DNA from: a virus | Virus record (IMG/VR): IMGVR_UViG_3300027747_000004 | Span: 1 to 64,000 of that record | Strand: one strand, 5' to 3' | DNA: 64,000 bases | Shown: one piece after another, positions 1 to 64,000 of the stretch | Layout: each line of letters begins with the position of its first letter | How positions within the stretch are numbered: position 1 is the stretch's first letter | The notes under the pieces: model-generated | Told to the model about the DNA's origin: nothing | Seen by the model: only the letters and a program-made list of their open reading frames with translations | Database searches by the model: none | Translations under genes and position numbers: made by a program

Positions 1-1790
1 AAACTCGTCGCTACTTCCGTTACCAATCGGGAAAGGGCATCCAGTTTTCTACAGGTTCCTCGTTGAAGCCTTACTTGTTCAACCCATCGTTGAGTGCAAG
101 CGGAACATCTATCGGCGCAACCATTACAGTCACCACGCAGTTTCCTCATAACCTAACTGCAAACACCGTTGTGACGGTTGCAGGCGTGGATCAAACGGGT
201 TACAACGGCACATACACAATTCTTTCTACGGGCTTGACTGCAACTGCATTTACTTACACTGCAACAACCGCCCCTTCCTCCACAACAGCAACTGGATTGA
301 ACATCAAGGTCAGCCCTTATAGCTGGTACGGGTCTAGCAACCGAATTGGTTTCTTTGACCAGCAGAACGGCATTTTCTTTGAATTTGATGGTCAAATTTT
401 GTATGCGGTGTTGCGTAGTTCTGTGACTCAAATTAACGGTCGTTCCGCCGTTACACAAGGCTCAGGAACGATTACGGGCACCAATACGCAATTTAGCACT
501 CAATTGAAGCCAAATGATTACATTGTGATTCGTGGTCAGTCGTACAAGGTGATCACAATCACCAGCGATACCTCCATGCAAGTCTCACCAGAGTACCGTG
601 GCAGCACAATAAGCCAAGGTGGCGTGATCATTTCCAAGACCATTGAAACTCGCGTTCCTCAGTCTCAATGGTTTGATCCTTGCGACGGCACTGGCCCTTC
701 AGGGTACAACATTGACCTCACCCGTATGCAGATGTGGTACATCGACTACTCTTGGTACGGTGCTGGTGTGATTCGTTGGGGCTTCCGATCTACTGGTGGT
801 GCCATCATTTACGTGTATGCGCAACAGAACAACAACATCAAGTACGAAGCCTACATGCGGTCTGGAAATATGGCTGCGCACTACGAGTCAAACAACCAGT
901 CTTTGGCAACTTACATCACAGCATCTGTAGGTACTGGTGATACCACATTGAACGTGGCAAGTACCGCAACTTTTGCACCCGCTGGTACTTTGAAAGTTCA
1001 GGCAAGCGGCACGTCTGGTGCAATTGAGTACATGACCTACACAGGCAAAACGGACACCACGTTTACCGGGCTGACCCGTGCAACTACTGGTGGCGCGGCT
1101 ACCGCGCAGTCATTTACTTACTCCGCTACTGCCCCGGTCGCAGTTGAGTATGCATCACCTGACACTGCTGCGGCTCTATCGCATTGGGGCTCTTCGGTCA
1201 TCATGGATGGTCAATTCAACGATGACAAGTCGCTGATTTTTAACTACGGAACTACGGCACAGCTTTCTGTTCCTGCGGGAGCAACCGTCCCTATTATTGC
1301 AATTCGTATCGCACCGTCTGTGGACAACGGCCAAATTGGCTTACTTGGTGTCAAAGAAATTGTCAATCGTATGCAACTGCAGTTGGTTGAACTTGGCATT
1401 GTCTCTGCTGGCACATTCCTAATCAACTTGGTTTTGAATGGGTACTGCACTAGCTTTAGCGGGGCATGGAGTTCACCCAATGTCGCCAATGGATATACCT
1501 CTTCGTTAGCGCAAGTAGCAGTCAATACAACTACTACAGCGTCAATTAGTGGCGGTGAATCAGTTGCTGCGGCGTTTACCAATTCAAGCGGGCAAACCAC
1601 ACTAGATTTAAGTGGAGTTCGGGACTTGGGTAACTCTATCCTTGGGGGTGGTACTACCTCTTCGGTTCCAACTGGACAGTCGGGGCAGTACCCAGATGGG
1701 CCTGATATTTTGTATGTAGCTGCTACTAATACGGCAGGATCAGCTACAAATATTCTGGCTCGTTTGAGCTGGAAAGAAGCGCAGGCCTAA
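1..1790 (+). CDS. 5'-truncated virion structural protein (Thr/Ser/Gly-rich beta-sandwich domains); diverged copy of 55562-58189
   Basis: The frame is open from the window edge (TRRYFRYQSGKGIQFSTGSSLKP...), so the start at 63 is not the true start. Aligns to the C-terminal two-thirds of the 875-aa ORF. Confidence 0.8.
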   Translation, partial: TRRYFRYQSGKGIQFSTGSSLKPYLFNPSLSASGTSIGATITVTTQFPHNLTANTVVTVAGVDQTGYNGTYTILSTGLTATAFTYTATTAPSSTTATGLNIKVSPYSWYGSSNRIGFFDQQNGIFFEFDGQILYAVLRSSVTQINGRSAVTQGSGTITGTNTQFSTQLKPNDYIVIRGQSYKVITITSDTSMQVSPEYRGSTISQGGVIISKTIETRVPQSQWFDPCDGTGPSGYNIDLTRMQMWYIDYSWYGAGVIRWGFRSTGGAIIYVYAQQNNNIKYEAYMRSGNMAAHYESNNQSLATYITASVGTGDTTLNVASTATFAPAGTLKVQASGTSGAIEYMTYTGKTDTTFTGLTRATTGGAATAQSFTYSATAPVAVEYASPDTAAALSHWGSSVIMDGQFNDDKSLIFNYGTTAQLSVPAGATVPIIAIRIAPSVDNGQIGLLGVKEIVNRMQLQLVELGIVSAGTFLINLVLNGYCTSFSGAWSSPNVANGYTSSLAQVAVNTTTTASISGGESVAAAFTNSSGQTTLDLSGVRDLGNSILGGGTTSSVPTGQSGQYPDGPDILYVAATNTAGSATNILARLSWKEAQA

Positions 1791-1791
1791 T

Positions 1792-2181
1792 ATGCCCTCT
1801 AAATCCCCTGCCCAACACCGCTTGATGGAGGCCGCCGCCCATACCAAGGGCGGGTACGGCGGCGTGCCCCAAAAGGTCGGCAAAGAGTTTGTGTCTGCCG
1901 ATAAGCGCAAGACCAAGAAAATGGCCGATGGTGGCATGGCCAGCTTAGGTGGCATGACATCCAGCACGCCCAGCTCCTCTGCGGGGCAATCATCCAATAT
2001 TAATCCGCCCCCGGCCATGGCCCAGGGCGGCAGGCGGGATGACCTGCCATCCGCGCCGCAGGTGCCCATGAACCCTGACGGTTCTGGACCCATGAACGCG
2101 TCGGGGTTCAAGAAGGGTGGCCACATCACCACCCGGCGTTTGTCGTCGGTGACACGGTCCAAGAAGTCCCCTAACTGGTAA
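1792..2181 (+). CDS. small basic late protein with xxxGG motifs
   Basis: 129 aa, Lys-rich, contains MADGG, MAQGG, FKKGG; starts 1 nt after the upstream stop. Confidence 0.7.
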   Translation: MPSKSPAQHRLMEAAAHTKGGYGGVPQKVGKEFVSADKRKTKKMADGGMASLGGMTSSTPSSSAGQSSNINPPPAMAQGGRRDDLPSAPQVPMNPDGSGPMNASGFKKGGHITTRRLSSVTRSKKSPNW

Positions 2182-2190
2182 GAGGTTGTT

Positions 2191-2583
2191 ATGAAAGCGG
2201 GTCTCTATGCCAACATCCACGCAAAGCAAGAGCGCATCGCTCATGGCTCTGGTGAGAAGATGCGTAAGGTTGGTAGCAAAGGTGCGCCGACGGCTCAGGC
2301 TTTCAAAAAATCAGCGAAGACGGCCAAAATGAAAAATGGCGGTCCAAGCCTGGCCGTTGGCCGTGGCGAGAAGTTGTCGGTTGACAAGGGTGCTGGCCTG
2401 ACCGAAAAGGGGCGCGCCAAGTACAATCGGGAGACGGGATCGCACCTGAAGGCTCCACAGCCGAAGGGCGGTGCCCGCAAGGACTCGTTTTGTGCCCGCA
2501 TGAGCGGCGTAGTAGAACATTCAAAGGGGGACGCCCCACGCGCTAAGGCATCGCTGAAGCGGTGGGATTGCCCAGGCTGGTAA
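2191..2583 (+). CDS. small basic phage protein (SFCARM...LKRWDC; DUF6321-like from recollection)
   Basis: GAGG RBS; SFCARMSG and RWxC motifs shared with 58191-58736; MKNGG motif. Confidence 0.7.
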   Translation: MKAGLYANIHAKQERIAHGSGEKMRKVGSKGAPTAQAFKKSAKTAKMKNGGPSLAVGRGEKLSVDKGAGLTEKGRAKYNRETGSHLKAPQPKGGARKDSFCARMSGVVEHSKGDAPRAKASLKRWDCPGW

Positions 2584-2592
2584 GGAAACACC

Positions 2593-3666
2593 ATGGCATA
2601 CAGCGGCACCGTCGGTCAAACAGTCATCTCAGTACAGACCCTGATTGACCATGGCGCACGCCGGTGCGGCAAGTTGGCCGAGGAGCTGTCGGTCGAGCAG
2701 GTGCAGTCCGCCAAAGAATCGCTGTTTTTCTTTCTGTCTAACCTGGCCAACCTTGGCATTAACTACTGGGCGATCAACAAGACCGTCATCGGCCTCAACG
2801 CGAACCAGTACATCTACAGCCTGCCTGTAGGCACCGTAGACGCCCAGAACGTGCTCTACCGCACGATGGACAGGCCGGTGGGTAGCTACACCTCATCCGC
2901 AGGCGGGACGGCCGCATTTGTGGCCGATGGCGATACCACGACGTACTGCCAGCAGACTTCCCCCAACGGCAACATCTCGGTGACCTATGGCACCAACAAC
3001 GGGCAGTACATTGGCTCGATCGGTTTCCTGCCCTACATCGCCGGCGGCGGCAGTGGGACCTGGAGCTACGTGCTGGAGTACTCTACCGACGGATCCACGT
3101 GGAATAACCTGGCCACCGGCACCAGTGTTGCGGTGGCAGATATGCAGTGGGTGTGGACTGACATCGACCCGGGGCAGAACGTGCAGTATTACCGCATGCG
3201 GGCTACCGGCGGCACCACGCTGGCCCTGCGCGAGCTGTACTTTGGGAACAACTCCCGTGAGCTGCAGATGGCGCGCCTGAACCGCGACGACTACACCAAC
3301 CTGCCCAACAAGAACTTCACGGCCAACCAGCCCTTCCAGTTCTGGTTTGACCGCACGATCCCCCAGCCCACGATGTACCTGTGGCCGGTGCCTTCCAACA
3401 CTTTCGTCCAGATGACGGTGTGGTACTCCCGCCAGATCATGGACGTGGGTGCGCTTAATGGCCAGCTCGAGATCCCCCAGCGCTGGTACGAGGCGGTCCT
3501 GATGAACCTAGCTCACCGGATGAGCTTGGAGCTGCCGGCCGTACCTTTGGAGCGCATTGGCTACCTTGAAAAGATGGCCGCGCAATACCTCAACGACGCC
3601 GAGAGCGAAGAGCGCGACAAGTCGCCGATCTATCTGGCCCCTAACATTTCCGTCTATTCGAGGTAA
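2593..3666 (+). CDS. head-tail adaptor / tail tubular A-like protein with inserted discoidin-like domain
   Basis: AAGGA RBS; helical N-terminus, 'LWPVP', 'IPQRWYEAV..NLA' adaptor-type C-terminus; central 'LEYSTDGSTW...YYR' F5/8-like insert. Confidence 0.65.
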   Translation: MAYSGTVGQTVISVQTLIDHGARRCGKLAEELSVEQVQSAKESLFFFLSNLANLGINYWAINKTVIGLNANQYIYSLPVGTVDAQNVLYRTMDRPVGSYTSSAGGTAAFVADGDTTTYCQQTSPNGNISVTYGTNNGQYIGSIGFLPYIAGGGSGTWSYVLEYSTDGSTWNNLATGTSVAVADMQWVWTDIDPGQNVQYYRMRATGGTTLALRELYFGNNSRELQMARLNRDDYTNLPNKNFTANQPFQFWFDRTIPQPTMYLWPVPSNTFVQMTVWYSRQIMDVGALNGQLEIPQRWYEAVLMNLAHRMSLELPAVPLERIGYLEKMAAQYLNDAESEERDKSPIYLAPNISVYSR

Positions 3667-3668
3667 AA

Positions 3669-4016
3669 ATGCCGCGCTTCCTCGACACCGAAGGCAATGC
3701 CTCTCTGGCCATCGGCGTCTGTGACCGGTGCAAGATGAAGCGTGCGTTTTCGACTCTGGGCTCGGATCCAAACTTTCCAGGCCTGCGCGTGTGCGACCAA
3801 GGGTGCGCGGACCAGCTTGACCCATACCGGCTTGCCGCGCGTCAAACAGAACGGATAAACTTGCGGTTTCCGAGACCCGACGTCGACATCGCCGTGGTGG
3901 ATAATCAGATCATTACGGGGGGCAACAATAATTTTGTGCTGTCGCCTGAACAGAACACCCAAACGCCTGGAAACAACGGGAACCTTGACTCTATCAGCTT
4001 ATCACCGGGGCAATAA
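3669..4016 (+). CDS. conserved virion-module protein with CxxC/CxxxC
   Basis: CDRC...CDQGC; homologue at 59802-60173. Confidence 0.65.
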   Translation: MPRFLDTEGNASLAIGVCDRCKMKRAFSTLGSDPNFPGLRVCDQGCADQLDPYRLAARQTERINLRFPRPDVDIAVVDNQIITGGNNNFVLSPEQNTQTPGNNGNLDSISLSPGQ

Positions 4017-5785
4017 TGGCAAACGTAACGATCACCCAACTGCCCAACGCCGGGACCCTTGCTGGCACAGAGTCCGTGCCGATTGTCCAAAACGGCGTTA
4101 CGGTCCAAACTACGACCGGGGCTATTGCCAACGCGTATTCGCAGACGCAAACCTTTATAACCGTCAATCAAGAGCCAAGCCTTGCCAATAGCCAAGCATT
4201 AGCAGCGGGCAATGGAATAAATGTCACAGCCAGTGCCCCGCAAGGAAACATAACGGTAGCGCTTAAAACTTCTGGTGTAACGGCTGGTAGTTACACCGCG
4301 GCTAACATTACGGTGGACAGTTATGGTCGTCTGACATCCGCATCCAACGGTGGAAATGCAGGAACTGTGACATCGGTTGGCGCAACAGTTCCATCATTTT
4401 TGTCTGTTGCTGGTAGCCCCATCACGACTAGCGGAACTTTAGCCATCAGCTATTCGGGAACTGCTCTTCCAATTGCCAACGGCGGCACAGGATCAACTTC
4501 AACGACGTTTGTCAACCTTACTTCCAATGTGACGGGTACTTTGCCAATTGCCAACGGCGGCACAGGATCAACTTCAACGACGTTTGTCAACCTCACTTCC
4601 AATGTGACGGGTACTTTGCCAATTGCCAACGGCGGTACAGGATCAACTTCAACGACGTTTGTCAACCTCACAACAAACGTCACAGGAACTTTACCAGTAG
4701 CAAATGGTGGCACCGGCGTCACGTCTTTGACTGCGGGGTACATCCCCTACGGCAATGGCACGGGCGCCTTTGCGTCTTCTTCTGGGTTTACTTACAACGC
4801 CAGCACAACCACGCTGATAGCGCCGGTATTGAGTGTCAATTCAACCACCAGCACGACGCCTAACCTGACGTTTAATGCCAGCAATTCGGGCTTTACTTCT
4901 GGCGCAGCGGTGTCTGGCAGCTACTTGCAAACCGTTATCCAAAACAGCAGTGGCACCGCAAGCGCGTCAACAAATTATGTCTTGAGCAACGACTTGGGAA
5001 CCGACTCTACCTACTACGGTGAGTTTGGTATGAACTCATCGGTGTACTCAGGTGCAAGCGTCCCTGCTGACTTTTTTAGTCTTAACAACGGCTTGTACTT
5101 TTCCGGCCACGATGGTGACATTAGTGTAGGCTCTGGCAACGGCAAGAAACTGTACTTAACTTGGGGCACTACAGGGCAATCGGCTCACGTCATCAATGCA
5201 TCTGGTGCCCTTGGCCTAAACACCAACTTGGCGGCGGGCACCGGATCTGGCACAACAGGATTTGGCACTGCTGGTCAGCCCATTCTGTCTGGAGGTTCTG
5301 CCGCAACTCCTACTTGGGGAACGCTGACTGTTGGTGGAGGCGGCACAGGTGCGACCACATTGACTGGTCTTGTGGTAGGCAATGGCACCAGCGCTATGAC
5401 TACTGTCACCGCACCAAGCGGTACTGTAGTAGGAACAAACGACACGCAGACGCTGACCAACAAGTGGATTCAGCCTCGTGTTCTAGCAAGCACTGCAAAC
5501 ACCGCAACGCCTACAATAAACACAGACAGCTACGACATTGTTGTAATCACAGCGCAATCTGTCGCCATCACTTCATTCACAACAAACCTAACTGGGACAC
5601 CCGTCAACGGTCAAAAGCTGTGGATTTCTGTTACTGGAACTACAGCAATTGCAATCACATGGGGCGCTTCTTTTGAATCGTCAACAATAACTTTACCTTC
5701 AACAACTGTGACAACGGCTCGGTTGGATGTAGGTTTTGTGTGGAACGTAGCCACAAGCAAGTGGCGCTGCGTAGCGGTGGCTTGA
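4016..5785 (+). CDS. tail fibre protein
   Basis: GTLPIANGGTG repeats, 'ITVDSYGRLTSA' fibre repeat, C-terminal 'KWRCVAVA'. Confidence 0.8.
   Translation: MANVTITQLPNAGTLAGTESVPIVQNGVTVQTTTGAIANAYSQTQTFITVNQEPSLANSQALAAGNGINVTASAPQGNITVALKTSGVTAGSYTAANITVDSYGRLTSASNGGNAGTVTSVGATVPSFLSVAGSPITTSGTLAISYSGTALPIANGGTGSTSTTFVNLTSNVTGTLPIANGGTGSTSTTFVNLTSNVTGTLPIANGGTGSTSTTFVNLTTNVTGTLPVANGGTGVTSLTAGYIPYGNGTGAFASSSGFTYNASTTTLIAPVLSVNSTTSTTPNLTFNASNSGFTSGAAVSGSYLQTVIQNSSGTASASTNYVLSNDLGTDSTYYGEFGMNSSVYSGASVPADFFSLNNGLYFSGHDGDISVGSGNGKKLYLTWGTTGQSAHVINASGALGLNTNLAAGTGSGTTGFGTAGQPILSGGSAATPTWGTLTVGGGGTGATTLTGLVVGNGTSAMTTVTAPSGTVVGTNDTQTLTNKWIQPRVLASTANTATPTINTDSYDIVVITAQSVAITSFTTNLTGTPVNGQKLWISVTGTTAIAITWGASFESSTITLPSTTVTTARLDVGFVWNVATSKWRCVAVA
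4464..4712 (+). repeat. 75-bp in-frame tandem repeat (LPIANGGTGSTSTTFVNLTSNVTGT x3+)
   Basis: near-identical nucleotide units visible. Confidence 0.9.
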
Positions 5786-5786
5786 T

Positions 5787-7664
5787 ATGGCAAACAAATA
5801 TTGGGTTGGGTCTGTAAGCGGAACTACACCGGCTTCTGGAAATTGGAGTTCATCAACCGGATGGAGAACGACTTCTGGCGGTCTTGTTGTTACTACCCCA
5901 CCCGGAAGCGCTGACATTGCTATTTTTGATAACAACTCGTTTTTGGGTGCAGCAATCACCGTAACAGTTGATAGCGCAATTACCATCAACGGAATTAATG
6001 CTTCTGGCATTACCACTGGGGCAAATGGCATTACTCTTGCCAGTTCTGGCTCAGGTGCAATACAGTTAAATACAGGCTCTGTTTTAACTTTACCTGCAAG
6101 TAGATTTACATGGACTTGTACCGGGGGACTAAGCCTAGGTACTTCAGCAACATCTACTTGGACTACAAATGGGGTTGCAATATCTTCCCCAATTACATTG
6201 TCATCTACCAATGCTGCGCTAACCATTAGTGGCGATGTTAATTGCACAAGCGCATTAAACTTTAATGGCGGAACAATTAATTTTGCTTCTTACCAAATAT
6301 TTTGCAGTTCATTAGTTGTTAACAGTAGTGTTGCAACAACTTTTAACATTACAACGGCTGGCGCTGGTATCACGGTTACTGGTAATTCTGGAACAATTGT
6401 AAACTGGGCTACAAACTCAAGTAGAATTTTTTATTCAGCAATTAAGTTTACTCTTACGTTAACTGCATCTGGAACTGCTACTGGAAGAAGCATTGCTTTT
6501 ACAGGAACAGGTTACCAAGTATCTACTTCAATTATTCCCGCACTTAAATTTACTAATGGAAGCGACACAATAACAATTATTGTTGCCGGTGTTGGAACAC
6601 TATTTAATTGTGCCGGAATAGATACAACAGGTTGTACAAGTTCTTTAACATTTAATTTTTTACCAAATACATTTTATGTTTATGGCGACGTAATATTAAC
6701 ACCAAGTTTTTTTTACAATGGTTTTGGATTTGTTGGGGCTAGTACAACATCAAAAAAACTTACTTTAAATATTTCTACCGCTTCCACCTCGCCTACTTTT
6801 GTATTTACTCAAGACGCTGTTTATGTTCAACAAGGAATCATTGATAACAACATAGACATGATAGGAAGTTTTACTGGTTTTACAACTGGTTCATTTACAT
6901 TTAATAACACAGGAAGAATTTCCGGCAAATACACACCAAACAATAGAACGTACTTTGTTGGTGACATAGTTTTTAACCAAGAAAACATTGAACTGTATAA
7001 CGCCTATGACTTTACTTCTTGCACCTCTGTATCTGTAACGCAGACATCTGCTTTTAGTACCACATTTACTTTAAGTTCATCTTCTTATTCAGTTCCAACT
7101 ACTTTTACTCAAGCAAGTGGCGTAGGTAACCAAATATTTTTTAAAAACTTTACTCAAACAGGTGGATCTTTAACTTTAAATAGTTCAAGTATTTCCGTTA
7201 CCTCTTCTACAAGTTTTACTATAAATTCAGGCGTAACATTTGATGCCGGAACATCATCTATTACATTGCTTGGAAATTCGTCATTAGTTGCTAGTACATC
7301 AAATTTTAATAATGTAATTGTTTCTGGAAGTAGCGTTTCTATTGCGGCAGCTAAAATACAAAATTTAAGCAATACCGTACAACCGGCAACAACAACTTTT
7401 GCATCAGATGTTGTTTTTGATACATTTAATCTTAATGGAACTTCTGGAAATTTAATTACCGTAACATCAGATACAACAACGCAACGCACATTAACTAAAA
7501 AAAATGCGTGGACGTTAGATCACAGTACAGATAGCGGAAACAATACAGGCATAACTTTTTTAAGCAGTGGAACTGGAAACAATTCTTACTTAAACGTAAG
7601 CTACATCAATGGTATAGTTAGTGGTGCGCCCACTGCGACTGGCAACTTCTTTTTATTGTTTTAG
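5787..7664 (+). CDS. AT-rich tail fibre / receptor-binding beta-helix-like protein
   Basis: 625 aa, Ser/Thr-rich, 'YWVG...NWS' start and 'GNFFLLF' end; markedly AT-rich. Confidence 0.7.
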   Translation: MANKYWVGSVSGTTPASGNWSSSTGWRTTSGGLVVTTPPGSADIAIFDNNSFLGAAITVTVDSAITINGINASGITTGANGITLASSGSGAIQLNTGSVLTLPASRFTWTCTGGLSLGTSATSTWTTNGVAISSPITLSSTNAALTISGDVNCTSALNFNGGTINFASYQIFCSSLVVNSSVATTFNITTAGAGITVTGNSGTIVNWATNSSRIFYSAIKFTLTLTASGTATGRSIAFTGTGYQVSTSIIPALKFTNGSDTITIIVAGVGTLFNCAGIDTTGCTSSLTFNFLPNTFYVYGDVILTPSFFYNGFGFVGASTTSKKLTLNISTASTSPTFVFTQDAVYVQQGIIDNNIDMIGSFTGFTTGSFTFNNTGRISGKYTPNNRTYFVGDIVFNQENIELYNAYDFTSCTSVSVTQTSAFSTTFTLSSSSYSVPTTFTQASGVGNQIFFKNFTQTGGSLTLNSSSISVTSSTSFTINSGVTFDAGTSSITLLGNSSLVASTSNFNNVIVSGSSVSIAAAKIQNLSNTVQPATTTFASDVVFDTFNLNGTSGNLITVTSDTTTQRTLTKKNAWTLDHSTDSGNNTGITFLSSGTGNNSYLNVSYINGIVSGAPTATGNFFLLF

Positions 7665-7673
7665 GAGCCAAGA

Positions 7674-8990
7674 ATGGCACAAAGCGGTTTTACCCCCATC
7701 CTGATCTACGCCAGTGGCACTGCTTCCAACGTGCCAAGCGCGTCAAACCTGACCAATAGCGCTAACGGCGCTGAGTTGGCGTTGAACTATGCCGATGGAA
7801 AACTGTACTTCAAGAACAGCAGCGGCGTGGTTACCCTGCTCGCATCAAGTACCGCTACCGCGGGAGGTGTTACATCGTTTAGCGCAGGAACAACGGGTTT
7901 AACTCCTAACACCGCTACAACGGGTACTATCACTCTTGCAGGAACTTTGGCGGTAGCTAACGGCGGGACCGGCGTAACAACCAGCACGGGCACCGGCAAT
8001 AATGTTTTGTCTACATCCCCCACGCTGGTAACCCCAGCTTTGGGCACGCCGTCCTCTGCAACGCTCACCAACGCCACCGGGCTTCCCCTCACAACTGGTG
8101 TGACGGGTACGCTGCCCGTGGCCAACGGTGGGACGGGTGTTACGACTAGCACCGGTACAGGTAACAATGTGTTGTCTACATCGCCAACGCTGGTAACCCC
8201 AGTCCTGGGCACACCATCATCTGCAACGCTCACCAACGCCACCGGGCTCCCCCTCACAACTGGTGTTACCGGTACACTACCCGTTGCCAACGGTGGCACA
8301 GGCTTGGCTACTACTCCAGCCAACGGTGCATTGGACATTGGTAACGGCACAGGATTCACGCGCACCACATTGACGGCTGGATCGAACATCACGATTACTA
8401 ACGGCGCAGGCAGCATCAGTATTGCATCTGCGGCCTCTGGCGTTTCTGGTGGGCAACAAGTATTTACCGCAAGCGGCACGTTTACGATCCCCGCCGGTAT
8501 TACTCAAACCAAAGTCACTGTGGTTGGTGGTGGCGGTGATGGTGGTGGACTTTCTGGGTCTGGATCCGCTGGTGGTGGTGGCAGCGGCGGTGCTGCAATT
8601 GTTTGGCTTACTGGATTGACCCCTGCAAACACTATTACAGTGACTGTTGGTTCCAACGCTGGAACGTCTAGCATAGCTTCTGGAACACAAACAATCACAA
8701 CAGTTTCTGCAACAGGTGGAACAAGCGTTTCTTCTGGCGCTAGTGGTGGCGGAGCTGGGGGACTTGGCTCTAACGGGACTATAAATATAAAAGGGGGTGC
8801 TGGTGCTAGCAGTGGTGGTGGTGGTGGTGGTGGTTCATCTATTTTAGGTGGGGGTGCTTTGGGTTCTTCAACAAATTCAAATGGTAATCCAGGTGGAAAT
8901 TATGGTGGCGGTGGCAGCGGCGCAAATAGTACTTCTCTTTCAAAAACCGGGGGCACGGGCGCTGGTGGTATTGTGATTTTTGAATACTAG
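7674..8990 (+). CDS. tail fibre protein with glycine-rich C-terminal domain
   Basis: '[15 protein letters not shown]' N-terminus, 54-aa duplication with ANGGTG repeats, '[11 protein letters not shown]...GGGG...GIVIFEY' Gly-rich domain. Confidence 0.8.
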
Positions 8991-8998
8991 GAGTAAAA

Positions 8999-9181
8999 AT
9001 GAAGTACGCTCTAATTTGCCCTAACGAATCTGTTGAAAATGGCTATCGTATTGCTCAAGTGGAAACTATTACGTTTCCAGTTGGACAGCCAACATACTGG
9101 TTAGAGTGCGCTGATGATGTTGTAGCCAATCAATGGTATTACGACCCAACAGACCAGACAATTAAGTTAATACCATCATGA
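8999..9181 (+). CDS. small fibre-associated protein (possible assembly chaperone)
   Basis: AGGAG RBS; 60 aa directly after the Gly-rich fibre gene. Confidence 0.55.
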   Translation: MKYALICPNESVENGYRIAQVETITFPVGQPTYWLECADDVVANQWYYDPTDQTIKLIPS

Positions 9182-9648
9182 TCGACCCCATCACACTCAT
9201 TGCGACCGCCAAGGCCACGATAGCCGGGGTCAAACAGGCAATTGCGCTAGGAAAGGACGCGTCCGACCTTTGGCATCAGTTTTTTGATGTCAAAGACGCG
9301 GTTATGAAGGAAAAAGCAAAGCCAAGCAAAAATCCATTTCAGTCCGCTAACTCACAGGCTTTGCAACTTATTCAAATTGCTGAAGAAATGCAGCAAGTTG
9401 AAGAGCAAATAAAAATGTCTTTCATGCGTCGCGGCAAAACAAATTTGTGGATGGACTTCTTGCGTGAGCGCAACCGCATCGTGGCTGAGAACAAGGCAAG
9501 CGAGGCTGCGGCTGAGAAAGCCAAGGCCAAGCGTAAAGAAGAGATTGAGGAAGTGATTGAGATGGTACTGCTGGTGGCTTTGATTGCACTCATCATTACC
9601 TTGGGCGTTTGGGGTACGGTTGAATACATTGACTTTATGAGGAAATAA
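9178..9648 (+). CDS. membrane-anchored hypothetical protein
   Basis: coiled coil plus C-terminal TM helix (VLLVALIALIITLGVWG). Confidence 0.6.
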   Translation: MIDPITLIATAKATIAGVKQAIALGKDASDLWHQFFDVKDAVMKEKAKPSKNPFQSANSQALQLIQIAEEMQQVEEQIKMSFMRRGKTNLWMDFLRERNRIVAENKASEAAAEKAKAKRKEEIEEVIEMVLLVALIALIITLGVWGTVEYIDFMRK

Positions 9649-9649
9649 A

Positions 9650-10147
9650 ATGGATGAGTTACTCAATATTCTTAAAAGTGTTGCGCCTGCCGTTGCAACT
9701 GTTGTTGCTGGCCCCCTTGGTGGCGCTGCTGTTACTGCTCTTGCCAATAAGTTTGGTGTGGCAGATGACGTTAAAGCTGTGGCAACCGCAATTGCTGGAG
9801 ACCCAGAAGCGGCAGCCAAACTAGCTGAACTAGACCTCAAGCAGTTTGAAGCGGAAGCTGCTGACCGTGACTCGGCTCGTCGTATGCAGGAGACTGCCTT
9901 GCAACAAGACGACAAATTTTCCAAGCATTTTATTTATTGGTTTGCTTGGTTTTGGAGCGTCGGCTCGATGGTGTACTTCTTTGCCATTACCTTTGGGCAA
10001 GTTCCAGCCAGTGGCAAGGACTTTGGCAACATCATTTTGGGCTTCCTGCTTGGCACTGCCGTGGCTACCATCATTAGCTTTTTTTACGGCTCCAGCAAAT
10101 CCAGCAAAGACAAGACAGACACCATGAGTAAGGAGTTACTGAAATGA
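9650..10147 (+). CDS. putative holin
   Basis: TM helices, 'IISFFYGSSKSS' end, directly upstream of the endolysin. Confidence 0.65.
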   Translation: MDELLNILKSVAPAVATVVAGPLGGAAVTALANKFGVADDVKAVATAIAGDPEAAAKLAELDLKQFEAEAADRDSARRMQETALQQDDKFSKHFIYWFAWFWSVGSMVYFFAITFGQVPASGKDFGNIILGFLLGTAVATIISFFYGSSKSSKDKTDTMSKELLK

Positions 10148-10653
10148 AACAAAACTTTGAAGCCGCATTAGCCCATGTACTTAAATCAGAGGGAGGGTAT
10201 GTTAATGACCCTCGCGATCCCGGGGGGCGCACTAATTTGGGTTGCACTCAAGCAACTTGGGAAGAATTTGTCGGTCATACCGTATCTGAGGCTGATATGC
10301 GAGCATTGACGCCAAACGATGTTGCGCCGCTTTACAAGCGTAAATTTTGGGACAAGGTTGCTGGTGATGACCTTCCTGCGGGACTGGACTATGCCGTTTT
10401 TGATGCCGCTATCAATAGTGGGCCGGGACGGGCTGCAAAGTGGCTACAAGAGGTCGTAGGCGTAACTGCTGACGGTGCTATTGGCAAAGGCACTTTGGCT
10501 GCTGTAGCGACTTTTAAACCGCAAGACCTTATCAAAGCATACAACGATAGGCGCTTGAAGTTCCTGCAAAGCCTGCCAACATTCGGGACATTTGGTAAAG
10601 GCTGGTCTACTCGAGTTGCATCTGTACAGCAAATCGCATCTAGCCAAGCATAA
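10144..10653 (+). CDS. endolysin, glycoside hydrolase family 108 with peptidoglycan-binding domain
   Basis: 'EGGYVNDPRDPGGRTNLG', 'FDAAINSG', 'DGAIG', 'FGKGW..R'. Confidence 0.9.
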   Translation: MKQNFEAALAHVLKSEGGYVNDPRDPGGRTNLGCTQATWEEFVGHTVSEADMRALTPNDVAPLYKRKFWDKVAGDDLPAGLDYAVFDAAINSGPGRAAKWLQEVVGVTADGAIGKGTLAAVATFKPQDLIKAYNDRRLKFLQSLPTFGTFGKGWSTRVASVQQIASSQA

Positions 10654-10778
10654 ACCATAAAAAAGGATTTACTGAAATGAATTTGACAGAACACTTTACC
10701 ACTAGCTTGGCACCCCGCAAGCAGGCTCTTATAATCGACAAAACGGGCACCCGCTTGTTTGCATGACAGGAAAAGATC

Positions 10779-11000
10779 ATGGAAATGCAGGCGCTTTTTA
10801 ACATTGCGGTCGGACTGGTTGCATTTTTTGGGGGCTGGGTGCTGAATAGCATCACGCGCTCCCTTGATAAACTTGATGCAGATGTCCGCGCCTTTCAAAG
10901 GGAGTACGTTCACAAGAACGATTACCACCGCGACATTGATGAACTGAAGTCAATCTGCAAGCAGATCTTTGACAAGCTCGATGCAAAGGCTGACAAATGA
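10779..11000 (+). CDS. small membrane protein (lysis-associated)
   Basis: AGGA RBS; N-terminal TM helix plus coiled coil. Confidence 0.6.
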   Translation: MEMQALFNIAVGLVAFFGGWVLNSITRSLDKLDADVRAFQREYVHKNDYHRDIDELKSICKQIFDKLDAKADK

Positions 11001-11638
11001 CCACACCTGCCGCCGTCCTTACTTACGACAACCTTACGTCAACCGTCCTCCAGTATTTGGAGCGGACAGATGCGGCGGTAGTGAACTTTATCCCCACAGC
11101 CATCATGTTGGCTGAGTTTGAAATCGCCCAGGACATCAAGACCCTTGGGCAGATGTTGGTAGCCGATGGCACTATGTCGACCAACAACCCGGTGATCGCC
11201 AAGCCCGCTCGGTGGCGCAAGACGGTGTCCATGACCCTCACGACCACGGCCGGCCAAAAGCAGCCCATGTACCTGCGCAAGCTGGAGTATCTTAGCTCCT
11301 ATGCCCCTGACGTGACGGCCACGGGCACGCCCATCTACTATGCCGACTACGACGCCGACCACTGGTTTGTGGCGCCCACGCCCAGCAGCAACTTTGCCTT
11401 TGAGGCGCTGGTGTACACCCGCCTGCAGCCCCTGGCCTCCGACAACCAGACCAACTGGTTGACCCAAAATGCACCCAACGCCATGCTGTATGGTACGCTC
11501 AAACAGACCGCACCATTCCTCAAGGATGACGCCCGCCTGCAAGTCTGGAGCGGCCTATTTGACGCCGCGATGGCCGCGCTGAAGGTAGAGGACCAGCTAC
11601 GCGTTGGTGACCGCCAATCCATCGTCCAGGATTCCTAA
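10997..11638 (+). CDS. second head-tail adaptor-like protein
   Basis: 'TYDNL...YLER...IPTAIMLAE', 'VAPTP', 'NWLTQNAPNAMLYG'. Confidence 0.65.
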   Translation: MTTPAAVLTYDNLTSTVLQYLERTDAAVVNFIPTAIMLAEFEIAQDIKTLGQMLVADGTMSTNNPVIAKPARWRKTVSMTLTTTAGQKQPMYLRKLEYLSSYAPDVTATGTPIYYADYDADHWFVAPTPSSNFAFEALVYTRLQPLASDNQTNWLTQNAPNAMLYGTLKQTAPFLKDDARLQVWSGLFDAAMAALKVEDQLRVGDRQSIVQDS

Positions 11639-11640
11639 TC

Positions 11641-12906
11641 ATGACAACATACACCAGCCCGTTTTCCGGCCAACAGGTATACCCTACTACGGTCAGCTAT
11701 GAGTCGCTGTCGGTAACTGCCAACACGGTCTTGCAGTGGCCGGTGAACGGCAACACCAATACGCCGGTGTCCAGCATCATCGATGTCACGGCAACGGCTA
11801 ACAGCGCCGCGCCGACTGTTGGGTGGCTGTTGGAGCTGCCGCCCGCCCAGCAGGTATCCACCGGCCAGTCCACGCTGGTGCGCAATGTGGGGTCCAACCT
11901 ATTCACGGTGACCGACACGTCTGGCAACACTATCGTGACGATTGCGTCGGGGTTGGCCTACTACATCTTCCTGACCGATAACACTACGACAAACGGGACA
12001 TGGTCCTACGTCCTGTTTGGTGCTGGCACGTCATCGGCCAACGCGTCAACCTTGGCCGGCTACGGGCTCGTTGCGTCAGGGTTAACCCTTAACCAGGTGT
12101 ACCCCGTCCTGTCGTACAGCACGACAACGACGCTGACAGTAGCAAACAGCGCCGACTTGAGTGTGTGGACCGGCGGCGCGGGATCATTTACCCTGCCATC
12201 AGCTTCTGCTGTTGGAACCGGGTGGTTCATCACGATTAAGAACAATGGCACCGGCATACTCACCATCACCCCGGCAGGCACGGATACCATCGACGGGAAT
12301 GCCAACCAGCAGTTGCAGCTAACCGAGTCGATCAGCTTGGTGTCCAACGGCGCTAACTGGAACAGTTTTGGCTACGGCCGGTCGAACTCGTTTGCGTATA
12401 CCCTGCTGTCGCTGTCGGTGACGGGCGGAACGCTCACGCTTTCCTCTACACAGGCGTCCAACACGATCCAGGTGTACGGAGGCGTGCTAACAGCGGCGCA
12501 GACAATCGTTGTCCCGTCTACGGTTCAGCTATATACCATTACCAACAATACCTCGGGGTCGTATAGCTTTACCGTTAAAACCGCGGTAAGCGGGGGCGCA
12601 AGCATTATCGTGCCCCAAGGGTCTTCGTTGGTATTGGTGTGTGACGGCACAAACGTGTACAACGCCGCTTCGGGTACTGGCAACAGCTTTACCACTTTAT
12701 CGGTGGGGAACGGTTCAACATTAAATCCCTCTATCGCTTTTAGCGCCGAAACAACGACCGGCATTTATCGCCCCACGACGGGGCAGTTTGGTATATCCGT
12801 GCTTAATACCGCGGTAGGTTATTTCTTCAACACGGGGTCCGTTACGGGCCTTAACATCACCGGCACCGGCACGTTTAGCGCAGGCATCGGTGGGGGCGCG
12901 TTCTAA
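11641..12906 (+). CDS. tail structural protein
   Basis: Thr-rich beta protein in the tail operon. Confidence 0.6.
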   Translation: MTTYTSPFSGQQVYPTTVSYESLSVTANTVLQWPVNGNTNTPVSSIIDVTATANSAAPTVGWLLELPPAQQVSTGQSTLVRNVGSNLFTVTDTSGNTIVTIASGLAYYIFLTDNTTTNGTWSYVLFGAGTSSANASTLAGYGLVASGLTLNQVYPVLSYSTTTTLTVANSADLSVWTGGAGSFTLPSASAVGTGWFITIKNNGTGILTITPAGTDTIDGNANQQLQLTESISLVSNGANWNSFGYGRSNSFAYTLLSLSVTGGTLTLSSTQASNTIQVYGGVLTAAQTIVVPSTVQLYTITNNTSGSYSFTVKTAVSGGASIIVPQGSSLVLVCDGTNVYNAASGTGNSFTTLSVGNGSTLNPSIAFSAETTTGIYRPTTGQFGISVLNTAVGYFFNTGSVTGLNITGTGTFSAGIGGGAF

Positions 12907-14930
12907 TGACCCAAAAAATTGTTGCCATGGAGATCCCGCCGGGCATCCAGCGGGATGGTACACGTTTTGATGCGCCCTGCTATACAAACGGCATGTGGGT
13001 TCGTTTCCAACGCAACCGTCCCCGCAAGATTGGTGGCTACGACGCAGTGTTTCAAAATGCGTCTGGCATATCCCGCGGCATGGCCATGACGGCTGTGAAT
13101 GGCTACAACTATGTGGTCTCTGGCTACAACAATGGCCTGCAGCAGTGGATTACCGGGCCGTCTGGCGGCGTGGGCTCAGGCCCCTATAACTTCACACTGA
13201 ACAATTTCACGGCCAGTAGCGACAACCTGTGGCAGTTTGACATCGCCTACGATTCAACCGGCAACAACACAAACAACTTGGTTGCCCACCCCGGCCAAAA
13301 TCTGTCTTACATTACGTCCACCGTCAACACCCCGGTGTTATATGGCGTGTTTCCAAGCAGCTTTGGTATCCTGTCTGGGGTGGCCATTACCGGAACGGCT
13401 GGGCAGTTTTCCGCGCTGGCGTCAGGACTCACGCCACTGGTGGTAAATCAGCAGATCACAATTAGCGGTACGTTTGGCGGTACCGGCTCAATCAGTGGTT
13501 ACACCAACCCCACAACCTATTTCATCATCGCCACCAATGGTTCGACGACGTTTACGCTGTCTGCCAGCCTTGGTGGCTCCGCCATTACCACGACCGCAGG
13601 GACGCCGACTGGCCTCACCTACACGACCGTAGGCTCTCTGTCCAAGGTGGGCGTGTTCACGGCCACGGGAACCACCAACAGCACGACGACGTTTACCCTC
13701 TCCGCTGCCAACGTACGTGTCGGGGCGGGGCAGAGTATTACTGGCCCCGGCATACCAGCGAACACCACGGTCGTATCTGTGACCGGTACCACTGTCATCC
13801 TGTCGGCGGCAGCCACGGCGTCGGCCACTATCATCGCCACCTTTGACAACAACTTGGCCGTCAGTGGCGGGTGCGTGGTGCTTCACCCGTATTTGTTCAT
13901 CTATGGCAACAATGGCCTGATCCAGAACTGCAGCGCAGGGGACTTCTCCAACTGGGTCTCCCCGGACGCCAACGCCAACAACGTGGCTACCGGAAAGATT
14001 GTCAAGGGCCTACCCATCCGTGGGGGTTCCACGTCGCCCAGCGGCCTATTCTGGGCCGCTGATGCCCTGATCCGTGTCAGCTTTCAGCCATCAAGCTCGG
14101 GCGGCGTGAACTACTACTGGGCGTACGACCTAGTGAGCAGCCAAACCTCCATCATGTCGTCGAGCAGCGTCATAGAGTACGACGGCATCTATTACTGGTG
14201 CGGGGTGGACCGGTTCTTAATGTACGGTGGCCAGGTCCAAGAGATTCCCAACGGGTTGAACCAGAACTACTTTTTTGATAACGTCAACATTGCCCAACGC
14301 CAAAAGGTGTGGGCTACAAAAGTCCCGCGCTATGGCGAGATCTGGTGGTTTTACCCCAAAGGAACGGCCACCGAATGCACCGACGCCATCATCTACAACG
14401 TGCGCGAGAAGTCGTGGTACGACGCTGGCCAAGCCCTTGGTGCCCGCCGCTCTGCTGGCGTGTTCTCTGAGGTGTTCCCAAAGCCTATTTGGGCAGGTAA
14501 TGAACTAAGCAGCGGAGGCACGGCCACGCTGTGGCAGCACGAGACCGGGTACGACTCAATAAACCTGACCAACGTGACCGCAATCCAAAGCTACTTTGAG
14601 ACAAACAGCATCGGCACCATGGGCGGTCTGGTGGGGTCACAGCAGCAGCCAGGCGACAACCTGTGGACTCGCCTCGAGCGCATTGAGCCCGACTTTGTGC
14701 AGACGGGCACCATGAGCGTCGTGGTTACCGGTGAGGGCTACGCCGACGATACTACGGTCGAGTCTGCGCCCTATTACTTTGACCCGACCACCCTCAAGAT
14801 CGACATGCGCGAGCAGCGCCGCGAGATGCGTCTGCGCTTTGAGTCCAACGTGGCCGGCGGGACCTACCAAACGGGCCGCGTGCTGTTGTCCTTAACCACC
14901 GGAGACGTGCGTGGCACGGGCAACCCATGA
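12906..14930 (+). CDS. tail nozzle / stabilisation protein (P22 gp10 or T7 gp12-like beta-propeller) with inserted surface domains
   Basis: 674 aa; 'PPGIQRDGT', 'EIWWFYP...IIYN..E..WY' propeller-like motifs; precedes the ejection genes. Confidence 0.65.
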   Translation: MTQKIVAMEIPPGIQRDGTRFDAPCYTNGMWVRFQRNRPRKIGGYDAVFQNASGISRGMAMTAVNGYNYVVSGYNNGLQQWITGPSGGVGSGPYNFTLNNFTASSDNLWQFDIAYDSTGNNTNNLVAHPGQNLSYITSTVNTPVLYGVFPSSFGILSGVAITGTAGQFSALASGLTPLVVNQQITISGTFGGTGSISGYTNPTTYFIIATNGSTTFTLSASLGGSAITTTAGTPTGLTYTTVGSLSKVGVFTATGTTNSTTTFTLSAANVRVGAGQSITGPGIPANTTVVSVTGTTVILSAAATASATIIATFDNNLAVSGGCVVLHPYLFIYGNNGLIQNCSAGDFSNWVSPDANANNVATGKIVKGLPIRGGSTSPSGLFWAADALIRVSFQPSSSGGVNYYWAYDLVSSQTSIMSSSSVIEYDGIYYWCGVDRFLMYGGQVQEIPNGLNQNYFFDNVNIAQRQKVWATKVPRYGEIWWFYPKGTATECTDAIIYNVREKSWYDAGQALGARRSAGVFSEVFPKPIWAGNELSSGGTATLWQHETGYDSINLTNVTAIQSYFETNSIGTMGGLVGSQQQPGDNLWTRLERIEPDFVQTGTMSVVVTGEGYADDTTVESAPYYFDPTTLKIDMREQRREMRLRFESNVAGGTYQTGRVLLSLTTGDVRGTGNP

Positions 14931-15154
14931 TCGCGCAGGTCTACGATCCCCGCAACCTTACGTGGGACGCCTGGTGCGCGCTCATGGCGGAACAGTATGC
15001 GGCAAACCAACTGGGCACGTCGCCCGAGTCGCAATGGCGCGAGTGGGCTAATGCTCTGTCCGGTATCGGGCGCTTTCCCGGCGCACCGGGCGCTCTTGGT
15101 TTTGACAAATGGCAGGATTGGGCGTTTGCCCTTGCCAACACGATCAGAAAATAA
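14927..15154 (+). CDS. hypothetical protein
   Basis: ATGA overlap with upstream gene; Trp-rich 75 aa. Confidence 0.6.
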   Translation: MIAQVYDPRNLTWDAWCALMAEQYAANQLGTSPESQWREWANALSGIGRFPGAPGALGFDKWQDWAFALANTIRK

Positions 15155-15156
15155 AA

Positions 15157-17083
15157 ATGGCTCTCAATCAAACCACATCATCTCCACTATCTCCAGAAGA
15201 TGCTGCCTTGCGAGCCAAAGGCCCACCTGTTGCCGGCTCAACATTTGTTCCATCACACATACAATATGCCAACGAACATCAGGGTGGAAATCAATTTGTA
15301 AAAGGCTATTGGACTGACCCAAGTGTTACTGGCGGCGGGGGTTTTCTTGGACAAGTTGCAGACTCAGTCAGCGGGGGGCTTCAACACGTCAGCGATGTTG
15401 TTTCTAACGACCCGATCGCAAAAACAATTGCGGCTGTTGGTCTTGCGGTGGCCACCGGGGGCGCGAGTTCAGCCATCAGCGGTGCGCTGCTTGATTCGGG
15501 TATTATCAGCAGCGCGGCCGTAGCAGACGCGGCAAGCTCGGCGATCATTAACGCCGGCGTGCAAATTGCGCAGGGCGTGCCGCCCGGTCAAGCGCTGACA
15601 AACGCCGCCGTGACCTTTGGTGCCGGGCAGTACATAAACCCCGCGATATCTTCCGAGATAAAGAGCATTATCAGCTCACCCACCATCGCTAACATGGCGA
15701 CCAATGCCGCGACCAGCATTGCTACAGGCGCGCTGCGCGGACAGTCTGGGGACACGCTTTTAAAGTCGGCAATTGGTGCCGCTACAGGGTCCTTGGCGGG
15801 ATCCGTGAGCAAGGAGGTTGGCCAGACGGTCCTGAATAACATTGACGACCCAACCATCGCCAAGATCGCCTCTGACGCCGCTGCCGCGGGTACCAAGGCC
15901 GCACTGACAAACCAAAACGTAGGCAAAGCCGCCTTGGACGCCGGCGCGACTACACTTGCAAATTCCAATCTTGGGATTGACAATCCGCTGTCGGGTATAA
16001 CGTCAAATCTGCCGTCGATTGACATGTCGGGCTTCAAGGCCGCGATAAAACCCATCAGCGACGCCGCAACTAAATTTGCACAGCCTATCAGCGATGCCGC
16101 TACCACGGCGCTGCAGCCCGTCAGCGACGCGGTGGCCAAGGCCACCAGCAACCTACCCACCGTAAACGCGCCCAACCTTAACTTGCCCACCGTAAACGCG
16201 CCCAACCTTAACCTGCCGAACGTGGACCTGTCTGGTGTTACTGGCGGACTCCCAACGACATCAACCGCCGGCACAGCCGACACGTCTGCGCCCCCCGCGG
16301 TAGTCCCGGGCCAGGCGATGCACTTAGGAAAAGTAGGATCCGATATGACTGAGCACCAGCTACAACAACTCTATGAGTCCTTGACCGCGGCACCTACAGA
16401 GAATTACAACTATGACAACTCTGCACCCCAATCAGTGGACGTGGCCAAGATGGAGGCACAACCCTTCATGCAACCCCAGCAACAAATGTACTTCTCCAAG
16501 ACGGGCGGCCCGGTCCAGCACTTTAATACTGGCGCACAGCCCGACCCCGCGCAAAGCGATTACACCCAAGGATTTTCTAACATAACCGACTTGGCCAAGT
16601 CCTTGCAGACCGCGGCCGATGCCGGCACGATTAGCAAAATCTACCCACACAAGATGATGATCAACGGCAATGTTGGCGTCAGCCAGTACACGCCCAAGGT
16701 TCTGCCTCAGCTCGCCGCGGTCTTGCGCGCCCGTGGCATGACTTTGGCCGATGGGGGCCAGCCCAACGACCATGAGCATCCCAACTACGATGGCACGCCG
16801 GTGTTTCGCACGGGCGGCTTGGAAGGCCTGGGCGGCAAGTACGTAGAAGGTAAGGGCGACGGCACCAGCGACGACATCACGGCTATGCTGGCCAACGGCG
16901 AGTACGTGTTCAGCGCTGACGTGGTGTCTGCCTTGGGCAACGGGTCCAACAAAGCGGGTGCAGAACGACTCAATCAAATGGTGCATGCCATCCGGGCCCG
17001 TGCGCGCTCCGCGCCCCCGGATAAGCTACCCCCAGATGCCAAGTCCCCGCTAGAATACCTGAAGTCCTCAAAGGGGAAAAAGA

Positions 17084-17091
<8 letters not shown>
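15157..17091 (+). CDS. internal virion (ejection) protein with C-terminal xxxGG motifs and a GExV domain
   Basis: Ala-rich helical body; SKTGG, LADGG, FRTGG, then 'EGKGDGTSDDITAMLANGEYVFSADVV'. ATG 15157 preferred over 15109. Confidence 0.7.
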
Positions 17092-18388
<1,297 letters not shown>

Positions 18389-18398
18389 GGAATAGATT

Positions 18399-20159
18399 AT
18401 GGGAACAGAAACTAAATCGGCCCCTATTACGAATGACGTAACCCCCGGCCTGAATGCTATACAAGGCCTGCCCGTGACGGGCCCCGGAGCGCCTAGTAAC
18501 AGCCAAGACTATTTGGATAGCCTGAAGGATGCCGAGGCCGCGCTAGAGGCGCGCTACGCCAACCCCAACTGGTTTAACGTGGCCGCCGGCTTTGCCAAAC
18601 CCCAACTGGGCGGCTTTACCGCATCCTTGGGCAGCGCCGCGCAGGCTTTGGGGGACTGGCAGGAACAACAACGTGCCAACCAGATCCCGCTGTTCAACGT
18701 GCGCGCCCAGGTGGGTGCTTTGCAAGCTCAACGAAAAAACCGCGAAGCCGCTGCACAAAAATTGGAGGATTGGAAGAATCCAAGCAATCCAAATGCCAAA
18801 CCTGCAGATCCATCAACAGCCGCCGCCCTTAAACGCGAATTAACAAACCTAGGGGCACCTGATCTGGCCGCGGGTATCGGTGAAGAGGTGTCCACAAATA
18901 AAGCGCTGTCCGATATTGGATTGACCACGTCCAGCACCCTAAATACGGACGTTAAAACTCAAGAACTTTTGGGCGGTACCCCACGTGCGCAAGCAGAATT
19001 ACAACAGATGGCTGCGCAGTTGGGATTGACAACCCAAGAGCTCAAAAACAAGATAACCGAAAACAATTTGACTGCGCAGCAGATTCAAGAGGCAATTGCA
19101 AGAACAAACTTAACAGGTGCTCAGATAGTTAATACGAGAGCTCAGACAGCATTGACTAACGTAGAAACCGCGCAAGTACGACAGAGAACTAGTTTCGAAG
19201 CGCAAAATGCGGTACTTGACAACCTATTTATTAAAGCGCCGCCCGGATCTTTGCCCATAGATTGGGCGGTAAACAGGGATGCCACTAGAAAAAATATAAT
19301 AGATATTTTGGTAGCAAAAGGTTTAGTTACGCCAGAAAATGCAAAAGGGTTTTCGGATAACAAATTACAGGCCGCAATGAACGGTGTATCTTCGGACTAC
19401 ATCAATTCCAAAATAAAGAACCGGGATACCGCAAGCCAGGTTGTAGAGGCTACTCAAGGGGATTTGAAAGATCTTGCCATAGCAAGAGACATAGTAACCA
19501 GTCCCCGTATGGGCAAAATTTTAGGTATTGGCGCGGGCCAAAGCGCTATGTCTGCGATGTTTGGTTACTTTGCAAATCCCACCGACGGAACTGCGTCTTC
19601 GTTAAATAGGGCCGCCGCGCAATTAAGCGCATCGGATCCCCAAGCATTTGCTGATTTTGATGTACTGAACAAGACCCTGCAACGTAATCAGTTGCGCGCT
19701 CGTTCAGCGATGGAAAATCCTTCTGTAGGATCGCAAATACAAGTCGCAAAAGCTAACCCAAGTTCCTTTGTGAATTCGCAATTGGCCATAGCTAAGATGC
19801 TTGATTTAATGGCGCACGATACCTCTATGATCAACAGGACCGCGGCTCTGCGCATGGGGTGGACGGGGGATTACAATGATTTCGTCTCCAATCCTAAGTC
19901 TGGGTACGCTGCTCTGACGGATATGGGTCAAGAAGAGGAACGACAAATTGCAATCAGCCCCTCTAGTGTGAACCCAAAACTGCCGGACTTCTATTACCCA
20001 AGCCGGAAAGCCCCGGGGGCTACGGCTCCTGCAACGACGCCTGCTGCAGCACCAGCAGCGCCAGCAGCTCCTGCTGTAGCCCCTGCGGCAAATGCCCAAC
20101 GCCCTTTCCATTACGAGTACAGCACCGATCGTACTCAACGGAGAAAAGTCTATGACTGA
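18399..20159 (+). CDS. internal virion / ejection protein
   Basis: AAGGA RBS; helical 586 aa; position in the ejection cluster. Confidence 0.6.
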   Translation: MGTETKSAPITNDVTPGLNAIQGLPVTGPGAPSNSQDYLDSLKDAEAALEARYANPNWFNVAAGFAKPQLGGFTASLGSAAQALGDWQEQQRANQIPLFNVRAQVGALQAQRKNREAAAQKLEDWKNPSNPNAKPADPSTAAALKRELTNLGAPDLAAGIGEEVSTNKALSDIGLTTSSTLNTDVKTQELLGGTPRAQAELQQMAAQLGLTTQELKNKITENNLTAQQIQEAIARTNLTGAQIVNTRAQTALTNVETAQVRQRTSFEAQNAVLDNLFIKAPPGSLPIDWAVNRDATRKNIIDILVAKGLVTPENAKGFSDNKLQAAMNGVSSDYINSKIKNRDTASQVVEATQGDLKDLAIARDIVTSPRMGKILGIGAGQSAMSAMFGYFANPTDGTASSLNRAAAQLSASDPQAFADFDVLNKTLQRNQLRARSAMENPSVGSQIQVAKANPSSFVNSQLAIAKMLDLMAHDTSMINRTAALRMGWTGDYNDFVSNPKSGYAALTDMGQEEERQIAISPSSVNPKLPDFYYPSRKAPGATAPATTPAAAPAAPAAPAVAPAANAQRPFHYEYSTDRTQRRKVYD

Positions 20160-21624
20160 AAAAAAAGTTGGTGAATGGGAACCCGCGCCGGGGGGTCAAA
20201 AGGTAGGGGAATGGGAACCCGTTCCCGCGGCTGAAAAAGCCTCTGCACCCGCGGCTGAAAAAGCCTCTGCGCCCGCGGCTGAAAAAGCCTCTGCGCCCGA
20301 AGCAGCCAATAATATTCCCAATGCCGAGGAGGCTTTGGCGCGCTTAAAAGCTGCCATCGCCGAAAAAGATTACGCGGCCATAGGGGTGGCGCAAGAAGAC
20401 CTTAAAGCCGCAAATAAGGCGCGGGTAGACGCCGGTAAAGATCCTCTGCCCGTGCCGAGTCTGGTAGCCCCGGCCCCACTCGTGCAACCCGTGGGCGTTG
20501 GCACCGGTAACAGCGGATCAATACTTGACCAAATACCCCTGCCTATCCAACGTGGCGTGGGGGCAGTGACAGGCGCGGGGTTAGGTTTAAGTTTAGGCAT
20601 AGGGCCCGCAGCAGCTAAGGCATATCTTGCCAAAAGGGCAATAGACAAGTTTCTTCCAAAGTCTGATGCCCAACCTACGCCTGTTGCGACAACGACGGAA
20701 ACCCCAAACTCTTCGCCTTGGAGCCCTAGTTCTACTCCTAATACCCCCGCTGCCAATCCTACCATCCCTATGAATGGCGCGCCCGCGGTGGACTACGGAG
20801 AAACGCCTTTTCAAAGGGAATTAAACCAACAGGGTAAAGCGGGGCAACGCGCCGCTCGTATTGATGAAGCTAGAGAAAATGCAAATTCTTTGGGGTTAAA
20901 CGTTAATGAACCTTTAGCAGAATACCCTGATATAGAAGCCACTAAAAGCGGAATATATGCACCTAAGAATGTTGTAAATGCCATTGAAGATGAAAAAAAA
21001 GCAGAACTAGATAGGCGTGTTAACGCCGCAGAAAACGCTAGGTTAGAACGACAAAACCGAGCATTAAACGCCGCAACCCAAGCTGGGTCGCAGTGGCAAA
21101 ATCTCTACCGTAGGGGGCAAGAACTCGCCGCCAGCGCCGAAGCTGACAGCCAAAAATTAGGCAACTTACTGAAGCAAAAGGCATTGGATTGGTGGCGTAC
21201 AGGAGTGCCTCCGTTCCAAAATATTGCGGGCCGTTTAGCCTCTGCAGGCGCGGGGCTTGGCTTTGCGGTACCCGGTGCCGTGGAAAAAGCAAGAAAAGAT
21301 GATTATTCGGGGGCTCTTCAGGAATTGGGAACGGGCTCTGCGGTAGGTACGGCGCTGTCGTATATTCCTGAACAAGCAGCAGGCCCGTTAAATGCCGCTG
21401 TCCAGGGAATGGATTCGATTGCCCGTGGTAGCAAGGGTGACTACCTTGGGTCTTCGCTCTCTGCGCTTGGGGCATTAGGCCCTTACGCCGCTGCGGCTCT
21501 TTTCCCCGAATTTGCCCTACCCGCTGCGGCCGCAACTGCCGTTATACCCCCCGCAATAAATGCCGCCCGAGATTACTATCTCAGAAATTACGGTACGCCG
21601 CAGGGGGCGCTGCCTACTCAGTAG
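20152..21624 (+). CDS. internal virion / ejection protein (last gene of the late operon)
   Basis: GGAG RBS before ATG 20152; repeated KVGEWEP, PAAEKASA x3 (24-bp repeat at 20224-20295), hydrophobic C-terminus. Confidence 0.6.
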   Translation: MTEKKVGEWEPAPGGQKVGEWEPVPAAEKASAPAAEKASAPAAEKASAPEAANNIPNAEEALARLKAAIAEKDYAAIGVAQEDLKAANKARVDAGKDPLPVPSLVAPAPLVQPVGVGTGNSGSILDQIPLPIQRGVGAVTGAGLGLSLGIGPAAAKAYLAKRAIDKFLPKSDAQPTPVATTTETPNSSPWSPSSTPNTPAANPTIPMNGAPAVDYGETPFQRELNQQGKAGQRAARIDEARENANSLGLNVNEPLAEYPDIEATKSGIYAPKNVVNAIEDEKKAELDRRVNAAENARLERQNRALNAATQAGSQWQNLYRRGQELAASAEADSQKLGNLLKQKALDWWRTGVPPFQNIAGRLASAGAGLGFAVPGAVEKARKDDYSGALQELGTGSAVGTALSYIPEQAAGPLNAAVQGMDSIARGSKGDYLGSSLSALGALGPYAAAALFPEFALPAAAATAVIPPAINAARDYYLRNYGTPQGALPTQ

Positions 21625-21718
21625 TTTCGCTGGATCAAAAGCATCGTAAAAAAGACCGTTAAAAACGCGAACTTCATCATCAAAAATGGGAACGCAAAAA
21701 CGGCTTTAATCAAGTACC

Positions 21719-21961
21719 TCACATGCCACCCCGCTTCTCGGCCAGTGCGCGTGCCACCTCGGGGTTGAGGGACTCGACGAACTCAATGCACAGGGCGCGC
21801 TCCTTGCGCGCGTAGGTCAGGGCGACCTTCTTCTCGACCTTCTGGCCAAACTCAATGATGTCCAAATTGTCGGTGTACAGGCCCTTGGGGTCGATGGGCT
21901 CGTTGGGGTCTTGGCTCTTGCAGTCCATGAGTACCATCTTTAGGTCGTGTTCAGAAAGCAT
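21719..21961 (-). CDS. hypothetical protein
   Basis: GGAG RBS; phage-like codon bias. Confidence 0.65.
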   Translation of the reverse strand: MLSEHDLKMVLMDCKSQDPNEPIDPKGLYTDNLDIIEFGQKVEKKVALTYARKERALCIEFVESLNPEVARALAEKRGGM

Positions 21962-21975
21962 GCTTTTTTCTCCGG

Positions 21976-22003
21976 TTGATGTAACTTGGGGTTAGATTAT
22001 AAT
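21976..22003 (+). promoter_or_regulatory. sigma70-like promoter for a probably leaderless Cro-like gene
   Basis: TTGATG-N16-TATAAT; ATG begins 7 nt after the -10. Confidence 0.6.
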
Positions 22004-22009
22004 GCGGGC

Positions 22010-22210
22010 ATGACGCTCGCTGAATACTTTAAGACCGACGTACGGGGTGCCAAGGCCGAGATGGCCGAGTACCTCAAGATCACGCCCACGTGGATGGCCC
22101 TGCTCATTGCCGGGTCCCGCCAGCCTTCGCCGGTGCTGGCGCTGAAGATTGAGGAGGCGACGCAAGGCCTGGTGACCCGGCAGGAGCTTCGGCCAGATAT
22201 CTTTCGCTGA
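22010..22210 (+). CDS. Cro/YdaS-like HTH regulator
   Basis: 'AEMAEYLKITPTWM...GSRQPSPVLALKIEEATQGLVTRQELRPD' signature. Confidence 0.8.
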   Translation: MTLAEYFKTDVRGAKAEMAEYLKITPTWMALLIAGSRQPSPVLALKIEEATQGLVTRQELRPDIFR

Positions 22211-22331
22211 CCGCCCACCGCCACGCGGCCAGCAGGAGCTTGTTCTCCTCGCGCAGGCGCACGTTCTCGTCGTTGACCTCCGTGGCGAACTTGGCCAGGT
22301 TCTCGTGCTTCCAGGCATAAAAGTCAGCCAT
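22104..22331 (-). CDS. hypothetical coiled-coil protein
   Basis: start overlaps the helicase stop; GGAG RBS; 'DFYAWKHENLAKFA'. Confidence 0.55.
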   Translation of the reverse strand: MADFYAWKHENLAKFATEVNDENVRLREENKLLLAAWRWAVSERYLAEAPAGSPGLASPPQSSAPAPAKAGGTRQ

Positions 22332-23706
22332 TCTTTTTTCTCCGCTTCTTCATTGAGTCCAGCAGGATGTCCTGCACCCTGCGCTTGGTCGTGAGGCGCT
22401 CCAGCACCAGCTCGTCCACGGTGTCGCGGGCGATGATCCGGTGTATAAACACCGGTCGGTCGTGGCCGGCCTGCATCTGCCGGGTGGGCCCGATCCGCTC
22501 GATGATCTGCAGGTGCTCCTCGAGGTTCCAGTTGGGCGAGAAGAACACCAATATGTTGCCGCCGTCCTGCAGGTTCAGGCCGTGGCCGGCGCTTGCCGGG
22601 TGAGCGAACAGCACCGGTATCTTGCCCTCGTTCCAGTCCCGGATGGTGCCCGGGTTCTTGTCCAAATGCCTGCCCTGCGGGAAGGCCTTCAGCAGGCGCT
22701 CTAAGTCGCTCTTGAAGTTGTAGGCCACCAGGACCGGCATGCCCGCGGCTTCCTCGATAATGGACTCCAACGCCTCCAGCTTGACCTTGTGCGTCTCCGT
22801 CCAGCGGGTGCGGGTGTCGTCGGTGTAGGCCGCGCCCGCGGCGAGCTGCAGGCACTTGATGGTCTTGGCCGCCGCGTTGAATGCCTCCACCTCGATGCCC
22901 TCCAGCTCGGTGTACATCTCGTCCTCCATGTCGCGATAGTGCTTGCGCGCCTTGGGCGGCAGGTCCACCATGATGTCGTTGACGATGGGCTCGCGCAGGT
23001 CGAACCAGTCCTTGGCCTCGATGGTCAGGCAGACGTCGCGCAGCTTGTCCTGGATCTCGGTCTGGGCCGACGGCATGGGCAGCACGCTGAAGCCGTCGTA
23101 ACCCTTGCGGAACCACCGCTGCTCGAAGGCCGTGTAAGTGCGCCCCAGCCGGGTGCCCGCGTCGATGAACCACGTCTGCCCCCATAGGTCCTTCAGCCCG
23201 TTGCTGGCCGGCGTGCCGGTGAGCTCGATCAACCGCTTGATGCGGGTGTGGGCGATGCTGCCCAAGGCCTGGGCGCGCTTGGTGCCTTGGCGCAGGCGGA
23301 AGTTCTTGACCTTGGTGGACTCGTCCAGCACCACGGTCTGGTAGGGCCACTTGTCACCCCAGTAGGTCGTCAGCCAGACGAGCTGCTCGTAGTTGGTGAC
23401 GTACAGGTACGCGGGCGCCCGGACCGCGGCGATGCGCTCTTTCTCGGTGCCCGTGATGACGGACACGTTCATGCCGCGCAGGTGGTTCCACTTCAGCACT
23501 TCGTTGGGCCAGGTATCGTTGGCCACGCGCAGGGGGGCCACGACGAGCACAGGGCCGTCCTCGATCATCTGGAGCGTGTCTAGGGCCGTCAGGGTGGCCA
23601 CAGTCTTGCCGGTGCCCATGCCGGCCCATATCGCGCACCGGGGGGTGTCTAGGATGTGGTCGATGATCATGCCCTGGTAGGGGCGGGGTGTGAACTCAGA
23701 CCTCAT
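22324..23706 (-). CDS. SNF2-family helicase
   Basis: GMGTGKT, VVLDES, LTGTP, SAGHGLNLQ, ERIG motifs. Confidence 0.92.
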   Translation of the reverse strand: MRSEFTPRPYQGMIIDHILDTPRCAIWAGMGTGKTVATLTALDTLQMIEDGPVLVVAPLRVANDTWPNEVLKWNHLRGMNVSVITGTEKERIAAVRAPAYLYVTNYEQLVWLTTYWGDKWPYQTVVLDESTKVKNFRLRQGTKRAQALGSIAHTRIKRLIELTGTPASNGLKDLWGQTWFIDAGTRLGRTYTAFEQRWFRKGYDGFSVLPMPSAQTEIQDKLRDVCLTIEAKDWFDLREPIVNDIMVDLPPKARKHYRDMEDEMYTELEGIEVEAFNAAAKTIKCLQLAAGAAYTDDTRTRWTETHKVKLEALESIIEEAAGMPVLVAYNFKSDLERLLKAFPQGRHLDKNPGTIRDWNEGKIPVLFAHPASAGHGLNLQDGGNILVFFSPNWNLEEHLQIIERIGPTRQMQAGHDRPVFIHRIIARDTVDELVLERLTTKRRVQDILLDSMKKRRKKNG

Positions 23707-24389
23707 ACCAACCCCTCGTGCGTGCAGTCGGTGTCGGCGGCCATGATCCGCAGGATAGGGCCAGCATCATAGGTTGTCTTGTTCGACTTCGGGTAGGCGG
23801 TTTGTACCGGGTACGCCAGTTGCTTGAGCATGCGTTTCTTCTCGTAGTTGTTGGTGCCGTTTATGTAAAAGTACCGGTGCTTTTCCATGGGCGGTGCGGT
23901 TTTGATGTTGTTCTCTTTGGCCCACTGCTTTGGGTTTGTGATGCCTTGATCACGCAGGGTCATTGGGTGGATGCGTTTTCCGTCAACGATGTACGCATGA
24001 TCGTGCGACTTCGTGCTACCGGTGTACAGCCAGTTGGTGGCCTGATAAATTATTCCTGAATGGCCCCATTCGGTATCCGCGTAAGACACCACCGCATTGG
24101 GTTTTGGCAGCATGGCCAAGGATCTACCGACCAGAAAACTGGCGGCGTTCTTGGCGTCCGTCTGCACCACCAGCCGGGCCAACTCGTAGAGCTTGAACTC
24201 CCGGTTGGTGAAGGCGTATTTTTGTATCGGTGGTGATGGCTGGCCGTACACCACCACACCCTCTATCAGGTCGTCAATAACCAGCGCAAAGGCCGCCCAG
24301 AATATGGATGCGCGTTTACTGTAGTGCTTGGCCGTGACAAACGCTTCGGCCTGTTTCTTTGTGATGGGTTGCACGAACCAGTCCCTCAT
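23703..24389 (-). CDS. Mom-like (GNAT-fold) DNA base-modification protein
   Basis: 'KHYS', 'ELARL', 'VVSYAD..GH.G.IYQATNWLYTG' Mom-family signature. Confidence 0.8.
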   Translation of the reverse strand: MRDWFVQPITKKQAEAFVTAKHYSKRASIFWAAFALVIDDLIEGVVVYGQPSPPIQKYAFTNREFKLYELARLVVQTDAKNAASFLVGRSLAMLPKPNAVVSYADTEWGHSGIIYQATNWLYTGSTKSHDHAYIVDGKRIHPMTLRDQGITNPKQWAKENNIKTAPPMEKHRYFYINGTNNYEKKRMLKQLAYPVQTAYPKSNKTTYDAGPILRIMAADTDCTHEGLV

Positions 24390-24679
24390 GGCAGCAGCGC
24401 GTCAACGCCCTCATAGCTGTCCAGCACTACCACGCGCTGGCCCATGGCCCGCATGCGCTCGTGCTCGCGGTGCTGCTGCCGCTCGTGCGGCGTGTGGGGG
24501 AACAGCGCGGCCAAGCCGGGCGCCTTGAGCTCCACCCAGACGGCGTGGTTGTGGATGCCCTTGATCATTACCAGACGGTCCGGCGCGCCGTTGCGGCCGA
24601 CCCACTTGACCTTGCGCACCTCGCCACCCTTGTCGCGTGCCCGTTTGACCAAATAATCCTCGATGTCTGACTCTTTCAT
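24386..24679 (-). CDS. VRR-NUC domain nuclease
   Basis: 'ESDIE...GAPDRLV...WVELKAP...Q'. Confidence 0.85.
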   Translation of the reverse strand: MKESDIEDYLVKRARDKGGEVRKVKWVGRNGAPDRLVMIKGIHNHAVWVELKAPGLAALFPHTPHERQQHREHERMRAMGQRVVVLDSYEGVDALLP

Positions 24680-24680
24680 A

Positions 24681-26744
24681 TTAACCTTTCCGGTATCGGT
24701 ATGTTTCAAAGCCCGCTGCTGCCAGCGGGATGTCGGGTGCCCAGCCCGGGTTGGCCGCCAGCAGGCCGGCCATGTGCTCGGCGTTGTACCGCGGCTCGTC
24801 GGGCGCCTCCGCGATGATCTCGTCGTGGACCGTGAGCACGATCCGGTAGCCGGCCGCCTCGATCAGGGGCATGTTGGCCGCCATGATGTCGCGGGCCACG
24901 GCCTGGCACAGGTTCTCGAACAGCTTGCCGCCGTGCGTGTGTATGCGCGTCCACTTGCGGGTGTACTGGTCGATGCCCATGTACGTGATGCGGTCGCCGT
25001 CCTCGATCTTGGGCGACGGGTAGCACAGCGCGCGCCCGGACGGCAGGCCCAGCAGCAACCAGTTCTTGCTGGCGCGCACGCGCAGGCCCAGCTCGTTGAA
25101 GGTGTTTCCGCGGTTTACCAGCGCCTTGATCACCAGATCCTTGAGCGCCGCCCAGTACCCGGAGATGTTGGGGTGCGCGTCGCGCCACATGCGCTTCAGG
25201 ACATCGCAGGCCACGAAGGCGTCCTCGGACAGCCCGTACCGTGGGCGCTTGTCCTTCTTGGTCCACTCCAAGAACTTGTCGGCCTTGGCCACCACGCCCT
25301 CAGGGGCGTCCAGCAAGACCTTCTCGGCCAGGTCATCTAGGTCGATGCCGTAGGCCCCGGCAAAGGTCGCAAACGCGCCCACGCCGCCCTCATAGCCCAG
25401 CGCCAGCTCCTGCACCTTGCCCACCTGCCGCTGGTCTCCGGTGACCTTGTCTGGTGCCACGCCGAAGGACTTGCTGTAGGCCAGCTTGTACAGGTCAGGA
25501 CCCTGACCGGCGTCGAAGTCGCGGAAGGCCTTGAGCTTCCATTCCTCGTTGGCCAGCCACGATTGGACGCGGCCCTCGATGTTGGACAGGTCGGCCACTA
25601 CCAGCTTGCTGCCGGGAGCGGCCACGATGCAGCTACGGATCGCCGAGCTCACCAGCTCCATGACGTTGTCGGTGGTCAGGTGTGCGCACCCGGCACGCAG
25701 CGCCTCGATCCCCGCGTCGATGGCCTTCTGTTTGAGCGTCGGCCTGGGAAGGTTCTGGGGCTGGAACAAGCGTCCGGCCCACCGCCCGGTGCGCAGCGCA
25801 CCACAGAACTGCAGCAGCCCGCGCAGGCGACCGTCTAAGCTAGTTCCGCGCAACAGGACCCTGTACTTGGCCGTGCTGGTGCTGGAGGCCTGCAGGCGGA
25901 TCAGCAGCAGCTCGCGCAGCGCCGGGTTCAGGTCCGGCAGGGCCAGCGTCTTCTCCAGCGTCGCCATCTGCAGGTCGGGCAGGTCCACGCCGAAGGCCTC
26001 CATCACGTGCAGGCGGAATACCTCGTTCAGGGTGGTGCTGGCCACGCTGTTGTCGGTCAGCGCCTGCGTGCGCCCGGCCAGGTCGTGCTTGGCCCGGTCA
26101 ATAGCCGTGATGGCCGAGTCCACCAGCGCGAGGTCGATGGCCACGCCACGGTCGTTGATGCGCTGGTCAAGCTGCCACAGCGCGCGCTCGGCGGGCGTGA
26201 AGTTGACAATGGGCATGCGCTTTTTGACCTCGCGCATGGCCTCAATGTCGCTAACGGCGTAGGCCTTGAAGCGCTCCCACTCCTCGGGGTGCGTCTCGCG
26301 GGTGGCGCGGTCCAGCTTGCGGTTCTTGCCTAGGGGCTTGGTGAAGAGCTGGATCAGCCGCTTGCCGTCCTTGTCCTTGGCCTTGTCGGTGGGCAGGCCG
26401 AGCACCTCGCAGAGCATGCCAAGGCTGCCCGGCAGGCTGTGCGCCATCGCCTGGACCATGGTGTCGTGGATGCGCTCGGTGGGGATGTTGATGCCCCACG
26501 CGTGCCGGACCACCGTGCGGTCGAAGTGGCTGTTGTGGATTACCACCTCAACGTCGGGATCAGAAATAGCCTGCATCAGGCCGTCGGGGCGAGTATTGGG
26601 CGCGGTAAGGTCTAACACCTGCACCGGCCCGTCATCCCATGCCCATGCCGCGAGCAGGATCTCTGCATTTGCGGCATAGGCATGGGTGCCGTGCGTAATG
26701 GGCGTCGTGGAGAATGTCTCCAGGTCAAAATAAAGCGTTCGCAT
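24681..26744 (-). CDS. DNA polymerase, family A (APSE-like)
   Basis: exonuclease 'FDLET', 'TGRWAG', 'ADLSNIEGR', 'GKVQELALGY', 'VHDEI'. Confidence 0.95.
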   Translation of the reverse strand: MRTLYFDLETFSTTPITHGTHAYAANAEILLAAWAWDDGPVQVLDLTAPNTRPDGLMQAISDPDVEVVIHNSHFDRTVVRHAWGINIPTERIHDTMVQAMAHSLPGSLGMLCEVLGLPTDKAKDKDGKRLIQLFTKPLGKNRKLDRATRETHPEEWERFKAYAVSDIEAMREVKKRMPIVNFTPAERALWQLDQRINDRGVAIDLALVDSAITAIDRAKHDLAGRTQALTDNSVASTTLNEVFRLHVMEAFGVDLPDLQMATLEKTLALPDLNPALRELLLIRLQASSTSTAKYRVLLRGTSLDGRLRGLLQFCGALRTGRWAGRLFQPQNLPRPTLKQKAIDAGIEALRAGCAHLTTDNVMELVSSAIRSCIVAAPGSKLVVADLSNIEGRVQSWLANEEWKLKAFRDFDAGQGPDLYKLAYSKSFGVAPDKVTGDQRQVGKVQELALGYEGGVGAFATFAGAYGIDLDDLAEKVLLDAPEGVVAKADKFLEWTKKDKRPRYGLSEDAFVACDVLKRMWRDAHPNISGYWAALKDLVIKALVNRGNTFNELGLRVRASKNWLLLGLPSGRALCYPSPKIEDGDRITYMGIDQYTRKWTRIHTHGGKLFENLCQAVARDIMAANMPLIEAAGYRIVLTVHDEIIAEAPDEPRYNAEHMAGLLAANPGWAPDIPLAAAGFETYRYRKG

Positions 26745-26768
26745 GTGCGTGTGTGTTGCGCCGCCAGT

Positions 26769-26960
26769 TTACATCACGTATTCGTCTTCGGTGTCGGCCA
26801 GCCAGTGAACCGCCTCGCTGATCTGGAACAGGCCGAAGCCCACCATCTCGCCTTGGATAAGGCGGCCGATCAGTTCCGGGTTCTTCTTTGCATAGCCCTC
26901 GCCAAAGATGGCGTCCACGGCCTCAACGGCCATATTTAAGTGTTCTTTCATCGCGCTCAT
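26769..26960 (-). CDS. hypothetical protein
   Basis: leader AACGAAAGACATACAC-ATG nearly identical to that of the neighbouring gene. Confidence 0.6.
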   Translation of the reverse strand: MSAMKEHLNMAVEAVDAIFGEGYAKKNPELIGRLIQGEMVGFGLFQISEAVHWLADTEDEYVM

Positions 26961-26974
26961 GTGTATGTCTTTCG

Positions 26975-27226
26975 TTATATCAGGGTGATGAACAGGGGCG
27001 TCAGGTCCCCCATCCACGCGCCGATGGTGTTGAATTCAAAAAACTCTTCTGCCTCTTCGAGGTCCATGTCCTCGGCCATGATGGTGATCACCCGGTCCTT
27101 GTCGTACGCAACCACGGGCTGCATGCCGAACCGGTAGGCAACGCCCAAAATGGCGTCGTCGTAGGTTGCGGGCTCCATGAACATGGCGTCTTCCACCAGC
27201 TCGAGTATCTGTTCGCGTTTGTGCAT
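26975..27226 (-). CDS. hypothetical acidic phage protein
   Basis: 'YDDAILG...VAYD...EAEEFFEFNTIGAWMG..TP' motif. Confidence 0.7.
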   Translation of the reverse strand: MHKREQILELVEDAMFMEPATYDDAILGVAYRFGMQPVVAYDKDRVITIMAEDMDLEEAEEFFEFNTIGAWMGDLTPLFITLI

Positions 27227-27247
27227 GTATGTCTTTCGTTTGTAGGT

Positions 27248-27334
27248 GGGGGTACTCGCTGCGTCTGCTTCAGGTTAACCGAGCAATCTTTGCAAGGACT
27301 GGGCGTACTGGCTCACAGCATCCGCTTTCCCCCC
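27248..27334 (-). ncRNA. candidate structured RNA downstream of the SSB gene
   Basis: GGGG/CCCC closing stem with GAAA/AGUA internal loop; GCG-GA-UGCU pairs with AGCA-GA-CGC (tandem G.A); inner GCAA-loop hairpin. Confidence 0.45.
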
Positions 27335-27339
27335 GAATA

Positions 27340-27876
27340 TCAGACCAGGTCTTCGGCCGTCAGGTCGTCGAAGTCGTCCACGCTGGCAGCGCCGCCGCCG
27401 GTGAAGCTCTCGCCGTCCTGGTAGAACTGCACGCCCATCAGCGTCGCGTTGACACGCTTGCCGTAGTTGTTGTCCTGCGCCCACAGCTCGATGCTGGCGT
27501 TGACGTAGCACCCGGCGTAGGGCTTGCCGTCCTGCTCGGTGAGCGGGCTCTTGTTCACGTCGATCACCAGGGGGCGCATGGGGTTGCGCGCGCTAATGTA
27601 CAGCATTCCCTCAAAGCCGTCGTAGTTCGACTTCAGGTCGCCGCTGTGCAGGCAGACCTTGTCGGCGGCGCGCATGGCCTTGAGGTTGGCCTCGGCCTTG
27701 GCGCCCCACTTCTCCTTGGCCACCGCGTCGATGGCGGCGTTGATGGCCGCGACCTGGGGGTCCTTAGGGTCGATCAGGAAAGCCGCGGAGAAGGCAGGCT
27801 TGCCCTCACCGTTGACGGTGGTTGCCTCGAACAGTTGGGGGAACGAGAGGCGGACTTTGTTGAGCTTGATTTTCAT
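27340..27876 (-). CDS. ssDNA-binding protein (DUF2815 / Enc34-like)
   Basis: 'VRLSFP', 'YAGCYVNA', 'GVQF..DGE', acidic tail. Confidence 0.88.
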   Translation of the reverse strand: MKIKLNKVRLSFPQLFEATTVNGEGKPAFSAAFLIDPKDPQVAAINAAIDAVAKEKWGAKAEANLKAMRAADKVCLHSGDLKSNYDGFEGMLYISARNPMRPLVIDVNKSPLTEQDGKPYAGCYVNASIELWAQDNNYGKRVNATLMGVQFYQDGESFTGGGAASVDDFDDLTAEDLV

Positions 27877-27891
27877 AGGGTACTCCGAAGT

Positions 27892-29043
27892 TTAAGGGTT
27901 TGTCACGTCGTCAAAATCAGACGCCGCTGCCGATGTGACCAGCGCAGGACGTTTGTCGGACTCGGGCGCCACGGATGGCTGGCCCTCGCTTTGGGTGATG
28001 AGCGTCTGGATCTTGGTCCACTGACGCGGGCCAATCTCGTCGGCCTTGGCCAGCTTCTCAATGCTCGTCGGGCTGGCCAGCTTGTAGTCGTACATCTGGT
28101 CGTGCTTGATCCGCATGGACTTGAGCGTCGCCTCGGCCTCCTCGGGGTTGGCCCACATGCGGTTGCCCTTCTTGCCCTGCACCAGCTTGTAGCCCGGCAC
28201 CGGTTCACCGGCCAGCAGACGCCGCTCGACCTCCGCGCGCACTGCCTTGATCCACCCCTCGATGAGGTTGGCGTTGGCCATGACACGCGCCAAATCGTCC
28301 TCGTGCGCCGTTTCCGGCACCACGGTGTCGAAGTCGTCCATGACGCTAGTACGCAGCGCCGGGCAGATCGCCTTGGCGCGGCACCACTGGCAGCCCTTCT
28401 CGGACGGCACGTAGACGTCGATTTGCTGGCGGGTGAGTTCAGCGGAGAACGCCACATCGGCCATAAACATCCTCAGGTCGTCAATGCTGAAGCTGAATTC
28501 GGGCTTGGCCAAGAGCCGGGGCTGGCTGATGACGACGCGCACGCGCTTGAAGTCGTAGGCGACCTTCAGGTCATCCCACGCGGCTGCGGCGTAGATCATG
28601 AGCTGGGGGTTGCCCTCAGCCTCGACCTCGCGGAAGCCGAACTTTGCGTCGACGATGATTAGCTCGTCGGGCGTCGTGATCACAGCGTCTGCCGTGCCGT
28701 GCGCACCCTCCTCACCGGTCAGCCAGCCGATGGGCAGGCGTTCCTCGACGTACAGCGCGCCGCCAGTGGCATCAAGTATCTCTACCACGTGGTCCACGTA
28801 GAACTGGATGTCCTTGGCCTGTTTCTCGTTCAGGACCAGCCCTGTCTCTTTTTCCTGCAGGCCCACGAAGCTCCATGCGTCCAGGTTTGATTTCAGGCAC
28901 TCGGCCGCGAAGGCGTGCATCATCGTGCCCTCGCTGGCGTTGTCAGAGCTGGTGTCTGGGATGCCCTCGCTCAGGGTGACGCTGCCGGGGCAGGTCATCC
29001 ACCGGGCGGCCGAGCTGGGGGATAGCTTGGCGTGGCCGCTCAT
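27892..29043 (-). CDS. DUF2800 Cas4-like PD-(D/E)XK exonuclease
   Basis: 'HAKLSPSSAARWMTCPGS', 'GTAD', 'DAKFG', 'QLMIYA', 'CQWCRAKAIC'. Confidence 0.88.
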   Translation of the reverse strand: MSGHAKLSPSSAARWMTCPGSVTLSEGIPDTSSDNASEGTMMHAFAAECLKSNLDAWSFVGLQEKETGLVLNEKQAKDIQFYVDHVVEILDATGGALYVEERLPIGWLTGEEGAHGTADAVITTPDELIIVDAKFGFREVEAEGNPQLMIYAAAAWDDLKVAYDFKRVRVVISQPRLLAKPEFSFSIDDLRMFMADVAFSAELTRQQIDVYVPSEKGCQWCRAKAICPALRTSVMDDFDTVVPETAHEDDLARVMANANLIEGWIKAVRAEVERRLLAGEPVPGYKLVQGKKGNRMWANPEEAEATLKSMRIKHDQMYDYKLASPTSIEKLAKADEIGPRQWTKIQTLITQSEGQPSVAPESDKRPALVTSAAASDFDDVTNP

Positions 29044-29231
29044 TCCTTGGGCTCCACGTCGGTTACCGCGCTCGCCGAATTGGTCGTGTGCATGTTCTCC
29101 AAGTACGCGACCAGATGCAGGCCCAGCGCTCGAGCCGCGCTGGGTCCTCCCCCCTCGGTCACGTCCCACTTGATGTTGACCATGTTGGGGTCGTCCGGGT
29201 GGTCTACGATTGTCAGGACTACGGTGTTCAT
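29040..29231 (-). CDS. hypothetical protein
   Basis: 4-nt overlaps with both neighbours. Confidence 0.55.
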   Translation of the reverse strand: MNTVVLTIVDHPDDPNMVNIKWDVTEGGGPSAARALGLHLVAYLENMHTTNSASAVTDVEPKE

Positions 29232-29614
29232 GTTGTCAACTCCTTCAGGAAGGCCGCGTATTCCGCAGGCTTGAGCTGGGGGCCCTTGGTCGCGCCGAAC
29301 TTGGCCAGCGCTTCAATGGTCTTGGCGCGGTCCACCTTGAACGTGTCCGTGATGGCCTTGGCCACCTGGGCGTAGTCAATCGTGTTAGACGACCCAGCGG
29401 GAGTAGTGGTGGTAGAGACCGTGGGAATGATCTCCGGTGTAGTCGTGGGCTTTGGGGGCGCCACCTCGGCCTTGGCCGGTGCGGGGATGTCTGCGGGAAG
29501 GAATTCACCTGCCCAAGGCTTGACGCCTTTAAGGGTGGGAAAGGGGTGCGCCAGGGCGGCGGTGAGGGCGTTGACCGCGTTGGTCAGCCCCTGGATTTTG
29601 TCTTCAAGACTCAT
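29228..29614 (-). CDS. hypothetical protein, first gene of the replication operon
   Basis: GGAGA RBS; Pro/Thr linker plus short helical C-domain. Confidence 0.65.
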   Translation of the reverse strand: MSLEDKIQGLTNAVNALTAALAHPFPTLKGVKPWAGEFLPADIPAPAKAEVAPPKPTTTPEIIPTVSTTTTPAGSSNTIDYAQVAKAITDTFKVDRAKTIEALAKFGATKGPQLKPAEYAAFLKELTT

Positions 29615-29639
29615 GTGTGTATCTCCGGGTTAAGCAACA

Positions 29640-29780
29640 ACAAAATCATTGTTGCGGACGGATCATACACGGCTTTTTGGACCTTCGCTGTAACTTTATA
29701 AAAAATTTTTGTTGTGGAATACAAAAAGCTGTTGTATGATCGGCCCCGGCAGCGATCTTGCTGCCGTAAACCAAAGGTAT
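29640..29780. promoter_or_regulatory. divergent promoter region with ATACAA-N7-TTGTAT inverted repeat overlapping a TATGAT -10
   Basis: AT-rich gap between divergent operons; similar inverted repeats at 34385 and 37167. Confidence 0.55.
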
Positions 29781-29784
29781 ACAC

Positions 29785-30072
29785 ATGAACTGGAACCCCT
29801 TCAAACGCATTGCCGAGCTGGAAAAAATGCACGCCCAAAACATTGCCGTTTTAAGCGCGCTCACCGACAAGGTCAACGACCTGAGCAACAAGCTCAAACA
29901 GCAGAACCATGTAATTTATCGTGATGATCAAACGCGGCCCGACACGCCCGTCAGCCTCACCGCAACCGACGTAGAGAAGGAAGCCAAGCGCCGCCTGCAG
30001 CGCGCGGCTTACGCTCGCAAATATTACGCCAAGAAACGCGCTGCCAAGGCCGCTGAGGGGGGTGCAAAATGA
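29785..30072 (+). CDS. hypothetical protein
   Basis: AAAGG RBS; first rightward early gene. Confidence 0.65.
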   Translation: MNWNPFKRIAELEKMHAQNIAVLSALTDKVNDLSNKLKQQNHVIYRDDQTRPDTPVSLTATDVEKEAKRRLQRAAYARKYYAKKRAAKAAEGGAK

Positions 30073-30254
30073 TCAAGTTCCTGAAAGAAAAACTGCGCCA
30101 GCCTACCCCTGTCGAGAAAGCCCTACGCGAGCTGCAGGAGGCTCGTTTATACCGTCTTGAAGCTCAGTCTGCTGTGGACTACGCCAAGAGCGTGGTCGAC
30201 TACAACAATGCGCGCATCATTCGTTTGGAGACGTTCTTGGAGGCACAGAAATGA
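30069..30254 (+). CDS. hypothetical protein
   Basis: ATGA coupling with neighbours. Confidence 0.65.
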   Translation: MIKFLKEKLRQPTPVEKALRELQEARLYRLEAQSAVDYAKSVVDYNNARIIRLETFLEAQK

Positions 30255-30472
30255 AAGTTAAAGAACTGATTGAGAAGCTGCAAGCATTTGACCCCGAGCT
30301 GATGGTAGTTCGCCCGGGTTACGAAGGCGGCATGACTGAGGTGCAATACGCCACAAAAATGCTGCTTGCGCTTAACGTCCGCGAAAAATGGTATTACGGG
30401 GCACACGATCAAGTTGATAGCACGAATGAGTGGCCCAAACACGAACACGCGCAAGCAGTGGAGTTGTCATGA
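30251..30472 (+). CDS. hypothetical protein
   Basis: 'MKVKELIEKLQAFDPE' phage-type start; GGAGG RBS. Confidence 0.7.
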   Translation: MKVKELIEKLQAFDPELMVVRPGYEGGMTEVQYATKMLLALNVREKWYYGAHDQVDSTNEWPKHEHAQAVELS

Positions 30473-30564
30473 CTTGGCCATTTCCCCAATTCCCAAGGCC
30501 GGTGCCCGCCAAGGCACCGCCGCTTAAACCCAACCCTGACAACTACGAGGAGTCCCCATTTTGA
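30469..30564 (+). CDS. 31-aa Pro-rich peptide (MTWPFPQFP...YEESPF), below the ORF-track cutoff
   Basis: GGAG RBS; 4-nt overlaps on both sides fill the gap exactly. Confidence 0.6.
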   Translation: MTWPFPQFPRPVPAKAPPLKPNPDNYEESPF

Positions 30565-30911
30565 CTAAAGACGAAGCACTACAAATGTGTCTCGAATACA
30601 TTGAGACAGATGCGCACGAACGCAAGTACGTGCGTCACGCAATCAAAGAAGCCCTAGCACAGCCAGCGCAGGAGCCTGTCGGTAAATTCGCAAAATTCAC
30701 CGATGGAGTTTGGCGCGAAGTAACCGATGGGTCTGCTGGAGTCCCACTTTACACCACCCCACCCCAGCGCCCGTGGGTAGGGCTGACGGATGATGACAAA
30801 AAGCAAATTGCAAGAGAAGCAAATTACCACTGGGAAATGACAGCAGGTGAGTACGCAGAACGAATTGGTCAATTAACAGAAGCCAAATTACGGAGTAAGA
30901 ACAATGCTTGA
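30561..30911 (+). CDS. hypothetical protein
   Basis: 'ALAQPAQEPV...PLYTTPPQRPWVGLTD...EAKLR' mosaic phage motifs. Confidence 0.7.
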   Translation: MTKDEALQMCLEYIETDAHERKYVRHAIKEALAQPAQEPVGKFAKFTDGVWREVTDGSAGVPLYTTPPQRPWVGLTDDDKKQIAREANYHWEMTAGEYAERIGQLTEAKLRSKNNA

Positions 30912-31299
30912 TTGTCTAATACTCGGAGACAGTATCGCGGTGGGAATGCACCAATTTAAGCCAGAATGTGCAGCCTACGCCAAAGGTGGCTGGAATAGTT
31001 GGCAATGGACTCGAGACTATCTAAAGAATGACTTAACCGCTAATACTGTCATCATCAGTCTAGGCAGCAATGACCACAAAGGGGTTAAAACTCGTCAAGA
31101 GCTGGAGACCATGCGGGCCAAGGTCAATGGCAGCAGAGTGTTTTGGATCCTGCCCGCCATCAAGCCCAGTATCCAGGATATTGTTAAAGAAATTGCAGCA
31201 GAGCACGGCGATACCGTACTGCCCATCACTAATCTACAACCAGATAATATTCACCCTAGTTGGGCTGGGTACAAAAAAATTAAGGAACAAACACAATGA
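30904..31299 (+). CDS. minimal SGNH/GDSL hydrolase
   Basis: 'ILGDSIA', 'SLGSND', 'DNIHP' catalytic blocks. Confidence 0.75.
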   Translation: MLDCLILGDSIAVGMHQFKPECAAYAKGGWNSWQWTRDYLKNDLTANTVIISLGSNDHKGVKTRQELETMRAKVNGSRVFWILPAIKPSIQDIVKEIAAEHGDTVLPITNLQPDNIHPSWAGYKKIKEQTQ

Positions 31300-31562
31300 C
31301 CTCACGCAGAGAGTCCTGGGCCCAGCAGATTCGCAAGCTGCTGCGCAACGAGCCCGATGGCCTGACACTTGGCGAGATGTGCGTGCACATCAACGCCCCC
31401 TACGCGTCGTTGTACGACGCGGCCTACAAGATGCCCGATGCCTACATCGACCGGTGGACCCTGACGCACAACTACGTCACAAGCGAGGCGATCTGGTGCG
31501 TCGTAGTGCCGCCGCCGCACTGCCCCCGACCCGACCCCCTACCGAAGGAAAGATATGATTAA
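31296..31562 (+). CDS. hypothetical winged-helix-like protein
   Basis: 'IRKLLR..PDGLT...MPDAYIDRW...WCVVVPP..CPRP'. Confidence 0.65.
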   Translation: MTSRRESWAQQIRKLLRNEPDGLTLGEMCVHINAPYASLYDAAYKMPDAYIDRWTLTHNYVTSEAIWCVVVPPPHCPRPDPLPKERYD

Positions 31563-31821
31563 CCTAAACGACTCGCAGCGCACCCGCCTGCGCGATTTGG
31601 CCAAGGTGCGCGGGGACAAAAACTACCCCATCATGCCCAACGTGGCCTTGGAGCAGTACATCGCCGAGCTCCGGGACCAGTACCCCGAGGCCTTCCACAG
31701 CTCGTACCAGACCATGACCAAGCGCGTCTTCATGGACGAGCCCACCACGGTGACCGCCCACGCCCGCTTCGTGCGCCCGCGCAGCGCGTCGCCCTACCAC
31801 ATCGTGCTGGTGGCCGCATGA
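31555..31821 (+). CDS. hypothetical protein
   Basis: AAGGA RBS; coupled to neighbours. Confidence 0.6.
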   Translation: MINLNDSQRTRLRDLAKVRGDKNYPIMPNVALEQYIAELRDQYPEAFHSSYQTMTKRVFMDEPTTVTAHARFVRPRSASPYHIVLVAA

Positions 31822-32051
31822 CCCAGCTCAACCAACTCAGTGGCATCGAGCTGGCCGTCTACGCGGCCGGTAGCCAGGCCAAGCTGGCCGACCTCTTGGG
31901 CTGCAGCCAGCAGAACGTCAGCGCGTGGCTGCGCCGGGGCTGGGCCCCGGCTGAGCGCGTGGTGGAGATTGAGCAGGCAACGGGCGTGGACCGCAAGCTG
32001 CTGGTCAACCCCAAGCTGCGCGACCTGCTGACCCCACCCGAGGCCTTCTGA
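31818..32051 (+). CDS. Cro/YdaS-like HTH regulator
   Basis: 'AGSQAKLADLLGCSQQNVSAW...P..RVVEIEQATGV'. Confidence 0.85.
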   Translation: MTQLNQLSGIELAVYAAGSQAKLADLLGCSQQNVSAWLRRGWAPAERVVEIEQATGVDRKLLVNPKLRDLLTPPEAF

Positions 32052-32064
32052 TAGACTCCGCGTC

Positions 32065-32158
32065 CGAACCCGGCTAGGGGTGGGGTAGCTCCCCACGCCG
32101 AAAGCGCCTTATCCACGCCCGCCGTCGTTCCTTTCTCTGGATAGCAACTGGATAAGCA
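32065..32158 (+). promoter_or_regulatory. structured 5' leader of the primase gene with an anti-RBS loop
   Basis: GTGGGG-TAGCT-CCCCAC hairpin; CTTATCCA (32108-32115) complementary to TGGATAAG (32149-32156) just before the ATG. Confidence 0.5.
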
Positions 32159-34189
32159 ATGTCACAACCAAATCCCGACCTGCCGCCGATCGGCAAGGTC
32201 TTTAACGGCGGCAACATCCCCGCCGAGCTCAGGGCACTGCGCCGGTGGGCCGTGTGGAAGGCCGTGTGGAACGAGGGCCGCCAGAAGTACGACAAGATCC
32301 CCTACAGCCCCCAGCACTTCGGCCTGAGCACCAAGAAGGTCTCCGAGTGGGGTGACTTCGACACCGCCTCCAAGGTCCTCACCCTCAACCCCACGCGCTA
32401 CTCCGGCCTTGGCCTGGTGCTCACCGGCATGACCGACGTGGTGGGCATCGACCTCGACAACTGCCGCAAGGACGGCCAGATCGCCCCGTGGGCGCGCGAG
32501 ATCGTCGACGCCATGGGCAGCTACACCGAGGTCAGCCCCAGCGGCACGGGCCTGCGGATCCTGGCCCTTGGCGAGTTCCACACCGACTGGAACAACCACG
32601 ACGTGGGCATCGAGGTGTACAGCGGCCACACGCCACGGTTCCTCACCATCACCGGCGACACCAAGCTGGCCCGGCCCATGGCCGCCGCCCGCCCCGAGGT
32701 GCTGCAGGGCCTGTTCGACGGCATGCGCAAGTCCACCATCAGCTCGGCCAACGTTATCCCGCTCGAGATGCCCGAGTTGGTCAACGAGCTGGCGCTGCCC
32801 GACGTGGCCGACATGCCCATCCCAGAGGCCACGCGCGACCTGCTGCTGCACGGGCCGGGCCCCGACGTCAGCGACCGCTCAGGCGCCCTGCACGCAGCCG
32901 GTGTGCAGCTCTACAGCGCGGGCTACGACGACGCCACGGTCCTGAGCATACTGGCGGCCAGCCAGCCGGTGATGGACATCGCCTTGGCCCACCGCCGGCA
33001 GGACCCCGACCGGGCGCTGGCTTACCTGTGGCTGGAGCACTGCACCAAGGCCAAGCCCAAGGCCACAACACCCACCGACATCCTGAGCGAGTTCGACGAC
33101 GTCTCAGCCGATCTGGAGGTGATCGCAAGCGCAAAAAAGGCGGCGGCCGCGGCCGTCATTCACGAGAACCGATTCAACATCGAGACGACCGCGGAGTTCG
33201 TTGTCAGGCGCAAGGCGACGTGGCTGATCAAGGGCGTGCTGCCCCGGGCCAATTTTGGCGTGTTCTACGGTGCCTCAGGCAGCGGCAAGAGCTTCTTCGT
33301 GTTTGACCTGGCCGCGGCCATCGCCCGGGGCGTCGACTGGCGGGGTAAGCGCACCACCAAGGCCCGCGTGCTGTGGATCGCGGCCGAGGGCCAGGAAGAC
33401 ATGCGCAAGCGCGTGCACGGCTACTGCATGGCGCAGGGCATCGAGCCCGGCGACTTGGAGATGTCGTTCATCAGCGACGCGCCCGACCTGCGCAACCTGG
33501 TCGACGTCAAGGCCCTGATCAAGCAGATCAAGAAAAAGGGCGAGTTCGACCTGATCGTCATCGACACGCTCGCGCAGGTCATGCCCGGGGGCAACGAGAA
33601 CAGCGGCGAGGACATGGGCATGGTCATGGGCCACTGCAAGGAGATCACGCGCGCAACGGGCGCTATGGTCGCCCCCGTCCACCACAGCGGCAAGGACGAG
33701 AGCCGGGGCGCCCGTGGCTGGTCGGGGCTCAGGGCGGCCTGCGACTTCGAGTTTGAGGTGATCCGCGTGGACGAAGATAGAGTCGCGACGGTGACCAAGA
33801 TGAAGGGCGGCGAGGACGGCGCGGAGTACGGCTTTCGCCTGCAGACCGTGGTGGTCGGCCAGGACGAGGACGGCGACGCTGAGACGACCTGCGTGGTGTC
33901 GTACACGGACAGCAGCCGGGCGACCGTGGTGGCCGCTGCCGGGCCCAAGGGCGACAACCAGAAGGTCATCATGGACAACGCGGTTTCCATGATCGACCTC
34001 GCGGGCGAGGGGGTTACGTTCAATGAGATTGTTTCGGTGGTCTGGCCGCTGTACCCACGGGGCGACGAGACCAAGCGCGACCAGCGCAAAAACAACGTCG
34101 GACGGGACCTGCGGGGGCTCATTTCGAGCGGTTTTTTGGTCCAAAACGACGCCGGCGTGGTCAGTCTGCCCCAGAAAAAGACCTTGTAA
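32159..34189 (+). CDS. primase-polymerase (AEP) fused to a RecA/AAA_25 helicase
   Basis: 'GIDLD', 'YTEVSPSGTGL', 'IEVY'; Walker A GASGSGKS, 'IVIDT', 'HHSGKD...RG.S'. Confidence 0.9.
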   Translation: MSQPNPDLPPIGKVFNGGNIPAELRALRRWAVWKAVWNEGRQKYDKIPYSPQHFGLSTKKVSEWGDFDTASKVLTLNPTRYSGLGLVLTGMTDVVGIDLDNCRKDGQIAPWAREIVDAMGSYTEVSPSGTGLRILALGEFHTDWNNHDVGIEVYSGHTPRFLTITGDTKLARPMAAARPEVLQGLFDGMRKSTISSANVIPLEMPELVNELALPDVADMPIPEATRDLLLHGPGPDVSDRSGALHAAGVQLYSAGYDDATVLSILAASQPVMDIALAHRRQDPDRALAYLWLEHCTKAKPKATTPTDILSEFDDVSADLEVIASAKKAAAAAVIHENRFNIETTAEFVVRRKATWLIKGVLPRANFGVFYGASGSGKSFFVFDLAAAIARGVDWRGKRTTKARVLWIAAEGQEDMRKRVHGYCMAQGIEPGDLEMSFISDAPDLRNLVDVKALIKQIKKKGEFDLIVIDTLAQVMPGGNENSGEDMGMVMGHCKEITRATGAMVAPVHHSGKDESRGARGWSGLRAACDFEFEVIRVDEDRVATVTKMKGGEDGAEYGFRLQTVVVGQDEDGDAETTCVVSYTDSSRATVVAAAGPKGDNQKVIMDNAVSMIDLAGEGVTFNEIVSVVWPLYPRGDETKRDQRKNNVGRDLRGLISSGFLVQNDAGVVSLPQKKTL

Positions 34190-34217
34190 TTCTTTGCGTG
34201 TTTGTAAATAAATGCGT

Positions 34218-34323
34218 GCTTCAAATGCTTCAAAGTGCTTCAGAAGGCTTCAGAAGCAGTGCAAGTTGCTTCATTCGCTTCATCCCCCTTTAGGGGGTGA
34301 AGCGTGAAGCAGAAGTTTGAAGC
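34218..34323. repeat. putative replication origin: 6 direct GCTTCA, CCCCC-TTTA-GGGGG palindrome, 3 inverted TGAAGC
   Basis: seen directly downstream of the primase-helicase; followed by an A/T tract. Confidence 0.65.
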
Positions 34324-34384
34324 ACATGTGTGCAAAAAACAACAAACAAAAAATAAATAAAATTTTTTTTGCCTGAGGTGAAAA

Positions 34385-34407
34385 ATACAATAAAACCGTT
34401 GTATACT
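34385..34407 (+). promoter_or_regulatory. early promoter/operator ATACAA-N8-TTGTATACT
   Basis: near-identical element at 37167-37189. Confidence 0.6.
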
Positions 34408-34465
34408 TCATCCATCGCAGCAAACACTGCGATGCTTCTTAAACACAAACAAACGGAGTTTCAAA

Positions 34466-34750
34466 ATGGCAAAAGCAAAACTGGTGGTGGAGTTGAACGA
34501 AAGCTCAGTGGACCGACTGGGCATGTTGTTGGCGCAGATCGCTGACCTGACCGCAGAGGCTGACGCGATCAAGGACGCGATCAAGAAGTCTGGTGAGAGC
34601 CGCGAGGGCGTGTTCTTCTCGGCATCGTTCGTTGACAGCGACCGCAAGATCTTCGACAAGGACTTCTTCATCGAGCAGCACGGCGCTGAGATGTACGACG
34701 ACTACACCAAGAACATCGTGGTGCGCTCGGTGCGCGTCACCTCCCGTTAA
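34466..34750 (+). CDS. hypothetical protein
   Basis: GGAG RBS; phage codon bias. Confidence 0.7.
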   Translation: MAKAKLVVELNESSVDRLGMLLAQIADLTAEADAIKDAIKKSGESREGVFFSASFVDSDRKIFDKDFFIEQHGAEMYDDYTKNIVVRSVRVTSR

Positions 34751-34754
34751 ACCC

Positions 34755-34778
34755 CCCGCCCCTTCGGGGGCATTTTTT
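34755..34778 (+). terminator. GCCCC-TTCG-GGGGC-ATTTTTT hairpin (copy 1 of a 24-bp direct repeat)
   Basis: identical copy at 35663-35686. Confidence 0.65.
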
Positions 34779-34791
34779 GAAAGACCTGACC

Positions 34792-35658
34792 ATGTTCCGT
34801 TACGCATCCTCTTCCAAGCAGTCCGAGTTCCGTTCGCAGCTGCCCCTGTCCAACGCCCAGATCGCCTACCACGCGCCCAGCGTGATGGCCACCGAGGCCC
34901 ACGAGTCCCGCGGTGAGCGCTACAGCTTCATCCCGACCATCCAGGTGATCGACGGCCTGCGCTCCGAGGGCTTCGAGCCCTACGAGATCCGCCAGACCAA
35001 GGTCCGCGACGCCGGCAAGCGTGAGCACACCAAGCACATGGTGCGCATGCGTCACCACAGCCAGATCACCACCAAAGACGAGGTGCCCGAGATCATCCTG
35101 CTCAACAGCCACGACGGCAGCTCGTCTTACCAGATCCTGTCGGGCGTGTTCCGCTTCGTGTGCTCCAACGGCCTGATCGCCGGCGACATGTTCGACAACG
35201 TGCGCGTCCGTCATACCGGCAACGTCGTGGACGACGTCATCGAGGGCGCTACCCGGGTCCTCGAGGACGCAAAGCAGATCGGCTACCGCATCGACGAGTA
35301 CAAGGGCATCACGCTGACCGGTGAAGAGCAGCGCGCCTTGGCCACCGCGGCCGTGCAGCTGCGCTGGGGCGACGAGGCACCGGTGCAGGCCACCCGCCTG
35401 CTGCAGGCCAACCGCTGGGAGGACCGCAAGGACGACCTGTGGACGACCTTCAACCGCGTGCAGGAGAACATGCTCAAGGGCGGCGTGCCCGGGCGCTCCG
35501 CAACCGGCCGTCGCACCACCACGCGGGCCGTGGGCGGCGTCACCGAGAACGTCAAGCTCAACAAGGCCCTGTGGACTTTGGCCGACAGCATGGCGGCCCT
35601 GAAGACGTCCCAGGCAGCCGACGCGTTCATCGCGAAGTACGAGCACGCGTACATGTAA
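34792..35658 (+). CDS. DUF932/DUF945-family protein
   Basis: 'APSV....HESR.ERY.FIPT', 'TKHMVRMR', 'LLNSHDGSSS', 'FRFVCSNG', 'DLWTTFNRVQE', 'LNKALW'. Confidence 0.85.
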   Translation: MFRYASSSKQSEFRSQLPLSNAQIAYHAPSVMATEAHESRGERYSFIPTIQVIDGLRSEGFEPYEIRQTKVRDAGKREHTKHMVRMRHHSQITTKDEVPEIILLNSHDGSSSYQILSGVFRFVCSNGLIAGDMFDNVRVRHTGNVVDDVIEGATRVLEDAKQIGYRIDEYKGITLTGEEQRALATAAVQLRWGDEAPVQATRLLQANRWEDRKDDLWTTFNRVQENMLKGGVPGRSATGRRTTTRAVGGVTENVKLNKALWTLADSMAALKTSQAADAFIAKYEHAYM

Positions 35659-35662
35659 ACAA

Positions 35663-35686
35663 CCCGCCCCTTCGGGGGCATTTTTT
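35663..35686 (+). terminator. GCCCC-TTCG-GGGGC-ATTTTTT hairpin (copy 2)
   Basis: identical to 34755-34778. Confidence 0.65.
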
Positions 35687-35697
35687 AGGAGATAGCC

Positions 35698-36033
35698 ATG
35701 CAGACAGTAATTATCGGAAAGGCCCGCTACACCATACGCGACGACCGCGTTGGGTTCTTGGAGCAGGCGCTCAAGTGCACCGGCAAGCACAAGCCGGTGA
35801 AGGCCAAGGGCGGCGTGTCCCGCAACTTCCCCCGCTACGGTGCGCAGAGTAGCACCGCGGACTATGTCCGCGAGTACCACATCGCCAACGCCGGGGTCTA
35901 CACGGCCACCGACGGTAGGGGCAAGATCTACGGGCACAAGGAGTACGTGCAGTCGGTCCTGGACATGTACCAGCCCCTGAGCACGGGCATCACGGTGCCC
36001 GAGGGCGTGGACAGCATGGAGGTGGAGGCATGA
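35698..36033 (+). CDS. hypothetical protein
   Basis: AGGAG RBS. Confidence 0.7.
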   Translation: MQTVIIGKARYTIRDDRVGFLEQALKCTGKHKPVKAKGGVSRNFPRYGAQSSTADYVREYHIANAGVYTATDGRGKIYGHKEYVQSVLDMYQPLSTGITVPEGVDSMEVEA

Positions 36034-36257
36034 GCACCGCGGCCACAAAAACCCCCGCCAAACGGGCCAAAACGGCCGTTCCTGAGCCCGTGGCCGAGTA
36101 CCGCATGCCCACAGAGGTTGCGGACTGGATCAAGCGCGCAGAGGCCCGTATCACGTTCATGGCGGCCCAGATTTTGGAGTTGAAGGAGACCAACGCGAAG
36201 CTGCGCAGGGCGAACAAGGTAATGGAGGCCCGGGTCATGGGCCAGTCACAGGAGTAA
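36030..36257 (+). CDS. hypothetical coiled-coil protein
   Basis: GGAGG RBS, ATGA overlap. Confidence 0.65.
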   Translation: MSTAATKTPAKRAKTAVPEPVAEYRMPTEVADWIKRAEARITFMAAQILELKETNAKLRRANKVMEARVMGQSQE

Positions 36258-36260
36258 AGA

Positions 36261-36515
36261 ATGGAAAAAGAACTGAGCCCCCTCGCCCGGCAGCTGCTGG
36301 GCACCAACAACCACGTAAAGTTTTACACCCAGCAGGAGTTCGACCAGGCGCTGGCCTTGGCCAAGGCCGAGATCATGGCGGTGGCCGTGCAGACCACCAA
36401 GCACGCCATCGCGATCGAGAACGAGGCCTGCGCAGAGCTGGCCGAGCAGTGCGTCGACATCGAGCAGCTGGCCGACAAGATCCGCAACCGATGGAAGCGG
36501 CCGACGGCACATTGA
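36261..36515 (+). CDS. hypothetical protein
   Basis: AGGAG RBS; 'ENEACA...ADKIRNR' motif. Confidence 0.65.
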   Translation: MEKELSPLARQLLGTNNHVKFYTQQEFDQALALAKAEIMAVAVQTTKHAIAIENEACAELAEQCVDIEQLADKIRNRWKRPTAH

Positions 36516-36605
36516 ACTTTACAAAACTTTACAATTGAGCATGCCTCAAACTGTAACTTCGTGTTACAGTAGAGGCTCTTCAACACACACACACTGGAGT
36601 TCACC

Positions 36606-36854
36606 ATGACCAAGACCCTTCTCGAAATTGCTGTCAGCCGCCTGCACAAGGCAGGATACCGCGCATCGCCGTCCAACATGTACGGTGGCTACATCACCGT
36701 GCTGGTGCCCGCGGACGGCGGACACAACCGCGTGACGATCCACCACACTGAGCTGTATTCCTTCCTGAATGCCCGCACGCCATGGAAGCACAACGCGCCC
36801 CTGAACCCTGAGTTCCGTGGCGCAGACCGCGCACGGATTGGCGAAGACTACTGA
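36606..36854 (+). CDS. hypothetical protein
   Basis: ACACACACTGGAG leader shared with the gene at 37221. Confidence 0.6.
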   Translation: MTKTLLEIAVSRLHKAGYRASPSNMYGGYITVLVPADGGHNRVTIHHTELYSFLNARTPWKHNAPLNPEFRGADRARIGEDY

Positions 36855-36877
36855 TCAACCGAGCAGGAGAAACCATC

Positions 36878-37111
36878 ATGCAAACCACCACTTTTACAGC
36901 ACTTATTGCAAATAACGCATGGATTCTGCGTTTGGTTAATGGCCCTCATATGGGTCTTGAAGAGGTCAAACAGCATTGGCCTGAAGCTAAGTGGATCTTG
37001 CCCTTTCGCCGCAATGAGTGCGGTGATATTTGCGTTCAGTATGCAATTGAGGGCGAGGAGGCCATGAAGTATGGCTTCAAGCAAAATCAGAAATTTCAGT
37101 TTCAGGCATAA
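36878..37111 (+). CDS. hypothetical protein (AT-richer)
   Basis: AGGAG RBS; followed by a hairpin at 37117-37139. Confidence 0.6.
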   Translation: MQTTTFTALIANNAWILRLVNGPHMGLEEVKQHWPEAKWILPFRRNECGDICVQYAIEGEEAMKYGFKQNQKFQFQA

Positions 37112-37220
37112 ATCAAACGGGGCTTCGGCCCCCGTCTTTACAAAACTTTACAATTGACCCCAACAAATACAACAAAAGGGTTGTATACTTCGTCCATACC
37201 AACACACACTGGAGTAAAAA

Positions 37221-37388
37221 ATGCACAACCCAATCACCGATTCCAAAGTCATCGGACGCGCACCGGACGGCTCGCCTTTGCGCACCTGGGCTGAAGGCTC
37301 ACGCACCTTCGTCGAGACCTACGGCTACTTCACCGCAACATCTGGCACCCGCTACGGCGTGGTGCTCGTTGTTGAGACCACCGCCTAA
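37221..37388 (+). CDS. 55-aa hypothetical protein (not in ORF track)
   Basis: CTGGAG RBS after a promoter-like element; MHNPITDSKVIGRAPDG...VETTA. Confidence 0.6.
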   Translation: MHNPITDSKVIGRAPDGSPLRTWAEGSRTFVETYGYFTATSGTRYGVVLVVETTA

Positions 37389-37410
37389 CACACCCACACA
37401 GGAGATCACC

Positions 37411-37608
37411 ATGGACCACACCACAATCACCACAGAGATCGGCACCCGCGTCAGCGTGGACGCGTACGAGAACTGGGACACCAAAGGCGCCCCGGACAAC
37501 GTCTGGCTCAGCATCGCTGTGCCCATGGCCAGCGCGAGCGTGGTGCTGACACCCGCCCAGGCCAAGGAGTTGGCCGCAACCCTGATCGCCTTCGCGGAGG
37601 CCGCATGA
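37411..37608 (+). CDS. hypothetical protein
   Basis: AGGAG RBS before ATG 37411. Confidence 0.65.
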   Translation: MDHTTITTEIGTRVSVDAYENWDTKGAPDNVWLSIAVPMASASVVLTPAQAKELAATLIAFAEAA

Positions 37609-37745
37609 GCCGCGAGGAGTACCTGGCCCGGCGCGAGTGGCTGATGGACACCTACGGCTTCACGGGCCAGGAGGCCTTTGAGGCCGCGTACTACGACAAC
37701 GACCCCGAGATGTGGGTCGGCAGCGAGTGGGAGGTGACGGCATGA
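37605..37745 (+). CDS. 46-aa hypothetical protein (not in ORF track)
   Basis: GGAGG RBS; ATGA overlaps at both ends. Confidence 0.55.
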   Translation: MSREEYLARREWLMDTYGFTGQEAFEAAYYDNDPEMWVGSEWEVTA

Positions 37746-37948
37746 ACATCGACCGAATTCCAACCTGCGCGGTCTGCCGTAGGCCCGTGGACAGTTTCAC
37801 CGTGGAGTACGACCCGACTCGGGATGTGCGAGTGTTCCGGGCGGACTGCCATGGGGAGACGCAGCAGGTGGCGCTCACGTCAGTGTTCATGCTGAACGCG
37901 GACCACGTAGAGATGGGCCTGGCGTTCGAGAGGTTGGCTTTGCGATAA
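37742..37948 (+). CDS. hypothetical Zn-ribbon-like protein
   Basis: GGAGG RBS; CAVC...CHG. Confidence 0.55.
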   Translation: MNIDRIPTCAVCRRPVDSFTVEYDPTRDVRVFRADCHGETQQVALTSVFMLNADHVEMGLAFERLALR

Positions 37949-37990
37949 ACTCCGCCCCAACGCGCTGAGAGATGCGCTAAGGAGCAGAGT

Positions 37991-38488
37991 ATGGCAACAG
38001 GAAAAAAATTGGGTCGTCCGCCGGGCGGCTCCATCTACCCCAACAAAGAGCTGATAAAGGACGAGATCGTCGCGTGGCTGTCTGAGGGCAAGACGCTGCG
38101 CGATTACTGCCGTCAGGAGGAGCGCCCGTCGTTCAAAACGATATACGATTGGGAGGCGCAAGACGCAGATTTCGCCACACGCATCGCGCGAGCTCGGGAC
38201 ATCGGCTCGGACTCCATCGCCGACGAGTGCCTTGCAATTATTGACGCGGAGCCCCTTGCGGTGTTCGACGAGGCCGGCAACAAGCGCTACGACTCCGGCA
38301 GCATCGCGTGGAACAAGAACCGCGCCGAGCAGCGCATCAAGCTGCTGGCAAAGTGGAACCCGCGCAAGTACGGTGACCGCACCGTGGTGGCCGGCGACGA
38401 TCAGGCGCCTTTGGTAACCGAGGTCAAGTTCGACATATTCGGCGAGCTGCTGAAGAACATCGCGCTCACGCGCCAGGCCAATGACTGA
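37991..38488 (+). CDS. terS: terminase small subunit
   Basis: 'GRPP', HTH 'GKTLRDYC...PSFKTIYDW', 'AR..G.D..ADE', 'KWNPRKYGD'. Confidence 0.85.
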   Translation: MATGKKLGRPPGGSIYPNKELIKDEIVAWLSEGKTLRDYCRQEERPSFKTIYDWEAQDADFATRIARARDIGSDSIADECLAIIDAEPLAVFDEAGNKRYDSGSIAWNKNRAEQRIKLLAKWNPRKYGDRTVVAGDDQAPLVTEVKFDIFGELLKNIALTRQAND

Positions 38489-38684
38489 CAGGGTACCCAT
38501 GCCGGAAATAGTCTGGGGCGAGTTCTGGACCCCGCCGGTGGACGACGACTTACCTATACCCGAGGGCGTAGAGTTTGACCCAGAAACCGGGCGCTACCGG
38601 CGCGCTTTGGACAAAACGGCGCGCAATGCTTGGCTGCAGCGCGAGATGTCAGACATTCGAGCGTGGCTGAAGGTGGCGCAGTGA
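38481..38684 (+). CDS. hypothetical protein
   Basis: overlaps the terS stop and the terL start. Confidence 0.5.
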   Translation: MTDRVPMPEIVWGEFWTPPVDDDLPIPEGVEFDPETGRYRRALDKTARNAWLQREMSDIRAWLKVAQ

Positions 38685-40099
38685 GCCAGGTCGCCGAGCT
38701 GCTGCAGGACCCCGCGGTCCGCGAGAAGTACGCCAAGCTGCCCGACACGATGCGCACCGCCTTCGACTGGCGGGCGCGGTGGCTCATGAAGGCGCACAAG
38801 TTCCAGCTTGAGCCCATGGACCAGCCTTGGTCGATCTGGCTGATGCTCGGCGGCCGCGGCTCGGGCAAGACGCGCACGTCGGCCGAGACCATCGGCTGGT
38901 GGGCGTGGGAGCAGCCCGGCACGCGGTGGCTGCTGGCGGCCCCCACCGGCTCGGACATCCGGGCGACCTGCATTGAGGGCGAGTCAGGCCTATTGGCCGT
39001 CATCCCGCCGACGCTGGTGGAGAAGTACAACAGCTCGCTGCACGAGATCACGCTGGTCAACGGCTCGCTGATCAAGGGCATCCCGGCGTCTGAGCCCGAG
39101 CGCTTTCGCGGCGGCCAGTGGCACGGCGCATGGTGCGACGAGCTCGCGGCGTGGGACTACCTGCAGGAGGCGTGGGACATGATCCAGTTCGCGGTCCGAC
39201 TGGGGCAGCACACGCGCATCATCTGCTCCACCACGCCCAAGCCCAAGCCCGTGGTCATGGACCTGATCGACCGCAACGGCGACGACGTCGTGGTGACCAC
39301 CGCGTCGACCTACGTCAACATCAAGAACCTGGCCCCGTCGTTCCAAAAGCAGATCCTGCAGTACGAGGGCACCAAGCTCGGCCGCCAGGAGATCCACGCC
39401 GAGATCATTGACCCGGAGGAGTCGGGCATCGTCAAGCGCGACTGGTTCCGCCTGTGGCCCAACGGCCGGCCCTTCCCCAAGTTCGAGTACGTGGTGCAGA
39501 GCGTGGACTGCGCGGCCTCGGAGAAGACGCACAACGACCCGACGGCGCACATCACCTTCGGCGTGTTCAAGCCCGAGGACGGCGGCATGTGCGCGATGGT
39601 GATCGACTGCTGGCAGGACCACCTGCAGTACCCCGACCTGCGCCCGCGCATCCTGGACGAGTACGAGACGGTGTACGGCGAGGGCCGCGAGAAGAAGCGC
39701 GTGGACCTGCTGCTGATCGAGGACAAGAGCGCCGGCATCAGCCTGCTGCAGGACCTGCGCCGGGCCGGCGTGCCCGTGCAGGCCTACAACCCGGGCCGGG
39801 CCGACAAGATCCAGCGCCTGTCCATCGTGGCCAACATCATCAAGGCCGGGCGCGTCTGGATCCCCGAGTCGGGCAACCGCAAGGGCTTCGTGCGCGACTG
39901 GGCCGAGGGCATGGTCAGCCAGGTCTGCAGCTTCCCCGAGGGCACGGCGCACGACGACTTTGTTGACGCCATGAGCCAGGCTCTGCGATACTTGCGCGAC
40001 GCGGGGTGGCTGACCATTGACTTCCCGCGGGAGTGGGTGGACGAGGAGGACTACGCCGACGCCAACCCGCGCAAGAGGGAAAACCCATACGCGGTATAA
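38681..40099 (+). CDS. terL: terminase large subunit
   Basis: Walker A GGRGSGKT, 'WCDE', 'STTP', RNase H-like 'SVD', 'HDDFVDA'; GTG start at 38681. Confidence 0.95.
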   Translation: MSQVAELLQDPAVREKYAKLPDTMRTAFDWRARWLMKAHKFQLEPMDQPWSIWLMLGGRGSGKTRTSAETIGWWAWEQPGTRWLLAAPTGSDIRATCIEGESGLLAVIPPTLVEKYNSSLHEITLVNGSLIKGIPASEPERFRGGQWHGAWCDELAAWDYLQEAWDMIQFAVRLGQHTRIICSTTPKPKPVVMDLIDRNGDDVVVTTASTYVNIKNLAPSFQKQILQYEGTKLGRQEIHAEIIDPEESGIVKRDWFRLWPNGRPFPKFEYVVQSVDCAASEKTHNDPTAHITFGVFKPEDGGMCAMVIDCWQDHLQYPDLRPRILDEYETVYGEGREKKRVDLLLIEDKSAGISLLQDLRRAGVPVQAYNPGRADKIQRLSIVANIIKAGRVWIPESGNRKGFVRDWAEGMVSQVCSFPEGTAHDDFVDAMSQALRYLRDAGWLTIDFPREWVDEEDYADANPRKRENPYAV

Positions 40100-40128
40100 A
40101 ATGCCCGCAAACCACGCAGGACCCAGCC

Positions 40129-43035
40129 ATGGCCAAGAGACCCTACCGCGACCCGAAGACCACCAAGATCGAGGACTGGATCTGGCACCCCATGGAAAAC
40201 ATCCGCCAGCAACTCAGCACCCGACGCGAGCTGCCCGAGCACGTGATGCCCTACGCCGAGCACATGCAGCAGATGGCCAGCAAGGCGCAGGCCGGGCAGA
40301 TCAGCCCCCGCGACCTGATCAAAGCCTACACCATCACGCAGGCCAGCATCGGCCGCGGGGGCCTGAGCCACGCCACGGCCACCAAGAACGGCATGAAGCT
40401 GCAAGACACCGGCGAAGAGTTCCGCCCCGAGGGCGTGTTTGCCGAGTGGCTGGGCTCGCCTGAGGGCCAAAAATACTTGGACGACGCCGAGCGGGGCAAG
40501 GTCAACGCCCGGTCAATCCGGGACGTCGTCGCCAAGTTCTCCCCCTTCGGCAAGCAGAACGTGCAGGGCGAGGCCATGGAGTACGCGGCCCAGCACCTGC
40601 CCCAGCAGACCGCGGCGGCCAACGCCGCGCTGACCGGGTCGCTTGAAGACTACCGCAAGTTTGCCCGGGCAATCCACGGCATCAACAGCGCCAAGAGCGG
40701 GTTCATCGGCTCGCTGCTGGGCCGTGGTGACCAGCCCACGCTGGACGCCCGCCAGATCGCCCTGCACTCGCTGTACCACCCGACCAAGGTGGCCCAAAGC
40801 GTGATGGACCGCGGCAACGGCCTGGGCGGCGAGGAGGCGGTGGACCGCCTGACAGCCCGGCACAACGACCTGGGCTACACCATCCCGCCCGAGCTGGCGC
40901 CCTTCGCCCAGCACCTGATCCACCACGACATCTGGGACCAGCGCGGCGAGAACGGCCCGACCAAAACGACGCACGAGGACCTGATCCGGGCCATGCGCGG
41001 CTACGCCAAGGGTGGAGACGTGGAGCCCACCCCCGAGCAGATGCGCGAGATGCTGGCCCAGCACGGCTACATAGAGCACACACCCAAAAAACCTCATGCC
41101 GCCGTTGGCCAGCGCTATGACGTAGACCAGGCATACGGCCTTGCCCCAAAAAACGACGTGGACTTAGAGAAGCACAAGGGCGCTAGTTTGATGGTCATGC
41201 CGTGGGACAGCACCAGCCGCAACGTGCAGGTGCGCAGCATATCCGGCCACGAGCTGCCCGAGCACATTACCACGCACGGCGGCCAGGACTACGCCCGTGA
41301 CCTTGAGCACATCCTGCAGGGCATCGCAGGCGCATCAAACGAGGGGATAGCCAAACGTATTGCTGCCCGCGAAATGCAGGCCCGGATAGAAAATCTCGGC
41401 CAAGGTGGCACCGGTGAGATATTGCACATGCCCATTACCATGGGCGAGCGTGGCGAAGACTTTTCCATGACACCCACCGAGATCCTGCACCAGTTGGTAA
41501 TGCGCGGCATGCTGCCGCCAGAGGAATTGGAGCGCATGAACAACGAAATCCGCGCGCACAAAATAATTTTGAACAAAAAATCCGTCCAACCCTTTGGGGG
41601 TTTTGTTGGCCTAGAGCACCCCGAGTTTGACCAGCAAATAGTCACAGGCAAAGGCGTCGACACGACAGCAGGAAACCTGCGCAAGGCCATCGTAAACCGC
41701 GTTGGCTACCTGAAGCACAACCAAAAGGCGCTGGACTTCAACATTGAAGACCTGGTCAACGCGGTCACCGACCCCACGTTGCGCGGCGTGCCCAAGGGTT
41801 ACATCGGCAACACGGTCATTGGCAGCGACCCCGACCACATGACGCTGACACCGTCCAGCAATAAGGCGTACGACACCAACTTCTCCGGCCAGTACCTGGG
41901 CACGCTTGGCCACAGTTTTCCGGCCGAGGTGTTATTTGAAAAAGTTCTGCAGCAACTCCAGTCAAAGCACACTGGGAAAAAAGGGAATCTTCGTAACATG
42001 GCGTTGGGGGACCTTGAAAAGAGCAAAGCAAACGTATCCCAGATCTTGGACAACGAGACGCTGGACCGCTACGGCAAGTACCTGATGGCGCGCGACAAGA
42101 AGATCCGCACCGGCCATTACGCCGAGGGCGGTGAGGTCAAGAACGACGAGCCCAGCCACGACGAGATGCTGGCGCACATCATGCTCAAGGGCGTCAGCAG
42201 CCTGAAGGACGTCGGGGCCAACGAGGCGCCCAACATGCCGGTCAAGACCTACGTGCCAGCGGGTCCGGGCAAGGGCTTTCCCATCGGTGGCGTAGACTTC
42301 CAGCCCCAGCAGCCCGGCCAGCAGATGCTGCCTGGCCAGCCGCAACAACCTAGCCAACCGCAACAGCCCGGCCAGCCGCAACAGCCCGGCCAGCAAGCAG
42401 CGCCAGCACCACAGGGCCCACAGCAACCCCAGCCGCCCAGCAACATCCTGCAGATGACGCGCCAAGGCCAGACCATGAACGCGATCGCACCGCCCCAGCC
42501 GCAAGCCAAGATGGCAGGCGGCGGATCAACCCCGCCGTCGGTGGAGGAGATGCGCCGGGCCATTGCCAGCGCGGCCACGTCGGCGGGCATGAAGGCGCCC
42601 GTGACTAACACGCGCAATATGATGACCCTGCAGGACACCCACCAGTCGCTGCAGGACAGGATTCGCGGGGGCGCTGCCGACATGCAGAACATGATCGAGT
42701 CCATGCCGTTTAAGTACGACGTGGGGCACGACGTGTTTACCGCCCACAGCGCCAAAAACAACCTGCCACCGTTCAAAGTGATCCGCAGGGCATTGGTGGG
42801 GAATTCCCCCATGCGTGAGGACCACCCAACGCTCGGACCAAACATGGGCAAGTTCATCAAGGACCCGGCAACCGGCAAGACCAAACGCACACCATACGAG
42901 CCGGGCTATGACGTTCGCAGGGAGCACAAAGGCGAGGTGCACAAGATGCGCATCCCCGAGTCCGCAATTGTTGACAAGCTAGCAGGCGGCGGCACGGTCA
43001 AGGACTACATCACCATCACGGAGCGCCCACTATGA
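40129..43035 (+). CDS. large polyvalent protein 1 (HhH-GPD-like module plus unknown modules separated by xxxGG motifs)
   Basis: AGGA RBS before ATG 40129; YAKGG, YAEGG, MAGGG, LAGGG at module boundaries. Confidence 0.7.
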   Translation: MAKRPYRDPKTTKIEDWIWHPMENIRQQLSTRRELPEHVMPYAEHMQQMASKAQAGQISPRDLIKAYTITQASIGRGGLSHATATKNGMKLQDTGEEFRPEGVFAEWLGSPEGQKYLDDAERGKVNARSIRDVVAKFSPFGKQNVQGEAMEYAAQHLPQQTAAANAALTGSLEDYRKFARAIHGINSAKSGFIGSLLGRGDQPTLDARQIALHSLYHPTKVAQSVMDRGNGLGGEEAVDRLTARHNDLGYTIPPELAPFAQHLIHHDIWDQRGENGPTKTTHEDLIRAMRGYAKGGDVEPTPEQMREMLAQHGYIEHTPKKPHAAVGQRYDVDQAYGLAPKNDVDLEKHKGASLMVMPWDSTSRNVQVRSISGHELPEHITTHGGQDYARDLEHILQGIAGASNEGIAKRIAAREMQARIENLGQGGTGEILHMPITMGERGEDFSMTPTEILHQLVMRGMLPPEELERMNNEIRAHKIILNKKSVQPFGGFVGLEHPEFDQQIVTGKGVDTTAGNLRKAIVNRVGYLKHNQKALDFNIEDLVNAVTDPTLRGVPKGYIGNTVIGSDPDHMTLTPSSNKAYDTNFSGQYLGTLGHSFPAEVLFEKVLQQLQSKHTGKKGNLRNMALGDLEKSKANVSQILDNETLDRYGKYLMARDKKIRTGHYAEGGEVKNDEPSHDEMLAHIMLKGVSSLKDVGANEAPNMPVKTYVPAGPGKGFPIGGVDFQPQQPGQQMLPGQPQQPSQPQQPGQPQQPGQQAAPAPQGPQQPQPPSNILQMTRQGQTMNAIAPPQPQAKMAGGGSTPPSVEEMRRAIASAATSAGMKAPVTNTRNMMTLQDTHQSLQDRIRGGAADMQNMIESMPFKYDVGHDVFTAHSAKNNLPPFKVIRRALVGNSPMREDHPTLGPNMGKFIKDPATGKTKRTPYEPGYDVRREHKGEVHKMRIPESAIVDKLAGGGTVKDYITITERPL

Positions 43036-46000
43036 GCGGAATGTACTCACCCATTAACCGCGCTGCGGAGTCCATCACCCGCCCCAAGGGCACCGGTGCT
43101 GAGTACATGGCCGAGCTGCAGAAGAAGCCCGGCTACAAGCCCGCTGAGGCGCAGGACCGCGACCTGCAGGCGCTCATGGCGCTGCCCCAGATGGCGCGTG
43201 CGGCCTTCATGGAAAAGCTCAAAGCGCAAAAGAACAAGTACCCGCTCAAGCAGCGAGAGCTGACCGGCAGACAGACGCACCACGAGGACTACACCCTACC
43301 CGGTGGTGAAAACTACCGCGAGATCCTGCTGCACACACCAATGCCCGAGGGCGGAGGCTTCCTCGGCGTGCCGCACCACTTTGGCGGCACACCCAATATC
43401 CTTGCCAGCATTCGCGTCAAGGATCGCACCACGCCAGAAGGCAAGAAGATGCTGCACCTTGAGGAGATCCAATCCGACTGGCACCAGCACGGGCGCGAAG
43501 AGGGGTATCGACCCGCAACGTCCGAAGATGATGTTCGCAAAGCATATAACGCTCAACCACACAACGCAGTGCCGTTTGATGAGTTGCTTCCCGCCGACAA
43601 AGCGTACGAAATCCAACAATACGAAAAATCCCAAAAAGGCGTCCCTTACGGCCCCCACGCCAAGGACTGGCACGAATTGGCGCTCAAGGCCATGATCCAG
43701 CACGCCGCCGAGAACGGCTACGACCAGATTGCCATCACGCCCGGCGCGGAGCAGGCCAAGCGGTATGACTTGAGCAAGCACGTTGGACGTATCACGCACA
43801 TGACGCATCACGATGATCCTGATAGCGGCATTTTGTTTGCTTTTGATCCATCTGGTCACCAGATAATAGAAAAACACAACGTGCCCCATTCCCAACTTCC
43901 TGAGTACATTGGCAAAGAAGGGGCGCAAAAATTATTAGGGCAAAAGCCAGATGAACATGGCTACCGTGAATTAAAAGGCCAAAACCTTGAAGTTGGTGGC
44001 GAGGGCATGAAAGGCTTCTACGACCGAATGGTGCCCAGCTTTCTGAACAAGTTCGGCAAGAAGCATGGCGTGCAGGTGCAACCGGGTGCAATTGACACAG
44101 GGGAAAATCCACATGAGGTGGTGATGGATTACTCCGACCCCAAAAATATGTACGCGGTTCGCCCCGAGGGCTCTTCAAACGTGGTGTCACGGCATTTTTC
44201 AATGCACGATGCCTACAAGGCCGCAGCAAAACTTGGGCAGTCCCCACTACACACATTCGACATCACCCCAGCCATGCGCGAGGACGTGCTCAAGAACGGC
44301 ATACCGCGCTACGATAAAGGTGGCGAGGTCAAGCCAACGCACGAACTATTTCACGGAACCAACAAAGAATTCAAAAGTTTTGATAAAGACAAAAGCCATA
44401 TTGTCAATGGTGTATGGCTGACACAGGACAAAAACTACGCAAATTGGATGGCTCGTGAAAGAGCAAAGCAAGAAAAAGGAACTGCCCCAAGGGTATTACG
44501 GGTTAGCGCGTACCACAATAACCCCATGTATTTTGATATTTTGGCAGAAGGCAAAAAAGTTGCGGAACAAATTGGCGAACCAGCACCAAAAAACGCTTAC
44601 GAGGCACAGGAGTTGCTATCGGGGGGAATGGGTTGGGATAATGTCGTTGACAATTTAGTGCATGAAGCTAAAACAAAAAAGCACGATTCCTTAATAATCC
44701 ATAATTTTAATGATAATTGGCACAGCGACCCGAATCAAACCACAACAGCCCATGTAGTGTTTGATCCTAATAAGTTAAAAATAATTGACCAGCAAAAATA
44801 CGCCGAGGGCGGCGTCGTCCACAAATCCGGCGGCGGGTCGATGTACCCAACCATCCAGGAGATGATCCGGCACCTGCAGCAGGCCGGGCGCACGCCCATT
44901 GTGCCCGCACCCAACCGCTGGTTTGCGGATCCGGTAAAGCACCCCTTCCAGCAAAAGATGATCGAGCGCGTGCTGGCGCAGACTGGCCAGGGGCGCGAGG
45001 GTTTCCCGTCGGGCTCTTACATCAACCCGCAGACGGGCGAGCCCATGGACTTTGACATCATGCACGACCTGGGCGTGGCAATCGACCCCGCCACCGGGCG
45101 GCCAATGATGTCGGGCGTCAAGTCGGACCTGACATCCATCGACCCCAAGTACGGATCCATCACCCGGAGCAATTTGGTGCGCAAGGGCCTGTTCAAGCAC
45201 GAGGGCGGCGACGACTTGCTCAAGAACATTGCATTCCTCGCGACGATCGAGAAAGGCGGCAAGGGCCACCACTACGGCCTGTCGACGCACTACGCATCAC
45301 CCGCAGAGCTGGTGAACACAATGACCGGCCAAAACCCAACGCTGCGGCCGCACAGCCGCGGTGACATCTTTGGCGTGGGCGACGAGGTTGGGCGCATTTC
45401 TATCCAGGGCAAACACCACCCGGTCTATGAGAAGTTGCTGGTGGCGCCCACAGGCTCGGACGTGCAGGGCGTGAAGTTGCACAAGGCTAAGGGCGGCAAA
45501 GTTTCCGGTGAAACCAAAGCAGAGTTCATCAGCAAAAGCAAAGTGCCTGACGTGCTGTACCGTGGTGGTATCGGGCACCCAGATATGTCGGAAGACTTTT
45601 TGAAAGGCAAAGCACGGCCAGGTTACTCTACCTTTGCCTCTACGTCTCCGCACGTCGCTGGAAGCTACGCGCATCCTGATTGGGATCAATCGTGGGGTAC
45701 CCAAGACCTGGTCGGCGCAATTGCGCCTATGCACATCAAGGTGCATACGGTGCATGAGTTTCCGGTGACCACCAATAAGCATGGGTCTCGCCAATTTAGC
45801 AAATTTGAGTTTGATCGACGCGCTCAACAACTGGAGCCCGGCCATGCGTTGGTGGCGCGGCAAGTGTTTGACATGGGCCCGCGAGCTAGTGTCAAAACTG
45901 ATCCTGACAAGCTGTACAGTTACCCTAGCGACATATACGCTTGGAACAACGGCACCGAAGTGAAGTCCGCTTTTGAGAAAGCCAAAGGCGGCTCCATCAA

Positions 46001-46070
46001 AGCTAAAGTTACAATGCCGCCCAGTATGGACACGATGCAGTACGAGCTGATCAACAGGAAAGCAAAATAA
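43032..46070 (+). CDS. large polyvalent protein 2 (EEIQSD / GNAT-like module, two ADP-ribosyltransferase-like modules)
   Basis: 'LFHGT...GVWLT...A' and 'LYRG...FASTSPHVAGSYA'; YDKGG, YAEGG, KAKGG x2 boundaries. Confidence 0.7.
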   Translation: MSGMYSPINRAAESITRPKGTGAEYMAELQKKPGYKPAEAQDRDLQALMALPQMARAAFMEKLKAQKNKYPLKQRELTGRQTHHEDYTLPGGENYREILLHTPMPEGGGFLGVPHHFGGTPNILASIRVKDRTTPEGKKMLHLEEIQSDWHQHGREEGYRPATSEDDVRKAYNAQPHNAVPFDELLPADKAYEIQQYEKSQKGVPYGPHAKDWHELALKAMIQHAAENGYDQIAITPGAEQAKRYDLSKHVGRITHMTHHDDPDSGILFAFDPSGHQIIEKHNVPHSQLPEYIGKEGAQKLLGQKPDEHGYRELKGQNLEVGGEGMKGFYDRMVPSFLNKFGKKHGVQVQPGAIDTGENPHEVVMDYSDPKNMYAVRPEGSSNVVSRHFSMHDAYKAAAKLGQSPLHTFDITPAMREDVLKNGIPRYDKGGEVKPTHELFHGTNKEFKSFDKDKSHIVNGVWLTQDKNYANWMARERAKQEKGTAPRVLRVSAYHNNPMYFDILAEGKKVAEQIGEPAPKNAYEAQELLSGGMGWDNVVDNLVHEAKTKKHDSLIIHNFNDNWHSDPNQTTTAHVVFDPNKLKIIDQQKYAEGGVVHKSGGGSMYPTIQEMIRHLQQAGRTPIVPAPNRWFADPVKHPFQQKMIERVLAQTGQGREGFPSGSYINPQTGEPMDFDIMHDLGVAIDPATGRPMMSGVKSDLTSIDPKYGSITRSNLVRKGLFKHEGGDDLLKNIAFLATIEKGGKGHHYGLSTHYASPAELVNTMTGQNPTLRPHSRGDIFGVGDEVGRISIQGKHHPVYEKLLVAPTGSDVQGVKLHKAKGGKVSGETKAEFISKSKVPDVLYRGGIGHPDMSEDFLKGKARPGYSTFASTSPHVAGSYAHPDWDQSWGTQDLVGAIAPMHIKVHTVHEFPVTTNKHGSRQFSKFEFDRRAQQLEPGHALVARQVFDMGPRASVKTDPDKLYSYPSDIYAWNNGTEVKSAFEKAKGGSIKAKVTMPPSMDTMQYELINRKAK

Positions 46071-48706
46071 TGGCCGACACCTACGACAACGGGGACGACG
46101 ACATGGACCCTGAGCTGAACGAAGACGGGTCCGCGGACGTTGAGCTGCCAGAGGACGTGTCTGACGTCACCGAGATGCCCGACGGCTCGGCGGTGGTGCA
46201 CCTGCCGGAGACAACCGGCCCAGAAGAGACGCCCGACTTCTACGCCAACATGGCCGAGGAGATGGACAGCTACGAGCTCAACACGCTCGGCATGCGCTAC
46301 GTCAGCCTGCTGGAGAAGGACAAGAACGCCCGCGAGGAGCGCGACAAGCAGTACGAGGAAGGCCTACGGCGCACTGGCCTAGGCAAGGACGCCCCCGGCG
46401 GTGCCAACTTCCTTGGCGCAAGCCGCGCCGTGCACCCGGTCATGGCCGAGGGCTGCGTTGACTTTGCCAGCCGCGCGATCAAGGAGCTGTTCCCACCAGA
46501 TGGCCCGGTGCGCACTAAGATCATTGGCAAGGTCGACGAGCTTAAGCAAGAGCGCGCCGAGCGCAAGCGCGACTTCTTGAACTGGCAGATTACCGAGCAA
46601 ATCGAAGAGTTCCGCGACGAGCAGGAACAGATGCTCACCCAGCTGCCGCTTGGCGGCTCGCAGTACCTCAAGCTGTGGTACGACGAGCAAAAGAAGCGCC
46701 CGGTCATCGAGTTCCTGCCCATCGACCGCATGATCCTGCCGTTTGCGGCCAGCAACTTCTACACCGCCCAACGCGCGGCCGAGGTGCACGAGATCACCGA
46801 GTGGGAATACGACCGGCGCATCGCCAGCGGCATGTACAAGGACGGCTCGCACGTCACCTCCGGCAACGAGCCCGAGCAGACGCGCGCGCAGAAGGCCAAC
46901 GACAAGATTGAGGGCCGCAAGTTCCAGGACAACGACGACGGCCTGCGCAAGGTGTTCCACATCTATACCTGGCTGGAGCTGGAGGACGACCGGCAATCCA
47001 AGGGCGAGATGGCCCCCTACATCATGATGGTGGACGAGCAGTCCAGCGAGGTGATCGGCCTGTACCGCAACTGGGAAGAGGGCGACGACACGATGACCAA
47101 GCTCGACTGGATCGTCGAGTTCAAGTTCATCCCGTGGCGCGGCGTGTTTGCCATCGGCCTGCCCCACCTGATCGGCGGCCTGAGCGCGGCCCTGACCGGC
47201 TCCCTGCGCGCGCTGCTAGACAGCGCCCACATCAACAACGCGGCGACCATGCTCAAGCTCAAGGGTGCCAAGATCAGCGGCCAGACGCAGCAGATCGAGG
47301 TCACTCAGGTGGCCGAGATCGAGGGCGCGCCCGGCGTAGATGACATCCGCAAGATCGCGATGCCCATGCCCTTCAACCCACCCAGCGAGACGCTATTCAA
47401 GCTGTTGGGCTGGCTGGACAGCGCGGCCAAGGGCGTGGTCACCACGTCCGAGGAGAAGATCGCCGATGTCAATGCTAACGCTCCGGTAGGTACTACCCAA
47501 GCGTTGATTGAGCAGGGCGCTGCCGTCTACTCCGCAATCCACGCGCGCCTGCACCAGTCGCAGGCTCGCCTGATCAAGGTGCTGTGCCGCCTGAACCGCT
47601 GGCACTTCAAGGAAATGCGCAAGGGCGACATGGTCGCGGACCTTGAGATCGAGCGCGAGGACTTCGAGCGCAACACCGACGTCATCCCGGTCAGCGACCC
47701 GCACATCTTTAGCGAAACCCAGCGCATGGCGCAGATGCAGGCCGTGTTGGCCCGCGCGGACGCCAAGCCAGACCTGTACGACGCCAAAGCCGTGGAGGAG
47801 CGTTTCCTCAAGCAGATCAAGATTCCCAACGTCAGCGAGCTGCTCAAGGACGTGCCCGAGCCCGAGCAGCGCACTTTGGCCGACGAGAACGCGGCGATGT
47901 CCATGGGCCACCCGGCGTATGCCTACATGCAGCAGGACCACATCGCGCACATCCAAGGCCACCTAATGTTTGGCCTAGACCCGAGCTTTGGCGGCAACCC
48001 GCTAATCGCGCCAAACTACCAGCCCAACGCGATTGAACACATCAAGCAGCACATTACGCTGTGGTACCTCAACCGCATGAACGGCTACGTCATTAACCTG
48101 CGCGGCGGCAAGCCGGTGGACGACTATGAAAATCCGCACCTGACCGCCACCATCGACAAACTGTACGCCACCGTCGGCGAGCACGTCGCGTTGGACGGCC
48201 AGATGGTGTTCCAGCAGATCCTGCCGCAACTTCAACAGATGCAGCAGGCAATGCAACAGAACAAGCCACAACCCCAACTGCCGCCCGATGCCCAGGTGGT
48301 CAAGGACACCGCGATGGCCGAGACCCAGCGCAAAGCGGCCAAGGACCAGCAGGAGATGCAGCTCGCCCAAGCCAAGCTGCAGGACAGCCAACAGCGCACC
48401 CAGGCCGAGATGCAGGCCAACGCGCAGAAGGCCCAGCAGGACACGCAGGTCAACATGCAGAAGGCCCAGCAGGACGCCCAGCTCAAGATGCAGGACCTCC
48501 AGGCAACGTCTCAGGCCAAGCTGCAGGACACGCAGGTCGATATCCAAGCACGCGAGCAAGAGTCCATGCGCAATGCGCAACTACAATTGGAACTAGAGCG
48601 CATGCACGACCAGACGCAGATTGACATTACAAACGCAAAGTTAACCCACGAAACCATACAGAGTATGGTCCAACCCCAAGGAGCTCCAGATGGCAACCTC
48701 GAATAA
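46070..48706 (+). CDS. portal protein with long Gln-rich C-terminal helix
   Basis: 878 aa; position in the head module; 'PVGTTQALIEQG...SAIHARLH', coiled-coil tail. Confidence 0.85.
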   Translation: MADTYDNGDDDMDPELNEDGSADVELPEDVSDVTEMPDGSAVVHLPETTGPEETPDFYANMAEEMDSYELNTLGMRYVSLLEKDKNAREERDKQYEEGLRRTGLGKDAPGGANFLGASRAVHPVMAEGCVDFASRAIKELFPPDGPVRTKIIGKVDELKQERAERKRDFLNWQITEQIEEFRDEQEQMLTQLPLGGSQYLKLWYDEQKKRPVIEFLPIDRMILPFAASNFYTAQRAAEVHEITEWEYDRRIASGMYKDGSHVTSGNEPEQTRAQKANDKIEGRKFQDNDDGLRKVFHIYTWLELEDDRQSKGEMAPYIMMVDEQSSEVIGLYRNWEEGDDTMTKLDWIVEFKFIPWRGVFAIGLPHLIGGLSAALTGSLRALLDSAHINNAATMLKLKGAKISGQTQQIEVTQVAEIEGAPGVDDIRKIAMPMPFNPPSETLFKLLGWLDSAAKGVVTTSEEKIADVNANAPVGTTQALIEQGAAVYSAIHARLHQSQARLIKVLCRLNRWHFKEMRKGDMVADLEIEREDFERNTDVIPVSDPHIFSETQRMAQMQAVLARADAKPDLYDAKAVEERFLKQIKIPNVSELLKDVPEPEQRTLADENAAMSMGHPAYAYMQQDHIAHIQGHLMFGLDPSFGGNPLIAPNYQPNAIEHIKQHITLWYLNRMNGYVINLRGGKPVDDYENPHLTATIDKLYATVGEHVALDGQMVFQQILPQLQQMQQAMQQNKPQPQLPPDAQVVKDTAMAETQRKAAKDQQEMQLAQAKLQDSQQRTQAEMQANAQKAQQDTQVNMQKAQQDAQLKMQDLQATSQAKLQDTQVDIQAREQESMRNAQLQLELERMHDQTQIDITNAKLTHETIQSMVQPQGAPDGNLE

Positions 48707-48845
48707 CTCTCAGACCGGCGAGCTGGTCAAGCAACACCACCGCCTGGCCATGGGTGAGAAGCTCAACGGCCAGAGCCTGCAGCCCAAGGGCGGCACCAGC
48801 AAGCCCGCTGGCGGCTTGAGCGCGCTGGCCAAGAAGAATAAGTGA
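48690..48845 (+). CDS. 51-aa basic protein (not in ORF track)
   Basis: AAGGAG RBS; MATSNNSQTGELVKQHHRLAMGE...AKKNK. Confidence 0.6.
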   Translation: MATSNNSQTGELVKQHHRLAMGEKLNGQSLQPKGGTSKPAGGLSALAKKNK

Positions 48846-49012
48846 TCTCTGAACTTATTCACCAGATCCAGGTCAGGCAGGCGGAGCTTCGCCTGGCGCT
48901 GGTTCAAAACCCCGTGGGCGACCACGCTACATACACACGCATCGTTGGTGAGTACCAGGGCCTGCAATGGGTAATGGACGCACTAAACCAAAAACTCGCT
49001 GAGAACGAATAA
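48842..49012 (+). CDS. 56-aa helical head-module protein (not in ORF track)
   Basis: GTGA overlap; 'YTRIVGEYQGL' motif. Confidence 0.6.
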   Translation: MISELIHQIQVRQAELRLALVQNPVGDHATYTRIVGEYQGLQWVMDALNQKLAENE

Positions 49013-49089
49013 GGCAGCAATGCCCCAAGCCGCGCTGAGATATGCGCATTTTCAAACCTGAAATATGGTTTTTGTCGATAGGAGTGAGT

Positions 49090-49548
49090 ATGAGCGAGAA
49101 AGAAAAGATACCTACCATTGGTGGTGTCCAACAAGAGTCCGACCCAACTGAGCTGGCGTGGGCATTTCCAGACGTTTTACCCGGGCAAGCCCCGCTAGGT
49201 GGCCGCGTCATTGTCCAACTTCGCCGCATCAAGAAAAATGCCGGAAAGATTATCCTGGTCGAGGAGACCAAGGAGAATGAGAAGTGGAACAACATGATCG
49301 GCAGGGTGGTCGCGATTGGTCCTTTGGCCTACCGCAACCGCGACACCATGCAGGTGTGGCCCGAAGGAAGTTGGGCTGAGATCGGTGACTACGTGCGCGT
49401 GCCTCGGTGGGGCGGGGATCGCTGGGAGCGACCCGTGCTTAACGAAGAAAACGGCGACCTGAACCCGGTCCTGTTCATGACAATCAACGACCACGAGGTG
49501 ATTGCGAAGGTCACTGACGACCCGTTGTCATTTAAAGCCTACGTTTAA
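49090..49548 (+). CDS. GroES-like co-chaperonin
   Basis: 'PLGGRVIV', 'GKIIL', 'GRVVAIGP', 'GDYV..PRWGG', 'INDHEVIA'. Confidence 0.85.
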   Translation: MSEKEKIPTIGGVQQESDPTELAWAFPDVLPGQAPLGGRVIVQLRRIKKNAGKIILVEETKENEKWNNMIGRVVAIGPLAYRNRDTMQVWPEGSWAEIGDYVRVPRWGGDRWERPVLNEENGDLNPVLFMTINDHEVIAKVTDDPLSFKAYV

Positions 49549-49557
49549 GGAAATACC

Positions 49558-50526
49558 ATGGTTACAAATACCGAAAAAGATGATGTTTTGCACGTGCAGG
49601 AAGGCCAAGACGGCACCGCCACGGTAGAACTGCCTGAGGGCATCCTGCCCCAAGACGACAACAACGACGATAAAACGCCCAATAACGCCCAATCCGACGA
49701 CGGAAGCGATGACGACCACCCGGACGACAGCGACGCGGTGCGCGCAGCACGCCGCGCACGCCGCCGGTCCAAGAAAGACCTCATCCGCAAGACCAACGAA
49801 GAGAAGGATATTCGCCTGCAGGCCATCCAACGCGAGAACGAGGAGCTGCGAAACCGGCTTTCGCGCGTGGAACAGAAGACTCAGGCTTACGACGTGGGCC
49901 GAATTGAGAAGGCAATTGAGGACCAGCAGGTGCGCATGGAGTATGCGCGCATGAAATTGGCCGAGGCAACCGGTTCTGGTGACGGCGACGGCGCTGTAAA
50001 GGCGCAGGAACTGCTTTACGAGGCCCGAGACAGCCTTCGGCAGCTCGATGCCCTGCGCAGGCAGGCAAATCAGCCCGCGCAACCCGCGGCTCCGGCCGTA
50101 GATTACACCGTGCAACGCCACGCGACCACCTGGATTGAGCGAAACTCATGGTACAAACCCGATTTATCGGATACTGACAGCAAAATCGCAAAAGTAATCG
50201 ACGAAGACCTCGTAAAAGAGGGCTGGAACCCCGGAACTGACGATTATTGGGACGAATTAGACTCCCGCTTGCAAAAAAGATTGCCGCATCGCTATAATGA
50301 TTCGTCAGATAAACGTGATACCGACCGACGAACACCAAGGAACACCGTGGGAAGCTCAGGACGTGAAGCATCAGCCGCATACGGGGGCACAAACCGCACC
50401 TTTACCCTCACCGCTGAACAAGTGCGTGCGATGAAGGACGCGGGTATGTGGGATAACCCCGAAAAACGCGCAAAGATGATCAAACGATACGCAGCAGAAT
50501 CCCGTAACAATTCCCGGAGTAACTAA
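49558..50526 (+). CDS. capsid scaffolding protein
   Basis: acidic N-terminus, coiled coil, 'W...NSWY', C-terminal 'LTAEQV..M...G' before the capsid genes. Confidence 0.7.
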   Translation: MVTNTEKDDVLHVQEGQDGTATVELPEGILPQDDNNDDKTPNNAQSDDGSDDDHPDDSDAVRAARRARRRSKKDLIRKTNEEKDIRLQAIQRENEELRNRLSRVEQKTQAYDVGRIEKAIEDQQVRMEYARMKLAEATGSGDGDGAVKAQELLYEARDSLRQLDALRRQANQPAQPAAPAVDYTVQRHATTWIERNSWYKPDLSDTDSKIAKVIDEDLVKEGWNPGTDDYWDELDSRLQKRLPHRYNDSSDKRDTDRRTPRNTVGSSGREASAAYGGTNRTFTLTAEQVRAMKDAGMWDNPEKRAKMIKRYAAESRNNSRSN

Positions 50527-50528
50527 TC

Positions 50529-51077
50529 ATGACCGAATCACGTCTCAAAAAATCTCTCAATGCTGGTGGACGCCAAGATCGCGCAAGCGAGGACGCAACC
50601 CGCGCAGCACCCGAAGATAAGTTCATTTCAACGCAGGAACGTCGCAAGATGTGGAGCGAAGAGTGGACGCAATCAGCACTGCCCAAACTGCCCACATTTG
50701 ACGGGTGGCATCTTTGCTGGCTTTCAACATCCAACAGCTACGACTCCATTGATAAGCGGATTCGCCTAGGGTACGTTCCAGTTAAATCTGAAGAGTTACC
50801 GGGTTATGAAGACTATCGTGTAAAGGCCGGCGAGCATGTTGGTTACATTTCCTGTAACGAGATGTTGCTGTTCAAGTTACCCATGGACGTTTACCAAGAG
50901 ATCATGATGCACATGCACCACGATCAACCCATCGAAGAGGCGGAGAAAATTCGCGTCCAGGTGGAACAACTCCAAGGTGCACGCGACAGCAATGGTAAAT
51001 CGTTGGTAGGCGTTGAAGGCGAAGGATTGGGCAATTTTGATAGGCAACCAAACAAACTACCGGTATTTGCCGGTTAA
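50529..51077 (+). CDS. conserved head-module protein
   Basis: GGAG RBS; 'GWHLCW...RLGYVPV...LLFKLP'. Confidence 0.65.
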   Translation: MTESRLKKSLNAGGRQDRASEDATRAAPEDKFISTQERRKMWSEEWTQSALPKLPTFDGWHLCWLSTSNSYDSIDKRIRLGYVPVKSEELPGYEDYRVKAGEHVGYISCNEMLLFKLPMDVYQEIMMHMHHDQPIEEAEKIRVQVEQLQGARDSNGKSLVGVEGEGLGNFDRQPNKLPVFAG

Positions 51078-51090
51078 CTAAGGAGTTAAT

Positions 51091-51690
51091 ATGAGTGCTA
51101 CCTCTGCTCCGTTTGGCCTTCGCCCCGCGTTTCACCCTTCGGGTCTGGATCGCGCACAAGCGCTGGCTGGCGGTATTACATCGGGTTATGCAACCCAAAT
51201 CTTGAAGGGCCAACCCGTTGCCTACTCGGCTTCGGCAGGTGTCATCGTTCCCCTCACTACCGCCCCTGCTGCTGGCTCTGCCGTAGCCTGGTCCGGTGCC
51301 TTTGCTGGCGTTGAGTGGACCGATACCACCGGTCGTCGTCGCGTGTCCAACTACTGGCCCGCAAGCACCGCGTACCAAACTGGTTCGTGCGTCGCTTATT
51401 TCTACAACGACAACAACATCGTTTACGAAATCCAAGCAGACGGTTCGATGGCTCAAACCACAATTGGTAACGAGTACAACTTCACCAATACCACCTCTGG
51501 TTCTTCCACAACCGGTCTGTCGCAATGCACTTTGGGTGCTTCGACTGCTGCTGGTAACGGTACCCAAGGCCAAATGCGCGTGGTTGATCTTAGTCAAGCG
51601 GTGGATAACGCGTGGGGCGACGCCTACACCGTTGTTCGTGTCGTTAACGCGCAGTCGCAGTTCTTCGGCGCTTTCACTGCTATCGCATAA
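51091..51690 (+). CDS. minor capsid / decoration protein
   Basis: 'APFGLRP', 'GAFAGVEWTD', 'VYEIQAD'; directly upstream of the MCP. Confidence 0.65.
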   Translation: MSATSAPFGLRPAFHPSGLDRAQALAGGITSGYATQILKGQPVAYSASAGVIVPLTTAPAAGSAVAWSGAFAGVEWTDTTGRRRVSNYWPASTAYQTGSCVAYFYNDNNIVYEIQADGSMAQTTIGNEYNFTNTTSGSSTTGLSQCTLGASTAAGNGTQGQMRVVDLSQAVDNAWGDAYTVVRVVNAQSQFFGAFTAIA

Positions 51691-51702
51691 GGAGAATAAA
51701 TA

Positions 51703-52617
51703 ATGGCTGCACCAATGAGAAGTACGGACTTTCGTTCAATCGTCGAACCGATTTTGAACGAATGCTTCGACGGCGTTTACGACCAACGCGCTGATGAATG
51801 GTCTCGTGTCTTCCGCGAGGAAGACGGTATCCCCCGCAACTACCACGAAGAACCCGTCCTTTACGGTTTCGGCGCGGCACCCCAACTGCCTGACGGCACC
51901 CCGGTGACGTACCAACAAGGTGGCGTGTTGTTCCTGAAGCGCTATGTCTACAAGGTCTACGGTCTGGCTTTTGCCTTGACCAAGGTCCTGGTGGAAGACG
52001 GCGACCACATCCGCTTGGGCCAAGTGTACGCACGTCATTTGGCACAGTCGCTAGTGGAGACCAAGGAACTGCTGTCCGCTAACGTCTTGAACGTGGCATT
52101 CAACAGCTCCTACCCCGGTGGCGACGGCGTGCCTTTGATCAGCACCGCCCACCCCATCGTGAACGGTACCTTCAGCAACCAGTTGGCCACCGCCGCTGTT
52201 CTGTCCCAGACATCTCTTGAGCAGATGCTGATCCAGATCCGCCAGGCAGTGGACAACAACGGCAAACGTATCCGCTTGGTGCCACGTCAGTTGGTCGTTG
52301 CCCCCGGCAACGTGTTCCAAGCTGAGGTGCTGCTGAAGTCGGTCCTGCGCACCGGCAACGCCAACAACGACATCAACCCGGTGAAATCCATCGGCTTGTT
52401 GGATGAGGGCGCTGCCGTTCTGTCTCGCTTGACCAGCGCCAACGCATGGTGGGTCCAGACCGATGCACCCGAGGGCTTCAAGCTCTTGATGCGTCGTCGT
52501 CTGGAAAAGACCATGGAAGGCGACTTCGAGACCGACTCGATGCGCTACAAGGCTACCGAGCGTTATGATGTGGGCTTCACTGACCCCCGTTGCGCTTACG
52601 GCACACCTGGTATCTAA
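51703..52617 (+). CDS. major capsid protein (HK97 fold)
   Basis: AAGGAG RBS; 'GDGVPLISTAHP', 'PRQLVVAP', 'DFETDSMRYKATERY..G..DPR..YG'; terminator follows. Confidence 0.88.
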   Translation: MAAPMRSTDFRSIVEPILNECFDGVYDQRADEWSRVFREEDGIPRNYHEEPVLYGFGAAPQLPDGTPVTYQQGGVLFLKRYVYKVYGLAFALTKVLVEDGDHIRLGQVYARHLAQSLVETKELLSANVLNVAFNSSYPGGDGVPLISTAHPIVNGTFSNQLATAAVLSQTSLEQMLIQIRQAVDNNGKRIRLVPRQLVVAPGNVFQAEVLLKSVLRTGNANNDINPVKSIGLLDEGAAVLSRLTSANAWWVQTDAPEGFKLLMRRRLEKTMEGDFETDSMRYKATERYDVGFTDPRCAYGTPGI

Positions 52618-52633
52618 TACCAGCAAAGGCCTT

Positions 52634-52665
52634 GGCGGGGGGCCTTAATCCCCCGCCCCATTTTT
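52634..52665 (+). terminator. rho-independent terminator after the MCP gene
   Basis: GGCGGGGG...CCCCCGCC stem plus T-run. Confidence 0.65.
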
Positions 52666-52696
52666 AACATCGGTCAAACTTTTCAAGGAGCAGACC

Positions 52697-53947
52697 ATGC
52701 CTCAATTCGCAGATGACATCTTTCTGGGCGGTAACAACGGCCAGACCTACATGGGCACCGGCAACTACCCTGCCACGTCCGTATTTACCGGCCGTATTGC
52801 TACGACCACCCTTACCGTATATTCGACCCAGTCCGGTGACCCTTTGGTAGTTGGCCAGTACATTACCGGCTCTAGCGTAACCGCCAACTCCTACATCACC
52901 GCTGACCTCGGACAGGATAGCTCTGGTCGCAATACTTATACCCTGTCTCAGTCATCTACCGTGTCGTCCAACACAACTATGACGGCCGCTGGCAACGCCT
53001 TGCTGGGCGATCCTTCGCCGATGTCTTTGGGCGTTGGTCCTTTGGGCCGCATCTACGTGTTTGACACCGTGCCCCAGACCCTGCAGGCCGCAAACATCGC
53101 TGCATCGCAAACTCAAACTGCTGCAGGCGCGTTGACCCTGACTGCCGGTACCTCGGCTCGATCTGTGACCCGCAGCGATGGCACCACGGTGATTCAGTTG
53201 GACGTTCCTCGTGCAACCAGCGTCACGACCGGTACAGCAACCGGAACGGCTTTGGCTGGCGTGGCCACGACTGGCACCGGCGGCCAGATCTCGTTCACGT
53301 CTAATACCAGCGTGTACACCGGCCAGTACGTGACCGTGTCTGGCACCGCAGGCGGTACCGGTTCGATTACTGGCTACAGCAACCCTACGACCTACATCCT
53401 GTCTGCCGTAACCGCTACTACCGCGACCCTGTTGACCACCGCAAGCGGTGCTGTTGCATCTACCGCGGGTACGATTACTGGCCTGACCTTTACCCTGGGC
53501 GCGGCTCCCCGCGCTATGACGGTTGCGGGCTACGACTACTACGGCCAGGCCATGAGCGAGGTTATCACCAGCAGCTCTTCGGTCAGCACCGCAGTCAGCG
53601 GCAAGAAAGCGTTCTACCAGATCTCTTCTATCACCAGCGCAGGTGCAACCGGAACTGCGGTAACCGCAGGAACCACCGACGTGATTGGTTTGCCAGTCCG
53701 CGTGACGGACGCAGGCTACGTGATCAAGGTGGGCTGGAACAACGCCCTGCTGCAGAATGCTGGTACCTTCACGGCCGCCGACATGACATTGCCAGCTACC
53801 ACTACCACAGGTGACGTGCGCGGCACATTCTTGCCTACCACAGCCTCTGATGGCACCAAGCGTTTGGTCATGTCCATCGCTGTGCCCGGTATCGCAGTCG
53901 GACCCAATGCAACCCGCACTGGTGCCCTTGGTGTAACCCAAGCCTAA
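52697..53947 (+). CDS. virion structural / decoration protein with inserted beta domains
   Basis: AAGGAG RBS; Thr-rich; shares an inserted domain with the nozzle. Confidence 0.65.
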   Translation: MPQFADDIFLGGNNGQTYMGTGNYPATSVFTGRIATTTLTVYSTQSGDPLVVGQYITGSSVTANSYITADLGQDSSGRNTYTLSQSSTVSSNTTMTAAGNALLGDPSPMSLGVGPLGRIYVFDTVPQTLQAANIAASQTQTAAGALTLTAGTSARSVTRSDGTTVIQLDVPRATSVTTGTATGTALAGVATTGTGGQISFTSNTSVYTGQYVTVSGTAGGTGSITGYSNPTTYILSAVTATTATLLTTASGAVASTAGTITGLTFTLGAAPRAMTVAGYDYYGQAMSEVITSSSSVSTAVSGKKAFYQISSITSAGATGTAVTAGTTDVIGLPVRVTDAGYVIKVGWNNALLQNAGTFTAADMTLPATTTTGDVRGTFLPTTASDGTKRLVMSIAVPGIAVGPNATRTGALGVTQA

Positions 53948-53960
53948 GGAGTGAAATACC

Positions 53961-55517
53961 ATGGCAACAAAGAAATCTAGCGGCGGTTTCGCCCAGATGC
54001 CTAAGATGATGACCAATGAGCCCTCGGCCATTCTGAAGCTGAAAAAAGGTGGCCACGTAGCTTCGGCTCACAAGGACGAGCATGGCCACACCAACATGAA
54101 GGGTGATGCCTTCAAGGCCAAGTACGCCATGGACAAGGCAGAAGATGGCGCGGCTCCCAAAAAGCCGTCCATGGCCGAACGTCGCAAAGCGATGTCCGGT
54201 GCCCTGCTTAACTCCAAGAAGGGTGGCAAAGTTGCAAAGCATGAAGATGCCGCGCAGGACCGCGCCATGATCAAGAAGGCCCTGGCAGGCAAGAAGTTTG
54301 CTGCTGGCGGCACCATTAAGGGTAATGCTGGCAAGTTTGCTAAGACCAAAGTCGTTGACGGTGACAAAAAAGACACCGCCAAGGGCACCGGTGTTGTGAA
54401 GATGGGCAAGCCCGCTGGTTACAAAACCGGCGGAACCATTGAAGGCAACGCTGGCAAGTTTGTCAAGACCAAAGTGGTTGGTGGCGACAAGACCGACAAA
54501 GCACACGGTACCAAGGGTATCAAAGAGGGCCAGCCTGCTGGTTTCAAAAAGGGCGGCAAGATTGGTTGGGAAAATCGCCCAGCCGATGATGGCGACCATT
54601 TTGACCCGGCTCATGGTACTGGTGGCGTGCGCGAAGGCAACGCTGGCGGCTACAAAAAAGGCGGTGCTGCAAAAAAGCATTTTGCCACGGGGGGCAGCGT
54701 TAATGATGCTGGCCGCGCCGTGGCAATGCCCCGCAAACCTGTGTCTCGTCCCGTAGCAAACAGCTTGCAATCTGGCACCTTCAAAAAAGGTGGCAAGGTC
54801 AAGAAGTATGCTGATGGCGGTAATGTTAGTGGTGGCATGGGCGGCACGGGTGGTACTACGCCGATGGATTACGCAATATCATCAAACCAATCTGCGTCAG
54901 TGCCGGGCGCACCTATAGGTGCAACTTTTGATGGCCCGGCACCGATGAATCCTTTTGGAGGCATGAATCCCAACATCGGCAAACCCGGCGCAACAATCAT
55001 GCCAACCATGGGAACAACTTCGCCAGTTCCCGCTGACCTGCAACAACAAGGACAGCAAGCGGCAATGCAGAAAGCGGCAATGCAGCAAGCGGCAATGCAG
55101 CAACCACCTATGAGTCAGCAGCAGCTAATGCAGCGTGCCCCAATGGGTGGCTTTGGTGGTATGCGCCCCCCAATGGGCGGAATGCGTCCTCCGATGGGTA
55201 ACATGCGTCCAATGCCGGTTGCCTACAATCCGAACGGCGCTACCAAGCTGTACAAAAAAGGCGGTAAGGTCAAGAAATTCGACATCGGTGGAAGCACTGG
55301 CAACGACATTCAAGATCTGTCCAATGGCGCGTATGCTGGAACCTACAAGAACCAGCGTGATGAAAACGAACGCGACCGAGAAGCCATCTTGGGGGCACCA
55401 GGAAGGGCGTATGATGCTGTCAAACGTCTGCTTGGAGGAAAGCCTGGCGCGGGAGCCGGTCGTGGGATGGTGAACCCGCCTATGGCCAAAAAACGCGGTG
55501 GCGGCGCTAAGTGCTAA
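53961..55517 (+). CDS. basic repeat protein with about 12 xxxGG motifs (putative core polyprotein)
   Basis: LKKGG, SKKGG, FAAGG, YKTGG, FKKGG x2, YKKGG x2, FATGG, YADGG, FDIGG, KKRGG. Confidence 0.75.
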   Translation: MATKKSSGGFAQMPKMMTNEPSAILKLKKGGHVASAHKDEHGHTNMKGDAFKAKYAMDKAEDGAAPKKPSMAERRKAMSGALLNSKKGGKVAKHEDAAQDRAMIKKALAGKKFAAGGTIKGNAGKFAKTKVVDGDKKDTAKGTGVVKMGKPAGYKTGGTIEGNAGKFVKTKVVGGDKTDKAHGTKGIKEGQPAGFKKGGKIGWENRPADDGDHFDPAHGTGGVREGNAGGYKKGGAAKKHFATGGSVNDAGRAVAMPRKPVSRPVANSLQSGTFKKGGKVKKYADGGNVSGGMGGTGGTTPMDYAISSNQSASVPGAPIGATFDGPAPMNPFGGMNPNIGKPGATIMPTMGTTSPVPADLQQQGQQAAMQKAAMQQAAMQQPPMSQQQLMQRAPMGGFGGMRPPMGGMRPPMGNMRPMPVAYNPNGATKLYKKGGKVKKFDIGGSTGNDIQDLSNGAYAGTYKNQRDENERDREAILGAPGRAYDAVKRLLGGKPGAGAGRGMVNPPMAKKRGGGAKC

Positions 55518-55518
55518 C

Positions 55519-55544
55519 AGCAGGGGCTTCGGCCCCTGCTTTTT
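55519..55544 (+). terminator. rho-independent terminator
   Basis: AGCAGGGGC-TTCG-GCCCCTGCT-TTTT. Confidence 0.85.
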
Positions 55545-55561
55545 AATTATTAGGTGAAAAA

Positions 55562-58189
55562 ATGTCCCAACTCGTCGTCTACACAGGCCCCAGCAGCCAA
55601 ACCGATAATCAACTGCGCACACAGACTTCACAGCGTTCGGCTGCATATGACCCTGTGGACAAGTTGCGCACATCCAATCCTCAAGCATTGATTGACACCG
55701 ACTTTGAGTATGGCACCCAGCCAACCAAATGGGAATCAATCGGTCTTCAAAACAATCGTCAAAGCTGCTACTACATTGCGCAGTCCCCACTGACAATCAC
55801 GGGCATCACGGGCGCAAACACCTTGAATGGCGGATTCACGTTAGCAGGCACTTTCAGCTTGACCGCAGGCGACATCATCTACATTCAAAACTCCCTGAAC
55901 ACGGATTGCAATGGTTGGATGTATGTCACCACCACCTCAACAACCAGCGTCAATGTTCAAACAGCAGTAGGTACCACAATCCCTGCAACCAACTTCTACA
56001 ACAGTGCAGGAACTTACGTCTACAAAGGCTACTTTTACTCGTCATGTGGGTTTAACCTGACAGGCACCAGCGCGGTAACTAATGTTGGTACAACGATCAC
56101 GGTAACCACGACAAGCGCGCATGGTTTGAATGCAAACAGCTTGATCTACGTGGTTGGCTTGGGCGGTGGTACACCAGCCCCAAATGGCGCGTATATTGTT
56201 GCTACTGTACCTACAGCAAATACGTTCACCTACATAGTCGCATCAGCGCCTACAGTTGCCATCACCAACACAGCAGGCGCAACCAACATATACGCACGAC
56301 CTGCTGGTTATGTTGAAACTCGATCTTTTGACGGTGGCGTTGCATTCTCTGCTGGCTCTGCTGTTCCAAACCAACAGTTGATCCGCCAAACTCGTCGCTA
56401 CTTCCGTTACCAATCGGGAAAGGGCATCCAGTTTTCTACAGGTTCCTCGTTGAAGCCTTACTTGTTCAACCCATCGTTGAGTGCAAGCGGAACATCTATC
56501 GGCGCAACCATTACGGTCACCACGCAGTTTCCTCATAACCTAACTGCAAACACAGTTGTGACGGTTGCAGGCGTGGATCAAACGGGTTACAACGGCACAT
56601 ACACAATTCTTTCTACGGGCTTGACTGCAACTGCATTTACTTACACTGCAACAACCGCCCCTTCCTCTACAACAGCAACTGGATTGAACATCAAGGTCAG
56701 CCCGTTTAGTTGGTATGGATCAGGCAATCGCATTGGCTTCTTTGATCAACAAAACGGAATGTTTTTTGAGTTTGACGGCCAAGTACTGTATGCAGTGTTA
56801 CGTAGTTCTACAACCCAAATTAATGGCAGGTCAACTGTAACTACGGGTTCTGGAACCATTACAGGAACAGGAACGCAGTTTAGCACGCAACTGAAACCCG
56901 GCGACTATATTGTTATACGCGGTCAGTCGTACAAGGTGATCACAATCACCAGCGACACCTCCATGCAAGTCTCCCCAGAGTACCGAGGTGGCACGATCAG
57001 CCAGGGCGGTGTAATTATTTCTAAGACAATTGATACACGTACGCCACAGTCGCAGTGGTTTGACGTATGTGATGGCACAAGCAGTATCAATAACCCTTCG
57101 GGCTATCTGCTTGATTTGACGCGCATGCAAATGTGGTATATCGATTACTCATGGTATGGCGCTGGCTATGTTCGTTTTGGATTTCGCGGTAAAGACGGTG
57201 CGGTGACCTATGTGCATCAGATCCAAAACAACAACATCAAGTACGAAGCCTACATGCGTTCTGGCAACATGGCAGCGCACTACGAGTCCAACAACCAGTC
57301 GCTGGTGACCTACATTACTGCGTCTGCAGGAACAAGCGATACCACATTGAACGTGGCAAGTACCACAGCATTTGCGCCTACTGGTACTTTAAAAGTGCAA
57401 GCAAGCGGTACGTCTGGTGTAATTGAGTACATGACCTACACAGGCAAGACGGACACCACGTTTACCGGGTTGACTCGTGCAACCACTGGTGGCGCTGCTA
57501 CCGCGCAGTCATTTACTTACTCTGCTACCGCCCCGGTTGCAGTTGAATACGCATCACCTGACACTGCTGCGGCTCTGTCTCACTGGGGTTCTTCGGTCAT
57601 CATGGATGGGCAGTTCAATGATGACAAGTCGCTGATCTTTAACTACGGAACCACGGCGCAGCTTGCTGTTCCTGCGGGGGCAACCGTCCCTATTATTGCG
57701 ATTCGTATTGCACCATCTGTGGACAACGGACAGGTTGGCCTGCTTGGTGTTAAAGAAATTGTCAACCGTATGCAACTGCAATTGGTTGAGTTGGGTATTG
57801 TTTCTGCTGGTACGTTTCTAATTAACTTGGTTTTGAATGGATACTGCACTAGCTTTAGCGGGTCATGGAGTTCACCTACAGTCTCCAATGGGTACACCTC
57901 TTCATTAGCGCAAGTAGCGGTTAACACAACTACTACAGCGTCAATTAGCGGCGGTGAATCAGTTGCTGCAGCGTTCACCAATTCAAGCGGGCAAACTACA
58001 CTAGATTTAAGTGGAGTTCGGGATTTGGGTAACTCTATCCTTGGGGGCGGTACTACCTCTTCGGTTCCAACCGGACAATCGGGGCAGTACCCAGATGGGC
58101 CTGATATTTTGTATGTAGCTGCTACTAATACGGCAGGATCAGCTACAAATATTTTGGCTCGTTTGAGCTGGAAAGAAGCGCAGGCCTAA
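55562..58189 (+). CDS. large virion structural protein (multiple beta-sandwich domains)
   Basis: 875 aa; 'ITVTTTSAHGL...TFTY' repeats; full-length homologue of 1-1790. Confidence 0.75.
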   Translation: MSQLVVYTGPSSQTDNQLRTQTSQRSAAYDPVDKLRTSNPQALIDTDFEYGTQPTKWESIGLQNNRQSCYYIAQSPLTITGITGANTLNGGFTLAGTFSLTAGDIIYIQNSLNTDCNGWMYVTTTSTTSVNVQTAVGTTIPATNFYNSAGTYVYKGYFYSSCGFNLTGTSAVTNVGTTITVTTTSAHGLNANSLIYVVGLGGGTPAPNGAYIVATVPTANTFTYIVASAPTVAITNTAGATNIYARPAGYVETRSFDGGVAFSAGSAVPNQQLIRQTRRYFRYQSGKGIQFSTGSSLKPYLFNPSLSASGTSIGATITVTTQFPHNLTANTVVTVAGVDQTGYNGTYTILSTGLTATAFTYTATTAPSSTTATGLNIKVSPFSWYGSGNRIGFFDQQNGMFFEFDGQVLYAVLRSSTTQINGRSTVTTGSGTITGTGTQFSTQLKPGDYIVIRGQSYKVITITSDTSMQVSPEYRGGTISQGGVIISKTIDTRTPQSQWFDVCDGTSSINNPSGYLLDLTRMQMWYIDYSWYGAGYVRFGFRGKDGAVTYVHQIQNNNIKYEAYMRSGNMAAHYESNNQSLVTYITASAGTSDTTLNVASTTAFAPTGTLKVQASGTSGVIEYMTYTGKTDTTFTGLTRATTGGAATAQSFTYSATAPVAVEYASPDTAAALSHWGSSVIMDGQFNDDKSLIFNYGTTAQLAVPAGATVPIIAIRIAPSVDNGQVGLLGVKEIVNRMQLQLVELGIVSAGTFLINLVLNGYCTSFSGSWSSPTVSNGYTSSLAQVAVNTTTTASISGGESVAAAFTNSSGQTTLDLSGVRDLGNSILGGGTTSSVPTGQSGQYPDGPDILYVAATNTAGSATNILARLSWKEAQA

Positions 58190-58190
58190 T

Positions 58191-58736
58191 ATGCCACTAG
58201 TCAAAAGCAAATCAAAAGAAGCGTTCAGCAAAAACATTTCTGCAGAAATGAAAGCTGGCAAGCCGCAAAAGCAAGCGGTAGCCATTGCCTACTCTGTTAA
58301 GAATGCTGTTGGCAAAAAGTCTGGTGGCTTGTGGGATAACATTCACGCTAAGCAAGAGCGCATTAAAAATGGATCTGGCGAGCGTATGCGCAAGCCCGGC
58401 TCAAAAGGCGCGCCAACCGCTGCCGACTTTAAAGCATCAGCTAAGCCTGCCAAAATGAAAAACGGCGGCGACCCTGTGCTGTCTGTTAGCCGCGGTGAAA
58501 AGTTGCCTACAAGCCAAGGCGCAGGTTTGACGCAAAAAGGACGTGACAAGTTTAACCGCGCAACTGGTAGCAACCTTAAGGCTCCGCAGGCAAAAGGCTC
58601 CAGACATGACTCATTTTGCGCAAGAATGAGTGGCATGCCTGGGCCTATGAAAGATGATAAAGGCCGCCCAACACGCAAAGCCGCGTCGCTAAAACGCTGG
58701 CATTGCGCTACAGGCGGCACAGTTAAAAACTACTAG
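58191..58736 (+). CDS. basic protein with xxxGG motifs; C-terminal part homologous to 2191-2583
   Basis: KKSGG, MKNGG, CATGG; 'NIHAKQERI..GSGE.MRK.GSKGAPTA', 'SFCARM'. Confidence 0.7.
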   Translation: MPLVKSKSKEAFSKNISAEMKAGKPQKQAVAIAYSVKNAVGKKSGGLWDNIHAKQERIKNGSGERMRKPGSKGAPTAADFKASAKPAKMKNGGDPVLSVSRGEKLPTSQGAGLTQKGRDKFNRATGSNLKAPQAKGSRHDSFCARMSGMPGPMKDDKGRPTRKAASLKRWHCATGGTVKNY

Positions 58737-58746
58737 GTAATCCCAC

Positions 58747-59805
58747 ATGTCAACAAGCGGTACTGTTGGGCAAACTGTAATCACTGTACAAAATCTTATT
58801 GACAGTGGTGCTCGTCGTGCAGGAAAGCTTGCTGAAGAGCTTACGTCTGAGCAAATACAGGCGTCCAAGCAAAGCTTGTACTACCTACTGTCAAATCTTG
58901 TTAATCGCGGCATTCAATATTGGTGCATCCAAAAAGTAGTGCTGGGCTTAGTGCCTGACAAATACATTTATGATATGCCTGTTGGTGTCAATGACATCTT
59001 AAACTCAAATTACCGCACACTTACTGCAAACACATCAGGCGGGTACAGCTCTTCAGGTAATTCAGCCAACGTATTTGATGGGCAATACACAAATATTTGC
59101 CAACTTAGCAGCAATACAGGCGTTATTGGCATCAACAATGGCTCTGGAAGCCCGGTCTACGTGGGCTCCGTGGGTATCCTACCAGCCGTGTCGGGTTCTG
59201 TGACTCTGAGTGTGCAATACTCGCTTGATAATAGCACTTGGGTAACACTTTACAGCCCTGGCGCCACTACTTGGGTTGCGGGCACATGGGTTTACTACGA
59301 CTTGGACCCGTCTGCGTCTGCGCCATATTGGAGAATTCAGCAAACTGCCGGCGTAAACATGGGTGTGTACCAAGTTGTGTTTGGGTCTAACGCAACTGAA
59401 ATCCCACTTGCACGCTTGAATCGTGATGACTACACGAACTTGCCCAACAAAAACTTTTTGAACAACTACCCGCTGCAATATTGGTTTGATCGTACTATTC
59501 CGCAGCCGTCCATGTACTTATGGCCAACACCAAATACCTACGCACCTCAGATTGTGGCGTGGTGTTCATACTATGTGCAGGATGTAGGTAACCTCTCAGG
59601 TTCAATCCAAATACCCCAGCGATGGTATCTGGCCATCCAGAATATGCTTGCGCACCAGATGGCCATGGAGCTACCTGGCGTTGATGCAGCACGAATTCAA
59701 TATTGCGAAAATCAGGCTGAAAAGTACTGGATGCAAGCAGAGCAAGAAGAACGTGACAAGTCGCCAATTTATTTTGCGCCTAACATTAGTGTGTACACAC
59801 GATGA
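58747..59805 (+). CDS. head-tail adaptor-like protein (homologue of 2593-3666)
   Basis: shared 'SGTVGQTVI', 'ARLNRDDYTNLPNKNF', 'ERDKSPIY.APNISVY'. Confidence 0.7.
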   Translation: MSTSGTVGQTVITVQNLIDSGARRAGKLAEELTSEQIQASKQSLYYLLSNLVNRGIQYWCIQKVVLGLVPDKYIYDMPVGVNDILNSNYRTLTANTSGGYSSSGNSANVFDGQYTNICQLSSNTGVIGINNGSGSPVYVGSVGILPAVSGSVTLSVQYSLDNSTWVTLYSPGATTWVAGTWVYYDLDPSASAPYWRIQQTAGVNMGVYQVVFGSNATEIPLARLNRDDYTNLPNKNFLNNYPLQYWFDRTIPQPSMYLWPTPNTYAPQIVAWCSYYVQDVGNLSGSIQIPQRWYLAIQNMLAHQMAMELPGVDAARIQYCENQAEKYWMQAEQEERDKSPIYFAPNISVYTR

Positions 59806-60173
59806 GCAAATGGCTTGATACTTTAGGTAATGCTGTATTGTCGATTGCTATTTGCGATCGATGCAAGATGAAGCGCGCCTACAGTGACATGTCGCAAGAT
59901 AGAAACATTCCGGGTTTACGTGTATGCAATCAAGGCTGCAATGACGAGCGTGACCCATACCGCTTACCTGCACGACAGCCTGAAAAGATTGCTATTCGCT
60001 TCCCACGTCCTGACGAAGATGTTGCAGAAGTTGATAACGCGCTGACCACTGACCCTAATGTTGTAACCAACTTAAATCAAACTATTACACACACAACGGC
60101 AGGTGAGTATGGCATTGCACCTGAGACGTCGCAAAACCCGATTGATGGCAACCTTGACAATTTGAGCCCATAA
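59802..60173 (+). CDS. CxxC protein (homologue of 3669-4016)
   Basis: 'CDRCKMKRA', 'DPYRL.ARQ', 'GNLD'. Confidence 0.7.
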   Translation: MSKWLDTLGNAVLSIAICDRCKMKRAYSDMSQDRNIPGLRVCNQGCNDERDPYRLPARQPEKIAIRFPRPDEDVAEVDNALTTDPNVVTNLNQTITHTTAGEYGIAPETSQNPIDGNLDNLSP

Positions 60174-60541
60174 TGCCATACAACAATAATTTATTTGTTC
60201 CGCGTGCAAAGTATCAAACATTTACCCCAATGTTTTTGGGGCAAGCTGCCCTAACCACGTCTGCTGCTGTAATTTATCTTGCGCCTGTGCAGGCGTTGAC
60301 AGCCATTCGTGACATTGTAGTTGTTAATACTTCAGGTTCAACGGCAACACTTAACTTGTATATTGTCTCGCCTGTTGCAACAGCAGGCACAAGCAATGCA
60401 ATTTATTACGGGTATTCACTTACTGCAGGGCAAACGTTATGCTGGACAGGTGAGCAAATACTTGCAGGATTGTGGACTTTACAAGGCAGTGCATCAGCAA
60501 CAGGTCTTACTGTTACAGTCAGCGGTGGGATGTATATATAA
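60173..60541 (+). CDS. small beta-sandwich virion protein with no counterpart in the first copy
   Basis: TAATG coupling; 'IVVVNTSG...LNLYIV...LTAGQT'. Confidence 0.6.
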   Translation: MPYNNNLFVPRAKYQTFTPMFLGQAALTTSAAVIYLAPVQALTAIRDIVVVNTSGSTATLNLYIVSPVATAGTSNAIYYGYSLTAGQTLCWTGEQILAGLWTLQGSASATGLTVTVSGGMYI

Positions 60542-60575
60542 CTGTAACTTAGCAATATAAAATACCGGTACAAGT

Positions 60576-63500
60576 ATGGCAAACATTCGTATATCGCAAC
60601 TACCCGCAGCAACTACACTTGCTGGTACAGAGTCCGTGCCAATTGTGCAGAATGGGGTCACAGTTCAAACCACGGTGGGGGCAATTGCGAACGCATATTC
60701 GCAGACACAAACCTATGTAACCGTTAATCAAGAATCAAGCCTAGCCAACAGCCAAGTGCTCACAGCGGGCGATGGGATAAATGTTACCGCCAGCGTCCCT
60801 CAAGGAAACATCAAAGTATCCTTGAAAAATTCTGGTGTGTCTGCTGGCAGCTTCACCAATGCCAATGTAACGGTTGATCAATATGGTCGCGTTACTGCGG
60901 CATCAAATGGTGCTAGCAGTGGAACGGGAACGGTAACCTCTGTTGCGCTTACTGCTCCATCGTTCTTGTCGGTAACCGGAAGCCCAATTACCAGCAATGG
61001 AACATTGGGATTAAGCTATTCTGGAACTGCTTTGCCTGTGGCAAATGGTGGCACAGGAGTTACAACGTCTACAGGTTCTGGCAATACTGTTTTGTCTACC
61101 TCGCCAACATTGGTTACGCCAAATCTTGGTATTCCAGCATCAGTAACATTGACAAATGCTACGGGTTTGCCTTTGTCAACTGGTGTTACTGGAACTTTGC
61201 CAATTGCAAATGGTGGAACAGGTACAACTACGCCTTCTTTGGTAGCTGGTACAAACGTCACCATTACCGGCTCTTGGCCAAATCAAACCATTAACTCTAC
61301 TGGAGGCGGTGGTAGCGGCACCGTAACTTCTGTTGCTGCAACTGTTCCTTCTTTCTTGTCGGTTACTGGTAGCCCCATTACGACAAGTGGAACTTTGGGT
61401 ATTGGATATTCCAGTACTGCACTCCCTGTTGCAAATGGTGGTACAGGAGCAACGTCAGCATCTGCGGCACAAGCAAACTTGATGGGGTTTACAACTACTG
61501 CAACCGCAGCAGGAACTACTACATTAACAAATACAAGTAGTTATTATCAAGTATTTACTGGCACAAGTAATCAAAATATAAAACTTCCTTTAACATCAAC
61601 ATTAACACTTGGCTGGTCATTTTTTATTTTTAACGCAACTACCAATGGAAATTTAACTGTTCGTAGTTCAACTAATATTGTAATTACAGTACTTATCCCT
61701 AACATGGGTGTAATTGTTACTTGTAAAAGTACAACAATAACAACTGAGGCAGCATGGTATTATGTTTTTACTGGAACAAATGATTATGCCGGTAGCGGTG
61801 CTATGGTCTTGCAAAATGGGCCTTCTTTGATTAATGCAGATTTAGGTACGCCATCTGCAGCAGTTCTTACAAATGCTACAGGACTTCCCTTAAGTACGGG
61901 AGTAACAGGTACATTACCTGTTGCAAATGGCGGTACAGGTTCGACCTCCACACAATTTGTTAACCTAGCTTCCAATGTCACAGGCACTTTGCCAATTGCA
62001 AATGGAGGCACAGGATCAACTTCAACAACTTTTGTAAATCTTGCTTCCAATGTCACTGGAACTTTACCTGTGGCAAATGGCGGAACAGGCATCGCCACGC
62101 TGACGGCTAATTACATCCCATATGGCAATGGTACCAGTGCCTTTGCATCTTCTTCTGGGTTCACTTACAACCCCACCACCACCACGCTGACAGCGCCTGT
62201 GCTGATCGTAAATTCAACCACCAGCACAACACCCAATTTGACGTTTAACGCCAGCAATTCGGGCTTTACTTCTGGCGCAGCGGTGTCTGGCAGTTACTTG
62301 CAGACCGTCATTCAAAACAGTAGTGGCACGGCAGGCGCGTCCACCAACTACGTCTTGAGCAATGACTTGGGCACCGACTCCACCTACTATGGTGAGTTTG
62401 GCATGAACTCGTCGGTGTACTCAGGTGCAAGCATCCCTGCTGACTTTTTCAGCATCAACAATGGCCTGTACTTTTCGGGCCACGATGGAGACATCACCGT
62501 AGGCTCTGGCAACGGCTTCAAGACCTACCTTGCGTGGGGCGCAACTGGTGGCTCTGCCCACGTTATCAATGCCTCTGGTGCTATTGGTTTGAACACCAAT
62601 TTGGCGGCTGGAGCAGGATCAGGCACAACCAACTTTGGCACTGCGGGTTATGTGATGACCAGCGCAGGCAATGCCGCCACCCCCACTTGGTCGCAAGTCA
62701 GTTTATCTGCTGGTGTCACTGGAACATTACCACTAGCAAATGGCGGTACAGGCAAAACAACAGCACCTGCTGCACAAGCCAACTTGTTGGGCTACACGGC
62801 TACTTCTACCACCGCCCTCGCAACCACTGCCGCGACTGGCTCTGCTGGTACAGCCACCTTGACTTTTGCAGTGCAAGCTTCAGCGCCCTATGCTCTTGGC
62901 TCATATATTTCCGTTCAAGGTGTAACGCCTACGGGGTATAACGGCTATTACCAAGTAACTGGATGCACGACCACTACCGTTTCTTACACCAACGCAACCA
63001 CTGGCGCTCAAACTGTTGCTGGAAGTATTTCTCCAACAACAACGCTTACCAATACAAGCAGTTTTTATCAATATTGCACCTCAACATTGCAGGGTTCATA
63101 TGTATTGCCTGATACATCAACTTTACAAGCTGGTTGGGCATTTAGAATTTCTGCGGTAGGGGTTTCTACATACGTATATAGTTTAAGCGGAGCCTTAGTA
63201 GCAGGCATTACATCAAGTACATCATATTATTTTGTATGTATTGATACCACTGTAAATACTGCTGCTGCTTGGAGGAGTGAGATTACATCGACTGCTGGAT
63301 TTACTGGCTCCGGAAGCATGGTGCTTTCTAGTGGCCCGACTATTACTGGTACTCTTAACTTTACTGGTTCTACAACCAATTCAGCAAATATTGGTACAGC
63401 AATAACAACTGGTTTAATTACAGTTGGCGGCACTGCCGGTTTAGGTTTAATTAACATTGGTCGAGCAACAACCTCCCAGCCAATTCAAATTGGTTCAGGT

Positions 63501-64000
63501 GTCACCGCCTCCTCAACAACTGCATCAGGCACGGCCAGTTCAATCACAACTACTGTATTGACCGTTGGCGGTACTGTAACTGGCACGTTCTCGATTGGTA
63601 TGGCATTGTCGGGCACAGGCGTGTTGCCGGGTACATACATCATCAGCTTGGGTACGGGTGCAGGCGGTGCAGGTACATACAACATAAACCAAACCCAGAC
63701 CGTAACATCGACCACCATTACAGGCACAACCCAGAAGTCCATTGATATTGGAACGGGCGGAGCATCGGGCTCCATCACGGCCATCACGCTTGGCTCTGCT
63801 ACATCTGGCGCTACGTCAACGACTACGATCAATGGAGCATTGAACTACGCTGTTAATGCAGTGACCGTAACATCCAATGCTGGAACTGTCCCCGTTGGAT
63901 ACAAGGTAAATAACTTCACAAATAGTTCAGCCGCAACAATGGCTATTACTATGGCGGTTACAGGTGCTGTTGATGGGCAAATGACTATTGTTCGTATCTA
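60576..64000 (+). CDS. long tail fibre, 3'-truncated (homologue of 4016-5785; absent from the ORF track)
   Basis: MANIRISQLPAATTLAGTESVPIVQNG...; frame spot-checked at 61020, 61920, 62700, 63540 and 63960; GTLP.ANGGTG repeats. Confidence 0.8.
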   Translation, partial: MANIRISQLPAATTLAGTESVPIVQNGVTVQTTVGAIANAYSQTQTYVTVNQESSLANSQVLTAGDGINVTASVPQGNIKVSLKNSGVSAGSFTNANVTVDQYGRVTAASNGASSGTGTVTSVALTAPSFLSVTGSPITSNGTLGLSYSGTALPVANGGTGVTTSTGSGNTVLSTSPTLVTPNLGIPASVTLTNATGLPLSTGVTGTLPIANGGTGTTTPSLVAGTNVTITGSWPNQTINSTGGGGSGTVTSVAATVPSFLSVTGSPITTSGTLGIGYSSTALPVANGGTGATSASAAQANLMGFTTTATAAGTTTLTNTSSYYQVFTGTSNQNIKLPLTSTLTLGWSFFIFNATTNGNLTVRSSTNIVITVLIPNMGVIVTCKSTTITTEAAWYYVFTGTNDYAGSGAMVLQNGPSLINADLGTPSAAVLTNATGLPLSTGVTGTLPVANGGTGSTSTQFVNLASNVTGTLPIANGGTGSTSTTFVNLASNVTGTLPVANGGTGIATLTANYIPYGNGTSAFASSSGFTYNPTTTTLTAPVLIVNSTTSTTPNLTFNASNSGFTSGAAVSGSYLQTVIQNSSGTAGASTNYVLSNDLGTDSTYYGEFGMNSSVYSGASIPADFFSINNGLYFSGHDGDITVGSGNGFKTYLAWGATGGSAHVINASGAIGLNTNLAAGAGSGTTNFGTAGYVMTSAGNAATPTWSQVSLSAGVTGTLPLANGGTGKTTAPAAQANLLGYTATSTTALATTAATGSAGTATLTFAVQASAPYALGSYISVQGVTPTGYNGYYQVTGCTTTTVSYTNATTGAQTVAGSISPTTTLTNTSSFYQYCTSTLQGSYVLPDTSTLQAGWAFRISAVGVSTYVYSLSGALVAGITSSTSYYFVCIDTTVNTAAAWRSEITSTAGFTGSGSMVLSSGPTITGTLNFTGSTTNSANIGTAITTGLITVGGTAGLGLINIGRATTSQPIQIGSGVTASSTTASGTASSITTTVLTVGGTVTGTFSIGMALSGTGVLPGTYIISLGTGAGGAGTYNINQTQTVTSTTITGTTQKSIDIGTGGASGSITAITLGSATSGATSTTTINGALNYAVNAVTVTSNAGTVPVGYKVNNFTNSSAATMAITMAVTGAVDGQMTIVRI

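What the first reader, a model, noticed from the sequence alone, without database searches (positions are those of the whole stretch)
16490..17091. GExV domain at the end of an ejection protein: candidate protease or reader of the GG motif
Seen: three motifs (SKTGG ~16495, LADGG 16744, FRTGG 16804) precede 'VEGKGDGTSDDITAMLANGEYVFSADVVSALG', which carries Ser/Asp/Glu residues and has GC-richer coding than the body of the gene. From recollection, a similar 'FATGG...GE(F/Y)V' segment lies at the C-terminus of siphovirus tape measure proteins such as lambda gpH, which is proteolytically matured. Inference: this is a self-releasing peptidase or adaptor that also acts in trans on the other GG-tagged proteins.
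Basis: partly seen in the sequence, partly recalled or inferred. Interest (0 to 1): 0.8.

Follow-up and report, generated by a model that had tools for sequence, protein, structure and literature searches.

The report
Constant tail-ruler-like end of podophage protein
The flagged stretch is the conserved last ~100 residues of an otherwise hypervariable virion protein of an uncultured short-tailed phage; it carries the same short glycine-flanked element found near the end of tail tape measure proteins such as lambda gpH, and nothing suggests it is a protease.

Summary
The three x-x-G-G motifs and the G-rich/GEYV segment lie in the last 200 residues of the ORF at 15109/15157-17091.

- **Spread:** the module is very widespread (8526 cluster representatives at E<=1e-3). 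In this family it is always at the very C-terminus, on proteins of 123-1837 aa (up to 2291 aa in the viral contigs) whose front parts are unrelated.
- **Context:** in 80 related viral contigs the gene sits in a fixed order: SU10-type adaptor, fibre-like protein, nozzle-like protein, a 75-aa protein, this gene, then a Q/N-rich protein.
- **Tape measure link:** profile-profile comparison ties the core to an element of siphophage tape measure proteins. The score is 98.9% to the actinophage/Nitrincola type and 64% directly to the lambda type. The two tape measure types match each other at 92%.
- **Protease or GG-reader idea:** not supported. There is no family match and no confident fold. The Ser/Asp residues are missing from lambda-type elements and from the second unit of tandem variants. 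Lambda carries the element without any other GG-rich late protein.

My reading is a non-enzymatic docking or plug end, possibly a processing site, of a tape-measure-like ejected protein. This is an inference. Earlier follow-ups in this scan reached a similar reading on other DNA.

The parts
15157..17091 (+). Gene for the variable-front, constant-end virion protein. The ORF opens at 15109; the probable start is Met17 at 15157, giving 644 aa.
   Evidence: Only the last ~80-100 residues are conserved among 77 orthologues of 135-2291 aa.
16495..16509 (+). SKTGG mini-motif (preceded by F: F-S-K-T-G-G-P-V)
16744..16758 (+). LADGG mini-motif
   Evidence: The motifs cluster 90-200 aa from the C-terminus in orthologues.
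16804..16818 (+). FRTGG mini-motif, part of the conserved module (F-[RI]-T-G in relatives)
16843..16947 (+). Core unit: G-x-G-D-G-x-S-D-D loop, I-x-A-M-L, G-E-Y-V, a short helix and a G-N-G-S loop. Invariant residues are S587, D588, E598 and S613.
   Evidence: Alignment A2; hhalign 98.9% to tape measure elements; PHROG tape measure hits
16948..17010 (+). Predicted long helix (the L..M...IR motif), the best-predicted part of the module
   Evidence: AlphaFold2 helices at residues 106-126 and 64-84 of the two models
17011..17088 (+). Pro/Lys-rich terminal tail with the near-invariant PP..K-S-P-L-x-Y-L peptide (17041-17064)
14927..15154 (+). Conserved 75-aa Trp-rich protein directly upstream (found in 76 of 80 loci); no known family
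12906..14930 (+). Nozzle/hub-like virion protein (phrog_3287; the homologue in MW202545 is annotated as a stabilization protein)
10997..11638 (+). SU10-type adaptor protein (PF24175, E 4e-21)
17084..18388 (+). Q/N/A/T-rich protein whose start overlaps the stop of the target by 8 nt; conserved downstream neighbour in 63 of 80 loci

Best explanation
Window 16744-17088 encodes the constant C-terminal module of a protein whose front part varies freely in length and sequence. The gene lies right behind the nozzle gene in a large family of uncultured podophages that carry an SU10-type adaptor.

The module has four parts:
- one to three aromatic-x-x-G-G mini-motifs;
- a glycine loop and the G-E-[YF]-V strand;
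- two helices;
- a Pro/Lys-rich tail ending in K-S-P-L-x-Y-L.

Its core is homologous to the element near the C-terminus of siphophage tape measure proteins. In lambda that element lies in the cleaved-off fragment gpHC.

I infer that the module is not an enzyme. It most likely folds only when assembled and fixes the exit-first end of this tape-measure-like protein in the tail channel or ejection apparatus. The GG-rich joint in front of it may also serve as a processing site.

Shown here: homology, strict C-terminal position, gene order, and lack of a predicted fold or a universal catalytic set. Inferred: docking, ejection and any cleavage.
For: - Spread and position: 8526 representatives at E<=1e-3, always C-terminal in this family, on proteins of 123-1837 aa. 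Only residues ~560-655 are shared by 77 orthologues.
- Gene order: adaptor, fibre-like, nozzle-like, 75-aa ORF, target, Q/N-rich protein is fixed in about 75 of 80 viral loci. The adaptor matches PF24175 SU10_adaptor. In SU10 the nozzle gene (gp17) is followed by the needle gene (gp18), and gp20-24 are the ejection proteins (PMC9509320).
- Tape measure homology: hhalign A2 vs A4 98.9%, E 4e-17; A4 vs A3 92%; A2 vs A3 64%. Seven PHROG tape measure families hit the core.
- Distance from the end: in Drexlerviridae and N15 tape measure proteins the element sits 64-80 aa from the C-terminus, much as here.
- Lambda and T5: in lambda the element lies in gpHC. Residues 690-817 are unresolved, and residues 818-849 bind gpI in the tail tip (PMC12617516). 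T5 pb2C likewise plugs the hub.
- Structure prediction: AlphaFold2 gives only two or three helices and no globular fold.
- Trimer hint: collagen repeats in one orthologue point to a trimeric, elongated protein.
Against: - No direct evidence that the protein is in the virion or is ejected.
- No binding partner has been identified.
- Low AlphaFold2 confidence does not prove that there is no fold.
- Some relatives carry extracellular-type domains (chitin-binding, RTX, DUF4214, collagen). These would also fit an external central fibre anchored by its C-terminus.
- The invariant G-x-S-D-D loop within this family hints at a specific chemistry or metal site that simple docking does not explain.
- The element occurs in virions with unrelated tail tips, so one shared virion partner is not obvious.
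Confidence: 0.55

Rival explanations
1. One reading: the module is a self-releasing peptidase, or an adaptor or reader, that also acts in trans on other GG-motif proteins such as the products of 40033, 43032 and 53961.
For: - Ser, Asp and Glu are invariant within this family (S587, D588, E598).
- In lambda the homologous element lies just downstream of the gpH cleavage region, and how that cleavage is catalysed is unknown (PMC12617516).
- The hxxGG motif is enriched in the products of 40033, 43032 and 53961 (p 0.003-0.02).
- A homologue of the KKGG-repeat protein (53961) is present in 5 of 5 related genomes that carry the module.
- No JAB, C39 or NlpC/P60 peptidase is detectable in this record, so no other candidate protease is visible.
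Against: - No peptidase family matches.
- No compact fold or groove is predicted and Foldseek finds nothing.
- The S-D-D loop is missing from lambda-type elements and from the distal unit of tandem variants. Only one acidic residue is universal, and it is Asp in some units.
- Among lambda late proteins only gpH is enriched in the motif, so the element does not need trans substrates.
- Lambda encodes its own tail-assembly peptidase, gpK (NlpC/P60 plus a partial JAB match). It is a more conventional candidate for cutting at GG.
- The co-occurrence seen here is within one phage family and is not independent.
Confidence: 0.1
2. The module acts after ejection on a universal host envelope component. 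It would bind peptidoglycan or membrane, or a metal through the G-x-G-D-G-x-S-D-D loop, and anchor the channel-forming protein in the cell wall.
For: - The element occurs in phages of Actinobacteria, Proteobacteria and Cyanobacteria whose tail tips are unrelated. That favours a partner common to all hosts, or a self-contained function.
- The loop resembles Gly/Asp-rich calcium loops, and one relative is annotated as a calcium-binding protein.
- Some relatives carry chitin-binding and RTX domains.
Against: - No match to any known binding-domain family.
- Lambda-type elements lack the loop.
- There is no structural model to inspect.
- The 'calcium-binding' label is an unverified database annotation.
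Confidence: 0.15
3. The protein is an external central needle or fibre. The conserved C-terminus is plugged into the nozzle and the variable front is exposed for host contact.
For: - The gene lies near where SU10 (gp18) and P22 (gp26) encode the tail needle, separated from the nozzle gene only by a 75-aa ORF (the P22 gene order is from my own knowledge).
- Collagen, DUF4214, chitin-binding and RTX domains in relatives are typical of surface-exposed proteins.
- The extreme variability of the front part resembles receptor-binding proteins.
Against: - Known needles and fibres attach by their N-terminus.
- The homology is to an internal tape measure element.
- The front of this member is low-complexity and rich in Ala, Ser and Gly, with no predicted fold (pLDDT 0.48), as in ejection proteins.
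- A length range of 135-2291 aa is hard to reconcile with a fixed needle.
Confidence: 0.15

Closest known systems
GG-GE[FY]V element of lambda gpH (residues ~730-790, inside fragment gpHC; covered by TIGR01541) and of Drexlerviridae/N15 tape measure proteins
   Same: - Aromatic-x-x-G-G, then a glycine-rich stretch, then G-E-F-V-F, a short helix, G-x-G-N-L, a helix, and a second aromatic-x-x-G-G.
- It lies 64-125 aa from the C-terminus of a long, mostly non-globular virion protein.
- hhalign gives 92% to the bridging tape measure set and 64% directly.
   Different: - Lambda-type elements lack the G-x-G-x-G-x-S-D-D loop.
- They are followed by a hub-binding helix (gpH 818-849) instead of the PP..KSPLxYL tail.
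- They sit in a true tape measure protein with TMP_2 and Tape_meas_lam_C domains, next to chaperone and tube genes.
- P0001 does not match TIGR01541 or PF09718.
Internal element of actinophage and Nitrincola tape measure proteins (e.g. Arthrobacter phage GlobiWarming gp18, Rhodococcus REQ1, Gordonia GMA7; PHROGs 6090, 3547, 5448, 25241)
   Same: Near-identical core F-A-T-G-G-x-V-x-G-x-G-T-G-T-S-D-[SD]-I-P-A-x-L-S-x-G-E-[FH]-V. hhalign gives 98.9%, E 4e-17.
   Different: - There the element is internal, at about 65% of a 1300-3000-aa tape measure protein.
- It is followed by hundreds more residues.
- The second helix and the terminal tail of the podophage module are absent.
Podophage ejection (internal virion) proteins: SU10 gp20-24, T7 gp14-16, P22 gp7/gp20/gp16
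   Same: - Gene cluster immediately downstream of the adaptor and nozzle genes.
- Low-complexity sequence with no predicted fold.
   Different: - No sequence or profile similarity to any of them.
- Virion presence and ejection are untested.
- None of those proteins is known, to my knowledge, to carry this element.
T5 pb2C, the cleaved C-terminal fragment of the T5 tape measure protein
   Same: A C-terminal piece that stays in the tail tip as a plug and leaves first on infection. The cleavage site lies between a hydrophobic stretch and the C-terminal piece (bioRxiv 10.1101/2022.09.20.507954).
   Different: pb2C carries a metallopeptidase motif. No sequence similarity to it was found here, and no hit to T5 appeared.

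Membership tests
Tape measure C-terminal GG-GE[FY]V element | G-[ED]-[FYH]-V strand followed by a short helix, a G-x-G loop and an L..hM helix | tested here: met
Tape measure C-terminal GG-GE[FY]V element | Flanking aromatic-x-x-G-G mini-motifs | tested here: met
   Enrichment is 2.8-fold.
Tape measure C-terminal GG-GE[FY]V element | Profile-profile similarity to tape measure elements | tested here: met
   98.9% to the actinophage/Nitrincola type. The direct match to the lambda type is only 63.6%. The two tape measure types match each other at 92.2%.
Lambda-family tape measure C-terminal models (TIGR01541, PF09718) | Match to the curated HMM | tested here: not met
   No Pfam or NCBIfam family for P0001. 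Lambda gpH matches both.
Tape measure protein (functional class) | Gene placed between frameshifted tail assembly chaperones and the distal tail protein, in a genome with a tail tube gene; N-terminal tape measure domains | tested here: not met
   The context is SU10-type adaptor plus nozzle-like genes. No TMP_2, PhageMin_Tail or TIGR01760 match.
Podophage ejection proteins | Encoded directly downstream of the nozzle/needle genes | tested here: met
Podophage ejection proteins | Present in virions and released with the genome | not testable with these tools
   No proteomics or structure is available for any family member.
Peptidase (S24/S26, S74, C39, JAB, NlpC/P60 or other) | Match to a peptidase family model | tested here: not met
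   The whole record has no match to PF14464, PF03412 or PF00877.
Peptidase (S24/S26, S74, C39, JAB, NlpC/P60 or other) | Compact fold with clustered catalytic residues or a peptide groove | tested here: inconclusive
   AlphaFold2 pLDDT is 60.6 and 52.4, with helices only. Foldseek against the PDB finds nothing at E<=0.001.
Peptidase (S24/S26, S74, C39, JAB, NlpC/P60 or other) | Candidate catalytic residues conserved in all homologues | tested here: not met
   The S-D-D loop is absent from lambda-type elements and from the distal unit of tandem variants.

The most novel reading that the evidence does not exclude
The GG-GE[FY]V element is a self-contained, assembly-triggered processing module. 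On oligomerisation inside the tail it would cut, or direct cutting of, the glycine-rich joint just upstream. That would explain the long-unsolved maturation of lambda gpH to gpH* plus gpHC. Podophages of this family would use the same device to release variable cargo fronts from a constant docking end.
Probability: 0.1. Interest if true: 0.75.

Novelty: new variant of a known kind. Interest (0 to 1): 0.45.

Why it matters
The element has no Pfam entry, and its function is unknown even in lambda, where it lies in the unresolved part of gpHC next to a cleavage whose catalyst is still unknown. Two things are useful here.

- The same element forms the strictly conserved end of a huge, uncultured family of podophage proteins with freely swapped fronts.
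- This links tape measure proteins and podophage ejection proteins through a shared exit-end device.

The finding gives a clean, compact system of about 100 residues in which to test what the element does. It also supplies an annotation handle for thousands of hypothetical phage proteins.

Tried and rejected
- **Homotrimer prediction:** three copies of the 110-aa module with alignment A2 gave no verdict (score 0.20 against a mark of 0.42). I do not use it as evidence either way.
- **AlphaFold2 monomer models:** both had low confidence. I therefore ran the fold search only once (Foldseek against the PDB, no match) and did not run the VIA-align libraries, whose matches would have been meaningless.
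- **PDB sequence searches:** phmmer and a profile search found nothing relevant.
- **ESM Atlas:** only unnamed viral clusters came back.
- **Literature search on motif strings:** it returned only unrelated papers.
- **Resemblances considered from memory and rejected:**
  - S24/S26 'G-D-S-M...G-D-x-h-V': the spacing is similar, but that fold is an all-beta domain of about 130 aa and the Ser is not universal here.
  - S74 self-cleaving chaperone domain 'S-D-x-R-x-K': there is no Lys at the equivalent position.
  - Ribbon-helix-helix fold: the topology is only superficially alike.
- **Hydropathy scan:** it found only a weak hydrophobic segment (KD19 of 1.5 at residues ~90-112), so I make no transmembrane claim.
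- **Pfam scan of twelve long orthologues:** few domains turned up (DUF4214, collagen, ALTTAQ repeats). In this family the variable front is therefore not demonstrably enzymatic cargo.

Full report
**1. Observation**

The ORF at 15109-17091 (+) translates without stops to 660 aa.
- SKTGG at 16495-16509
- LADGG at 16744-16758
- FRTGG at 16804-16818
- the VEGKGDG...GEYV...SALG segment at 16843-16938

The real start is probably Met17 at 15157. That is three bases after the stop of a conserved 75-aa ORF (14927-15154), and the ESM Atlas holds the protein from that residue on.

The 'GC-richer' remark is marginal: GC is 0.601 against 0.566, and GC3 is 0.598 against 0.589.

**2. How widespread the module is**

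An exhaustive HMMER search with the last 152 residues found 8526 cluster representatives at E<=1e-3 and 2016 at E<=1e-10. In the best 150, the match always ends at the C-terminus, and the host proteins are 123-1837 aa long.

A word-indexed search gave 185 close relatives of 383-1128 aa. They are 61-93% identical in the last 141 residues, and their front parts are unalignable.

Against 77 orthologues from viral contigs (135-2291 aa), only residues ~560-655 of the query are shared.

Alignment A2 (71 sequences) gives 24 invariant positions. They include three glycines of the loop, S587, D588, G597, E598, S613, two arginines of the long helix and a Pro-Pro pair. A near-invariant K-S-P-L-x-Y-L peptide closes the protein. 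Many relatives carry two tandem units, and the distal unit lacks the G-x-G-x-G-x-S-D-D loop.

No Pfam, NCBIfam, PHROG (whole protein) or PDB sequence match exists.

**3. Gene context**

The 213-aa protein at 10997-11638 matches PF24175, the SU10 adaptor (E 4e-21).

In 80 viral contigs the gene order is nearly invariant:
1. adaptor
2. a 420-aa fibre-like protein
3. a nozzle-like protein (phrog_3287)
4. the 75-aa ORF
5. this gene
6. a Q/N/A/T-rich protein whose start overlaps the stop of this gene

The same order holds in MW202545 and in the Caulobacter Riverwalk phages, where the homologue is annotated as a tape measure protein.

In SU10 the nozzle gene (gp17) is followed by the needle gene (gp18), and gp20-24 are the ejection proteins (PMC9509320).

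**4. Link to tape measure proteins**

- The 83-aa core hits annotated tape measure genes of Arthrobacter, Gordonia, Rhodococcus and Nitrincola phages, among others, by tblastn.
- It also hits seven PHROG tape measure families at internal positions.
- Lambda gpH carries the same layout at residues 730-790. That stretch is conserved in 1008 phage records, including Drexlerviridae, N15 and some Arthrobacter phages.
- In Drexlerviridae and N15 the element lies 64-80 aa from the C-terminus.

Profile-profile comparison:

| Comparison | Probability | E-value |
|---|---|---|
| This family (A2) vs actinophage/Nitrincola set (A4) | 98.9% | 4e-17 |
| A4 vs lambda/Drexlerviridae set (A3) | 92.2% | 6e-7 |
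| A2 vs A3 | 63.6% | 7e-5 |

Homology to lambda is supported mainly through the bridging set.

Pfam's Tape_meas_lam_C covers only gpH 627-701, so the element is not in Pfam. TIGR01541 spans it.

**5. What is known about the element**

In Ur-lambda, gpH is cleaved in the glycine-rich region into gpH* and a ~14-kDa fragment, gpHC. Residues 818-849 of gpHC bind gpI in the tail tip. Residues ~690-817, which hold the element, are unresolved. How the cleavage is catalysed is unknown (PMC12617516).

T5 pb2 is cleaved between a hydrophobic stretch and its C-terminal piece. That piece plugs the hub and is expelled first.

**6. Test of the protease or GG-reader idea**

- Two AlphaFold2 runs gave pLDDT 60.6 and 52.4. 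Only two or three helices are predicted, and the glycine loop and GEYV part are below 50.
- Foldseek against the PDB found nothing.
- The invariant Ser/Asp residues of this family are replaced in lambda-type elements and are missing from the distal unit of tandem variants. Only one acidic residue is universal, and it is Asp in some units.
- The motif [FYM]xxGG is a real feature of the target family: 2.8-fold enriched, and depleted in the neighbours. Its copies cluster just upstream of the core.
- In this window the broader hxxGG motif is also enriched in the products of 40033, 43032 and 53961.
- A homologue of the 53961 KKGG-repeat protein occurs in 5 of 5 related genomes. These genomes belong to one family, so this is not independent evidence.
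- Among lambda late proteins only gpH is enriched in the motif, so the element exists without trans substrates.
- Lambda gpK matches NlpC/P60 and part of a JAB domain. From my own knowledge, JAB peptidases cut after Gly-Gly, which makes gpK a more conventional candidate for gpH processing.
- This record has no JAB, C39 or NlpC/P60 match.

**7. Interpretation**

The evidence best fits a non-enzymatic, assembly-dependent end module: the docking or plug end of a tape-measure-like protein. The GG-rich joint may also act as a processing site.

Three alternatives remain open:
- binding to the host envelope after ejection;
- a needle or fibre anchored by its C-terminus, for which collagen, DUF4214, chitin-binding and RTX domains in relatives give some support;
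- the peptidase idea.

In two loci (L016, L017) the body and the end are separate ORFs, so the two parts can exist as separate polypeptides.

**8. Earlier notes in this scan**

Follow-ups on other DNA (e1-5973212, e1-5381434, e1-5990100) reached similar readings. My tests here were run independently and agree with them.

Noticed in passing
window 1-1796 vs 56388-58195; whole record G000 (110,994 bp): The virus record has direct terminal repeats and holds two diverged, syntenic genomes of about 55.5 kb. The start of the window is 86.7% identical in DNA to 56388-58195. A second copy of the module, at record position 73216-73641, is only 50% identical. This is either a chimeric assembly of two related phages or a real tandem.
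   Followed up: partly
window 53961-55517: A basic 518-aa protein has about ten [FY]-K-K-G-G-K-[VI]-type repeats and a Q/M/P-rich stretch (10 hxxGG against 3.1 expected). Homologues occur in 5 of 5 related near-complete genomes. It matches no known family.
   Followed up: partly
window 40033-43035 and 43032-46070: Two proteins of about 1000 aa lie upstream of the portal gene and are enriched in hxxGG (7 observed against about 2.5 expected in each). The second carries an ART-PolyVal ADP-ribosyltransferase domain (PF18760, E 4e-9).
   Followed up: no
window 14927-15154: A Trp-rich 75-aa protein is conserved directly upstream of the target in 76 of 80 loci. It matches no family. It could be a partner or chaperone of the target.
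   Followed up: partly
L016:5884-7782 and L017:7161-9059; many other loci: In two relatives the variable body is a separate 632-aa ORF upstream of a 437-aa ORF that carries the module. Many other relatives have an extra ORF of 121-154 aa between the 75-aa gene and the target; this window has none.
   Followed up: partly
window 49042-49548: A GroES-like (Cpn10) match (E 1.5e-4, 22.1 bits against a cut-off of 21.1) lies in the head module between the portal and scaffold-like genes. No prohead protease was recognised there.
   Followed up: no
window 58191-58736: A 181-aa protein with a DUF6321 domain (E 2e-20).
   Followed up: no
L103:14276-14875 (lambda gene K): Lambda gpK matches NlpC/P60 (E 3e-13) and the end of a Prok-JAB domain (E 6e-5, below the cut-off). 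It is a possible candidate for the uncharacterised cleavage of gpH next to its GG motifs.
   Followed up: partly

Follow-up and report, generated by a model that had tools for sequence, protein, structure and literature searches.

A short Gly-Gly peptide at the joints and ends of proteins probably carried in the head of an uncultured phage: a possible per-module cargo tag

Several proteins encoded on either side of the portal gene of an uncultured, podovirus-like phage repeatedly carry a short peptide ending in two glycines, and the question raised by this locus is whether that peptide is cut, bound or simply a place at which modules are joined. The window analysed here is the first 64 000 nucleotides of IMG/VR record IMGVR_UViG_3300027747_000004. 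The contig joins two diverged genomes of ∼55 kb head to tail into a circle, so that ORFs 1792/2191 and 58191 belong to different genomes. A preliminary description, made from the sequence alone, called the motif genome-wide; the signal itself proved to be selected, but its count was taken over two joined phage genomes and was inflated as a consequence.

The strict motif was defined as [FYMLK][AKD]xGG, and its extended form adds V or I at +6. The window contains 27 strict copies and the whole contig 44, against 12.4 ± 3.6 expected from residue shuffles of each protein (116 ORFs); none of 2000 shuffles equalled the observed total, which confirms the original observation. The extended form was found 20 times in the contig, with 1.0 expected from the same shuffles. 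Individually significant were ORFs 40033 (four copies versus 0.42 expected), 43032 (four versus 0.49) and 53961 (11 versus 1.27) and, beyond the window, 109198 (ten versus 0.55) and 103774 (three versus 0.13). ORFs 60576 and 15109/15157 contain one strict copy each; three had been claimed for the latter, of which LADGG counts and SKTGG and FRTGG fail the pattern. The carriers are almost exclusively the two polyvalent proteins upstream of the portal gene, the Lys/Gly-rich protein at 53961–55517 and small DUF6321-type proteins. Terminase, portal, capsid and replication proteins have no copies, in keeping with the lack of enrichment judged by eye, although avoidance in these families is not significant (scrambled patterns give from 0 to 42 copies against ∼27 expected).

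The two mosaic polyvalent proteins are encoded between terminase and portal, and their genes and motifs are as follows.
40129..43035, + strand: polyvalent protein 1, three folded modules plus one long connector rich in Pro and Gln
41002–41016, 42118–42132, 42511–42525, 42979–42993, + strand: YAKGG, YAEGG, MAGGG and LAGGG of protein 1
43032..46070, + strand: polyvalent protein 2, conserved N-terminal module (residues 1–426), ART-PolyVal (438–588) and two further modules
44310–44324, 44799–44813, 45483–45497, 45978–45992, + strand: YDKGG, YAEGG, KAKGG and KAKGG of protein 2
45918..46067, + strand: conserved tail at the C-terminus of the protein whose gene immediately precedes that of the portal (alignment of 48 distinct tails)

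The ORF of protein 1 is open from a GTG at 40033, with the ATG at 40129 as its likely start. In its AlphaFold model, numbered 32 below the ORF residues, the folded blocks comprise residues 27–291, 330–661 and 834–950, and the motifs at residues 292, 664, 795 and 951 each fall at the start of, or inside, a stretch where pLDDT is below 50; as modelled, all four copies open a disordered linker just past a folded domain. Homology blocks switch at about residues 325, 695 and 830, and module 1 has a weak structural resemblance to HhH-GPD glycosylases (Foldseek E of 0.02). The start codon of protein 2 overlaps the stop codon of protein 1 (ATGA) and is preceded by GGAG 9 nt upstream. Residues 438–588 match Pfam PF18760 (ART-PolyVal; E of 3.7e-9) and occupy the gap between the motifs at 427 and 590, while homology of the N-terminal module stops at residues 429–436 in most of 39 relatives. 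The four positions first listed for protein 1 are all exact, as are four of the five for protein 2; the fifth, 44823, reads KSGGG and does not fit the pattern. In the tail a motif is followed by KEKVT(V/I)SPxxDxMxYEL and a basic end, with Met40 and Glu43 invariant and Val31, Asp38 and Leu44 at least 90% conserved among the 48 tails. Its helix is retained even in tails without a preceding Gly-Gly copy, and a tail of this type is shared by MW202545.

Motifs are also borne by a basic protein and by several small ones.
53961..55517, + strand: 518-aa protein rich in Lys and Gly, predicted to be disordered; its 11 motif copies start at 54039, 54297, 54420, 54543, 54651, 54681, 54780, 54807, 55251, 55278 and 55488
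1792..2181, + strand: 129-aa protein, PHROG 'virion structural protein' N-terminus and low-complexity tail with three motif copies (MADGG, MAQGG, FKKGG)
2191..2583, + strand: small two-module protein, phrog_16028 N-terminal module, MKNGG, then DUF6321
58191..58736, + strand: second-genome counterpart of 2191–2583, 68% identical, with one extra N-terminal module

The Lys/Gly-rich protein opens with a conserved 31-residue leader whose last residues are LKLKKGG and closes with KKRGGGAKC. Its family comprises 3803 clusters with E ≤ 1e-3 among the 8000 candidates scored, none of them named. An alignment of 99 sequences, 56–81% identical to the window's copy, has 31 invariant columns, which include every Gly-Gly. 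AlphaFold run with the family alignment gave a mean pLDDT of 53.5 and no strands, and a profile search found no PDB relative. The 120 members retrieved have 7–12 copies each, often paired 9–10 aa apart, and a net charge of +0.09 per residue. In the small proteins, the single motif of 2191..2583 (residue 47) lies between profile matches at 1–48 and 65–125, and in 58191..58736 KKSGG and MKNGG precede successive modules and the end reads CATGGTVKNY. Conserved DUF6321 copies are among those in which Pro directly follows the GG. The earlier copy numbers are thus exact for 1792 and 2191, slightly high for 53961 (∼12 claimed) and reached for 58191 (three claimed) only by adding CATGG to the two strict copies.

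Downstream of protein 2 lie the portal and core head genes.
46070..48706, + strand: portal protein (phrog_1216 portal, E of 4e-17), no motif
49042..52617, + strand: core head genes (Pfam/PHROG), no motif copies in the window's copy, comprising the following five
49042–49548, + strand: GroES-like protein (Pfam Cpn10, E of 1.5e-4)
49558–50526, + strand: scaffold-like protein with acidic N-terminus and coiled coil
50529–51077, + strand: 182-aa protein
51091–51690, + strand: 199-aa cement-like protein (two family members weakly match Phage_cement_2)
51703–52617, + strand: Mu gpT-like major capsid protein

The portal is highly conserved across 52 relatives and shares 63% identity with the 'head to tail connecting protein' of MW202545; it is a candidate reader of the motif. 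The scaffold-like protein of many relatives carries one motif at residues 30–49. The motif is confined to a set of head-module proteins (polyvalent, basic disordered, small DUF6321 and the N-terminal arm of relatives' scaffold-like proteins). The motif-less Caulobacter phage RW has all of the core head genes, with a capsid protein 77% identical, and therefore no head gene co-occurs with the motif.

Among relatives, 138 polyvalent proteins from 80 related phages contain 400 copies against 52 expected (the counts for related polyvalent proteins span 382–400 against 48–52), and the basic-protein family contains 1146 against 98; in both the forward motif exceeds every scrambled control. V or I at +6, absent from the search pattern, is present in 70% of 220 non-redundant contexts, in agreement with the x-V/I seen at the outset. 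With GGx[VI] alone fixed, position 1 is A or K in 84% and position 0 is Y, K, M, L or F, with I and V not among its twelve commonest residues. Codons differ among the 38 listed copies from the main carrier ORFs, so that it is the peptide on which selection acts. The motif can be written Phi-[A/K]-x-G-G-x-[V/I] and is a genuine short linear peptide under selection; Phi stands for Y, F, M, L or K, and I or V hardly ever takes its place.

The placement of the peptide is equally regular. A motif is found no more than 5 aa from 34% of homology breakpoints, against 3.9% at random, and after deduplication 203 of 630 breakpoint clusters lie within 10 aa against 7% expected. In multi-copy proteins the last motif is at most 15 residues from the C-terminus in 37% against 11% at random, and many copies stand only 2–15 residues before it. 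AlphaFold pLDDT, Pfam boundaries and homology breakpoints confirm the proposal that the motif falls between domains: each copy either follows a folded module at once, in disordered sequence, or lies within ∼30 residues of a protein end.

Phage-type polyvalent proteins were described by Iyer, Burroughs, Anand, de Souza and Aravind (2017; PMC5512222) and, like those studied here, are large mosaics of unrelated enzyme modules whose genes adjoin head genes; the module content is also comparable, with ART-PolyVal in the window and ParB, PcfJ, GDSL and GNAT in relatives. They are thought to travel with the DNA, and module release by proteolysis has also been raised, assigned to embedded zincin-like, assemblin-like or Lon peptidase domains (PMC5512222), none of which is present here. 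A junction peptide is not described in that paper, the text of which has no occurrence of 'linker' or 'glycine', and, unlike in its proteins, the peptide is here also found on a non-modular disordered basic protein and on small proteins. The cargo protein C1 (gp45) of Bacteroides phage crAss001, a phage of a different order and host, is experimentally shown virion cargo (Bayfield et al., 2023; PMC10172136). No sequence homology was found between gp45 and the window's proteins. It carries five motif copies against 0.6 expected, placed close to the N-terminus, past the tail-barrel helix, past the portal-bound domain and 13 residues before the C-terminal end; the enrichment extends to its homologues in three further crAss-like phages. 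PMC10172136, in which 'cleav' and 'glycine' do not occur, describes neither motif nor cleavage; gp45 docks via a folded domain and not via the motif.

The sites of adenain and pS273R, invoked in the preliminary description, resemble the motif in having a Gly-Gly core after a hydrophobic residue in internal or core proteins of dsDNA viruses. Adenovirus and ASFV Gly-Gly sites also occur in small basic DNA-associated proteins. The analogy fails, however, on register, since adenain requires M, I or L at P4, a position taken here by A/K, with Phi at P5 of the putative bond, and on the enzyme, no clan CE or other cysteine protease gene having been found in the ORFs scanned. The T4 capsid targeting sequence and encapsulin cargo-loading peptides are short terminal tags, portable between cargos, that direct unrelated proteins to an HK97-fold shell; in T4 the gp21 protease cuts the tag off. 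They are unrelated in sequence and occur once per protein at one terminus, in contrast to the present peptide, which is repeated after each module and up to 12 times in a single protein. In polymorphic toxins, VENN in CdiA and DPxGL in Rhs are likewise short conserved junction peptides that delimit exchangeable modules and coincide with recombination breakpoints, and DPxGL belongs to an autoprotease. These mark a single border between a constant body and one variable tip, whereas the peptide here stands at every module border and in a non-modular protein.

The explanation that we favour, tentatively, is that the motif is a per-module cargo tag bound non-covalently by the procapsid and doubling as an in-frame swap joint. 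A conserved procapsid part (portal, shell interior or scaffold core) would bind the tag during head assembly, and each module, whatever enzyme it carried, would thereby be co-packaged, as would the multivalent basic protein. The tag, being identical at every joint, would serve also for in-frame swapping, which would explain module exchange exactly at tags. Gene position, ART-PolyVal content and analogy suggest that the tagged proteins are most likely packed inside the head, and we infer both a reader and non-covalent binding. A cut at copies near the C-terminus would free almost nothing, so that a tag suits such copies better than a site of separation. No peptidase family was detected in the ∼45 ORFs and modules scanned, in line with the earlier remark that no prohead protease is recognizable, and the Pfam domains of 120 relatives that bear the connector include none either. 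In gp45, two copies lie just after segments bound in the virion (residues 214–245 and 425–552); the motif stretches are not among the parts resolved by cryo-EM (PMC10172136), so that stable binding in the mature virion is not seen. Three further observations speak against a tag: the motif-less phage RW has the same head genes, the internal proteins of T7 and N4 lack the motif, and so does the 1431-aa polyvalent protein encoded by the second genome, so that polyvalent proteins do not strictly require it.

Proteolytic maturation, in which a Gly-Gly-directed protease of novel phage fold or from the host would cut at or after the GG inside the prohead, is a possibility that we regard as doubtful. 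It would free effector modules, remove leaders at N-termini and tails at C-termini, and divide the basic protein into ∼10 small basic peptides that neutralize DNA. Adenain, ASFV pS273R, coronavirus PLpro and ubiquitin-like proteases all act at Gly-Gly sites, and the seven-residue conservation resembles protease subsites. The copies lie in linkers, predicted to be exposed and disordered, directly past domains, as well as 20–30 residues from N-termini and 2–35 from C-termini, a layout known from propeptides and ubiquitin-like precursors, and relatives' scaffold-like proteins bear one site near the N-terminus. The gp45 segments 214–245 (tail) and 425–552 (capsid) are ∼420 Å apart and have to be bridged by the authors with an extended chain (PMC10172136), a difficulty that a cut at the intervening copies at 260 and 329 would remove. 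Yet neither contig genome, as scanned, nor the Pfam domains of relatives' polyvalent proteins provide a peptidase family; the small head proteins lack a conserved catalytic set (no invariant Cys, His or Ser in the 182-aa protein, no Ser, His or Cys among the conserved residues of the GroES-like protein), and motif-less RW has the same head genes. The polyvalent protein of MW202545 is tagged but has no BLAST-detectable module in common with the window's, and hence no shared embedded protease module was detected. Furthermore, the hydrophobic residue is one position farther from the GG than in adenain, PLpro and double-glycine leaders, Pro follows the GG in conserved DUF6321 copies, and cuts 2–4 residues from a C-terminus would free nothing useful.

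A passive hinge without a reader, that is, a flexible, protease-resistant linker inherited with cassettes and kept, like the pre-toxin peptides VENN and DPxGL, because recombination between copies gives functional in-frame mosaics, seems unlikely. It would account for the coincidence of 78% of 279 internal motifs with homology breakpoints, for the free combination of modules in the polyvalent proteins of the 80 relatives (480 to 1843 aa) and for a Met/Pro/Gln-rich insert in the basic protein that sits between two copies with 21/24 identical DNA. It has no need for Phi at 0, A/K at 1, V/I at +6 or the exclusion of I/V at 0; within the genome the codons of the copies differ, with common DNA of at most ∼15 nt and partial identity; copies at extreme protein ends join nothing; and cassette exchange cannot explain invariant Gly-Gly in 99 sequences of a non-modular basic family. 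Far less probable is a chaperonin handle, in which the peptide would imitate the mobile loop of GroES (...A-G-G-I-V-L...) and attach to the host's GroEL together with the phage GroES-like protein. That protein has KKNAGKIILV at the mobile-loop position, and motif and loop both have G-G-x-V; however, the GroEL-contacting hydrophobic triplet is missing (+5 and +7 are mostly S/A/K/E), motif-less relatives also have the gene, and carriers of 1000–1800 aa are too large for the chaperonin cage. A compositional artefact of Gly/Lys-rich low-complexity sequence might be suspected from the richest carrier, the basic protein (17.6% Gly, 12.7% Lys), in which some scrambled patterns are over-represented too, but it is refuted by the composition-keeping shuffles, the scrambled controls, the independent V/I at +6 and the invariant columns, and the motif also stands at domain edges of polyvalent proteins of ordinary composition.

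The interpretation first proposed is thus partly supported. The peptide marks the joints and ends of proteins that are probably carried inside the phage head, and it is shared by thousands of related phages and by an established cargo protein of a crAss phage.

The contig from which the window is taken has a length of 110,994 bp and was assembled as a circle, as shown by a 127-bp terminal direct repeat (1-127 and 110868-110994). Two diverged, fully syntenic phage genomes of ~55.4 kb (genomes 1 and 2) make up the contig, arranged head to tail, with the genes of 1-55.5 kb having orthologues at 55.5-111 kb (protein identity 35-92%). One join is located near window position 55,500 and the other where the contig ends meet, both inside the gene for a highly similar 875-aa virion protein. 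This tandem is likely to be no real 111-kb genome but an assembly cross-over of two strains that occurred together. The relatives are uncultured phages of ~53-58 kb, MW202545 (Manatee Spring), Caulobacter phage RW, the Roseobacter phages CRP-901/902 and HTVC023P-type pelagiphages. The head region in the window is arranged as follows.

38630, large terminase (Pfam/PHROG)
40033/40129-43035, polyvalent protein of ~1000 aa (protein 1), after the terminase
43032-46070, second polyvalent protein of ~1000 aa (protein 2)
46070, portal (Pfam/PHROG)
49042-49548, GroES-like protein of the head module
49558-50526, acidic coiled-coil scaffold-like protein, after the GroES-like protein
between the scaffold-like and capsid genes, 182-aa and 199-aa proteins
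51703, Mu gpT-like capsid protein (Pfam/PHROG)
between the capsid gene and the basic protein, 416-aa protein
53961-55517 (+), Lys/Gly-rich basic protein (518 aa, 11 motif copies), the last in the head region listed here

The GroES-like protein contains a loop (KKNAGKIILV) at the position of the GroES mobile loop, the GroEL-binding element, and its gene is kept in Caulobacter phage RW, Roseobacter phage CRP-902 and Pelagibacter phage HTVC027P. Outside the head region, a Mom-family protein (PF25680, E 1e-33) is encoded at 23703-24389 (-), adjoining genes for an SNF2-like helicase and a family-A polymerase, which suggests DNA modification. DUF6321 (PF19846, cut-off 28.5 bits) was found in the small proteins at 2191-2583 (62.5 bits) and 58191-58736 (73.4 bits).

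The motif [FYMLK][AKD]xGG, in its fuller form Phi-[A/K]-x-G-G-x-[V/I] (Phi at position 0, V/I at +6), is a short linear motif with a function in head-associated, probable cargo proteins, where it marks module joints and protein ends. With G-G-x-[VI] alone held constant, 84-97% of cases have Ala or Lys at position 1. Position 0 is occupied by Y/K/M/L/F in the polyvalent proteins and by F/Y/L in the basic family, with Ile and Val virtually missing there. The preliminary description had the motif often followed by x-V/I, and V/I indeed occupies +6 in 70% of 220 non-redundant contexts; this residue is outside the search pattern and is hence an independent position. Pro, Lys, Gly, Glu and Ala are abundant in the flanks. 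The codons differ across the 38 listed copies in the main carrier ORFs (TAC/TAT, GCC/GCT/GCA, GGC/GGT/GGA/GGG), which argues for selection on the peptide and not on a DNA site; a DNA-level recombination signal was rejected on the same ground, as the codons of different copies do not match. Only GGA/GGG at the first Gly are under-used, which we take to be avoidance of G runs.

The window contains 27 strict copies. The coordinates in the preliminary description are exact with the exception of one site outside its own pattern, and of the three copies that it assigned to ORF 15109/15157 only one is strict. The proposed enrichment was borne out by shuffling residues within each protein: the contig contains 44 copies compared with 12.4 +/- 3.6, and 20 copies with V/I at +6 compared with 1.0 expected. 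The excess is concentrated in a few ORFs, two of which are in genome 2 beyond the window; here, ten copies are in the 265-aa counterpart of the basic protein and three in a 113-aa protein encoded after the portal. A small ORF after the portal in the window (48740-48895 (+), MATSNN...HHRLAMGEK...PKGG...PAGG...) resembles the N-terminus of this 113-aa protein and carries degenerate tag copies. Genome 2 also encodes a 1431-aa polyvalent protein (contig 96973-101268) with a different C-terminal tail and no copy at all; its other tagged proteins are kept.

Among 80 related loci, each retrieved as the surroundings of its portal gene, the terminase-to-portal ORFs contain 400 copies (52 expected) and the basic-protein family contains 281 (22 expected), and the portal, terminase, capsid, 416-aa and GroES-like proteins are nearly free of the motif. 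The enrichment was upheld against scrambled control patterns, with 382 forward matches compared with 48 in the polyvalent proteins and 1146 compared with 98 in the basic family. An apparent avoidance of the motif in the shell and motor proteins (seven copies, 28 expected) was dropped as an argument, because scrambled patterns give from 0 to 42 matches there, with about 27 expected, in families that are phylogenetically redundant. In many relatives, a single copy (e.g. EELLADGGEVD) lies in the acidic N-terminal arm of the scaffold-like protein, at residues 30-49; the protein in the window (49558-50526) has lost it.

Proteins 1 and 2 fit the polyvalent proteins of Iyer et al. (2017), which are mosaic and carry several unrelated domains per chain. 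The AlphaFold model of protein 1 (56-row alignment, mean pLDDT 67.9) consists of three folded blocks (model residues 27-291, 330-661 and 834-950) and a connector, with homology blocks of unequal depth. The motifs are at model residues 292, 664, 795 and 951, in agreement with the earlier proposal that they fall between domains: three of them open low-confidence segments (292-329, 662-679 and 953-968) and the copy at 795 lies inside another (778-803). The first module (40129-41001) is all-helical and gave a weak Foldseek match to HhH-GPD 8-oxoguanine DNA glycosylases (E 0.02, target TM 0.58). In protein 2, the ART-PolyVal match (PF18760, 37.9 bits, cut-off 31.2; residues 438-588), a hallmark polyvalent-protein domain, occupies the space between the motifs at residues 427 and 590, and homology to a widespread N-terminal module stops at 429-436 in most of 39 relatives.

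Architectures in the 80 related loci are likewise mosaic, from 480 to 1843 aa, and hallmark domains carried by relatives are PF18760, PF02195, PF14284 and PF00583. In 138 polyvalent ORFs, 34% of the homology breakpoints are within 5 aa of a motif, compared with 3.9% at random positions; deduplication leaves 630 breakpoint clusters, of which 203 are within 10 aa (7% expected). Conversely, 78% of the 279 internal motifs sit on a breakpoint. A further copy is located 20-30 residues from the N-terminus of many of these proteins, and the last copy is within 15 residues of the C-terminus in 37% of the multi-copy proteins (11% at random). The polyvalent proteins are probably packaged and delivered with the DNA, as suggested by the position of their translationally coupled genes between terminase and portal.

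Several copies are followed by a short helix, P-[ST]-x-[DE]-x-M-x-x-x-[LI]. One version, VT(V/I)SPxxDxMxYEL with a basic, Lys-rich end, closes the ORF upstream of the portal (45918-46067; 48 distinct tails aligned) and is retained even without a preceding Gly-Gly; it is a candidate portal- or scaffold-docking element. The '...ITERPL' tail of protein 1 (43011-43035), which in relatives is confined to C-termini (48 against two), was rejected as a docking peptide, since its conservation is explained at the DNA level: it is the in-frame reading of DNA that holds a GGAG ribosome-binding site together with the ATGA in which the stop of protein 1 overlaps the start of protein 2. The border between the two genes is simply placed within a linker, directly after a tag. 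At the C-termini of a 660-aa protein (16700-17091) and a 503-aa protein (contig 73300-73644), an [FL]AxGG sequence is found together with a common segment, G-x-G-D-G-x-S-D-D-I-x-A-M-L-A-x-G-E-Y-V, which resembles a segment conserved at the C-terminus of siphovirus tape-measure proteins; the phage RW homologue has YMDGGRV at its end.

The basic protein belongs to a very large unnamed family. Of the 8000 candidates that were scored, 3803 clusters reached E <= 1e-3, their contigs measuring at most about 57 kb, with MW202545 as the only cultured phage in which a relative was found; no relative of the ART module was found in cultured phages. An alignment of 99 sequences contains 31 invariant columns, including the Gly-Gly of the motif. 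The AlphaFold model has hardly any structure, with no strands and a mean pLDDT of 53.5. The 120 members that were fetched have 7-12 copies each, often paired 9-10 residues apart, and a net charge of ~+0.09 per residue. The protein is best viewed as intrinsically disordered and nevertheless conserved, with short linear motifs as the elements under conservation. The tag is common to non-homologous proteins, located in low-pLDDT sequence and commoner near C-termini, as in a cargo peptide.

In these respects the tag is similar to the T4 CTS and the encapsulin CLP, which are short, terminal, disordered and common to unrelated cargo; unlike them, it is also internal and repeated. Polymorphic toxins likewise have breakpoints at a conserved junction peptide, a comparison that extends only to how such a joint works. 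The cargo protein gp45 of the cultured Bacteroides phage crAss001 (locus L086, MH675552, 16988-19516) contains five strict copies compared with 0.6 expected, starting at residues 17, 260, 329, 559 and 825 of 842, and the motif is absent from nine other crAss001 virion proteins. In the cryo-EM structure, residues 214-245 of gp45 are in the tail barrel and residues 425-552 on the portal wing, segments ~420 A apart that the intervening chain is said to bridge; neither the motif nor cleavage is mentioned (PMC10172136). Copy 260 is 15 residues past the first structured segment and copy 559 is seven past the second, and copies 260 and 329 are within the proposed 179-residue bridge. The motif is also enriched in the gp45 homologues of crAss002, DAC17 and LMMB, and shows no enrichment in T7 gp6.7/7.3/13-16 or in the N4 vRNAP and virion proteins. 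With enrichment in crAss cargo and none in T7/N4 internal proteins, the tag has a wide distribution that falls short of universal.

A protease or reader was sought in several ways. Pfam/PHROG scans of about 45 head, tail, replication and polyvalent ORFs and modules, limited to ORFs of at least ~100 aa and, in genome 2, to a minority of them, identified no peptidase family. In 120 relatives with the same connector, the Pfam domains on record are ART-PolyVal, ParB, PcfJ, GDSL and GNAT, with no peptidase. Cys, His and Ser are not among the invariant residues of the 182-aa head protein, whose Cys and His vary, nor among the conserved ones of the GroES-like protein. In the 199-aa family, two members gave weak matches to a phage cement family. 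No hit came from PDB profile searches with the 182-aa, 199-aa, basic and N-terminal polyvalent families, an ESM Atlas search returned unnamed clusters only and Foldseek with protein 1 gave nothing beyond the weak glycosylase-like match. Caulobacter phage RW has no polyvalent proteins, basic protein or motif and retains the same head genes (capsid protein 77% identical), so that none of the head genes co-occurs with the tag. The carrier proteins are also lacking in Roseobacter phage CRP-902. The polyvalent protein of MW202545 has four copies and no BLAST-detectable module in common with those in the window, and a shared embedded protease module was therefore not detected.

We tentatively favor the tag as a non-covalent cargo label that would double as an in-frame swap joint, because no enzyme was found in the scanned ORFs, cleavage would involve many futile cut positions and the copies in the basic protein are paired and multivalent. 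Proteolytic processing at the tag is a serious rival, albeit a rather doubtful one: the layout is propeptide-like and cleavage would resolve the geometry of crAss001 gp45, but the register is unlike that of adenain-type sites and conserved copies have Pro after Gly-Gly. Adenain and pS273R cleave at (M/I/L)-x-G-G/x, with a hydrophobic residue at P4, whereas the tag has A/K at P4 and a hydrophobic residue or Lys (not I/V) at P5 and does not match this consensus; furthermore, those systems rely on a virus-encoded clan CE cysteine protease, none of which was found in the scanned ORFs. On a bolder reading, less likely than not, the tag would be the recognition and cleavage site of a Gly-Gly-specific maturation protease of novel fold or recruited from the host, in a system common to podovirus-like phages as different as the freshwater clade and Crassvirales. 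If it were true, polyvalent 'effector strings' would become individual injected enzymes and the disordered precursor about ten basic DNA-packing peptides, a bacterial-virus counterpart of adenovirus core-protein maturation, and the presence of gp45 in both tail and capsid would be explained.

A passive hinge or recombination joint accounts for the breakpoints, yet explains neither why copies are invariant in the basic family, which is non-modular, nor the side-chain requirements, and is the least likely of these readings. SEA-type autoproteolysis between Gly and Ser was rejected, with Ser following the Gly-Gly in only 24% of copies, as was an N-degron role for position 0, which would require a cut before Phi; a GroES-loop mimic was considered and set aside. 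The tagged proteins would presumably reside in the virion, and both a reader of the tag and cleavage at it are putative.

Polyvalent and cargo proteins are many phages' main route for anti-defence and takeover enzymes alongside the DNA, and are themselves known already. A common seven-residue junction and terminal tag on these proteins together with a conserved disordered basic protein is reported in neither Iyer et al. 2017 (PMC5512222) nor Bayfield et al. 2023 (PMC10172136), and a full-text search was empty. The tag is kept in thousands of uncultured phages and also in the cargo protein of the experimentally tractable crAss001. It marks natural module-swap sites and could help to predict module borders in unannotated giant phage proteins, and one seven-residue tag at every joint is a mutable handle on the head addressing, cohesion or release of modules.
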